Shown: positions 1-32,000 of the stretch, piece by piece
Layout: every line of letters begins with the position of its first letter
How positions within the stretch are numbered: the first letter of the stretch is position 1
DNA from: Candidatus Lokiarchaeum ossiferum
GTDB taxonomy: Archaea; Asgardarchaeota; Lokiarchaeia; Sigyniarchaeales; Promethearchaeaceae
Length of the DNA stretch: 32,000 nucleotides
Direction of reading: 5' to 3'
Assembly: GCA_025839675.1 (NCBI GenBank)
Contig: CP104013.1
Span: 3,150,001-3,182,000 of the forward strand
Notes under the pieces: model-generated
What the model saw: the letters and a program-made list of their open reading frames with translations, nothing else
Databases searched by the model: none
Told to the model about the DNA's origin: nothing
Made by a program: the position numbers and the translations under genes

Positions 1-750
1 CCATTATGCATTATTGGCATGCCCGGTATTGCAGACATTGGTAAATTTGCAGTTGATCAACTTATTGGTATTTTCAAAGCAAGAAAATATTGTGAAATTA
101 TTTTCAACGATTATCCCGCTGGGGCGATTGTTGACGAAAGTCTTTTATCCACACCCAAAGCAGAAATTCTCTATTACTTGGATCCAAAAAAGAAACAAGA
201 TTTAATTTTAATTACAGCTGATGCTCAAGCAATGTCGCCTCGTGGTATCTATGAAATTTCAGATTATATTGCAACATTAATCCACCAATTAGGAGTAGTC
301 AAAATCTTGGCATTAGGGGCTTATCCAATTAAGAACGCAAAAGCTGAACAAGGAAGTATCTACATCACATCCACAGAAACTAAATATATTGACCAATTTT
401 CGAATTCAGGTGAAGCAAAGAAAGTTAGTAAAGGAGTCATTATTGGATCCAATGGATTAATTCCCACCTTGGCAAAAGCTCGTTTTGGCATGGAAGGTAT
501 TGTTCTTTTAGCGGAAACAGATAATTCTGCTATAATGAATGAAAATATCACAGATTTACAAGCATCAATTCATTTACTCGAATTAGTTGGGAAGCACTTC
601 AATCTACCAATAAAAAATAATTTCAGTGAAAATCGAATAACAGAAATTTCTAAAGATTTAGAAACGAAAAGAAAGCAATTGGAAGAAGAATTGGAAACTA
701 TTCAACCTCATGTAGAGCTGGCAGATGTAGATAAATCTCTATACATTTAA
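1..750 (+). CDS. PAC2-family proteasome assembly chaperone (PbaA/PbaB-like); 5' end lies outside the window
   Basis: The frame is open from nt 1 (PLCIIGMPGIADIG...), whereas the ORF track starts at M19. The N-terminal G-x-PG-x-x-x-x-G motif and ~245-aa size fit archaeal PAC2/COG1938 proteins. The C-terminus ...SLYI is a hydrophobic-Tyr-X (HbYX) tail, as used to dock on the 20S alpha ring. Confidence 0.75.
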   Translation, partial: PLCIIGMPGIADIGKFAVDQLIGIFKARKYCEIIFNDYPAGAIVDESLLSTPKAEILYYLDPKKKQDLILITADAQAMSPRGIYEISDYIATLIHQLGVVKILALGAYPIKNAKAEQGSIYITSTETKYIDQFSNSGEAKKVSKGVIIGSNGLIPTLAKARFGMEGIVLLAETDNSAIMNENITDLQASIHLLELVGKHFNLPIKNNFSENRITEISKDLETKRKQLEEELETIQPHVELADVDKSLYI

Positions 751-780
751 TTTTCATTTAATTATGAAAAAAAAATAAAA

Positions 781-1755
781 CTACAATGGATACTTTTTTT
801 GAAAATTTTGTTCATATCTTGCCTTAGCAGATGATGAGGTATAATTCTGAGTTTGCGGTCCTAAAGTTTCAACAGAAAATGAAGATAAAGTGGCACCCAT
901 TTGGCATGCTTCTAAAATGGAACAGTCATTAGCTATACCAACTAATAAACCCGCTCGAAAAGCATCTCCAGCCCCAGTCGTATCTAACACCTTCGAAGGT
1001 TTACAAATGCCAACATGAATGATTTCCTCATCGAAGAAACAATCGGAACCTTTATTGCCTTTTGTTATTATAACTCTAGAATTTATTTTCAATAAATCCT
1101 CGATTGACATATTTAATTTCTCAAGAATCATGTTGACTTCAAATTCGTTCCCAATCAGCATATAAGCGAGTGGGATCACTTCTTCAAGCATTTCTTTAGA
1201 AAAAGCGGGCGTTACCTGCCCTGGATCAAAGATAAAAGGTATCTCAAGCGACTTCAATTCTTTTGCCCATCCCATCATAGCCATAACATTATCTGGACTT
1301 ACTGATGCAATCTTTATCCCCGAATTTGTTATATTCTTCTTTTTCAAATTGATTTCGGGACATTTTTTCATTGCTCCTTCATGAAAAATAATCATTTGAT
1401 TGTGATTCTCATCATTCACAATATAACATGAAGCAGTAAATAAATCAGAATGAATATTTCCTCTGAAAATTAATGAGGGAAATCTCTCCATATGTTTTTG
1501 ATAGCCTAAATCAATGAAATCTTTACCTACAGAAGTGATAACTTGCACTGGACTGTCCAATTGTGCAATATTATATGAAATATTACCTGAGGTACCTCCA
1601 AAATTTATTTTCTTTGAATGTGGCATTACTGCGAGATTAAACACTTTTTTCTCTGGATCTGAAGTCAAATTCTTATTCAAATCCCCTCCGAAATCCATTA
1701 TATAATCATAGGCAATAGATCCTAATACAAGAATATCTTTATTACTCATAATCAC
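781..1755 (-). CDS. PfkB-family carbohydrate/nucleoside kinase
   Basis: 324-aa ORF. It has an N-terminal LVLGSIAYD segment and GG dipeptide (NFGGTSGN). The C-terminal PfkB signature DTTGAGDAFRAGLL is present. Substrate cannot be assigned from sequence alone. Confidence 0.85.
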   Translation of the reverse strand: MIMSNKDILVLGSIAYDYIMDFGGDLNKNLTSDPEKKVFNLAVMPHSKKINFGGTSGNISYNIAQLDSPVQVITSVGKDFIDLGYQKHMERFPSLIFRGNIHSDLFTASCYIVNDENHNQMIIFHEGAMKKCPEINLKKKNITNSGIKIASVSPDNVMAMMGWAKELKSLEIPFIFDPGQVTPAFSKEMLEEVIPLAYMLIGNEFEVNMILEKLNMSIEDLLKINSRVIITKGNKGSDCFFDEEIIHVGICKPSKVLDTTGAGDAFRAGLLVGIANDCSILEACQMGATLSSFSVETLGPQTQNYTSSSAKARYEQNFQKKYPL

Positions 1756-1871
1756 ATTGGTTTAACCGATCCAAAAAAAAAAGGTTTTAGAATCCAAACA
1801 AAAAGGAACTGAAAAAGTATCAATTGTTGATGAACAAGGCTAGTTTCCCTTCAATGAATACGTAAATTTAA

Positions 1872-1956
1872 AGGTCCCGCATGAACAGCGGACCAATATG
1901 GTCCGTAAAAGAAAGTACCCCGGAACGGGGCGAAATCAAGGTGATGTGACCATCAC
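1872..1956. ncRNA. Candidate structured RNA or leader: cluster of four GC-rich hairpins
   Basis: Hairpin 1 pairs ggtcccgc with gcggacc (1872-1893). Hairpin 2 pairs ggacc with ggtcc (1889-1903) and shares an arm with hairpin 1. Hairpin 3 pairs ccccg with cgggg (1917-1929). Hairpin 4 pairs ggtgatg with catcacc (1939-1956). The cluster sits in a 485-nt AT-rich spacer between the DinB stop and the kinase start. No known RNA family was recognised and the strand is unresolved. Confidence 0.25.
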
Positions 1957-2240
1957 CATCCAAAAAGACAAAATAAAATTCATGCGGAGACCAATATTCT
2001 AATAAATTCAAAGAATATAAATTCTGAGATTATTCATGATAGGTTTAACCCCGTTATTTTGTTATGGATTACAAGAAATAGATCGAAAATTCAATTATGT
2101 CGGTCACCCTTATTTACCTTCCATCGGATTTAAAACAAAATCAATTCAAAATTTTAAGATATAATTAATATCTCGCAGGAAAGATCAGTATTTCTATTAA
2201 CAATTTCCCAATACATGAAAAGAAAAAGAAAAAAAATACC

Positions 2241-2744
2241 TTAACTATAATCGTAGATAAATCCAACAGGGAGTTTGATCCCTAATAATCGTATATATAA
2301 GGTTAATTGTCCCCGATGATGCACAACTTCTTCCTGAATTGTCATCAAGGCTTGGATTCCAGCTAATTTGAATCCATGCCAACAATGGAAGGTAATTTCT
2401 TGCTGCAATTTGTCTTCTGTCAACGATTCAAGTGTTTCGTGGAAGTAAGTCTTTATTTTCTTTATATAATCTTTAATTTGATCCAGTGTAGCACCTGTTT
2501 TTGGGGTTGGAATTTCTGCAAAATCTTCATTTTCCAATTTCCCTTTTCGTACTGCTTTCGAATAGGCAAATACCATCTCATACATATGTGCCACCAATTC
2601 CCCTAAAGATAGAGAGCTTTCATCCCCACAGGGTTTAAAATTCACAGCATCTTCAGAAATTTTGGTCAGTAGTTTATCGACGACTTTCATTTGGTTGTTT
2701 AACAAATGTAATAATGTTCCCTTAACGCTCTGTAATTGCGACAT
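2241..2744 (-). CDS. DinB-family (DinB/YfiT-like four-helix-bundle) protein
   Basis: 167-aa ORF. The spaced His residues are typical of the DinB superfamily (LVAHMYE ... VVHHRGQLTLYIRLLG). The HHRGQ motif lies near the C-terminus. Confidence 0.7.
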   Translation of the reverse strand: MSQLQSVKGTLLHLLNNQMKVVDKLLTKISEDAVNFKPCGDESSLSLGELVAHMYEMVFAYSKAVRKGKLENEDFAEIPTPKTGATLDQIKDYIKKIKTYFHETLESLTEDKLQQEITFHCWHGFKLAGIQALMTIQEEVVHHRGQLTLYIRLLGIKLPVGFIYDYS

Positions 2745-2862
2745 ACATTAAATAGAACATATCCTATATTTAAGACTTGGTGGATGAAAATTTATCAGAT
2801 CCCAAAAAGAATTGAAATTTTTTTTCATGAAATTAATATACTTTTACACTTGTTATTCTATC

Positions 2863-3327
2863 ATGACCAATCCAGCAGTGGTACGCAAAATCAATCCTGA
2901 TGAACTGGACCAATTATTGGAGCTCTACTCCTATTTTCCCTCAAACGTTGAACCCCTACCCTCTCCCGATATTATTCAAGTAACATGGAATTCCATCATG
3001 GTCAATCCACATCTTCATTATTTCGTTGTTGAATATGATAATAAGCTCGTTTCAACTTGCAACTTAGCCATCATCCCGAATTTAACTCATGGAGTCCGAC
3101 CATTGGGTCTTATAGAAAATGTCGTCACCGCTAAAGCCTATGAAAATCATGGGTTTGGGCAAAAGGTGCTCCACTATGCCAAAAAATGGGCTAAAAAACA
3201 TCGCTGCCATAAAGTGGTCTTACTCACTGGTTCCAAACAGCCGCGGACTTTAAAATTTTATGAAAAAGCAGGATTTCAACGAGGGATAAAAACAGGGTTT
3301 GTCTCCACATTAGATGATGTCGTGTAA
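2863..3327 (+). CDS. GNAT-family N-acetyltransferase
   Basis: The acetyl-CoA binding core is VVTAKAYENHGFGQKVLHYAKKWAKK (R/Q-x-x-G-x-G/A type) followed by FYEKAGF. I prefer the ATG at 2863 (MTNPAVVRKI...) over the TTG at 2812 in the ORF track. The extension is hydrophobic junk and the paralog at 3349-3806 aligns from this point. Confidence 0.8.
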   Translation: MTNPAVVRKINPDELDQLLELYSYFPSNVEPLPSPDIIQVTWNSIMVNPHLHYFVVEYDNKLVSTCNLAIIPNLTHGVRPLGLIENVVTAKAYENHGFGQKVLHYAKKWAKKHRCHKVVLLTGSKQPRTLKFYEKAGFQRGIKTGFVSTLDDVV

Positions 3328-3348
3328 TTCCCCAGAAATACAAATCAT

Positions 3349-3806
3349 CTATTTTTGATCTCTCGATGAATAGATAATAAATCCTTTCTTGCGCAATATA
3401 TCAAACCCTATTTTTTTATACATTTTATGAGCTCGTTCATTGGCTGATCCTGACAACAGCATTACCTCGGTACACTTTTTATCCCAGGCAAAGTTCAAAG
3501 CATGATTCACTATGGCCTTCCCGTAACCGTTGCGACGATAATCTCTATGGATCACCACATGTTCAAGAAACCCATAACCATCCCCACCCCGAATGAAAGA
3601 GGGTGTTATGGTCAAAATAAAAGAAGCAATTATTTTCTTATCTTCTTCTCCAATGAAATAGGTAATACACGGGCTTTTCTGTACTTGATCCCAGATCTCT
3701 AAATTTTCTTGTCATTTAATAGTGGGAAATTTTCTTGGCTTGCATAATGATGATAAAGCGGAATTAATTTTCCGATTTCATCCTCGTTGATTTTTCGTAT
3801 CTCCAC
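3349..3806 (-). pseudogene. GNAT-family acetyltransferase paralog interrupted by a single frameshift
   Basis: The ORF track shows only the C-terminal 88 aa (HRDYRRNGYGKAIVNHAL..., MYKKIGF). Upstream, from GTG at 3806, frame 1 reads VEIRKINEDEIGKLIPLYHHYASQENFPLLNDKKI then stops at 3699-3701. The -1 frame continues NLEIWDQVQKSPCITYFIGEEDKKIIASFILTITPSF into the 88-aa ORF. The span is 458 nt, 1 nt short of a multiple of 3. The shift must lie in the aagaaaattt run at about 3699-3712. Confidence 0.6.
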
Positions 3807-3871
3807 ACCAACTTTCCTCTGGTATCACTAATGATATTAAATTAAGAAATAACCTTGTTTTCAAAGGGAAT

Positions 3872-3948
3872 TAAAAGGAAAGAGAAATGGCGCAGGTGTC
3901 AGGGATCGAACCTGCGACCTGCCGATTAACAGCCGACCGCTCTACCGA
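3872..3948 (-). repeat. Partial tRNA-Asn copy (3' ~61 nt of the tRNA plus ~16 nt of 3' flank); putative distal att site
   Basis: aaaaggaaagagaaatggcgcaggtgtcagggatcgaacctgcgacctgccgattaacagccgaccgctctaccga matches 19738-19815 with 3 substitutions. It diverges abruptly at 3949, inside the D-loop. The 5' part of the tRNA (acceptor 5' strand and most of the D-arm) is absent, so this is not a functional tRNA. Confidence 0.8.
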
Positions 3949-4086
3949 AGATGTACCATATGCACTCAAATACATAATTCTTAACACCAAAATTCCTAGA
4001 AAATTGCTTGGCGTAAGATTTCGAGTATAATCCTTCTCTATGATAAAGTTTTAATTAATCAAAAACTCAAAAAAAAAAGAAAAAAA

Positions 4087-7000
4087 TTAAACAATTTCAA
4101 TCCAAAAAGCTTTTGTTCCATGATAATCTATGGTGAAAGTCTTAGCAAATAAGTCGGTGTCCGAAGGAATAAATGTCTCAAATTTTAAAGAAAATGATTC
4201 TCCTTCTTCAAATTTTAATTGAGATTCAAATTTAAGAGTTATCGGCCCAACAGGAATTGTGGTCCAAGCACCATAGTTTCGATTATACTCATGATCATTC
4301 ACCATTTCAATTTCCCAAGGATTATTTGGTAATAACTCCTCAGTTATACCGATTTGTTCACGTTGAGAGTAATATTGAGATCTGGGATCAAAAGTAATCC
4401 CTGGATAATCTGTATTGAATTCACCTAAGAATTTTCTGAAGCGAAGGATTTCTTTGCTAGGATCTTGCTCCAAAATAATCCTTTGATAAGCGTGAACAGA
4501 ATTGGCATCTTCGTATTTGTATCCTATTCCTTTAACGTTTCCCCAATATTCAATTCCAACTATCACATCTTCTTCAATATTAAGGATAGGATTTTTAACA
4601 GTGAATGAGACTTTTTCTAATTCCCCTAATTCAACATCAATACCTGCACCTCCTGTATCTTTAGATCCAATAGAAACACCGGCTTTTAGTTCAATTTTTT
4701 TTGTAGAAAAAGATGTTAAACCTGGTGTTATATCCCAATCCAAATTAATCCCATTTGGAGATGTTGGAATATAGATTCGATATTCTGGAATGACAATCTT
4801 TTCAGAAGATATCAAATCCACCGAATTTTCAACTGCCTTTCCAAGTTTTATGTTATCCATATAGACTTGGAAGGAAGCATCATTAGTATTACTTGTATAG
4901 ATTTCGAGTTCCGTTACATCCCACATTTCAGTGCTGGCACGAGGTTCATCAGCGATCTTCACACCATCAACCCAAGCTTGCCATTGATTATTATCCATAT
5001 CCATTAGTAAATCGATTTTATACATGCGATTTGATTCTGGCAAACAATAAATATCATCAGGACCAATATAACTGTTGCCATATACATCATTAGTGACCGA
5101 AAGAACGTTTTCTGGAAAATCACCATAAGTTTGGTGCAAACTTAATCTAATATAATCTTCGTAGGAAACAATATCATTATCTTTGAAAATGATTGTAAAA
5201 TCTGGAATGCCAGTGTATCCGATTTCAAATGTGAAAAGATATTTTCCATAATTATCCATTTCAATATCTTTACTAATTTTCACTTTTTTATTATTTAAAA
5301 TTCCTCCAGTACTGGAATCTACAAATTCTATAACCCTTCCATAATAATCAGTTATTGGAGAAATTATAACATTAACAGAACAATCTGTTCCTTCAGAAAT
5401 AGTATAACCAGAAGGATTTGTTCCAATACCTGCATTCTCATAATTATCCGTAACAGGGTATCCAGCATCCTTTGGATTAGAAAAATACAACTTGATCTCG
5501 TCATCATCAGTAAACCCATCACTATCAGTATCTTCTAATCCAGGATTCGTAGTAAGTTCATAATGCTCATATCCGTCATTATATGTATCACCATCAGAAT
5601 CTGGATTTGTAGGATTAAGGTTCACATAACCTTCATATTCATAGATGCCAGTAGCTTCAGAGCTTAAATCATCTCGTACAAAATCTAATTCTTGCTTATC
5701 AGTCAATCCATCAAAATCTGAATCAATTTCTGAGGGATTAGAATAATATGTTTTGTAGAATTTTGGTCGAGAATTTGGATCTGAATAAATTAAATCATAT
5801 CCAGTTACTTCTTCGCTATCAGTTAAACCATCTTCATCTTTATCTGCTAAAGCATTCAAAGGATTTGTATTGTATACTAAAACTTCATCTCCATCAGATA
5901 TACCATCATTATCTGAATCAGAATCACTTGGAGATAAATCATCTAACCTAGAATAATGAGCTTCATAGTTTCCATCCCATATATTAAACCAATTATAAGA
6001 ATATTCTTCATAATTGGACAAATCATCATTATCAGTATCCCTATCCACATTTGGAAGATGGAAATAGCTTCTGTATCCTTCAGAAGATACTCCTAACCCA
6101 TCAATTCCAAAATTCATAGCATCATATCCACTATGTGTGTACATCCCAAGCGAGTTGATGTAGGAATAAGAAAGAACTGGAATATCACTTCCCACTTTTT
6201 GACCATCAATCCAAGCATCAACTTGATTATTGCTGAAATCTAATTCAATGTGAACTTGATACCATTGATTCAATTGATAATCAAGAATTGGAATCCAAGT
6301 TCCTGTATCTCGTCTAATTCCAAGATGACCACCCCAGATTGGCATGTAAAATGGTTGTCCTGATCCGTGAAAAGTTAGATATGCATATCCATTTGATGAA
6401 GGCGATGGAGAATACCACCAGAAGTCAATAGAATCACCATCCTGACTCATAGTATTAAAACTGACAGAAGCGGTTGGACTTGTTGTTGGTGTGTTTCCTT
6501 GGGCAAGATATAATGCATTGGGATGATTTTCAATATTTTTAATTGTTGCAGTTGCTGTTCCAGGATTATAAGTCCACTCTTGCCAATTTGTGGTTCCAAT
6601 TATTTTGAAGCTTTCAATATCGGGATGATTTGAAAATGCTTCATACCCTTGGGAGGAAACTCCTAAACTATCAAATCCAAAATTCATTTTTTGTTCAGTA
6701 CCCTGTGTATACATGAAAATATTGTCAATTTCAGAATATGGAAGCACTGGAATATCTGATAGAGTTTTTATTCCATTTGCCCATAAATCCACTTCATTAT
6801 TTGTGAAGTCAAATTCAACGTGCATATGATACCAGGTTGACCATTCAAAATTGAAATATTCCCATGCACTTGTATCCTTTCTTATTCCAAAATGATTTGA
6901 CCATATTGGGAAGTAAAAGGGCCGTGAACTCCCATCTTGCAAGCAAATATATGCATAACCAATCGTATCGGAAGAAGGAGAATACCACCAAAAATCAATA

Positions 7001-8445
7001 TAATCATTATCTTGATTCACCGCAGGAAAAGACACAGCTACAGTTGGACTAGTTATTGAATTAACATGATCTTCTTGGGAAAGATAGAGAGAAGTCGGAT
7101 GATCTCCAATATTCGTAATAGTAGCAACTTCCGTCCCAGATTGAATATTAAAATCATTCCATTCAATACTATTTTCAACAAAGAAGCTATCAATCGTATA
7201 ATGATTATTATAAGCTATATACCCTTCAGAAGACACACCCAGAGCATCAAAGCCAAAATTGGTATCACCAAGATCACTGTGGATATACATATTGATGGAA
7301 TTAATGAAGGAGTAATCTAGGACTGAAACATCAACAAGTGATTTTTCCCCATCAACCCATAAATCCACTTCATTATTCGTAAAATCAAATTCAACATGCA
7401 CATGATACCACGTTGAATAATCAAAATTGAAGTAGTTACTCCAGCTTCCAGAACTATCGCGAATTCCAAAGTGATTAGCCCATATAGGAAAGTAGAAGGG
7501 TTGTCCTGTATCTTGTTTAAATGTAATATATGCGTACCCATCGGAACCAACTGAAGGCGAAAACCACCAAAAGTCAAGATAATCTTGATCGTCATTCAAT
7601 GTATTGAAATTAATGGATGCTGATGGATTAGTGGTTACTGGATCTTCTTGAGATAAATAGAGTGCATTATAGCGGCCATCAATATCAGTCAATACCGCTA
7701 ATTCTGAACCTTGAGATATACTCCAGCGGTTCCAATCGATGCACTCACTTTGATCATATCCTATCCCACTACCATCCATAGGATTTAGAGGATTTAAATT
7801 ATTGATATATTCCCATCCATCAGGCATTCCATCTTGATCTGTATCCATATTGTTGGGATCTGTTCCCAAAGTATTCGTTTCGAGCCAATCATTTAACCCA
7901 TCATTATCAGTATCATCAACAAGATAAACGTAAATCGACTCAATTCTTTTTCCTGTTAAGTAAAAGCATTCTTCCCCATCAGCATATTCGGGAGAATCAC
8001 CTAAGGATTGAATGTGTCCACGATATCGGATTTGATATTTATACTCAGGACAGTTTACTAGTCGAATTGCAAATTTTTCAATCTGTAGTGCCTGTCCTCT
8101 TGTTCCAGCATAATTTCCATCACTTATCCACTGTGTCCACCCATTTCCTTGAATATATACTTTGTATTCAATGTCACAATCAAATGTATTGTCTACAATA
8201 CTTAATTGAATCCCTTCTAATCTTTTTGCAATACCTTTATGACCAACCCATTGGTGGTCAGTTCCAACAATATCCCCATAGGATTGTTGATGAACCAAAA
8301 CGGATAAAATTTGGCTACTAACGTTTGGTACGTTCAACTCCCTTTGAGATTCTTCTTGATCCTCTGTAAATCCAAATTCTCCAGAATTGGATAGAGTTAG
8401 GCTAAGAAGAAGTAAAAATGCAATATATTTTTGTTGATTTTTCAT
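4087..8445 (-). CDS. Large secreted multi-domain surface protein (ChW-like repeats, TSP3-type Ca-binding repeats, 3-4 LamG/concanavalin-like domains)
   Basis: 1452-aa ORF with signal peptide MKNQQKYIAFLLLLSLTLSNSG. Residues 45-175 carry ChW-like units (YKVYIQGNGWTQWISDGNYAGTRGQALQIEKFAIRL). D-x-D-x-D-G acidic repeats occur at aa ~177-225 and ~800-1010 (DTDNDGLNDWLE, DTDQDGMPDGWE, DSDNDGISDGDE, DSDGDTYNDGYE). Three ~190-aa tandem domains follow, plus a fourth related domain (QWQAWVDGVKI...MDNIKLGK). Confidence 0.85.
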   Translation of the reverse strand: MKNQQKYIAFLLLLSLTLSNSGEFGFTEDQEESQRELNVPNVSSQILSVLVHQQSYGDIVGTDHQWVGHKGIAKRLEGIQLSIVDNTFDCDIEYKVYIQGNGWTQWISDGNYAGTRGQALQIEKFAIRLVNCPEYKYQIRYRGHIQSLGDSPEYADGEECFYLTGKRIESIYVYLVDDTDNDGLNDWLETNTLGTDPNNMDTDQDGMPDGWEYINNLNPLNPMDGSGIGYDQSECIDWNRWSISQGSELAVLTDIDGRYNALYLSQEDPVTTNPSASINFNTLNDDQDYLDFWWFSPSVGSDGYAYITFKQDTGQPFYFPIWANHFGIRDSSGSWSNYFNFDYSTWYHVHVEFDFTNNEVDLWVDGEKSLVDVSVLDYSFINSINMYIHSDLGDTNFGFDALGVSSEGYIAYNNHYTIDSFFVENSIEWNDFNIQSGTEVATITNIGDHPTSLYLSQEDHVNSITSPTVAVSFPAVNQDNDYIDFWWYSPSSDTIGYAYICLQDGSSRPFYFPIWSNHFGIRKDTSAWEYFNFEWSTWYHMHVEFDFTNNEVDLWANGIKTLSDIPVLPYSEIDNIFMYTQGTEQKMNFGFDSLGVSSQGYEAFSNHPDIESFKIIGTTNWQEWTYNPGTATATIKNIENHPNALYLAQGNTPTTSPTASVSFNTMSQDGDSIDFWWYSPSPSSNGYAYLTFHGSGQPFYMPIWGGHLGIRRDTGTWIPILDYQLNQWYQVHIELDFSNNQVDAWIDGQKVGSDIPVLSYSYINSLGMYTHSGYDAMNFGIDGLGVSSEGYRSYFHLPNVDRDTDNDDLSNYEEYSYNWFNIWDGNYEAHYSRLDDLSPSDSDSDNDGISDGDEVLVYNTNPLNALADKDEDGLTDSEEVTGYDLIYSDPNSRPKFYKTYYSNPSEIDSDFDGLTDKQELDFVRDDLSSEATGIYEYEGYVNLNPTNPDSDGDTYNDGYEHYELTTNPGLEDTDSDGFTDDDEIKLYFSNPKDAGYPVTDNYENAGIGTNPSGYTISEGTDCSVNVIISPITDYYGRVIEFVDSSTGGILNNKKVKISKDIEMDNYGKYLFTFEIGYTGIPDFTIIFKDNDIVSYEDYIRLSLHQTYGDFPENVLSVTNDVYGNSYIGPDDIYCLPESNRMYKIDLLMDMDNNQWQAWVDGVKIADEPRASTEMWDVTELEIYTSNTNDASFQVYMDNIKLGKAVENSVDLISSEKIVIPEYRIYIPTSPNGINLDWDITPGLTSFSTKKIELKAGVSIGSKDTGGAGIDVELGELEKVSFTVKNPILNIEEDVIVGIEYWGNVKGIGYKYEDANSVHAYQRIILEQDPSKEILRFRKFLGEFNTDYPGITFDPRSQYYSQREQIGITEELLPNNPWEIEMVNDHEYNRNYGAWTTIPVGPITLKFESQLKFEEGESFSLKFETFIPSDTDLFAKTFTIDYHGTKAFWIEIV
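6067..7737 (-). repeat. Three tandem ~190-aa (~575-nt) intragenic domain repeats inside the 1452-aa CDS
   Basis: The repeats are aa ~237-411, 427-603 and 619-793. They share W..W....G...A.I.NI..HP..LYL.Q......SP.A.VSF......D.IDFWW.SPS...GYAY......PFY.PIW..H.GIR......W.......W...H.E.DF.NN.VD.W..G.K...D.PVL.YS.I....MY......NFG.D.LGVSS.GY. Confidence 0.85.
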
Positions 8446-8914
8446 TTTATAACTTCCAGATCAAATTATTCTGACTTAAGACAAATTTTCCTCTAAACTA
8501 AAAATCACTAATTGTGTAAAACCCCTACCATATGAAAAAGTCGCACAAATTTTTCGGATCATGAGCTAAAATTACTCTCGAAAAAAGACTTTTTGATTTT
8601 TGGATCAAATTACTGATTTTTTTACTATCTGTCCAAATCTGAACATTACTAATATAGTTAAAGAGGTATTTAAACTGCACGTTGTTAGTAAAACGCTATG
8701 ATTTTTATTGAATAAATATTTAAAATAAACTTATTCCTATAATTCATTAATTACTTCAATTTTTTACCTTTTCAACAAATTTAAACTATTTATGTTACAA
8801 GTCATAATTCCACATTCAATTCCCTGTACTTGTAAAATAATTTAGTGTTCAAGCTTCCAATTCTAACTCAAACATTAAATTATGCTCGGATGATAGGACT
8901 TAACTTGAAAAAAA

Positions 8915-11134
8915 TTACTTTAACTTCAGTTTAATATTGTCAATTAATTTTTCTTTGATAAATCCCTCTTCTCGAATTAATCGAAAATATTGCCCTTCCT
9001 CAAATTTAAACCCAAATTGATCCCCACACTCCATGAAAACTTTGTGGCGCAATACCTTCCCAGGAAAATGTTTCCACTCTTCACCACTGGCAACTATTTC
9101 CTGTATTCGGTCTGAATATTTTGCAAACTGTTTGAGATAATACGGTTTATCTACAGATATATGACATTTTTCGCTGGTTAGTATATTCACAGTATTAAGA
9201 AAATTATCCAGCAATTCATTTTCCGATGTTGTACCACCCTTGATTCCCTCGATTATCGGTTTTATTAACTCTTTTTTTTCATCCTCCGAAAATACCTTTG
9301 GAAACTCCTCGAAAAAGAATTTCAACTTCTTTGTCATCTTCATTGTCTCATCGATAGAAGTTTTGATTAGATTAGACACCTTTTCAAGGGTAATCTCTTC
9401 CTCTGAATCTGGATTGGATCTTTCAATAAGTTCTTTGAGTAGCTCAGGATTGAGGTATAAATTTTCGATTTCCCGCACTGGGAGTAGTACAATTTTATCT
9501 CGGATTTCTTTTGCCTTCTTATTGCGAATTTCCTTATTACCTTCATCATTATCCAAAATAATGAGAAATTTGAAGTTTTTATTGGTAAAATTCTCTATCA
9601 ACTGTGCATTTGCCCAATAATGTAAATCTCGTTTGCCTCCTAACGGTTGTAGTATGATTCTTTGCTCTTCTAAAATTTCCGGAATTGCTTGTTTGAAAAA
9701 CTCTACATCATCCTTTCCTTCCACCAATATCATCCCATTATTCATGAGATAATCTGAAGGTTTGATGCCTAAATCTTCAAAAACTTGTGGTATATTTTCT
9801 GCTTTTTCATTATATACATGAGTTATTTTATCACTTCGTTTTACCCTATGAATGCTCCATCCCTTTTTCATACTATCCAAGAAATATGGTGAATGAGTAG
9901 TAATTAAAACTTGAAATCGGCTCAAATTTTCCTCGATTATTGATAGGAGTATTTTTTGCAAATCAGGATGTATAAAAAGTTCCGGTTCTTCAATTAACAG
10001 CAATCCATTTTCTTTTGTTTCTAATATTGCAACTAAAATTGTTACCAATTGCTGAATCCCCTTCCCCAATTTGTCAAAAGTAAGTTTGTACTCTAAATCT
10101 TCTTCTAATACATAAGGAATTGTCAAGGGATATTTCTCAATAGGAATGTTTGTTTCTGGGTAATAATCAATATTATAAAGAGAATAATCTGGTTGATGTA
10201 AAAAATTTTGATTGATCTCTTTAATATTAGGATACAATTTGCTCAGATAGTGGTTGAGTTTTTCTAATTTTTCTTTCTCATTTGTGTTATAGCTAAGAAT
10301 TTTTAGTGGGACATTTTCTCCATCATATTCAAAATGAAAAGGCTTTGTAGAAGCCTCCACCTTATAGAATGGTAGGAATGAACGATCTTCAACTACCATA
10401 TTCATCTTGGAATAGAAATCTATAATCGGTGATAAGAAAAAGTGCAATAAAGGATTGCTATGAACTCGTTTATCAAAAATGGATCTATTATTCAGAAGTT
10501 GATTGCCAGGATTCGGAAATCCAGTATTGAAAATCGAATTTGGAAAAAAATGCCATTCAAATGAATTACTATTAGCAATGAGTTTTTTCCTTGGTTTGCT
10601 AAGTTCCATGTTTCTAATAGAATATTCATGTCCTACTGAAGTCCTATCCACAAAATTATAGGAAATCAGTCCATTTTTGAAAGTAACTCTTCTAATAAAA
10701 ATTTCATAACTTGACCCAGGAGCTACTTCAAATTCATATACAATATTTTCAAATGCCTCCTCTAATAATATCGATTCCTCAGGGTTGAATCGATTATCTT
10801 TGAAAAATTTAAATAATTTTGGGTTTTTCAAGTAGTCTTTTGAATGTTCCCTAAATAGCCTTGATGCTTGATCACGAAAATATTCCAAAATCTTTGATCT
10901 ATCAAATTTGAATTCTAAATTTATCTTTACCGGATGCTTCTGGGAATTGAACTTAATCAATTTTTTATCTAAAAGCTTCCCCGACCTTATACTCTTTAAA
11001 ATTTTAAATAAATTGCTTTTCCCTGAATTATTAGGTCCAATTATAACGCCTAAATCCCCAATATTCTCGAATACTTGGTGATCGAAACTTAGCAGATTGA
11101 ATATTTCTATTCGATGCAACCGCGAAATTGTCAT
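8915..11134 (-). CDS. OLD-family / PARIS-like fused ABC-type ATPase plus Toprim (DUF4435-like) nuclease
   Basis: 739-aa ORF. Motifs: Walker A GPNNSGKSN; signature-like LGKGIQQL; Walker B LLLIEEPELFIHP; H-loop ITTHSP. The C-terminal Toprim has MILVEGKDDVEFF (catalytic Glu), ILDNDEG (DxD) and REIENLYLNP. Confidence 0.8.
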   Translation of the reverse strand: MTISRLHRIEIFNLLSFDHQVFENIGDLGVIIGPNNSGKSNLFKILKSIRSGKLLDKKLIKFNSQKHPVKINLEFKFDRSKILEYFRDQASRLFREHSKDYLKNPKLFKFFKDNRFNPEESILLEEAFENIVYEFEVAPGSSYEIFIRRVTFKNGLISYNFVDRTSVGHEYSIRNMELSKPRKKLIANSNSFEWHFFPNSIFNTGFPNPGNQLLNNRSIFDKRVHSNPLLHFFLSPIIDFYSKMNMVVEDRSFLPFYKVEASTKPFHFEYDGENVPLKILSYNTNEKEKLEKLNHYLSKLYPNIKEINQNFLHQPDYSLYNIDYYPETNIPIEKYPLTIPYVLEEDLEYKLTFDKLGKGIQQLVTILVAILETKENGLLLIEEPELFIHPDLQKILLSIIEENLSRFQVLITTHSPYFLDSMKKGWSIHRVKRSDKITHVYNEKAENIPQVFEDLGIKPSDYLMNNGMILVEGKDDVEFFKQAIPEILEEQRIILQPLGGKRDLHYWANAQLIENFTNKNFKFLIILDNDEGNKEIRNKKAKEIRDKIVLLPVREIENLYLNPELLKELIERSNPDSEEEITLEKVSNLIKTSIDETMKMTKKLKFFFEEFPKVFSEDEKKELIKPIIEGIKGGTTSENELLDNFLNTVNILTSEKCHISVDKPYYLKQFAKYSDRIQEIVASGEEWKHFPGKVLRHKVFMECGDQFGFKFEEGQYFRLIREEGFIKEKLIDNIKLKLK

Positions 11135-11234
11135 ATATTATTAGTTTTGGACAAAGGTGTAGTTAAATTTTTAGATTAAAACTCAATTTCCTTTAAACTT
11201 TGATAAGGAAAAAAAAAACACGTATATAATTAAA

Positions 11235-11540
11235 TCAATATCCATATTTTTGCATGATATCAGTAATATCTCTTCCATAGTATTTCACGTAGGCCACAAT
11301 TCGCCCATAGGTATCAATCGCCACTTGTTTAATGGTAACCAAAGATCCTACAGGTATTAAAGAGGATAATATTCTTTTTGCTTTGAAATAACCAGATTCT
11401 CCCTTTTCAGGTGTGTTAATATTAGCAATTCGAACATATTTATTACCCGTTATAATGAAAGTATCTCCATCTACAATCGCAGCTACTTTTTTTCGATATA
11501 TATTTGATGTTGGGTATTTCTTCGAAATTGAAGATGTCAT
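11235..11540 (-). CDS. Staphylococcal-nuclease-like (SNase/thermonuclease fold) protein, short form
   Basis: 101 aa. VAAIVDGDTFII...YVRIANINTPEKGE...AIDTYGRIVAYV matches the SNase pattern (V-DGDT, R-x-x-x-I-x-x-PE, D-x-YGR). The start ATG (11540-11538) overlaps the stop TGA (11539-11537) of the upstream gene as ATGA. Confidence 0.7.
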   Translation of the reverse strand: MTSSISKKYPTSNIYRKKVAAIVDGDTFIITGNKYVRIANINTPEKGESGYFKAKRILSSLIPVGSLVTIKQVAIDTYGRIVAYVKYYGRDITDIMQKYGY

Positions 11541-12169
11541 ATTTTATCACCTCCATCCAAACTCCTAAGATATGTTTTAAATTGATTTTCTGAAAGCGCA
11601 AAGCAGTTATTAGAATTGTGATACTTGTTAATATCTAGCAACCGCTCGTCAGTATAAAAGGAACCACTGCAAATGGCATAAAACTGCCCAGATTCATTTG
11701 ATTCCGAATTTTCAAACAAGCGAACAATATTTTGCATCCTACTTGATTGAGAACCTCCACTCCCATCTGAATGAAATCGAACAAAATAGGACCTCTTTCC
11801 TTTAATTTTACATGAAAGATGAATTGAACTTGATTTTACATTCAATCGCTTTTTTGTGATCTTTCCGTCTGTAATGTAGAGTCTTGGAGTTCTCCAATGA
11901 GTGATCAAATTTGAAATAAAAGTCTGGTTGGTCAGATATTTCGTAAATTCCCTCAGATAAGTATTTCCTCGCTTCAAATTTAGGTCCTTACTTACGCATA
12001 TTGCAGCGAATAATTTATCTTCAAGAAATTTCTGTTCTATATCCTTAATTGGAATTCCCGTACGGTCATGTAACCGGATAAGCTGTTTTACCTTATGGCC
12101 CTTCATAATTCTCTTCCGAATTATGGAGATTTGCGTGGTGACGTCCTTTCTAATCTGAAATTGGTACAT
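11537..12169 (-). CDS. Hypothetical protein, 210 aa, translationally coupled to the SNase-like gene
   Basis: Long ORF with non-repetitive composition and a 4-nt ATGA overlap with the downstream gene. No family was recognised. A D-x(n)-S-x-K arrangement (ITDGK...HLSCKIK) and the HSDGSGGSQSSR motif could suggest a restriction-endonuclease-like fold, but that is a guess. Confidence 0.55.
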   Translation of the reverse strand: MYQFQIRKDVTTQISIIRKRIMKGHKVKQLIRLHDRTGIPIKDIEQKFLEDKLFAAICVSKDLNLKRGNTYLREFTKYLTNQTFISNLITHWRTPRLYITDGKITKKRLNVKSSSIHLSCKIKGKRSYFVRFHSDGSGGSQSSRMQNIVRLFENSESNESGQFYAICSGSFYTDERLLDINKYHNSNNCFALSENQFKTYLRSLDGGDKI

Positions 12170-12462
12170 TAATTAATTACTTCCTTTACTGAGTGGTGGT
12201 TTGTGTGTGACAGAATCAATCCTTCGAGTAAGCTATTTGATCAATCTACGTTGACTTACGCGCGCGATCGTTACCCGTTACAATAACGAAGGTCACACGC
12301 GTATTTAAATCAAGGTATTTATAGAGAAGTACCCTTCCTCAACCGACAAAAATTCAAAAATTTCACTGTTGGATAGAAAAACACGCAAGAATTCCAATAT
12401 TTCATAATGTGAATATTTTTAATATTTCACTCGTACTGTTAATATTGTTAGTGAAAAAAAAA

Positions 12463-13281
12463 ATGAATTCCTTAGATTTAGTTGAAGAACGAAATATTTT
12501 AGTCGTTCCAATCGGTTTAGAAAATGAGCGGGTTGTTAAAAGCTGCCAAATTTACCCTGTGAACGTCATTTATCTCTTGAAGAGTAACTTTGAATCTAAT
12601 TCTGATCATAAGGAAAAAAACTCATCCCAATGGGGAATAGAACAATACTCAAAAACAATTGCATCTGAAGTCATTAAGAAATTTGAAAATACTTTTTTTG
12701 AAATTCAACCAAAAAATTGCCATCTCGGCTCCCTCCCGAGCACAATTTCTATTTTAAATGACATCTATGAAATTGAACAGAAAAAGGGAAAATTGAACAA
12801 AATTTACATCAATATCTCCACCGCATCCAAATTATTCGCAATTGGGGCCTATATTTTTGCCTCTCAATTCCCCGATATATGCAAACTTTTCTATTTGGCC
12901 ACAAATAATTATCTTCTCTTGGAACACTTGAAATCGGAAAAAGGGGATTTAGAAAAATTAAAAACGGAATTTAGAAAATTTGGTCTAACAAAAGGACCTT
13001 TCAAAGTTGTGAACATCCCAATTCTGAAATCGGACCCTTTTTCAACCGATGAAAAACGATTGATCAATTATTTAGCCCAATTTGACCACATCAATTCGAT
13101 AAAAGAAATATTGGAAAATCTCAAAAAGGATACCAACGCTAAAGAAAGAATGAATCTTCGCAGATCCCTTGAAAAACTCGAGAAAAACAATTTGCTGATA
13201 CTAAAAAAAAGTGGAAAATCGGTTCAGGTTCTTATATCTGATGAATTGAAACAGCTCGCTGGCTCCTTTATACTGGAGTAG
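12463..13281 (+). CDS. Putative Csa3/DUF6293-like (HFX_2341-type) regulator: Rossmann-like N-domain plus C-terminal winged HTH
   Basis: The N-terminus ILVVPIGLENERVV resembles the V-x-P-x-G-x-x-x-x-R start of Csa3/DUF6293 proteins. Also seen are IYINISTASKLFAIGAYIFAS and LFYLATNNY. The C-terminal part (DEKRLINYLAQ...RRSLEKLEKNNLLILKKSGKSVQV) looks wHTH. I prefer the ATG at 12463 over the GTG at 12409. Confidence 0.45.
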   Translation: MNSLDLVEERNILVVPIGLENERVVKSCQIYPVNVIYLLKSNFESNSDHKEKNSSQWGIEQYSKTIASEVIKKFENTFFEIQPKNCHLGSLPSTISILNDIYEIEQKKGKLNKIYINISTASKLFAIGAYIFASQFPDICKLFYLATNNYLLLEHLKSEKGDLEKLKTEFRKFGLTKGPFKVVNIPILKSDPFSTDEKRLINYLAQFDHINSIKEILENLKKDTNAKERMNLRRSLEKLEKNNLLILKKSGKSVQVLISDELKQLAGSFILE

Positions 13282-13320
13282 CTTATATTCCGCTGTAATT
13301 CTTATACGATTCATTCAATT

Positions 13321-14361
13321 TTAAAATAATATCGCAATCACAATCGCCAAAATGGACAGGACCAACTCAATGCGCCATTTCGAAGTTTCTTTCCTATATT
13401 TCCGTTTCTCCATTGCATTTTCAATTCCATCAATGAAATTCTTCAACTCTTCTACCACTTGATCTGGTTCTTGGTTCTGTTTCGAATTGAAATGATATAT
13501 ATACCATGTTTTAACCTTCCCAAAAATCGCTTTCCATTCGTGTAGCTTTTCCAGTGAAAATATTTCATCATGTAAATCAATCGATATTTCATTCAGCTCT
13601 TCCTTATCAAACCCGGTCCCATAATATAACTCAATCCATTTTCCATTATTTTGCTTGATTGTTTCAACTATCTCTTCGGAAGGTATCTTTTGTGTAAAAA
13701 TTTGTCGATATTCTTCAACAAGATCATTTTCTTTTTCATAAACCCTTAATAAGATAAGATTCTTCGCATTCTCCAAGTTATTAAAGCAAAAAGTGAAATA
13801 ATTCCTAAAAACTGCACAGATATTCACTAGTACGAATACTATAAGACTTATATAAACAAATAGTAGATAATGGTCTTGAGTTTTGATTACAGCATAGTAT
13901 CCAAAGGCTATAGTGCCTATACTGATAAAAATACTGAAAAGCGTTGAAAAAAAGAGAATATTATGATTCTTATCCTTCCTTAAAAAACTGGTTGAATATT
14001 TCAAAATCTGTATTTCCCTTTCTATTGTTTGTTTTGTATCCTTCGTATTCTTCTTGTCGAAATAATCTAAAAAATCTGAGAGAAATTCATAATTTTTTTC
14101 AGTATCCTCGACATTATATGGTAGTTCTTTCTTTGAAATCCAATAAGAAATTAAAATCCTAAGAAAAATTATAATGACGAATGTCCAAATTATTAATCCT
14201 TGCTCGTTTTCATCGAAAGATCCTAATATTAAGATCATGCAAAAAATAATTCCATTAATTATTCTGGTTCCTGGAATTTCTGACTTAAATGTGGAGACTT
14301 TTTCTTCATATTCCCCGAGAATTTTCAAAATATCATTTTTATTTATCTTTTTTTGATTCAT
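13321..14361 (-). CDS. Hypothetical multi-pass membrane protein (346 aa)
   Basis: Hydrophobic helices: IINGIIFCMILILGSF, LIIWTFVIIIFLRILISYWI, ILFFSTLFSIFISIGTIAFGYYAVI, LLFVYISLIVFVLVNICAVF, and a C-terminal ELVLSILAIVIAILF. A ~130-aa charged soluble segment lies between TM4 and the last TM. No family was recognised. Confidence 0.6.
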   Translation of the reverse strand: MNQKKINKNDILKILGEYEEKVSTFKSEIPGTRIINGIIFCMILILGSFDENEQGLIIWTFVIIIFLRILISYWISKKELPYNVEDTEKNYEFLSDFLDYFDKKNTKDTKQTIEREIQILKYSTSFLRKDKNHNILFFSTLFSIFISIGTIAFGYYAVIKTQDHYLLFVYISLIVFVLVNICAVFRNYFTFCFNNLENAKNLILLRVYEKENDLVEEYRQIFTQKIPSEEIVETIKQNNGKWIELYYGTGFDKEELNEISIDLHDEIFSLEKLHEWKAIFGKVKTWYIYHFNSKQNQEPDQVVEELKNFIDGIENAMEKRKYRKETSKWRIELVLSILAIVIAILF

Positions 14362-14857
14362 CTTATTAAATTAATTGGATTATTATGGATTTTAAGCCAT
14401 TTATTAGGACTTTAATACATTCCATCATTTCTCGATTTATATATGGATAATCAAATTTTTTGAAATCCATTAGAACCGAATGTGTGAGATTTTTTTTATT
14501 TTAAATGATTAAAATAGTTCTAATCAGTAATTTTAGAAAAAAGTCATGGAAACGACCAATTGACAATCAATCGCAAAGTAAATCAATCATGAATTTTAAG
14601 AAGAGGCTAAAAGCGCAAATGGAAGACTAATAGACTTATAATTAAATGATAACCAATTTTTTTTTTTATTTTCGATTATTAAATGATTCTACTTATTTTT
14701 TTTAATCAAGATGGAAAGCATGTGGGTGCACAATTTTTTAATCCAAATTTTTTTTTACAAATCTATAATTTTCATTAGTAAAATTGTGTCTATTAGTTTG
14801 ATTTGAAACATAGGACTGATTGATTTAAAATTTGATTCAAATACTTGGGTTTTTGAT

Positions 14858-15541
14858 ATGAAAAAAAAAATATTTGCATATTATCGGATTTCAACTGAGA
14901 AACAAAAAAAAAAGAATACTCAGGAAAATCAGAAAATTGCAATTTATAATTTTGTTGAAGGTTTAGACGTTGAAATTGTGAATGAATTTGAAGATTTGGG
15001 TATTTCAGGGGCAGATAATGACCGCCCACAATTCAATCTAATGCTTTCTAAATTGAATGAAGTAGAAGGATTAGTAATCTATGATTTAGACCGATTAACG
15101 AGAGATTTTGAAATGGGAGTAAACTTAATGTTTATGTTGAAAAATTCAAAAAAATCTTTGTATATTGCTCGAACCAAAGATATCAAAGATTTTTCAGATG
15201 ATTCCGAGCAATTAATGACCATTATCAAATCATGGGTTTCTGCACTTGAACGAAAGAAAATTAAAGAAAGACAAAAAATAGGAATTCAACGATATAAAGA
15301 AACAAAAGGTCGTTGGGGTAGAAAGAAATCCTTTGGAAAATATAAAAATCCAGAACAATTTTGGAAAAACTATGATATCTATAGAGATTTGGGTATTTCC
15401 AAGACATCCTGTGCAAAATTATTAGGTGTCTCTCGTTCAACGATGAATAGACGGATAGAAGAACGTGAAATAAATAAGTCGAAAATCAAAACTACCCCAA
15501 TTAATAACAAAATCAAAGAATGGAGCGAACCAAAACTTTAA
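14858..15541 (+). CDS. Small serine recombinase (resolvase/invertase type) with C-terminal HTH
   Basis: The N-terminus IFAYYRISTEKQ carries the Y-x-R-x-S-T-x-x-Q catalytic-Ser motif. Also present are VIYDLDRLTRD and a C-terminal HTH GISKTSCAKLLGVSRSTMNRRI. At 227 aa it is of resolvase/invertase size, not that of a large serine integrase. Confidence 0.85.
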   Translation: MKKKIFAYYRISTEKQKKKNTQENQKIAIYNFVEGLDVEIVNEFEDLGISGADNDRPQFNLMLSKLNEVEGLVIYDLDRLTRDFEMGVNLMFMLKNSKKSLYIARTKDIKDFSDDSEQLMTIIKSWVSALERKKIKERQKIGIQRYKETKGRWGRKKSFGKYKNPEQFWKNYDIYRDLGISKTSCAKLLGVSRSTMNRRIEEREINKSKIKTTPINNKIKEWSEPKL

Positions 15542-15688
15542 AGGAAGTTTTTTTTATAAATTACTCTAATAATCGCTATATCGAAGAATCGAAGAAAAAT
15601 TGAAATGTTAACGGTAAATTGAGCTTCCAGAGTGGCTTTTTCTAATTTCTGTCGGCTAATTTTTAAAGTAAAAGGATGAATAACACCT

Positions 15689-15731
15689 AAGCCCACCGGC
15701 CAAGGTGTTATAGAAGAAAGCCCACCGGCCA
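15689..15731. repeat. Two perfect 14-nt GC-rich direct repeats (aagcccaccggcca), 29 nt apart
   Basis: Copies lie at 15689-15702 and 15718-15731. The first sits in the loop of an aacacc/ggtgtt hairpin (15682-15709). The pair is ~150 nt downstream of the serine recombinase stop, in otherwise AT-rich spacer. Confidence 0.6.
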
Positions 15732-15808
15732 TCTCCATGTTATTAATCTTCAAGAAAGTATTTAAAGATCACCATACATGTTTTTTATAGGTTTATTTAA
15801 AATCAAAA

Positions 15809-16597
15809 ATGATTAGAATGATTATTGCATATCTTGACGAAACTGGAGATCCTGTCTATCGAAGGGGTGGCCCTAAATGGTTTGGTATAACTGCCGCAAT
15901 CTTTCATGATTCAAAATTACTTGATGGAATAAATGTGATGAAGTCATTCAATCAAAGTAAATCCGAAGAATATGACTGTGATTTTGAAATACATGCAAGG
16001 GAATTTTCCAGCTCGAAAAAAGAACCTTATAATGCAATGAAAGTTGAAGAAAAAATAGAATTATTTACAGAATGCTTACATACTGTCAAAAATACTGGTG
16101 CTTCAATTTGCGGTGTGTTTGTTGATAAAGTTAAGCATAGTTATTGGCATGGTAAATATGATTTTTTAAAAAATGTAGTTATGAACCTATTTGAAAGGAT
16201 AGGTAGATATCAGATTGCAAATTATCCTAATGAAGCCATTCTGATATTATATGACCAACCTTCTGCCCATTTAAGACCAATTATTAAACAATATTTCAAA
16301 GAAAGATTAGAAGTCGGTTCAAGATATGTCAAACCTGCGTTTTTCTTGAAAGAAATCTTATATGTTGAATCTAAATTTCATCAACCTATTCAAATAGCAG
16401 ATTTAACAGGATATATTGTAAGAAGATTGATAGAAAAACGTATAGATGGTACATTTTCCAGTTTTCTAAAGTATGTTGATGACTTGTATAAAATAATTCG
16501 ACCAATGTTAGATTTCAATCCAACAACAAAAGAAATATATGGGGCAGGAATTAAAATTATTGAAAGTAATGACAGGAAATATTATGGACGTTTCTGA
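15809..16597 (+). CDS. DUF3800-family protein
   Basis: 262 aa. The N-terminus IIAYLDETGD matches the DUF3800 (Y/I)-x-DE-(S/T)-G motif. Also seen are the mid FEIHAREF and the C-terminal ESKFHQPIQIADLTGYIV (the Q-x-AD-x motif typical of the family). Confidence 0.6.
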   Translation: MIRMIIAYLDETGDPVYRRGGPKWFGITAAIFHDSKLLDGINVMKSFNQSKSEEYDCDFEIHAREFSSSKKEPYNAMKVEEKIELFTECLHTVKNTGASICGVFVDKVKHSYWHGKYDFLKNVVMNLFERIGRYQIANYPNEAILILYDQPSAHLRPIIKQYFKERLEVGSRYVKPAFFLKEILYVESKFHQPIQIADLTGYIVRRLIEKRIDGTFSSFLKYVDDLYKIIRPMLDFNPTTKEIYGAGIKIIESNDRKYYGRF

Positions 16598-16633
16598 ACA
16601 GAGTGTTTGCTTAACCAAATATGAAAATACCTT

Positions 16634-16990
16634 TTATGGATCCAAAAATTTTCTTTTTCGGTTATTTGCCGTTATTTTCTTATAATTCTCAGTAGTTTCT
16701 CTTACGTTATCTATTCCAGTATCAATTAAGATTTGTTCAAATTTGCTACTTAAATTTTTGAATTTTATTGCATTATCAGCATAAGAATCAATATATTCAT
16801 CAGGTTTTTTTTCAGGTTCTTTATTAAGGAATTTTAATAAGGAATATGATTTTGCCCCATGTTCAGCAGACAATTGGGCTTTGTGGTCGAGTTCTTCATA
16901 TTTATCATAAGTAGCCGCAAAAATTGCATATAATTCAATTAAATCTAAAGGAATATTTAAAATTGGCATTTCATCTTCTTCAAAAGACAT
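16634..16990 (-). CDS. Hypothetical protein (118 aa, acidic/helical)
   Basis: It is the only long ORF in this interval and has non-repetitive composition. No family was recognised. Confidence 0.4.
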   Translation of the reverse strand: MSFEEDEMPILNIPLDLIELYAIFAATYDKYEELDHKAQLSAEHGAKSYSLLKFLNKEPEKKPDEYIDSYADNAIKFKNLSSKFEQILIDTGIDNVRETTENYKKITANNRKRKFLDP

Positions 16991-17035
16991 AATTGCATTA
17001 AAAAAATAACGGATAAAAAGTTTAGTTCTTTTTTT

Positions 17036-17128
17036 CGGTTCCGATTATCTGGTATACGGTTCCGAACCCTTTAGAAATAGTTAATTTGTCATCCTTCTTC
17101 AGAAAATATCTACTAATGTCGGTTCCGA
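17036..17128. repeat. Three copies of CGGTTCCGA (contains the palindrome GGTTC-C-GAACC), iteron-like
   Basis: Copies lie at 17036-17044, 17057-17065 and 17120-17128, so the starts are spaced 21 and 63 nt apart. A degenerate gggaccga follows at 17148. Confidence 0.7.
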
Positions 17129-17157
17129 ATTGATTTTGCTAATAAATGGGACCGAAA

Positions 17158-17184
17158 TTAGCGAGATTAGCGAGATTAGCGAGT
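17158..17184. repeat. Perfect 3x tandem 9-nt repeat (attagcgag)
   Basis: attagcgag attagcgag attagcgag is read directly at 17158-17184. It is followed by the hairpin ggtgat-ttc-atcacc (17199-17213) and the palindrome cacgtg (17215-17220). Confidence 0.9.
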
Positions 17185-17664
17185 ATTTCAGACAATAAGG
17201 TGATTTCATCACCCCACGTGATATTTTTTCTTGGATTGATTCTAAGAATCGCAAATATGGACAGAAAATAGAAAAAACCCCTATTGGGTGATATGTTCAG
17301 TTTTCAAGCAAATCCCTTCCGCCGCGACACTTTCCTTTTTATCCTAAAAATCGAGAAGAGCTTAATTCTATTAACAAGAATTTAATTTCGAGCGTAAAGT
17401 CTGTTTAAATTCCTCAAATTTTTCGGTTACTCATTTTTTGCCAATTATTTCTCTTTTATTTAAAAAATAAACTTGATTGCTCAATTTATTATGCCATTTT
17501 AGAATAAGTATAAATGATATTTATATCTACATATAAACTGAATTTATACATATCTATATATTATGTTTATTATTGAATGAAATTGGATAATTATATAAGA
17601 CTTAATTTAATTATAATATATTAGAGACGATTAATTTTTCTGACTCTTTTCTAGGTGAATATAA

Positions 17665-17799
17665 ATGTTAAAAAAAGAAAAAAAATTGCAAAGAAAGAAG
17701 CTCAGTGCATTTAAAAATATTAAAGAACTTCTAAAACGAATACTAGCTTATATCGTGTTAAAAAAACTGATTTCCATAATAGAATTGGTTTTGCTTTAA
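17665..17799 (+). CDS. Possible small basic protein (44 aa); speculative
   Basis: The ATG is preceded by aggtga with 8-nt spacing (ctaggtgaatataaATG). It encodes MLKKEKKLQRKKLSAFKNIKELLKRILAYIVLKKLISIIELVLL. A T19 run starts 14 nt after the stop. It is below the ORF-track length cut-off and has no homology support. Confidence 0.2.
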   Translation: MLKKEKKLQRKKLSAFKNIKELLKRILAYIVLKKLISIIELVLL

Positions 17800-17813
17800 A
17801 CCATTTGTGTGAG

Positions 17814-17832
17814 TTTTTTTTTTTTTTTTTTT
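17814..17832 (+). terminator. T19 homopolymer; possible archaeal oligo-T terminator
   Basis: An uninterrupted run of 19 T on the plus strand, right after the motif tgtgtgag. Archaeal RNAP terminates at oligo-T tracts (established knowledge). Function here is inferred. Confidence 0.3.
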
Positions 17833-18171
17833 AATAATTTTTTCTAAATTTTTATTTCTGTCTTAAAAAATTAAAGTGAATTGCTACATTATTGGCTATA
17901 CCAGTGTTTTATCATAAGAATCCACTATGTCGACTCAATCATATCCTAATTTTCCTAAAATTTGACCCAAAAGCATTTTATCAAATCTAAAGTATTTCAA
18001 AATGATTATGCTATTCATATTGACCAAAATCAAATCCCCTTCAGTTTTATAATCGAGCTTGAATTTGATAATCAATATATGACACATGTTGGATAATCTG
18101 AGATTTGAACAAATTTGTAGTTACATATTGCTTGTGATTAATGATTGTTGGGACCAAGTAACTTTTACAAT

Positions 18172-18215
18172 AGAAAGAGGAAATGGCACAGGTGACATGG
18201 ACCTAACTCGCTGAT
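18172..18215 (-). repeat. Degenerate remnant of the tRNA-Asn 3' end plus flank (third att-like copy)
   Basis: agaaagaggaaatggcacaggtgaca (18172-18197) matches agaaagagaaatggcgcaggtgaca at 19744-19768, with one inserted g in the flank and one substitution. Similarity fades over the next ~20 nt (tggacctaactcgctga versus gggatcgaacctgcgac). Confidence 0.6.
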
Positions 18216-18337
18216 TACACTATATCTATACGTAGACGTTTCATTTTCAAAAATAATTTGTAGGACGAATCCATCATTTCATGCATTGACTCCCTTAATC
18301 AAAACTATAAATACACATCCTAACAATTACCTATTAG

Positions 18338-18868
18338 GTGTTTGAAATTCCGAAAGATGATCTCAATCAAGAAAAAGTCGACTACTTAAAAACCGTCTTC
18401 TCCCACAATCGCAGTATGATCCAACTTGCAGACAACAAAGCCAGCATTTTAATCCGAATTATTGTAGTTATCCTCCCAATTATTTTTGGAATCGATTCCT
18501 ACTTAACTACAATTACTCTCCATAATAGCCTAAAAACCTTTCAATATGTTAGCTTTATCATTTGTATGGTTACCTTCATCATTTCATTCTTCTTATCGAC
18601 AGGTGTTCTAATGGCTCGATTTGCTGAATATGATGATCATATCTTCTTTTCAAATATTGAAAAAGATTCCCTTGAAGATTATCAAAATATTATTGAAGAA
18701 ATGGATGATTATGTCATTTTTGAAGATTATATCAAAGAAAATTATGCAATTGCCAAAATCAATAAAAAAAAGTATCAATGCTACAATATTTCCTTTTGGT
18801 TCCTTAATGCTGCGGTACTTTTATTGGTAATTCGATATATCTTATTGTTTACTTACCTTTTTTATTAA
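18338..18868 (+). CDS. Pycsar-effector-like small transmembrane protein (DUF5706/PycTM-type)
   Basis: 176 aa. The N-terminus ...HNRSMIQLADNKASILIRIIVVILPIIFG fits the x-x-AD-x-KA lead-in followed by a TM helix, as in DUF5706. Further TMs are FQYVSFIICMVTFIISFFLSTGVLM and WFLNAAVLLLVIRYILLF. The GTG start has a TATA-like actataaata (18304-18313) ~28 nt upstream, compatible with a leaderless mRNA. Confidence 0.55.
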   Translation: MFEIPKDDLNQEKVDYLKTVFSHNRSMIQLADNKASILIRIIVVILPIIFGIDSYLTTITLHNSLKTFQYVSFIICMVTFIISFFLSTGVLMARFAEYDDHIFFSNIEKDSLEDYQNIIEEMDDYVIFEDYIKENYAIAKINKKKYQCYNISFWFLNAAVLLLVIRYILLFTYLFY

Positions 18869-18890
18869 ATCTCAATTAAATTTTCTTTTT

Positions 18891-19604
18891 TTATGTCTCT
18901 CTCCCACTATACGCAAATATCTTGTAATTTTTCAATTCTTGAAAATTTGACTTCATTTTCCGAAAATATGAACAACAATAAAACGGAGGTTCAATTTCCT
19001 CACAATTATCTTTCTTTTCCTTGGATAGTTGAAAGAAAACATCGTACCCAATGCAAATCGTGATTTTTTCTTTAAAAGAAGCATGCTTTTTTCCAATGGA
19101 TTCTAATCTCTTCGCTGCTATTGCCGGTTGTCCAACTATTATCAGTTGAGATTTATTTTTAATACCTATACGTTCGACTTTTATTGTCCCAAAATCAATC
19201 CCAACTCGAATTTTTATCTCTGGAAACTTCTTTTTATCTATAAAATAAACGAGTAATTGAGAGATATATATAGCCGTTTTTAATGCTTGATCACATGCCC
19301 ACTTACCATTTTGATCAGATGAGCAAAAACTAATCATTGCCCCATCTCCTGTATATTTGTCAACAACTCCACCATTCTGACTTACTTCATTAAATACCAT
19401 ATGTAAAACTGGACTAATATATTTAATAAATTCAATCTCTGAGTATTTTGATGAGTTTGCAATATCAAATACCATAATAGAGGCATTTAAGGTTCGAACC
19501 TCTCCAATCGCTATTTCATCATCATTAGGAAACTTATTGATATTCTTCTTTCCTGGATTTTTTTTCTTATTTATAAAACTATTGAGCAACTGTACATCAA
19601 CCAA
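18891..19604 (-). CDS. Class III nucleotidyl cyclase domain protein (PycC-like candidate)
   Basis: 237 aa. Metal-binding motif 1 is IMVFDIANSSKY (h-h-F-x-D-h-x-x-S/F-T type). Motif 2 is DKYTGDGAMISF (K-x-x-GD-G/A-x-h-x-x-F). Also present is IRVGIDFGTIKVERIG...IVGQPAIAAKRLES (h-R-h-G-h-x-x-G ... G-x-x-h-N-x-A-x-R-h-E type). The TTG start is preceded by gaggag 8 nt upstream. Confidence 0.75.
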   Translation of the reverse strand: MVDVQLLNSFINKKKNPGKKNINKFPNDDEIAIGEVRTLNASIMVFDIANSSKYSEIEFIKYISPVLHMVFNEVSQNGGVVDKYTGDGAMISFCSSDQNGKWACDQALKTAIYISQLLVYFIDKKKFPEIKIRVGIDFGTIKVERIGIKNKSQLIIVGQPAIAAKRLESIGKKHASFKEKITICIGYDVFFQLSKEKKDNCEEIEPPFYCCSYFRKMKSNFQELKNYKIFAYSGRET

Positions 19605-19754
19605 ATCAGAATCTCCTCAGTATAGTTATTCGCTTGCATTTGGAAGTTGAGAATAGAATCACCATGAATTATTGATTAGACAAAGTTGTTGTTAAATGTT
19701 ATGTTTGGATAAAAAATAATTCTGAATGATTGGATATGGCAAAAGAAAGAGAAA

Positions 19755-19830
19755 TGGCGCAGGTGACAGGGATCGAACCTGCGACCTGCCGGTTAACAGC
19801 CGACCGCTCTACCGACTAAGCTACACCTGC
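19755..19830 (-). tRNA. tRNA-Asn (anticodon GUU), CCA encoded
   Basis: The reverse complement folds by hand as GCAGGTG TA GCTT AGTCGGTA GAGC G GTCGG CTGTTAA CCGGC AGGTC GCAGG TTCGATC CCTGT CACCTGC G CCA. All four stems pair and the anticodon loop CT-GTT-AA is canonical. Confidence 0.95.
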
Positions 19831-20029
19831 ACGCCAACTTGTCATTTTCAAAACCAAAAATAACAAGATGTAAAAATCCACATTCATTAAAAATTTTTCC
19901 TCCGCTCCCTCCCACACTTGCGTCACTCCCCGCAACCCCCCAGTATCCCATTTAAACTTTAGGCTCGCGAGTCGTAAAATTTTAAAACTATCGCGGATTT
20001 GATATTTTGTATTTATACATTACAAACGT

Positions 20030-20137
20030 GCCTTCGTAGTGTAGTCCGGTCAAGCATCTCGGGCCTTCAAATCGTTTGAGATAATAGCGATTAGGTAAAC
20101 CCCGATGACCCGTGTTCGAATCGCGGCGAAGGCACCA
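20030..20137 (+). tRNA. Intron-containing tRNA, probably tRNA-Glu (UUC); 30-nt intron at 20070-20099; CCA encoded
   Basis: The acceptor stem pairs GCCTTCG with CGAAGGC. The D-arm GTGT-AGTCCGGTCAA-GCAT is typical of archaeal Glu/Asp tRNAs. The anticodon stem pairs TCGGG (20059-63) with CCCGA (20101-05). The T-arm is CCGTG-TTCGAAT-CGCGG, followed by discriminator A and CCA. 37 nt lie between the anticodon stem halves, giving the loop CCTTCA|intron|C. The intron contains a hairpin (aatcg/cgatt). Position 33 reads C, not U, so the anticodon call is provisional. Confidence 0.75.
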
Positions 20138-20334
20138 CTCCTTTTCATCCCATCTTATCAATATTTCACACTCAAGCGAATTTGAATATTTTTTCTTTAG
20201 TTGACTATTTCCTACCGGATTTAATAAAATTAGATTGAAGGATATGTTATAAGCTGGATGAATTGATTTATGAACAAGGAAGAAAAAGTTATAGCATAGA
20301 ATGAATAATTGGTGAACTCGGAATAATAAGACAG

Positions 20335-21015
20335 TTAATTGACTAAATAAGTGATTTCCCGTAATTTAGGATGGATATATTGGAGTTTTTCATCTTGGAC
20401 CAATGAGATTTTTTTTAAAGAAGGAATATTGAGGAGAGAATCAGGGATATGAGTAATAGCAGTGTATTCGAGCTCTATTTCTTCCAAAGTGTGCAATTGA
20501 TCAATATTATCAGGGAGTTGGGAGAACTTGGGGGATAATTTGATACCGAGATATGTGAGGGAGGGTAAGTACATGAGATCTTGGGGAAGATGAGTAATAT
20601 TACTTGAACTAATACAAAATTTCTGTAAATTTCTTGAGTTTAATCCTAATCCAATTGGTAACTGAGATAAACGCTTACCTCCAATACAAAGAATTCGTAA
20701 ATTTGGTAAATTTGATAAATCTAAGGGAATTTTATTAAGAAAATCATATTCAATTTCAAGAATTTCTAATTTTGGGAACAGATTAGTTATTTTTTGAATT
20801 TCATCTTCAATTCCAGGAATGGGAGAAGAATGATTTCCAAATAAAAATATTTTAGTAATATTATCAAAACTATCTATAGAGAATTCAAAATCATATTCTT
20901 GTTTATTAGCTTCCCACATATCAAATAAATTTTTGAGAAAAATCTGAATTTCGGATGGAAATCCGGAAAAGGGATAGATTTCTTTTGATTCACGGTCATT
21001 TTTTTGCAATGTCAT
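20335..21015 (-). CDS. Leucine-rich repeat (LRR) protein
   Basis: 226 aa with ~6 consecutive LRR units of ~23 aa (L-x-x-L-x-L-x-x-N-x-L-x-x-L/IP). Examples: LSNLPNLRILCIGGKRLSQLP, NLQKFCISSSNITHLPQDL, LPSLTYLGIKLSPKFSQLPDNI, LHTLEEIELEYTAITHIPDSL, IPSLKKISL. Confidence 0.8.
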   Translation of the reverse strand: MTLQKNDRESKEIYPFSGFPSEIQIFLKNLFDMWEANKQEYDFEFSIDSFDNITKIFLFGNHSSPIPGIEDEIQKITNLFPKLEILEIEYDFLNKIPLDLSNLPNLRILCIGGKRLSQLPIGLGLNSRNLQKFCISSSNITHLPQDLMYLPSLTYLGIKLSPKFSQLPDNIDQLHTLEEIELEYTAITHIPDSLLNIPSLKKISLVQDEKLQYIHPKLREITYLVN

Positions 21016-21090
21016 ATTTTCACCATCAATATTATACTTATTACTAAGATAAAGGGGATTCAGTCATCTATCTTATATTGTTCTATATTT

Positions 21091-24000
21091 TTAAACATCG
21101 TGCTTTTTGTTATATTCTTCTAACCAATTTTTGAAATGCAAATGAATCCATGCAAGGTTTAGTTTTTTATTAATGAATTTTTTATTCATTCTAAGAAAAT
21201 TAATCCACCAGGTCAACATTTTAGAATTAATAGCTTTTGGATTAATTTTACCATCTGAAGTTATTATTTCTTCAACATATGAATTGTTGACAATTAATCC
21301 CAATCTTACTTGAATTTCTTTTGCTCCTTTTTTGCTGTTAAACTTCCATTTTTCATAATAAGATGTATCGGATAAATGTCTCAAAGTATCAATTAATGAC
21401 ATCTGTGAAAGACTTAGAGCAACCAATAATTTTTTAAACTGATATCGACTGAGTAAAGGGGCTTTAATTCCAATATATCGCACATTCTGAACAAATTTCT
21501 CATCCTTGGTCTGATTGAAATAAAAACGGCGAGTCGTAGAATCATCATAGGGAATATAAAGCGGGGCAAACCCACAAGCGAGATAGGCCAGCAATTGCAG
21601 TTCCTTTTTCAACGCATAAAGTTTGCCCTTGAATTTAGCCTTAAATCCAAGACATTCTAAAAGAAGCCCCCACAACTGCTTTTTGATTTTAAAGGTGGCC
21701 CCAATATCCAAGATCGCTTTGCGCGTGGTTTTTCCCTTGCCATCACCTTGATCCATCTGATACTTCACATTAATGGAATCATGGCGGAGGATTTTATTGA
21801 AGGTTTCCCGGGCTTGAATGGACCGAAGCGAAGGTTCAATGATCTTGAGATCATCAAGAATATCGCGTTCAAAGAAGGAGTCAGCGATGACTTTGGTCAA
21901 TTTTCCTTCAATGGTAAAGTATCGAGTAAGGAGAGTGCGGCGATCCAGCTGAGCACTAAGTAGTTCCAATAACTGCGAATAAGTGAGAAAATTACCAGAA
22001 AAGGGTTCAATCCCACCTTGATAAAACTGCCGGGTAGCATACCGATGCCAAGTATTGAAGATGGTCCAGTTGCCGCGAAAGAACAGGTGACAAAAAAACT
22101 GCAAAAAGACATCCAATGCCAAGGTTTGTTGCGGAACAGGGCATGAAAAATAACGCGGAGAACGGGTTGGTTTGACAAAGAGAGATTGAGTATCCTTCAC
22201 AGAAAAGAGAGGAGTCGACAAGGAGAGATAGATTTTGAAAAAATCATTAATAATTCCAGTGACAACTGTGGTGGGGCGGTTGGATGTTAAAGATGCAGTT
22301 GATGCAGGAAGGAGAGGAAAGAGGGCAGTAGCGGAATTTTTTTTAGTGGTAGTATTTTTGATCAAACTTCCAAAGGCTTCTGGGGTGCCTAGGCGGAATA
22401 TTTTACGTAAGAGTTCGAAAAACAACAGGAAGGGTTTCCAAAAGGGCAGATGCAAAGGATGACGTAGGTTAGCATATACAGCGGTGGTAATATCGGAGCT
22501 CCCATCACCAAGAGTGGTTTGAATGAGGGATTTTTCAGGAGGGGAAAGAACTCGCCATTGGGGACTAAGGGCAACCAGAGTTTCTAAATTAGCAGAAAGC
22601 CAATCTTGACGAGTATCTGAACGACCAGGCAGCAAATCGTGAAGGGCAGACGATGTGAAAATTTGTTCAAGGATTTGGGTTCGGGTGACAAAACCATAGT
22701 GTTCGAGCAGGAGTCCAGCATGCAGAATGTGATTCACAGCAATCCATAAATCGTGAAGGGGCGGTTTAGTTCGCAATTTAGTGACATAGTTCTGAATGGA
22801 TTTCACAAGATTCCAACGGGCAAGGGTTTTTAGAGATTTGGTACACCATGCGGTACAGGCAACGTAGGCAATATTCCGAACCATGGTATAGACATCTTGG
22901 AACCACCCCATCTGTTGAATTTTATTATGGCGCGACTCCAAGAAGGATTTAAAGGTGAAGCGCGCATCCAGGAGTTCTTTAAGGTATTCAAGATGAGGGA
23001 GAGCATTACTTTTAAAAATGGGAGGGTGAGATCCTTGAGATCCGATAGTGACAGATTGGAATGCAACAGTCCCTGCAATGGAAAGAGGAACGGCAAAATC
23101 GGGAAGAGGTCCATAAGGAGTGGAACTTGAGAGCCTTATTTTCCCAGTTTTCCATTCGTGTAATAAACGGCAAGCTTCATCATAAGGGAGATGGAGGGAT
23201 TCCATAAAATAAGTTAAAATGAGAGCTTCATTGGCAGGATAGGATGTTTCATAGAGAATAACAGGTTGACGACTTGATTTCGCTTGTTGAGAAAGATATA
23301 TATATGGGTGGGAATGACAATAGTGCTGGAAGGCTTTTTGCTTCATGGCTTCAAAATATGCCGAGGGGGAGGTATGAGATTGGGAGCGAAGAGTCTTTTC
23401 CATTAAGGAATGAAGAAAAGTGGAAAGATCAAAGGTTTGAACATCTTCCAAGGTGGACACTCTGGCAAAGGGAGATATCAAAGGTCCTTCGAGGGATTCG
23501 AGGAGAGTTAGGAGTTCAGGATCAGCGGAGGAAGAATCCAGGCAAGGTTCAGCAGGCAGAGAATCATCGGAGGGTTGGGATGGAGAAGACGCGGAGGTTT
23601 TTGAAGGGGAAGGATCGGAAGGGGGAGAAGAGGTGCCAGCGGCAGTGAAATATAAAGATCGAGAAAGAGAAGGAGAACGGGATAACGCAAATGACATCTG
23701 GGGTTGGAAGGTCATATAAGGCATAAAGGGGAGATAGGGAGAATAGAAGGCGATTGCTGTGCTTTCCGATGATTCCTGTAATTCTTCCCATTCATCTTCT
23801 GGGATGGGAGGTTGATAAGTAATGAAACGCATTTTTTGACGTTGTCGTCGTTTATGGGATTGAAAAATGTGTTTTTGACGGATTTTGTGTAAAAAATGTC
23901 GGTAATCGCGCAAAAGGTCCATGAATACTCGAAAGGTGACATGAGTAAGGGTTAATTGGAGGGTGTTAAGAAAAGAAAGTAACTCCTGCGCGGACAAATC

Positions 24001-26547
24001 TAAGAAGGAGTTGTGAGATGGGAATAGGGTATGTAAAAGAGCATATAATGTGTCAAGGAGTTGTTTGCGGGGGAGATTCAATGAATTGAAAGTCCGAAGA
24101 TACATTTGAAGACCATGTTGGTCAGAAGGTAATGGGTCAGATGGGGGATGATCAGATGTAGAAACAGGAGGGTCGCAGGTTTCCGCGTTTGATTCGTGGT
24201 TCACAGTATTTTCTGTGTATTCTTCTCCATTTCCTTCATTAGTTTTTTTTTCAGATACTTCTTCTGTCTCTTCCTCACACTCTGACGAAGTGAGGACAGG
24301 AGATGAGGGTGAAATGTTAGGTTTGGAAGTTTCAGAACACTTATCCCCAAAGAATTCAGTATAGGATTGAGTGGGTGCAGTTGTAGAAGCTTCACTGTCA
24401 TACAAAGCGGAAAATTGATCGATATCTTCAGAATTTGGAGGATTCAGCAGATGATCCTCTTCCAAGGGAGAATCAATGTCTTCAAATGGTGGCTCTATAT
24501 CCCGAAGGGATGTTTCATCAATTTCAGGGGAAGTGATTTGCAAATCAGAATCAAGTTCGGAATAAATTTCTTCGGATTGAGTAACGGATGGTGATTCTAA
24601 AGAAAGGAAATCTTCATATCCATCACTCGGTCCGTATGTATTCTCAGAAACCCGCTGTTGTCTGCTATCATCTTCAGATTCAACGAATGCATCTGAATCA
24701 GAATCCATGTTCGATTCCAATGTGGAAATATCATCTATTTCGAATTCCTCCGGTTCGATAATGACTTCATCATCATGAAGGTCTGAAATAGGGGAAGAGG
24801 TAGAATCCTCACAATCTTGCTTATCTCCTTCGTGAAGAGCACTAAGAAAATGGGTTTCGTCTACTGCATTTTCTTTGGGATCAACGAGTTCTGGGATGGA
24901 GGATATATCATCGGTCGATAAATTTTCGATTGTGAAGTCTTCTAGAACATCAGACTGATCCTTATCCGTTGTATTTGGGAAAAAAATTTCATCAGAATTA
25001 ATTTCAATGGGAATTAATGATTCTGAATCGATTTCGGGATTCAGAGGAGGTGGATCAACTAAAATGGGATGCTCATTCAGGGTGGAAGGATCTTCGAGAA
25101 ATTCGTTGGGGGCAAAATTTTCGTCATTTTTGATCATAGGCTCATCCAATTGAGTTTCATCAAAGGGAAATTCGAAATACTGTTCCAATTCGGGATCAAT
25201 GATCAAATCATAGGAGTCTACTTCAAGAGGGAGAGACATAGGAGCAAGCGGATCTTCAAGAGCAGAAATTTCTGTGGGGAGATTAGGATCAAGTATCTCC
25301 TCTTGTAGGAGATCTTCAAGGGAGACATCACCATGATTTACATTAGGTTCAAGATCATAGAGAATATCGGAGATTTCAGGGAATTCTGGAAAAATATCTT
25401 CTTCAATTAAAATTTCAGGAAGGTCACTTGAAGAAGTCATATCCTCAAGGGTTGCTTCCACATCTTCCCATGACATTTGCATTTCTTCTTCCAAGGGATC
25501 GAAGGAGGCTTCAGATAATTCACCTTGTAACAAAAGTTCTCCTTCTGGATTATCCGGATCGTCTCCGAAAGAGATCGGAATCCAATCTCCCGATGTGGTG
25601 GTGGAATCGGATTCGGAGAGGTTTTCCAAATCTTCGAGAGAAAGGGAATCTAATTCCGGTGGAAGCTGAATCATAACCATACCTTCCTCAGAGTCGAGCA
25701 ATAGATCTTCACCGGGGAAGAGTTCAGATGAAGGATCATCAGTATCTGCTTCGTGTGGGAAATCATCACCAGCCATCCCCAGGTCTTCAGCAGGGAGAAA
25801 ATCATTCCATGAATCAGATTCTGCTGAAGTTTCAATGTCGGAAGTGAGTTCAGGATCGTTTGCGGGTAAATATTCTAAGTCAGATGAATCCTCAGGAACA
25901 AGAAGGTTTTCATTGTCAGTATTGTCCACACTGTTCTCGACGGAGTCGTCATGGGAAGTCGAATCTTCGAATTCAGCTGGGATCTCCTCGGATTCGGGAA
26001 TTGATTCTTCCGAAGAATTGAATTGAGAATCGGAATTATCTTCAATTTCATCAGAATCTGATGCAATTGTTTCGTCGGGAAGTAAATTTTCTTCATCCTC
26101 AGATTCATTATCTCCATTAGTCACATTTTCAGAATCGCTAATGAGAGAACCTGGTTCAGTAGTGTCTTGAAAATCGTTACCATCTGCAATCTCACTATCG
26201 TCCTCGGAAGAAACATCTTCTTGCGCTTCTGATGGATCTGAAGGTTCCGAAGGTTCTAAAAGTTCCAAAGGGCCTTCATTCTTTTCCCCTTCATCATCGG
26301 AGGTCTCCTGCGAATCTTCAGAAGAATCAGGAGTTTCGTTAATCTTCTCATCATTGTCTTCTTCGTTATTTTGATCATTTCCTTCTTCAGTGTTTTCATC
26401 CCTCTCTTCTTCTACCTTTTCATCCCTTTCTTCTTCTACCTTTTCATCCCTTTCTTCTTCTACCTTTTCATCACTCTCTTCTTCTTCCTTTTCTTCTTCC
26501 TTTTCATCGTTTTCTTCTTCGATTTCGTTTTCGATGTCTTGTGTCAT
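21091..26547 (-). CDS. Giant orphan protein (1818 aa): ~750-aa polyacidic low-complexity N-terminus, Ser/Pro-rich linkers, ~900-aa C-terminal region with no recognisable domain
   Basis: A single uninterrupted 5.46-kb ORF. The ATG lies 15 nt after the stop of the upstream ATPase gene, and the spacer contains gaggaagg. The N-terminus is E/D/S-rich (MTQDIENEIEEENDEKEEEKEEEESDEKVEEERDEK...). A basic patch HKRRQRQKMRF sits near aa ~890. I could find no canonical catalytic or NTP-binding motif by eye. Confidence 0.8.
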   Translation of the reverse strand: MTQDIENEIEEENDEKEEEKEEEESDEKVEEERDEKVEEERDEKVEEERDENTEEGNDQNNEEDNDEKINETPDSSEDSQETSDDEGEKNEGPLELLEPSEPSDPSEAQEDVSSEDDSEIADGNDFQDTTEPGSLISDSENVTNGDNESEDEENLLPDETIASDSDEIEDNSDSQFNSSEESIPESEEIPAEFEDSTSHDDSVENSVDNTDNENLLVPEDSSDLEYLPANDPELTSDIETSAESDSWNDFLPAEDLGMAGDDFPHEADTDDPSSELFPGEDLLLDSEEGMVMIQLPPELDSLSLEDLENLSESDSTTTSGDWIPISFGDDPDNPEGELLLQGELSEASFDPLEEEMQMSWEDVEATLEDMTSSSDLPEILIEEDIFPEFPEISDILYDLEPNVNHGDVSLEDLLQEEILDPNLPTEISALEDPLAPMSLPLEVDSYDLIIDPELEQYFEFPFDETQLDEPMIKNDENFAPNEFLEDPSTLNEHPILVDPPPLNPEIDSESLIPIEINSDEIFFPNTTDKDQSDVLEDFTIENLSTDDISSIPELVDPKENAVDETHFLSALHEGDKQDCEDSTSSPISDLHDDEVIIEPEEFEIDDISTLESNMDSDSDAFVESEDDSRQQRVSENTYGPSDGYEDFLSLESPSVTQSEEIYSELDSDLQITSPEIDETSLRDIEPPFEDIDSPLEEDHLLNPPNSEDIDQFSALYDSEASTTAPTQSYTEFFGDKCSETSKPNISPSSPVLTSSECEEETEEVSEKKTNEGNGEEYTENTVNHESNAETCDPPVSTSDHPPSDPLPSDQHGLQMYLRTFNSLNLPRKQLLDTLYALLHTLFPSHNSFLDLSAQELLSFLNTLQLTLTHVTFRVFMDLLRDYRHFLHKIRQKHIFQSHKRRQRQKMRFITYQPPIPEDEWEELQESSESTAIAFYSPYLPFMPYMTFQPQMSFALSRSPSLSRSLYFTAAGTSSPPSDPSPSKTSASSPSQPSDDSLPAEPCLDSSSADPELLTLLESLEGPLISPFARVSTLEDVQTFDLSTFLHSLMEKTLRSQSHTSPSAYFEAMKQKAFQHYCHSHPYIYLSQQAKSSRQPVILYETSYPANEALILTYFMESLHLPYDEACRLLHEWKTGKIRLSSSTPYGPLPDFAVPLSIAGTVAFQSVTIGSQGSHPPIFKSNALPHLEYLKELLDARFTFKSFLESRHNKIQQMGWFQDVYTMVRNIAYVACTAWCTKSLKTLARWNLVKSIQNYVTKLRTKPPLHDLWIAVNHILHAGLLLEHYGFVTRTQILEQIFTSSALHDLLPGRSDTRQDWLSANLETLVALSPQWRVLSPPEKSLIQTTLGDGSSDITTAVYANLRHPLHLPFWKPFLLFFELLRKIFRLGTPEAFGSLIKNTTTKKNSATALFPLLPASTASLTSNRPTTVVTGIINDFFKIYLSLSTPLFSVKDTQSLFVKPTRSPRYFSCPVPQQTLALDVFLQFFCHLFFRGNWTIFNTWHRYATRQFYQGGIEPFSGNFLTYSQLLELLSAQLDRRTLLTRYFTIEGKLTKVIADSFFERDILDDLKIIEPSLRSIQARETFNKILRHDSINVKYQMDQGDGKGKTTRKAILDIGATFKIKKQLWGLLLECLGFKAKFKGKLYALKKELQLLAYLACGFAPLYIPYDDSTTRRFYFNQTKDEKFVQNVRYIGIKAPLLSRYQFKKLLVALSLSQMSLIDTLRHLSDTSYYEKWKFNSKKGAKEIQVRLGLIVNNSYVEEIITSDGKINPKAINSKMLTWWINFLRMNKKFINKKLNLAWIHLHFKNWLEEYNKKHDV
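26397..26492 (-). repeat. 24-nt tandem repeat (3 near-perfect copies plus 1 degenerate) encoding (DEKVEEER)n
   Basis: The plus-strand unit catccctYtcttcttctacctttt occurs at 26397-26420, 26421-26444 and 26445-26468, with a degenerate copy at 26469-26492. It lies in frame within the N-terminus of the 1818-aa CDS. Confidence 0.85.
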
Positions 26548-26562
26548 GAAAGATTTCCTTCC

Positions 26563-29139
26563 TCAAGGGGAATGTTCTAGTTGTTGTCCAACCGGTTTCA
26601 TAAATAAAATAATTGTGATGATTTTTTTCGCGAGGATGTATAATTGATAAACTAATTTGGGGGTGAGTTTGGGATGTCTGTTAGAACAATGGGACCAAAG
26701 GCGATTAAACAATGATACATAGCGATCAAATTGTTCCTTTAAAGCAATTTTAGCACCCCATAGGATTGTTATGTTGGGAATCATGTGATTTAAACAAGTG
26801 GCACTAATTTTTTGTCCTGAAGATTTCTTTTGAAGATAGAAATGAAGTCGGGTTCCCCATATGGATTGCACTAAGGAAAAAGCTTGAAAAAGGTAATGGT
26901 GCTGTAAACAATAGGCAAAGGAATTTTTCAAATGTTTCATAGTATTTTCTTGGAGAAAGCATGGATGATAATAGGGTTGTTGATAAAGGAGCTTTTGATA
27001 GTGCCAGAGCCAGAGAGTTCGAGGATGCAGGATTGGAGGAGGATTGGTGATTGAAACACCTTGGTCCGTAATTTTTTTTGTGAACCCAAGAAATCGATCT
27101 GCCGCATTGATCAATAGGAAATGACGTTTGGGTAATGTTTGTAGAATTCGAATTTCTTTGGGATCAGTGCTAAAAAGAGTGGGGGATTGTGAGTCATTTA
27201 AGTTGAAGAGAATTCTAATTCCGGGAATCATTTGCACATTTGGAATTAACGACGAAGGATTTTGATCTGCAAAAATCATAGCCAAACCTCGGCTGCGATA
27301 CTCGGTTAGGATTTCGTGCATTAATTGACTCATTTTTTGAGTGGCATTGTTTTCATCCGATTCATGGATCCCTTGGGAATAAGATTTAGAGAAGACACGG
27401 TGACATTCATCAATCAGAAGGACATAATGGAGATGGCCTTTTTGTTCAGGAAGATAGGATTGAATCATATTGAGGATGAGAAATACCAAGAATTTTTTAA
27501 TAGCTTCACTGCAGGGAGTAAGGTCTAAGAATATGGATTTTCCTTGGATCCAGTAATTGAACCAGGCGGGGACAAATGTACGATATGCGGTAGTGCGGAT
27601 AAATTCTTTAGTAAGTAAGCTATCAATTCGATTTTCGAGCACTCGCAAAATGTTTTTCTGGACATTCGCACCATATTGATGTTTAGCTTCTGTATGATCG
27701 GTCACCACCGCATTAAAAAAGAGCCGGAGCGTAGAAGGAATTTGGCGTTTAGCAACAACGCGTTTTAGAACAGTATGAAAGATCGAATTGTAAGGATCAC
27801 CCCGCCCAACTCCAGCCACTAGCATGTCTGCAGCACTTCGAAGGAGTTGTTCCCTATTTGCAACGGGGGAACGATAATTTTCAATATTAAACTCCCGTTT
27901 CTCTATGCCCAGAGTTAAATAAGGGATCAATAACATTTCATCCCCATAGGTAAACACTTGATCTACTACTCCTTGATATTCATTTACCTGCGTAGATTTT
28001 CCAATACCAAGAATTAATTTTCCAACGTGGGGTTGTTTCGTCGCGAGTTCATCCATTAAAATACGTAGAAAACTACTTTTTCCAAATCCAGGTTTTCCAG
28101 CTACAATCATATGGCGTGGGAGATCATCGATGGGAATTGTAACCGGATTGGAGGTAATTTGGCTATTAGAAACAAAAGTTCCTAGATTTAAACGAGAGGG
28201 GATATCTATATGTTCTTCGAGAAAGATATTTTCGAGGGGATATGCGTAACTGGAGCGAATTTTGAGGTTGGAGGGAAAAGAGAAATCAAAATTTCGTTTA
28301 GTAACTTCTAAGGATGATTCCAATGATGTCAGATCCTTTAATCCATTGATCAGGTCCCAGTAATAATAGCTGACTGAAGTATCCAAAGTGCTGATAGTAG
28401 CAAGATTAGTTTTGGGTGAATTATGTCTACTTTTCAAGCAAGAATTAAATGAATTTCTTAAGGAATTTAGATTTTGAAGGATTTCATCATAGTGATCTTT
28501 TGGGGGAGGATGAGCGAGAAAATCACACCAAAAAAAGATGCGAATGGAATATTTCTCATCATAGGGATGACTAGTTGTACCAGTTTTTTGAAACAATAAG
28601 GCGCAATGAAAATCCGATGTAGTATTGATGGCCATAGCGACAAAATTTGGAATTAGGGTTAGAGATGTATGAAGAAATAAATGACCTGTAAACTTAAGTT
28701 CCCAGATTCGAATGAATTCGTTAAGGGGTTGAATAGGAATTATGGTGACTTCTCCATCGAGGCCAAGAAGGCTTGTTTTGAGCCGATTGAGGATTATTTT
28801 AGAATTTTGTTCTTGGAACGCTTGGTTGGAAGTATTTGGAACGAAGAGTTTCATGCTTTTTTTGGTGATATCCACGATATATACTTGGCCATCTCCCAAG
28901 TAATCTAGTATCCATGGTGAATCAGTGGAAGATTGGTTGATAGATTTTGCAGAATGGAATTTTTCTTCTGATTCAGAGGCAGATAATGGTTTGGTAACAA
29001 TATTAATTACAAAATGAGTTGGAAGAGCAGAGGAATCCTGAGAATTGGGACAGGAAGAACCTGATAGAGTTTTTATCACCATGTTTATCGCCAAATGGGT
29101 GCTGAGAAGGACAAAAGAAGATCCCTGAGTCCGAATCAC
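26563..29139 (-). CDS. HerA/FtsK-superfamily (DUF87/VirB4-like) P-loop ATPase; start codon uncertain
   Basis: Up to 858 aa. Walker A is PRHMIVAGKPGFGKSS. Walker B is HYVLLIDECHRVF. The downstream YRSRGLAMIFADQNPSSL resembles the R-E-G-R-K-x-G-h-x-h-h-x-x-S/T-Q-R-P-S-x-L block of HerA-like proteins, and LQTLPKRHFLLINA resembles the terminal L-x-x-L-x-x-G-x-A-h-h block. The GTG at 29139 lies ~29 nt from a TATA-like ctttataaaa (29164-29173). Alternative ATG: M20 at 29082. Confidence 0.8.
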   Translation of the reverse strand: MIRTQGSSFVLLSTHLAINMVIKTLSGSSCPNSQDSSALPTHFVINIVTKPLSASESEEKFHSAKSINQSSTDSPWILDYLGDGQVYIVDITKKSMKLFVPNTSNQAFQEQNSKIILNRLKTSLLGLDGEVTIIPIQPLNEFIRIWELKFTGHLFLHTSLTLIPNFVAMAINTTSDFHCALLFQKTGTTSHPYDEKYSIRIFFWCDFLAHPPPKDHYDEILQNLNSLRNSFNSCLKSRHNSPKTNLATISTLDTSVSYYYWDLINGLKDLTSLESSLEVTKRNFDFSFPSNLKIRSSYAYPLENIFLEEHIDIPSRLNLGTFVSNSQITSNPVTIPIDDLPRHMIVAGKPGFGKSSFLRILMDELATKQPHVGKLILGIGKSTQVNEYQGVVDQVFTYGDEMLLIPYLTLGIEKREFNIENYRSPVANREQLLRSAADMLVAGVGRGDPYNSIFHTVLKRVVAKRQIPSTLRLFFNAVVTDHTEAKHQYGANVQKNILRVLENRIDSLLTKEFIRTTAYRTFVPAWFNYWIQGKSIFLDLTPCSEAIKKFLVFLILNMIQSYLPEQKGHLHYVLLIDECHRVFSKSYSQGIHESDENNATQKMSQLMHEILTEYRSRGLAMIFADQNPSSLIPNVQMIPGIRILFNLNDSQSPTLFSTDPKEIRILQTLPKRHFLLINAADRFLGFTKKITDQGVSITNPPPILHPRTLWLWHYQKLLYQQPYYHPCFLQENTMKHLKNSFAYCLQHHYLFQAFSLVQSIWGTRLHFYLQKKSSGQKISATCLNHMIPNITILWGAKIALKEQFDRYVSLFNRLWSHCSNRHPKLTPKLVYQLYILAKKIITIILFMKPVGQQLEHSP

Positions 29140-29204
29140 CCTCTACAAGTATATAATTTAGATCTTTATAAAATCAAAAAGATGCAGAAGGAAGAAGATA
29201 AATG

Positions 29205-29378
29205 TTATTTGGAGGAAAAAAGGCACCCAGCAACAAGTAAAATTATGATGAGAAGGTCATAAGGTCCAAAAAAGGGGATTGATCGAGTAATCCAAACAAA
29301 TTTAGAATTAAAATATAAAATACCTATAATAATAACAAAGATAGTGACAATTTTTCCAAGATCAAGTCCCCTTCTCAT
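29205..29378 (-). CDS. Small 2-TM membrane protein (57 aa)
   Basis: MRRGLDLGKIVTIFVIIIGILYFNSKFVWITRSIPFFGPYDLLIIILLVAGCLFSSK. I prefer the ATG at 29378 over the TTG at 29459 in the ORF track. A TATA-like ttttaaa lies ~26 nt upstream, and the paralogous fragment at 30692-30790 starts at the equivalent Met. Confidence 0.5.
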   Translation of the reverse strand: MRRGLDLGKIVTIFVIIIGILYFNSKFVWITRSIPFFGPYDLLIIILLVAGCLFSSK

Positions 29379-29570
29379 AAAATCTATTCCATCATATATA
29401 TTTAAAATCGAAGAATGAATGATGGATTCTGATTTAAGAAATATCTGGAAAAAAAACAAAAGGCAATATAAAAAAAGGCATTGGAAATAATTTTGTAATA
29501 TTTGTTAATACTACAATATAAGATATTATAATGTTATTAAGTATAATGCAAGGAGAAGAGTATAATAATA

Positions 29571-29717
29571 ATGAAAAAAAAACAAATTACAATCAGCTTG
29601 GATGAGGATGTCATAAAAAAAATGGAAGAAGTGAGAAAGATAACCGGACTCCCAATCAGTACCCAAATAGAACTCAAATTGAAAGGATATATTGTGAAGA
29701 AAGAAATAGATGAATAA
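29571..29717 (+). CDS. Ribbon-helix-helix (CopG/Arc-like) small DNA-binding protein (48 aa)
   Basis: It is not in the ORF track because it is shorter than 60 aa. The sequence is MKKKQITISLDEDVIKKMEEVRKITGLPISTQIELKLKGYIVKKEIDE. The N-terminal beta-strand pattern (K-x-I-T-I-S-L-D) followed by two helices is typical RHH. aggag lies upstream. A paralog at 30356-30517 conserves GLPISTQIELK-x-KGYIV. Confidence 0.6.
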   Translation: MKKKQITISLDEDVIKKMEEVRKITGLPISTQIELKLKGYIVKKEIDE

Positions 29718-29718
29718 A

Positions 29719-30174
29719 TTAATAGCCAAATAATTTCCTTGAAATAAAATTTCGTTTTTGATATATTTCAAAATTGTGAATAATTTCATCCATTTCTTTT
29801 TCAATTCGTTTTACCCAACCTTCATTGGATTCTAACTTCTTTTTTTTGGGGATATGAGTTAGTTTTTTGAGATTGGAATCGAAATTTCCTTTATTTCGGA
29901 AATTTATCGCATCATTTTTTACCAGTAAATCTAAAAGATATTGTACACTTGACATCATATCCTCACAGAAATTAAAATCAGGAATTATGGAAGCTTTCAT
30001 TAGGACATATTCTCGATGTTTCCAAACGTTGATTATTATTTTCAATTGTCCAAAAATATCTTGAATATTTTCATTGTTTGCTTCTTGTTTTTTGAAAACC
30101 CGATCAATTACTTTTTTGATTATATACGGGATTATAATAGTGATTAATCCCAAAATATAAGAAAGCAAGTCCAT
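29719..30174 (-). CDS. Hypothetical N-terminally membrane-anchored protein (151 aa)
   Basis: The N-terminal TM is LLSYILGLITIIIPYII, followed by a charged soluble domain. A TATA-like tttatata lies ~30 nt upstream of the ATG. No family was recognised. Confidence 0.5.
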   Translation of the reverse strand: MDLLSYILGLITIIIPYIIKKVIDRVFKKQEANNENIQDIFGQLKIIINVWKHREYVLMKASIIPDFNFCEDMMSSVQYLLDLLVKNDAINFRNKGNFDSNLKKLTHIPKKKKLESNEGWVKRIEKEMDEIIHNFEIYQKRNFISRKLFGY

Positions 30175-30355
30175 TTGATCTAGTAAGAAAACTTATAGTA
30201 TATAAACTTTTAAGATAAAACATTTTATTATAATTTAATCTCTTATGTTGCCTTAGAAACTATTATAATATAGGTAATTATAAGGATTTTTAAATACACA
30301 CACGTATAGTATATTGGAGAAAACAATTTGATCTTTTCTTCAATTAGATAATGTG

Positions 30356-30517
30356 ATGGCAATGACAAAAAAACAAGTCACTATAACTCTAGATCATTCT
30401 ATTGTACACGAAATGGAGCAGATTCGGGAGGATACAGGTCTCCCAATTAGTACACAAATAGAATTGAAGATGAAAGGATATATTGTCAGAAAAGAACATG
30501 AACCAATTGCAAACTAA
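30356..30517 (+). CDS. Ribbon-helix-helix small protein (53 aa), paralog of 29571-29717
   Basis: The sequence is MAMTKKQVTITLDHSIVHEMEQIREDTGLPISTQIELKMKGYIVRKEHEPIAN. It aligns end to end with the 48-aa RHH. It is below the ORF-track cut-off. Confidence 0.6.
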   Translation: MAMTKKQVTITLDHSIVHEMEQIREDTGLPISTQIELKMKGYIVRKEHEPIAN

Positions 30518-30691
30518 ATTTTAGGAGGTTTTTTTTTACCAAGCTGTTTTTTTTTCTATATTTTGTTGAGATTACTCAAAAAACTTGGAAGTAATAATAT
30601 TTAAATTGTTTGTGGGAATATGATGGGAATCGAAATCATTTTTTCATTAATGCAGATAAGAATTATAATTTGACCCTACTTGATTGCTAAT

Positions 30692-30790
30692 TCAAATTTC
30701 AAGATATTCTAGATTTCCTAGGAATACTGATGGCGAATCTATTTTGAAAAAGATAGTGACAATTTTACCAAAATCAAGTCTCCTTCCCAT
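30692..30790 (-). pseudogene. Truncated or diverged paralog of the small 2-TM protein gene
   Basis: It encodes MGRRLDFGKIVTIFFKIDSPSVFLGNLEYLEI. The first 14 aa and the upstream ~40 nt (including tttaaaa at -26) match 29337-29420, after which the sequence diverges and loses both TM helices. Nucleotide similarity is visible over about 30752-30830. Confidence 0.35.
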
Positions 30791-30913
30791 GAAATATCTT
30801 TTTTCCAGATTATTTAAAACCGAAAGAGGATGGATTGAGTAAAAAGCAAAAAAAACTAGAACTAAAATTTTTTGCGAACGAAAAGAAAAAATGTAAGAAG
30901 ATAATCCTAAACA

Positions 30914-31723
30914 TTAGATACGGAACTTTTCTCGAAGTAGATTTGATGGTTTAGCATATTGATAGGGTCCACAAATTTTTTTGGTGGAGATGGCCGTTGT
31001 GGGGCAATGATTGTAACAGAACCAACACCCGAAACATTTTTCCTCATCAAATTGGGGGTTTGGGGATAAAGTAATTGCTCCATAGGGACAACCTTTTTCA
31101 CAGATACCACATTTGGTGCATTTTTCAAGATCAACATATTTTTCACCCATATCTTTCTTTGCGGTTTCGGTCGACAACCGGAGAATTTTGCTGAGAATGG
31201 TAGTTATTAAATTTGTTCTAACTTTCGCTGCTGGAAAATTTTCCATTGTTGGATGGGTGGATAATATTAACTTCAATTCGGAAATAAAGGCGTCAAATTT
31301 GGTTAATTCCTGCGAATTTGGAGAATTTTCATAACTTTGACCTCGTTTTATCATTGGAGGGTAATTTTCAGGGAGGTGTAAGGCAAAACTGGCAATCGTA
31401 CGGAACCCTCGCTTTTTTATGGCTTTTGCCAGTGATTTCAAAGTATTTCCTGAAGTGAATCCATGAGTGCTAAGAATGAAAGCAGGTTTATTTGATTGTT
31501 CAGCAATATTTTCCACAAATTGCATGACTAAATGCGAGGGGAGCCAAAAATTAGTAAAAGTTGCAAATCCAATTATTTTGAAATTATCAAGATCAGGAAT
31601 AGTATCATATTTTGCCATGTTAAAAAGTTCGAAGTCAATTTTTGAATTTAATTTGTGGACAAGATAGTTACAAGCAAGTTTAGTGTTACCAGATCCCGAA
31701 TAATAGAAGATTATCCCTCTCAT
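30914..31723 (-). CDS. Flavodoxin-like domain fused to a 2x[4Fe-4S] ferredoxin domain (EFR1-type)
   Basis: The N-terminus MRGIIFYYSGSGNTKLA is a flavodoxin FMN-phosphate loop. The C-terminus has two Cys clusters, CTKCGICEKGCP and CFGCWFCYNHCP (C-x2-C-x2-C-x3-CP). Confidence 0.8.
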   Translation of the reverse strand: MRGIIFYYSGSGNTKLACNYLVHKLNSKIDFELFNMAKYDTIPDLDNFKIIGFATFTNFWLPSHLVMQFVENIAEQSNKPAFILSTHGFTSGNTLKSLAKAIKKRGFRTIASFALHLPENYPPMIKRGQSYENSPNSQELTKFDAFISELKLILSTHPTMENFPAAKVRTNLITTILSKILRLSTETAKKDMGEKYVDLEKCTKCGICEKGCPYGAITLSPNPQFDEEKCFGCWFCYNHCPTTAISTKKICGPYQYAKPSNLLREKFRI

Positions 31724-31845
31724 TTTTTATCCTAATAACCACATTTGCATAATATCATTAAAAATTTTTGCTTAGGGGTATAATGGACTATTGAACCTCG
31801 AGTGCTACTGGAAAATAGGTAGTAAAAAAAGCATCAATGGTCGGA

Positions 31846-32000
31846 TTATTGATATCGCGATTGGCTGATAACATTGACCGTGCGAATAAATTTCTCAGAT
31901 AACTCGTCGTTTCCGATAATGGTCAAAAGAGAATCAACGATATTACGATCTTCACAGAGAACGGGAATGGCACCGTAGGTTAAGGGAAAAAGTGAAACGA
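31846..32000 (-). CDS. 3' end of an unidentified CDS continuing beyond the window
   Basis: The minus-strand frame is open from nt 32000 to the TAA at 31846-31848. It reads VSLFPLTYGAIPVLCEDRNIVDSLLTIIGNDELSEKFIRTVNVISQSRYQ. Only 51 codons are visible and no family could be assigned. Confidence 0.3.
   Translation of the reverse strand, partial: VSLFPLTYGAIPVLCEDRNIVDSLLTIIGNDELSEKFIRTVNVISQSRYQ

Follow-up and report, generated by a model that had tools for sequence, protein, structure and literature searches.

A probable genomic island carrying defence genes at the tRNA-Asn gene of Candidatus Lokiarchaeum ossiferum B35

The chromosome of Candidatus Lokiarchaeum ossiferum B35 carries, within the window studied here (the whole stretch of 32 kb that was analyzed), an intact tRNA-Asn gene and two decayed copies of it, and the question arises as to how these copies and the genes lying between them came to be there. 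A first-pass annotation had attributed them to integration into the 3' end of tRNA-Asn, leaving tRNA-derived direct repeats, and more specifically to two serial integrations, each marked by a 3'-half copy. The empty site present in strain B36 and the repeat itself bear out the first of these claims, while the evidence on the inner copy speaks against the second. Positions 3949-19815 of the window (15,867 bp, one copy of the repeat included) probably form a B35 genomic island which entered in the Campbell manner at the 3' part of the tRNA-Asn gene. The features are listed in Table 1.

Table 1. Features of the island and its boundaries (positions in the window).
Feature	Position	Strand	Evidence	Remarks
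75-nt repeat, distal copy (copy 1)	3874-3948	-	In-register comparison and alignments	attR side; followed by chromosomal flank common to B36
Island-side arm adjoining copy 1	3949-4000	-	Weak in-register similarity to tRNA 5' part and promoter region	
Secreted/surface protein, 1452 aa	4087-8445	-	Pfam ChW, TSP3, CBM-like repeats	Accessory cargo
ABC/OLD-type ATPase fused to DUF4435 (TOPRIM), 739 aa	8915-11134	-	Pfam AAA_21, AAA_15, DUF4435	
Two overlapping ORFs (210 aa; 101-aa SNase-domain nuclease)	11235-12169	-	Pfam SNase 6.6e-6	Upstream of AriAB-like gene
HFX_2341_N / CARF-like protein, 290 aa	12409-13281	+	Pfam PF19810 1.7e-15; PADLOC CARF3 models to 2.7e-14	
346-aa protein	13321-14361	-	Sequence inspected by eye	Apparently multi-pass membrane
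Small serine recombinase, resolvase/invertase type, 227 aa, C-terminal HTH, with 61 nt conserved upstream	14797-15541	+	Pfam Resolvase 3.3e-28	
DUF3800 protein (262 aa, +) and 118-aa ORF (-)	15809-16990		Pfam DUF3800	Variable cargo between resolvase and site block
Conserved non-coding block, putative res-like site cluster	17030-17325	+	Comparison with B36 resolvase locus	
Copy 2, decayed whole tRNA-Asn gene with promoter 12-mer	about 18168-18252	-	Local and long-gap alignment; repeat family D12	
Pycsar effector PycTM, 176 aa	18338-18868	+	Pfam PycTM; PADLOC PycTM 6.4e-22	
Pycsar cyclase PycC, 237 aa	18891-19604	-	Pfam Guanylate_cyc; PADLOC PycC 5.8e-20	Convergent with PycTM
75-nt repeat, proximal copy	19741-19815	-	In-register comparison and alignments	
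Intact tRNA-Asn(GUU), CCA encoded	19755-19830	-	ARAGORN; Rfam RF00005, 68.7 bits	attL side

ARAGORN detected a single tRNA gene in the window, Asn(GTT), in agreement with Rfam and with the first-pass annotation, and its sequence is identical to that of the tRNA at the B36 empty site. The two copies of the outer repeat have the same orientation and are identical at 72 of 75 positions when compared in register, which matches the three substitutions previously counted in copy 1. This copy had been described as 77 nt long with 16 nt of flank: the repeat is real, and its exact extent is 75 nt, consisting of the 61 nt from tRNA position 16 to the CCA and 14 nt of T-rich 3' flank (TTTCTCTTTCTTTT). 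A 25-mer from the T-arm and acceptor occurs twice in the window with up to three mismatches, as compared with no occurrences in 100 shuffles. The abrupt end ascribed to copy 1 at 3949 corresponds to a steep fall in identity, from 96% to about 54%, but the similarity does not stop there: in the adjoining island-side arm, 28 of the 52 bases match the 5' part of the tRNA and its upstream region in register (the null expectation was 14 ± 3.2, and 28 or more matches occurred at only 5 of about 64,000 positions, the self-match and the arm itself included). Judging from its sequence, this arm looks as if the attP of the element had been derived from a complete tRNA-Asn gene.

That the repeats delimit an insertion is indicated by strain B36 (CP163304), in which positions 7421-7874 of L001 match window positions 20194-19741 at 96% and positions 7800-11749 match window positions 3948-1 at 97.7%. 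These two matches overlap exactly over the 75-nt repeat, where the breakpoints lie. In B36, the upstream flank and the tRNA are joined directly to the sequence lying beyond copy 1, the flanks being about 97% identical in the two strains; the empty tRNA-Asn site in a relative which had been suggested as a check was therefore found, joining window positions at about 19.8 kb to those at about 3.9 kb. Because of this empty site, the 15,867 bp can be taken to be an insertion of the Campbell type, i.e., site-specific and tRNA-restoring. The two strains show an ANI of 97.2% (10.64898/2026.02.13.705702).

The direction of the change is less firmly established: in a PfkB-based scan of JGI metagenomes for an outgroup, the best relatives were 45% identical over the full length, non-syntenic, and without any nearby tRNA, so that the difference may reflect loss from B36 instead of acquisition by B35 after the two strains had diverged. 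The GC content of the island (0.25-0.36) scarcely differs from that of the flanks, and a foreign origin thus receives no separate support from composition. A second strain-specific block of 11.6 kb, encoding 1818-aa and 858-aa genes, lies on the 5' side of tRNA-Asn; it is not inserted in the tRNA, and no repeats of at least 10 nt were found at its edges.

The route of entry which we propose is as follows. A circular element would have recombined site-specifically with the 3' part of the chromosomal tRNA-Asn gene, its attP consisting of the 75-nt tRNA copy, from the D-loop to the CCA, and the T-rich terminator. Since such an attP carries the 3' part of the tRNA and the terminator, integration would have rebuilt a functional tRNA (attL, 19741-19830), and the displaced chromosomal 3' part would have been left behind as a non-functional repeat (attR). 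Elements targeting tRNA genes supply the 3' end of the tRNA and its flank, which keeps the tRNA working (Williams 2002, as cited in PMC8813620), and the presence of both the tRNA 3' end and the oligo-T flank in the 75-nt repeat can be read directly from the sequence. The recombining enzyme was presumably a tyrosine integrase, by analogy with other elements targeting tRNA genes. As the gene for this enzyme is no longer in the island, the latter would now be fixed, unless an integrase encoded elsewhere were to move it in trans or its two 75-nt repeats were to undergo homologous recombination.

No tyrosine integrase was identified with Pfam among the ORFs of at least 80 aa or with PHROGs, and no integrase remnants were detected in six-frame Pfam searches of the four largest intergenic gaps at E values of up to 1; Phage_integrase and related Pfam families matched neither the ORFs nor the six-frame intergenic translations. 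A tblastn search with the tyrosine recombinase encoded beside a 50%-identical resolvase (contig L108) gave no match, and the island contains neither an excisionase nor a replication gene that would identify the parent element. All these searches concur with the previous observation that only a small resolvase, and no tyrosine integrase, is present. The split integrase fragments of SSV type, a search for which at the two ends had been suggested, are absent: the non-coding sequence beside the repeats amounts to only 139 nt (3949-4087), up to the surface-protein gene, and 150 nt (19605-19754), up to pycC, beyond which there are unrelated genes. Nor did the free plasmid or virus with an attP-like sequence that had been suggested come to light, as the 59-nt and 25-nt tRNA patterns gave no matches in the GTDB species genomes (185,579) or in IMG/VR, and IMG/VR contained no match to the resolvase protein or to the conserved non-coding block. 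Among the Logan contigs carrying an island end gene, which show only the integrated context or are short fragments, no circular form was found, nor any free element or relative with the same attP.

The island appears to be a mosaic, composed mainly of antiviral-defence cargo, along with a plasmid-type resolvase and res-like cluster and a large surface protein, the gene for which contains three internal repeats of about 570 nt (families D2 and D3). The Pfam and PADLOC assignments agree with the earlier description of the cargo as mostly defence or accessory genes. In the case of the 739-aa ATPase, the best PADLOC model is AriAB (fused PARIS, 3.5e-28), and AriA, Old, GajA, and HEC-01A also match; in the PDB, it matches AriA, OLD, and Eco8, the AriA match (1e-8) extending across 64 residues only. 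It is predicted to be a fused, PARIS-like AriAB/OLD ATPase-nuclease. The 210-aa protein encoded upstream has no match in Pfam, PADLOC, PHROGs, or the PDB, and the 346-aa protein none in Pfam, PADLOC, NCBIfam, or PHROGs. The combination typical of a Pycsar system is predicted at the other end of the island, where the putative pyrimidine cyclase PycC lies next to the effector PycTM. At a second B35 locus, which encodes a PycC paralogue (61%), a Pycsar pair is again combined with an AriAB-like ATPase in the same order, no tRNA relic being present there, and the paralogous defence cluster present elsewhere in B35 includes Gabija. Positions 18020-18042 match the small-ORF repeats near 29.3 and 30.7 kb over 23 nt; no similarity was detected at the protein level, and this match was attributed to chance.

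The 227-aa recombinase is assigned to the Mpi invertases by NCBIfam and to the DNA invertases by PHROGs. The resolvase gene with its 61 nt of upstream sequence shows 86% nucleotide identity with a locus present elsewhere in the B36 genome, and a stretch of about 175 nt in the non-coding block is close to 95% identical to this B36 resolvase locus when the alignment is inspected by eye. This block contains three TCGGTTCCGA sites (17035, 17056, and 17119) and 3.4 copies of CGAGATTAG, and it is read as a res-like site cluster; as a candidate structured RNA it was rejected (fold z-scores of -0.28 and +0.78, no Rfam match). The resolvase and the three-subsite CGGTTCCGA cluster have been kept in B35, B36, and an environmental contig, and the gene in between differs each time, being a 330-aa gene in B36 and an LRR gene in the ENA contig. 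No inverted repeat common to the B35 and B36 copies was found, and the idea of an invertible segment is not supported. Relatives of the resolvase occur on a 41-kb contig which is viral- or plasmid-like by gene content, and on a 5.2-kb contig along with a weak Pfam Phage_integrase match and a protein matching Pfam MTBMA_p00010_2nd.

The history of the island depends largely on the inner copy. The short degenerate copy previously located at 18172-18215 is real, with a local alignment score of 48 as compared with a null maximum of 27, but it is not a 3' half: the long-gap alignment scored 68 (null maximum 32; p = 0.004 for the 5' part alone), and copy 2 still contains the tRNA 5' part, along with a perfectly matching 12-mer from the promoter region upstream (TTTTGAAAATGA). 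Its 3' part is identical at 34 of 40 positions (85%) and its 5' part at 70%, and a deletion of about 30 nt has removed the sequence from the D-arm to the start of the T-arm. Copy 2 is thus far more decayed than copy 1, which argues that it predates the present insertion, and it is most likely to be the relic of an older att junction, or of a tRNA gene borne by the element, which was already inside the element at that time. Copy 1 could have stayed tRNA-like through gene conversion, which would weaken this argument from age against serial integration in situ.

Serial integration, in which a 14.2-kb element would have entered first and a 1.5-kb Pycsar element would then have entered the rebuilt tRNA, leaving two nested att relics, seems unlikely to us, although tandem accretion at a single att site is well known in bacteria, the three tRNA-derived copies all have the same orientation, and the 3' limit of copy 2 coincides with that of the outer repeat (+14/15), as would that of an att junction. 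In a series built up in situ, the inner copy would postdate the outer one, and the order of decay observed, with 15-30% divergence and a deletion in the inner copy versus 4% divergence in the outer one, is therefore the reverse of that expected; nor would a simple attR contain the 5' half of a tRNA gene and its promoter. The clean site in B36 would in addition imply that both events were recent, or that both elements left together precisely, and a 1.5-kb segment carrying pycC and pycTM alone is no autonomous element. The assignment of the Pycsar pair and the AriAB-like ATPase to separate elements likewise finds no support in the second B35 locus, where they are found together. Copy 2 is more likely to be an internal relic of a composite island than to record another insertion in situ.

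Under our preferred reading, that of a single Campbell-type insertion, the island probably arrived as one block and has presumably lost its integrase. There is, we estimate, a small chance that it is still mobile, in that a tyrosine integrase encoded elsewhere, in a resident provirus or plasmid of L. ossiferum, might recognize the 75-nt att sites and excise or transfer the defence block in trans; the island would then correspond, in an archaeon, to the defence islands known as cis-mobilizable or satellite-like. Similarly tentative is a second reading, in which the resolvase and the CGGTTCCGA cluster might constitute a serine-recombinase cassette-exchange module. Quite improbable, in our opinion, is a Campbell insertion independent of any integrase, in which a plasmid-like circle carrying its own diverged tRNA-Asn gene would have recombined within the 75-nt stretch by means of host homologous recombination. 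The failure to detect an integrase or a remnant fits this idea, as do the island-side arms of both relics, which resemble a whole tRNA gene including the promoter region, and the resolvase and res-like site cluster, which suggest plasmid ancestry. However, the drop in identity at tRNA position 16 and the abrupt end at +14 are what an attP identity block usually shows, homologous recombination would have had only a short substrate in 75 nt, and no replication gene was identified. The notion that the copies arose when the tRNA locus was duplicated locally and then decayed, or that they are dispersed tRNA-derived repeats, in an ordinary variable part of the chromosome, can draw on the resemblance of both relics not only to the tRNA but also to the promoter region, but it has hardly any credibility left, being largely refuted by the B36 empty site, the boundaries of which fall exactly at the repeat, and by the lack of any further copy of the 25-mer in the 32-kb window (up to three mismatches), of any tRNA-derived copy at the other B35 and B36 loci examined, and of any match in the species genomes or IMG/VR.

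Since B36 is cleanly without the 15.9-kb block, the latter belongs to an ordinary kind of genomic island, whose own integrase is absent. Like the tRNA-targeting elements and islands of bacteria and archaea (in the archaea, those of pNOB8/SSV type), it has an intact tRNA at one end and a repeat of the 3' part and terminator at the other, along with a precise empty site in a sister strain and accessory and defence cargo; unlike them, it has no integrase gene, remnant, or excisionase, and its island-side arms are faintly similar to a whole tRNA gene with its promoter. It differs from proviruses and plasmids of SSV type in that no Int(N) or Int(C) fragments lie beside the att copies, and from the elements with serine integrases, which have recombinases of more than 400 aa and a short att core, in its 227-aa resolvase and its 75-nt repeat. 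The CIMEs and accretion arrays of Streptococcus, at the att sites of ICEs, are flanked by att sites and have no recombination module: they resemble the island in their att-type flanking repeats, in the absence of a detectable integrase, and in the internal att-like relic, which suggests a composite build-up, and by analogy with CIMEs an integrase provided in trans might in principle mobilize the island. The host here is an archaeon, in contrast, and no cognate partner bearing an integrase was identified.

Among the Asgard archaea, the tRNA-associated elements of Heimdallarchaeum comprise aloposons, HeimV1, and CRISPR-Cas operons at tRNA genes (PMC8813620). The B35 island shares with them an Asgard chromosome, strain-variable blocks at tRNA genes, and defence cargo, but it occurs in Lokiarchaeia, at another tRNA, without a viral integrase, and with a single 1452-aa gene in place of the tandem giant genes (3,000-6,000 aa) of the aloposons, which are also characterized by a ParA-like operon and by integration at a tRNA lying downstream of these genes. 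As in the bacterial defence islands where PARIS, Pycsar, and Gabija cluster, at least two recognized systems lie together in a strain-specific block, and the B35 genome has a further, paralogous cluster that includes Gabija; the differences are the convergent arrangement of pycC and pycTM and the form of the PARIS-like system, in which one fused AriAB-like protein is encoded next to an SNase, these systems being recognized here by sequence.

The kind of element is itself already well known. Its significance lies in the host, as few Asgard archaea other than Ca. L. ossiferum are in culture. According to a 2026 preprint, the defence repertoires of B35 and B36 are strikingly different, and Pycsar systems are present in B35 and absent from B36 (10.64898/2026.02.13.705702); no account of the origin of this difference was found in its main text and the supplements examined, and the supplementary files give no coordinates for the B35 defence genes. 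The 75-nt att sequence is a candidate landing site for future genetic tools in Lokiarchaea. The second strain-specific block on the 5' side of the gene points to tRNA-Asn and its neighborhood as a variable hotspot. With an island carrying a PARIS-like system and one of the two B35 Pycsar systems, and with an empty site retained in B36, the tRNA-Asn locus provides a concrete mechanism for part of the difference in defence between the two strains.

The sole tRNA gene in the window, that of tRNA-Asn(GTT), was identified by ARAGORN on the minus strand and scored 68.7 bits with Rfam. It is involved in a direct repeat of exactly 75 nt, the two copies of which are offset by 15,867 nt and identical at 72 of 75 positions; the repeat runs from tRNA position 16 to the CCA (61 nt) and includes 14 nt of T-rich 3' flank (TTTCTCTTTCTTTT). 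A 25-mer of the repeat, searched with up to three mismatches, occurred twice in the window and in none of 100 shuffles. The tRNA-derived copies listed in the first-pass annotation were confirmed, both by reading the minus strand and by alignment. The protein encoded by the PfkB kinase gene (781-1749) is identical to one on CP163304.1, the 6.27-Mb chromosome of Ca. Lokiarchaeum ossiferum strain B36, which shows an ANI of 97.2% to B35 (10.64898/2026.02.13.705702). Logan contigs from SRR22273277 and related runs match the window at 100% identity, and the window is taken to be B35. The tRNA-Asn locus of B36 was compared with the window by BLASTN, which gave three matching blocks; the two adjoining the tRNA gene overlap by exactly the 75-nt repeat. 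B36 carries one intact tRNA-Asn gene, the upstream flank and tRNA of which are identical to those of the intact B35 gene, while its 3' flank is the sequence following the distal repeat copy in B35. The empty site which the first-pass annotation had proposed looking for in related genomes is therefore present in B36 as an attB with its breakpoints at the repeat, and B35 has 15,867 extra bp bounded by the repeat.

Features of the tRNA-Asn region of B35 and their counterparts in B36 (L001, tRNA-Asn locus; L014, resolvase locus elsewhere in the genome), on an ENA contig (L015) and at a second B35 locus (L100, Logan SRR22273277 contig_1)
Feature	Window	Other locus	Remarks
BLASTN block	3948-1	L001 7800-11749	97.7%
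BLASTN block	20194-19741	L001 7421-7874	96.3%
BLASTN block	32000-31825	L001 7039-7214	94.9%
tRNA-Asn(GTT)	19755-19830		minus strand
75-nt repeat, copy at the tRNA	19741-19815
75-nt repeat, distal copy	3874-3948
Surface-type protein, 1452 aa	4087-8445		ChW, TSP3, CBM-like
AAA_21/AAA_15 + DUF4435 protein, 739 aa	8915-11134		best PADLOC model fused PARIS AriAB, 3.5e-28
210-aa protein and 101-aa SNase-domain protein	11235-12169		no Pfam, PADLOC, PHROGs or PDB match for the former
HFX_2341_N/CARF-like protein	12409-13281
346-aa protein	13321-14361		no family match
Serine recombinase, 227 aa	14858-15541		resolvase/invertase type
Resolvase gene + 61 nt upstream	14797-15541	L014 9940-10667; L015 1145-1759
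DUF3800 protein and 118-aa ORF	15809-16990
Non-coding stretch, 1.2 kb	16991-18167
Non-coding block, ~290 nt	17030-17325	L014 11783-12089; L015 ~3300-3350
Predicted Pycsar pair pycTM/pycC	18338-19604		convergent
5'-side block	20195-31824		LRR protein, 1818-aa protein, 858-aa HerA/FtsK-like ATPase, RHH and other small ORFs, flavodoxin/4Fe-4S protein
Defence cluster		L100 4718-13299	GajA-GajB (Gabija), then pycC + pycTM, two small ORFs, AriAB-like protein (740 aa), SLFN/AlbA_2 protein

As to polarity, B35 may have gained the island, or B36 may have lost it precisely, through excision or through recombination of one repeat with the other; the nearest other relatives found, which are 45% identical in PfkB and not syntenic, do not provide an outgroup. 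Since the 3 differences in the 75 nt of the distal copy are comparable to the 2 in 67 nt observed between B35 and B36 in the adjacent intergenic DNA, the insertion is not very recent. The distal repeat is adjoined by a GNAT acetyltransferase gene (3349-3806, minus strand). The B36 gene is intact and encodes 152 aa, whereas that of B35 has lost 1 nt and carries clustered substitutions; the ORF left in B35 has 88 aa, and the gene is probably a pseudogene located beside the island boundary.

The distal copy had been described as ending abruptly at 3949. Identity does fall sharply across its inner edge, from 96% to 54%, but the latter value is above background: past 3948, 28 of 52 in-register bases match the 5' part of the tRNA and its upstream region (null 14 +/- 3.2), a score attained at only 5 of ~64,000 positions. 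The DNA beyond 3948 is not unrelated to this region. Since the island-side arm shows this faint similarity to the whole gene, its sequence suggests that attP descended from a complete tRNA-Asn gene, of which only the part restoring the tRNA was kept identical. Beyond the repeats and the empty site, which are directly observed, the anatomy is most likely that of a Campbell-type integration into the tRNA 3' end: the element would have brought the 3' part of the tRNA together with an oligo-T terminator, the tRNA remaining functional, and the displaced chromosomal 3' part would have stayed as the distal repeat. The agent would have been a tyrosine integrase, the gene of which may have been lost later or may never have been present on the element.

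The statement of the first-pass annotation that a small resolvase is present and a tyrosine integrase absent agrees with the searches. Neither Pfam and PHROGs on the ORFs nor Pfam on six-frame translations of the four largest intergenic gaps (E up to 1) revealed a tyrosine recombinase or a large serine recombinase, and nothing was obtained by tblastn with a tyrosine recombinase from an environmental contig, where it adjoins a resolvase of 50% identity. The split (SSV-type) integrase fragments which the annotation had proposed looking for at both ends are excluded, since the repeats lie 139 nt and 150 nt from unrelated genes, which leaves no space for them. The resolvase itself is unlikely to be the integrase for this site, because it is a protein of 227 aa belonging to the resolvase/invertase type and serine recombinases do not leave a 75-nt repeat. 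Relatives of this resolvase were found on contigs resembling mobile elements: one of 41 kb, viral or plasmid-like in appearance and made up of many small ORFs, and one of 5.2 kb, also encoding a weak Pfam Phage_integrase match and a protein matching Pfam MTBMA_p00010_2nd.

The resolvase gene with its upstream 61 nt and the ~290-nt non-coding block are 86-87% identical to a different B36 locus. The block includes three CGGTTCCGA-type sites with conserved spacings of 21-22 and 63 nt, and the genes lying between it and the resolvase differ: B35 has DUF3800 and the 118-aa ORF there, B36 has a 330-aa gene, and the ENA contig has an LRR gene. This arrangement resembles a res-like site combined with a cargo slot of variable content. 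A Logan contig of B35 breaks inside the block, at 17279, hinting at the existence of more copies. Between this cluster and the inner tRNA-derived copy, a very AT-rich stretch (17430-17660 and 17814-17832; GC ~0.27 in the 17-18 kb bin) contains a T19 run and a 23-nt unit repeated 2.7 times in tandem, without any ORF or family match.

Among the other cargo genes, the 739-aa protein also matches the Old and GajA models, and its PDB matches include AriA and OLD. The gene encoding the 1452-aa surface protein has three in-frame repeats of ~570 nt each (6173-7637). Bacterial Pycsar operons are usually co-directional, whereas pycC and pycTM are convergent here and in the paralogous module at the second B35 locus, which may be a lineage-specific feature.

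The inner copy had been read as a second 3'-half of the tRNA gene. That it is tRNA-derived holds, since its 3' part is identical at 34 of 40 positions (local score 48 vs. a null maximum of 27) and its 3' limit is the same +14/15 point as that of the outer repeat. It is not a 3' half, however: a ~30-nt deletion takes out the D-arm to the start of the T-arm, but upstream of it one can still recognize the acceptor/D region, along with a 12-mer (TTTTGAAAATGA) that matches the promoter-proximal region exactly (long-gap alignment score 68 vs. a null maximum of 32; p = 0.004 for the 5' part alone). This copy is most likely a relic inside a composite island which arrived, or last moved, as one block. 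The first-pass annotation had instead proposed serial integration, the copies defining segments of ~14.2 and ~1.5 kb. A series in situ would place the younger junction inside, whereas the inner copy is by far the older one (identity 70-85%, besides the 30-nt deletion, vs. 96% in the outer one); the site is cleanly empty in a strain at 97% ANI; and the supposed second element, of 1.5 kb, contains pycC and pycTM alone. Moreover, the Pycsar pair and an AriAB-like gene are also linked at the second B35 locus, where neither a tRNA nor a tRNA relic was found in the 19 kb examined. The order and orientation are the same there, the pair having the same convergent layout (61% amino acid identity for pycC, 75% for pycTM) and the 740-aa protein being 54% identical to that of the island; the two small ORFs in between read as membrane proteins. 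The linkage of the Pycsar pair with the ATPase is therefore independent of the inner copy. Serial integration in situ is thus improbable, and owes what likelihood it retains to gene conversion, which could have kept the outer copy fresh. The cluster at the second locus probably corresponds to the one of Pycsar and Gabija to which the B36 preprint refers.

A second strain-specific block, of 11.6 kb, lies 5' of the tRNA, and its B36 counterpart is an unrelated spacer of ~206 bp (L001 7215-7420). Its GC content reaches 0.40-0.44, vs. ~0.33 elsewhere; no repeats of at least 10 nt were found at its edges, nor any integrase. The 1818-aa protein, which has no Pfam match, bears an acidic repeat at its N-terminus; the repeat corresponds to an in-frame 24-nt tandem array (26335-26538) encoding an acidic 8-aa unit, EE(K/R)DEKVE-like. 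A small module consisting of an RHH-type ORF (48 and 54 aa, with weak RHH_3 matches) and an adjoining small ORF is duplicated (29205-29717 and 30353-30842). The small ORFs share a DNA repeat (29337-29426 vs. 30749-30838; 76% over 90 nt), and the second copy of the small ORF looks degraded.

That mobile elements and defence operons integrate at tRNA genes is long established in bacteria and archaea. For Heimdallarchaeum, insertions of this kind have already been described (PMC8813620). In bacteria, the name CIMEs is used for att-flanked islands without an integrase and for accretion arrays. The present island resembles CIMEs in being att-flanked and in having no integrase that the searches could detect. 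No account of the B35 tRNA-Asn island was found in the literature, and no mention of it in the main text and two supplementary files of the preprint listing Pycsar among the B35-specific systems absent from B36 (10.64898/2026.02.13.705702). The island accounts for part of the predicted difference in defence between B35 and B36, and provides a defined att site for a Lokiarchaeon that is in culture.

Follow-up and report, generated by a model that had tools for sequence, protein, structure and literature searches.

A single-chain PARIS-type OLD gene beside a restriction endonuclease-like/SNase operon in Candidatus Lokiarchaeum ossiferum, probably two independent units

Fused PARIS proteins and class 1 OLD proteins both work as single genes (PMC9122126, PMC12796447). 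Tsp45I has been placed in group 26 of the PD-(D/E)XK superfamily, and its family was earlier reported to be bacterial, patchy and horizontally transferred (PMC3424549). The regulator HFX_2341 has been shown by experiment to be a repressor (PMC11434293). Here we analysed a locus with relatives of these proteins in a window of 32,000 nucleotides from the chromosome of the Asgard archaeon Candidatus Lokiarchaeum ossiferum (GCA_025839675.1 CP104013.1:3150001-3182000). The original prediction had seen in it an OLD/PARIS-like ATPase-Toprim nuclease in partnership with a coupled pair, a 210-aa protein and a small SNase nuclease. We find three genes of known kinds, and a partnership of all three is not supported. 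On balance, we consider it probable that the locus consists of two independent, neighbouring units within a defence or mobile island of L. ossiferum, one a PARIS-type OLD gene and the other a restriction endonuclease (REase)-like/SNase bicistron.

Layout and setting of the locus

The features of the locus are:

8915-11134, minus strand: 739-aa gene, ABC-ATPase plus DUF4435-type Toprim (fused PARIS AriAB-like, OLD family; ORF list, Pfam, PADLOC)
11135-11234, minus strand: spacer of 100 nt, with T10 at 11209-11218 (coding strand) and tttaaa at 11192-11197 (read from the sequence)
11235-11540, minus strand: SNase gene, 101 aa (Pfam, phrog_452, tblastn, BLASTP alignment)
11537-12169, minus strand: 210-aa gene, predicted Tsp45I-like family member (phmmer relatives, AF2, Foldseek)
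12170-12462, no strand: divergent intergenic region between the 210-aa/SNase operon and the CARF-wHTH gene (TATA-like boxes; patch at ~12262-12312)
12409-13281, plus strand: HFX_2341/Csa3-like CARF-wHTH gene, 290 aa from a GTG start (Pfam, PADLOC); the gene call gives 272 aa from 12463
19755-19830, strand not given: tRNA-Asn (ARAGORN and Rfam)

The arrangement that had been described was recovered in full: the ORF list holds three co-directional minus-strand genes of exactly 739, 101 and 210 aa, the 210-aa stop codon overlaps the SNase start codon through ATGA (11537-11540), and the 100-nt spacer carries the T10 run and the tttaaa box. A strong Shine-Dalgarno sequence, GGAGGTGA, lies upstream of the SNase ATG. 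Overlaps of the ATGA type are frequent even among unrelated neighbouring genes. Oligo-T tracts are terminator signals in archaea and, read by such general archaeal transcription signals, the T10 tract is likely the terminator ending the 210-aa/SNase bicistron and the tttaaa box is likely a TATA-like promoter of the 739-aa gene. A sigma-70 promoter scan gave fewer matches than shuffled sequence, and this model is uninformative for an archaeal host.

The 739-aa gene is flanked by the SNase gene and by a gene for a 1452-aa secreted protein. Nearby in the window are a Pycsar cyclase with PycTM, a resolvase and a DUF3800 gene, which support a defence or mobile island. The defence-like setting claimed earlier is thus upheld, but not its description as a tRNA island, as the tRNA-Asn gene, ~7.6 kb away, is the only tRNA gene found in the window by ARAGORN and Rfam.

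The 739-aa ATPase-Toprim protein

Pfam matches of the 739-aa protein to AAA_21 (91.2 bits, 1.6e-25), AAA_15 (66.6 bits, 4.2e-18) and DUF4435 (32.5 bits, 9.8e-8; cut-off 27) agree with the earlier description of an ABC ATPase joined to a Toprim/DUF4435-like domain with the motifs VEGKDD, DNDEG and REIEN, all of which were found in the translation. The Walker A motif GPNNSGKS is encoded at nt 11015-11038 and the DUF4435/Toprim region (aa 468-588) at nt 9371-9733; E472, D528 and D530 are invariant among 14 homologues. Under the published criteria for fused PARIS (AriAB), an ATPase match, either AAA_15 at 32 bits or more or AAA_21 at 27 bits or more, is combined with a DUF4435 match of at least 27 bits, which may lie in that protein or in the gene next to it (PMC9122126), and all three Pfam scores of the 739-aa protein lie above these values. 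The OLD/PARIS-like label was also borne out by PADLOC, where the best hit was AriAB (3.5e-28), followed by AriA (2.5e-25) and Old (6e-23), and by a search of PDB sequences, where AriA (8ux9) was the best match, the PDB matches being limited to the ATPase motifs. No AriB match for the C-terminal half was obtained in the PDB sequence search.

Evidence for class 1 OLD was also obtained. A profile search with the 739-aa family found OLD (6p74), Eco8 OLD, AriA and GajA, and ranked the class 1 OLD 6p74 first with a match spanning the ATPase-Toprim junction. The gene has the class 1 architecture: it stands alone, in varied neighbourhoods, and its single polypeptide carries the ABC ATPase N-terminally and the Toprim domain C-terminally. 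The OLD-like_TOPRIM domain (PF20469) is present in some more distant homologues and scores 16.7 bits in the 739-aa protein, under the cut-off of 23.2. Judged from its sequence, the protein may belong either to PARIS (class 4) or to class 1 OLD. Neither a Gabija-type nor a retron-type partner was seen: the genes adjoining the 739-aa gene encode no helicase domain of the kind expected from the Gabija partner, the UvrD-like GajB, and for a retron-type partner no RT domain was found in the neighbours, while Rfam matched one tRNA only in the window.

Relatives of the protein include P0003 (59% identity), the same-genome paralogue P0004 (54%), P0005 (39%), P0012 and P0016 (both 31%) and the LRR-fused P0015; P0004 is placed in a Gabija/Pycsar/Schlafen island of the same genome. 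Scanning all six-frame translations of seven loci of such relatives (30-59% identical, the paralogue included) with HMMs and phmmer revealed neither an SNase nor anything related to the 210-aa protein. The seven neighbourhoods differ from one another, so the 739-aa gene behaves as a stand-alone gene. In a further copy (L004) the gene is split, with one mismatch and one indel relative to the window; since L004 is the same strain, the split is uninformative on dispensability.

We suggest that the 739-aa gene is a stand-alone, single-chain PARIS-type OLD member with its own promoter, in which the N-terminal ABC ATPase would serve as sensor and scaffold and the C-terminal DUF4435 Toprim nuclease as effector. 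If it works as E. coli PARIS does, sensing of a viral trigger by the ATPase would set free the nuclease activity of the Toprim domain, and the infection would be aborted. In E. coli PARIS, this nuclease activity is tRNA cleavage; the defining features of PARIS include activation by Ocr-like anti-restriction proteins before the Toprim domain cleaves tRNA.

The 210-aa/SNase operon and its divergent putative regulator

The 210-aa protein has no Pfam match of its own, and a word-indexed homology search returned only the protein itself. Exhaustive phmmer searching, however, identified 24 relatives, and 15 of the 22 aligned family members match PF06300 (Tsp45I). The link to PF06300 is transitive, running through phmmer matches (1.8e-11 to 6e-8) with proteins of up to 31.7 bits (cut-off 25), and the homology to these ~200-aa proteins spans the full length, the nearest relative being ~70% divergent. 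An AF2 model built with the family alignment reached a pLDDT of 89 and was the one used (35 for the single-sequence run). In Foldseek it matched Cdn1, Can2, Card1, MGME1, R.BspD6I and Bax1 in the PDB, with probabilities up to 1.0 and weak E-values, and viral PD-(D/E)XK proteins with E-values down to 1e-7. A profile search of PDB sequences with the family gave nothing meaningful, and tblastn against plasmids with one family member gave no matches. A PD-(D/E)xK fold, which the original prediction had put forward for examination, is thus indicated by the PF06300-linked family, the model and the Foldseek matches, and the modelled 210-aa protein is predicted to be a distant Tsp45I-like family member with this fold.

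The family loci were gathered with a trimmed family alignment. At the 15 bacterial loci, most genes have an adjacent same-strand ORF of ~305-372 aa; an NPPY/W motif was present in nine of ten such ORFs inspected, and N6_Mtase or Eco57I was matched in two of three scanned. None of the window ORFs scanned has a methyltransferase domain. The window protein is also the most degenerate member of the family: the conserved E72, K114, D117, K132, D142, N143, Q144, D147 and D168 are all substituted (L, H, F, S/N and S at the columns of E72, D117, K132, D142/D147 and D168, respectively), the catalytic role of these residues being deduced from conservation and secondary-structure position rather than from a solved Tsp45I structure. 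With no methylase and nearly all conserved polar residues lost, the protein is probably non-catalytic, as far as its sequence can tell. The conserved residues are partly lost in a methylase-less subfamily (P0124, P0130 and P0132), and the losses at E72, K114, K132, D142 and D147 are common to it, suggesting an old change of function rather than recent decay. A run of 210 stop-free codons has a probability of ~3e-7 at the local base composition and the ORF is therefore no chance product; as it is clearly maintained, we argue that it still has some role.

The second gene of the bicistron was correctly recognised as a mini-SNase. Its product matches Pfam SNase (PF00565; 27 bits, 6.6e-6, cut-off 21) over profile positions 2-73 of 107 and the phrog_452 endonuclease (4e-12), and tblastn showed 29-41% identity to phage nucleases. 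In a BLASTP alignment, D24, D26, T27, R37, T43, E45, Y78 and R80 correspond to D19, D21, T22, R35, T41, E43, Y85 and R87 of S. aureus nuclease. N42 stands at the position of D40, and the C-terminal helices and the equivalents of Y113 and Y115 are missing. Its sequence is that of a shortened SNase predicted to retain most catalytic residues. A word-indexed homology search with the SNase found only itself, and no SNase was found in the viral-contig scan. The 210-aa/SNase pairing was observed in one genome only (L003-L005 are the same strain), and the comparative depth for this unit is very thin.

Divergent from the 210-aa gene is a CARF-wHTH gene whose product matches Pfam HFX_2341_N (1.7e-15) and PADLOC CARF3--CARF (2.7e-14), a putative transcriptional regulator. 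A 40%-identical homologue occupies the same divergent position beside P0124 at L023, and this regulator is the sole recurring neighbour, at two loci (the window and L023). A metagenome scan with it gave one further locus, L024, with a Cys-rich protein upstream and no REase-like gene, so the regulator/REase-like pairing rests on two loci; the viral-contig scan contained no CARF-wHTH. An ATPase-wHTH gene beside P0132 was considered as a counterpart of the regulator and rejected, as it is not homologous to the CARF-wHTH gene of the window. Repeat and alignment searches of the divergent region yielded no more than a ~45-nt patch (~12262-12312) that partly and weakly resembles the equivalent L023 region, and with two sequences only its conservation is not established.

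For this operon we prefer an explanation in which the inactive REase-fold protein would be a DNA-binding or regulatory partner of the SNase nuclease. The bicistron would end at the T10 tract, SNase translation would be coupled to the 210-aa gene through the ATGA overlap and the strong Shine-Dalgarno sequence, and the divergently encoded CARF-wHTH protein would probably repress the operon. We propose this specific mechanism tentatively, as one possibility.

Decay could account for several of the same observations. The 210-aa gene would then be the decaying leftover of a type II R-M system, acquired by horizontal transfer, whose methylase has been lost, and the SNase an unrelated mobile-type nuclease abutting it by chance. 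The extreme degeneracy of the window protein is consistent with this, as are the resolvase nearby, the resemblance of the SNase to phage and plasmid endonucleases, the bacterial, patchy and horizontally transferred family (PMC3424549) and the downstream partner, which differs in each subfamily locus (the SNase in the window, a SIR2-domain protein at L028 and membrane proteins at L029). However, a full-length ORF of 210 codons has been retained in AT-rich DNA despite ~70% divergence from the nearest relative, the losses shared by the subfamily suggest an old functional change, the neighbouring regulator is conserved, and the two genes are coupled by ATGA with a strong Shine-Dalgarno sequence. 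We consider such decay rather unlikely. The methylase-less dead REase offshoot might alternatively be an Asgard DNA-recognition or sensor subunit with swappable effectors under Csa3/HFX_2341-like control, and would then represent a modular defence system of a new kind, apart from the PARIS-like gene; we regard this as unlikely.

The order of the two genes also invites a toxin-antitoxin reading, in which the REase-fold protein would neutralise a putative SNase toxin until infection or stress. Type II toxin-antitoxin modules typically encode the neutraliser first and the toxin second, with a 4-nt overlap. The SNase has kept most of its catalytic residues and the 210-aa protein appears non-catalytic, as this reading would need. 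Neither protein, however, showed homology to known antitoxins or toxin-antitoxin families in Pfam, NCBIfam or PADLOC, and the SNase partner is missing from the other subfamily loci. We regard this reading as very unlikely.

Probable independence of the two units and comparison with known systems

In agreement with the seven loci described above, ~19 distinct loci of relatives of the 210-aa protein contained no OLD-like ATPase-Toprim or SNase gene. At L029, 6 kb either side of P0132 is free of any ATPase-Toprim gene; the L023 contig stops 320 nt past the REase-like gene and the L028 contig starts at the gene, so that an OLD-like or SNase gene just outside would be missed. The 739-aa gene is set apart from the 210-aa/SNase pair by the T10 tract and by a TATA-like box. 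It is likely that the two units are independent, and absence of co-occurrence is the outcome that the original prediction itself had named as refuting its partnership. A single new defence system made up of all three genes, in which the pair would act as accessory sensor or effector of the OLD/PARIS-like nuclease, is highly improbable: the co-directional genes with their 100-nt gap, the nuclease-related folds of all three proteins, the defence-island location and the shortness of the L023 and L028 contigs, which could hide an OLD-like gene beside two subfamily members, are outweighed by zero co-occurrence at the seven and ~19 loci, by the 6-kb flanks at L029, by the terminator signal and TATA-like box between the units, and by the single-gene action known for fused PARIS and class 1 OLD (PMC9122126, PMC12796447).

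If two independent units is the correct verdict, the locus brings no new type of OLD partnership into the catalogue of defence systems and provides one archaeal case, from Lokiarchaeum, of a PARIS/OLD nuclease in a single chain. It would also be a clear case of a REase fold that is maintained without methylase and active site, of modest interest for R-M exaptation; the interest could be greater if the dead REase-fold protein turned out to act as a sensor that teams up with different effectors. Because L. ossiferum is one of a small number of Asgard archaea in culture, mapping its transcripts and studying its proteins should in principle be possible.

Among described systems, the 739-aa protein resembles the fusion form of PARIS (Rousset et al. 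2022, PMC9122126) in carrying an AAA_15/AAA_21 ATPase followed by DUF4435 in one polypeptide. It differs in its Asgard archaeal host, its remote relationship to the E. coli proteins and an additional helical C-terminal region of ~150 aa. With class 1 OLD (phage P2 Old; Thermus scotoductus OLD, PDB 6p74) it shares a stand-alone ATPase-Toprim gene with changing neighbours, but it falls below the OLD-like_TOPRIM cut-off while DUF4435 passes. The 210-aa protein is homologous to the REase-like proteins that lie beside NPPY/W methyltransferases in Tsp45I-like R-M systems (PF06300), with the same predicted PD-(D/E)xK fold; unlike them, it has an archaeal host and no methyltransferase, its conserved acidic and lysine residues are gone, and its gene is coupled to an SNase gene and divergent from a CARF-wHTH regulator. 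The SNase shares the OB-fold core and the DGDT, R, TPE and YGR motifs with staphylococcal nuclease and the phrog_452 thermonuclease-like endonucleases of phages and plasmids, but is cut to 101 aa, with D40 replaced by N and the C-terminal helices and Y113/Y115 equivalents missing. Similarly, the CARF-wHTH protein has the HFX_2341_N domain and the C-terminal winged-helix-like region of Csa3/HFX_2341 regulators, whereas its gene lies beside the REase-like/SNase operon rather than cas genes.

Gene layout and island setting

The three co-directional ORFs of the original prediction are all present in the window, and the surrounding region holds the following features.

8915-11134, minus strand: 739-aa ATPase-Toprim ORF
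11235-11540, minus strand: 101-aa SNase ORF
11537-12169, minus strand: 210-aa ORF
12409-13281, plus strand: CARF-wHTH regulator ORF, divergent from the 210-aa gene
14858-15541, plus strand: serine recombinase (Resolvase + HTH)
15809-16597, plus strand: DUF3800 protein
18338-18868, plus strand: PycTM protein (27.6 bits)
18891-19604, minus strand: nucleotide cyclase (Guanylate_cyc)
19755-19830: tRNA-Asn (ARAGORN and Rfam)
within ~8.9-19.8 kb: membrane protein, 346 aa

Reading the sequence directly, ATGA at 11537-11540 is common to the stop of the 210-aa gene and the start of the 101-aa gene, and GGAGGTGA lies immediately upstream of the latter's ATG. With the local base composition, an ORF of 210 codons has a chance probability of ~3e-7. 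The 100-nt spacer ahead of the 739-aa gene carries T10 (11209-11218) and tttaaa (11192-11197), as had been claimed along with the overlap. The window is Asgard archaeal chromosomal DNA. In archaea, oligo-T tracts are terminators and TTTAWA boxes are promoters; the spacer therefore reads as the end of one unit and the start of the next.

The region of ~8.9-19.8 kb is a defence or mobile island. The defence setting proposed earlier was borne out by a Pycsar-like pair, the serine recombinase and DUF3800 nearby; the description as a 'tRNA island' was not, with tRNA-Asn the single tRNA found. The PycTM and cyclase genes beside this tRNA are convergent, not co-directional, and the paralogous island L002 has the same layout (3233-3946, plus strand; 3968-4243, minus strand). 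The location of the recombinase and DUF3800 genes between the regulator/membrane-protein genes and the Pycsar-like pair suggests that the island is or was mobile. Further along, an 1818-aa ORF (21091-26547, minus strand; no Pfam match at E <= 0.001; GC 0.40-0.44 vs ~0.32) adjoins a same-strand gene for an 858-aa FtsK/HerA-like ATPase (26563-29139, minus strand), and together they may form a further defence or mobile module. The next gene downstream of the 739-aa one (4087-8445, minus strand) encodes a 1452-aa secreted protein, which carries ChW repeats and bacterial thrombospondin type 3 repeats and appears to have no link with defence.

A restriction endonuclease-fold protein encoded with a mini-SNase

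A word-indexed search with the 210-aa protein gave no match other than itself, and exhaustive phmmer searching recovered 24 weak relatives, mostly of 200-240 aa. PF06300 (Tsp45I type II restriction enzyme) was matched by 15 of the 22 aligned family members, some above the gathering threshold; Tsp45I has been placed in the PD-(D/E)XK superfamily (PMC3424549). Structure prediction, suggested earlier as a check for this fold, was positive. The AlphaFold model (pLDDT 89, family alignment supplied) had as its top Foldseek PDB matches only PD-(D/E)xK nucleases (Cdn1, MGME1, VC1899, Can2, Card1, R.BspD6I small subunit and Bax1), with high probabilities and weak E-values, and viral structure matches down to E = 1e-7 included annotated PD-(D/E)XK and restriction endonucleases. 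At most of the 15 genome loci with relatives, mostly bacterial, a same-strand ORF of ~305-372 aa is adjacent. EPFAG-type and (I/V/F)TNPP(W/Y)L motifs were seen in nine of the ten such ORFs inspected, and N6_Mtase or Eco57I methylase families were matched by two of the three scanned. The best relative of the window protein, P0123, shows the same arrangement at its locus (L021). Since methylase-type ORFs adjoin most of these relatives, P0123 included, this is a genuine restriction-modification family.

No methyltransferase domain was found in any of the scanned window ORFs. The family members linked to a methylase conserve E72, K114, D117, K132, D142, N143, Q144, D147 and D168, each in at least 80% of them; at these columns the window protein instead has L, S, H, F, S, S, R, N and S, respectively. 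In the model, the second predicted core strand contains D117 and the third K132, and these columns would correspond to the PD and xK motif positions. Replacement of the conserved columns, these two included, makes the window protein most likely non-catalytic on sequence grounds, its ORF being nonetheless maintained. Three relatives with no adjacent methylase (P0124, P0130 and P0132, on ~30% GC contigs of Asgard-like DNA) have also lost E72, K114, K132, D142 and D147; D117 and D168 are retained there.

The 101-aa protein matched Pfam SNase at 27 bits (cut-off 21) and the phrog_452 endonuclease at 4e-12, with 29-41% identity to phage nucleases. Compared with staphylococcal nuclease, equivalents of D19, D21, T22, R35, T41, E43, Y85 and R87 are kept, whereas D40 is replaced by N and the protein ends ahead of the C-terminal helices. 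No SNase relative was found in any compared locus of either family or in viral contigs.

The divergent ORF (12409-13281) matched HFX_2341_N (58 bits) and PADLOC CARF3 models. HFX_2341 of Haloferax mediterranei is, by experiment, a transcriptional repressor affecting cas genes (PMC11434293). An HFX_2341_N protein that shares 40% identity with that of the window is again encoded divergently at the P0124 locus (L023), where a 48-aa basic ORF lies downstream of the P0124 gene with an ATGA overlap; the contig ends 320 nt past the REase-like gene. At L028 (976-1677), a 69-aa Cys-containing ORF and then a SIR2_2 (ThsA/Dsr2-like) gene come after P0130; this contig derives from the JGI metagenome (3300037245) that also yielded P0003, to which the 739-aa protein is most closely related. 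P0132 (L029) has a divergent AAA_14-wHTH gene, without homology to the window regulator, and membrane proteins downstream. At L024, which encodes the third homologue of the CARF-wHTH protein, no REase-like gene lies alongside. The sole recurring neighbour of the methylase-less subfamily is the CARF-wHTH regulator, at two loci only. A GC-richer patch downstream of a TATA-like box (~12262-12312, minus strand; GTGTGACCTTCGTTATTGTAACGGG) has a counterpart at ~1405-1480 of L023 (GTATGACTCCGGTTTTAGTTACGGG), partly common to both REase-like gene leaders (two sequences only), and could be an operator or 5'UTR element.

We read the 210-aa and 101-aa genes as an orphan operon that encodes an apparently dead REase-fold protein together with a mini-SNase and is probably controlled by the Csa3-like repressor. 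A joint function would follow from their arrangement in one genome only, and comparable contigs, few and short, are the chief uncertainty.

A stand-alone ATPase-Toprim nuclease

The domains originally assigned to both nucleases were correct, SNase scoring above its cut-off. The 739-aa protein matched AAA_21 (91 bits), AAA_15 (67 bits) and DUF4435 (32.5 bits, cut-off 27) in Pfam, its OLD-like_TOPRIM score being under the Pfam cut-off. PADLOC ranked fused AriAB best (3.5e-28), then AriA, then Old, and AriA of PARIS was the top PDB sequence match. A 14-sequence family profile matched, in order, class 1 OLD (6p74), retron Eco8 OLD, AriA and GajA. A different sequencing run of the window's strain (L004 1134-2588, window 9679-11133) has one indel that cuts the gene, leaving a 405-aa ORF plus the rest of the sequence; misassembly of a homopolymer is the probable cause, although it could be a real variant.

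The closest homologue, P0003 (59% identity, L001), neighbours small unknown ORFs and an Rce1-like gene. The same-genome paralogue, P0004 (NEF87_004846 of Candidatus Lokiarchaeum ossiferum; 54%, L002), lies with Gabija, a cyclase with PycTM and a Schlafen/AlbA_2 gene. Different neighbours again surround P0005 (39%, L025), P0012 (31%, L026 and L027), P0016 (31%, L030) and the LRR-fused P0015 (30%, L031). When all six frames of L001, L002, L025, L026, L027, L030 and L031 were scanned with the SNase sequence and an HMM built on the 210-aa family, no relative of either turned up. This lack of co-occurrence is what the original prediction had named as its refutation; the proposed three-gene partnership is not supported, and two independent units are the best reading.

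Elsewhere, at L008 1555-3138 (Candidatus Spechtbacteria), an ABC ATPase gene precedes a Tsp45I-like M-R pair by ~800 nt, with a single intervening ORF; its product matches the ATPase part of the ATPase-Toprim family profile at 3.8e-14. This is the only other site with an OLD-like ATPase near a 210-aa family member.

LRR-ATPase-Toprim fusions (P0007-P0011, P0013-P0015, P0017 and P0018) occur in Asgard archaea (Thor/Lokiarchaeota). They are 1011-1283 aa long with N-terminal leucine-rich repeats and share 30-32% identity across ~98% of the 739-aa protein. The gene at L031 (2686-5925) is stand-alone. The fusion may represent an NLR-like sensor-nuclease architecture.

PARIS has been defined as AAA_15/AAA_21 plus DUF4435, in two genes or a single-gene fusion, with score thresholds (Rousset et al., PMC9122126), and the 739-aa protein passes these published domain thresholds. 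In the OLD classification, stand-alone genes are class 1 and PARIS is class 4 (PMC12796447), and the protein falls between both labels. Under either label, single-gene ATPase-Toprim nucleases of this kind are already known. On the best reading, the 739-aa protein is a fused PARIS/OLD nuclease encoded by a stand-alone gene, and a new archaeal member of that kind.
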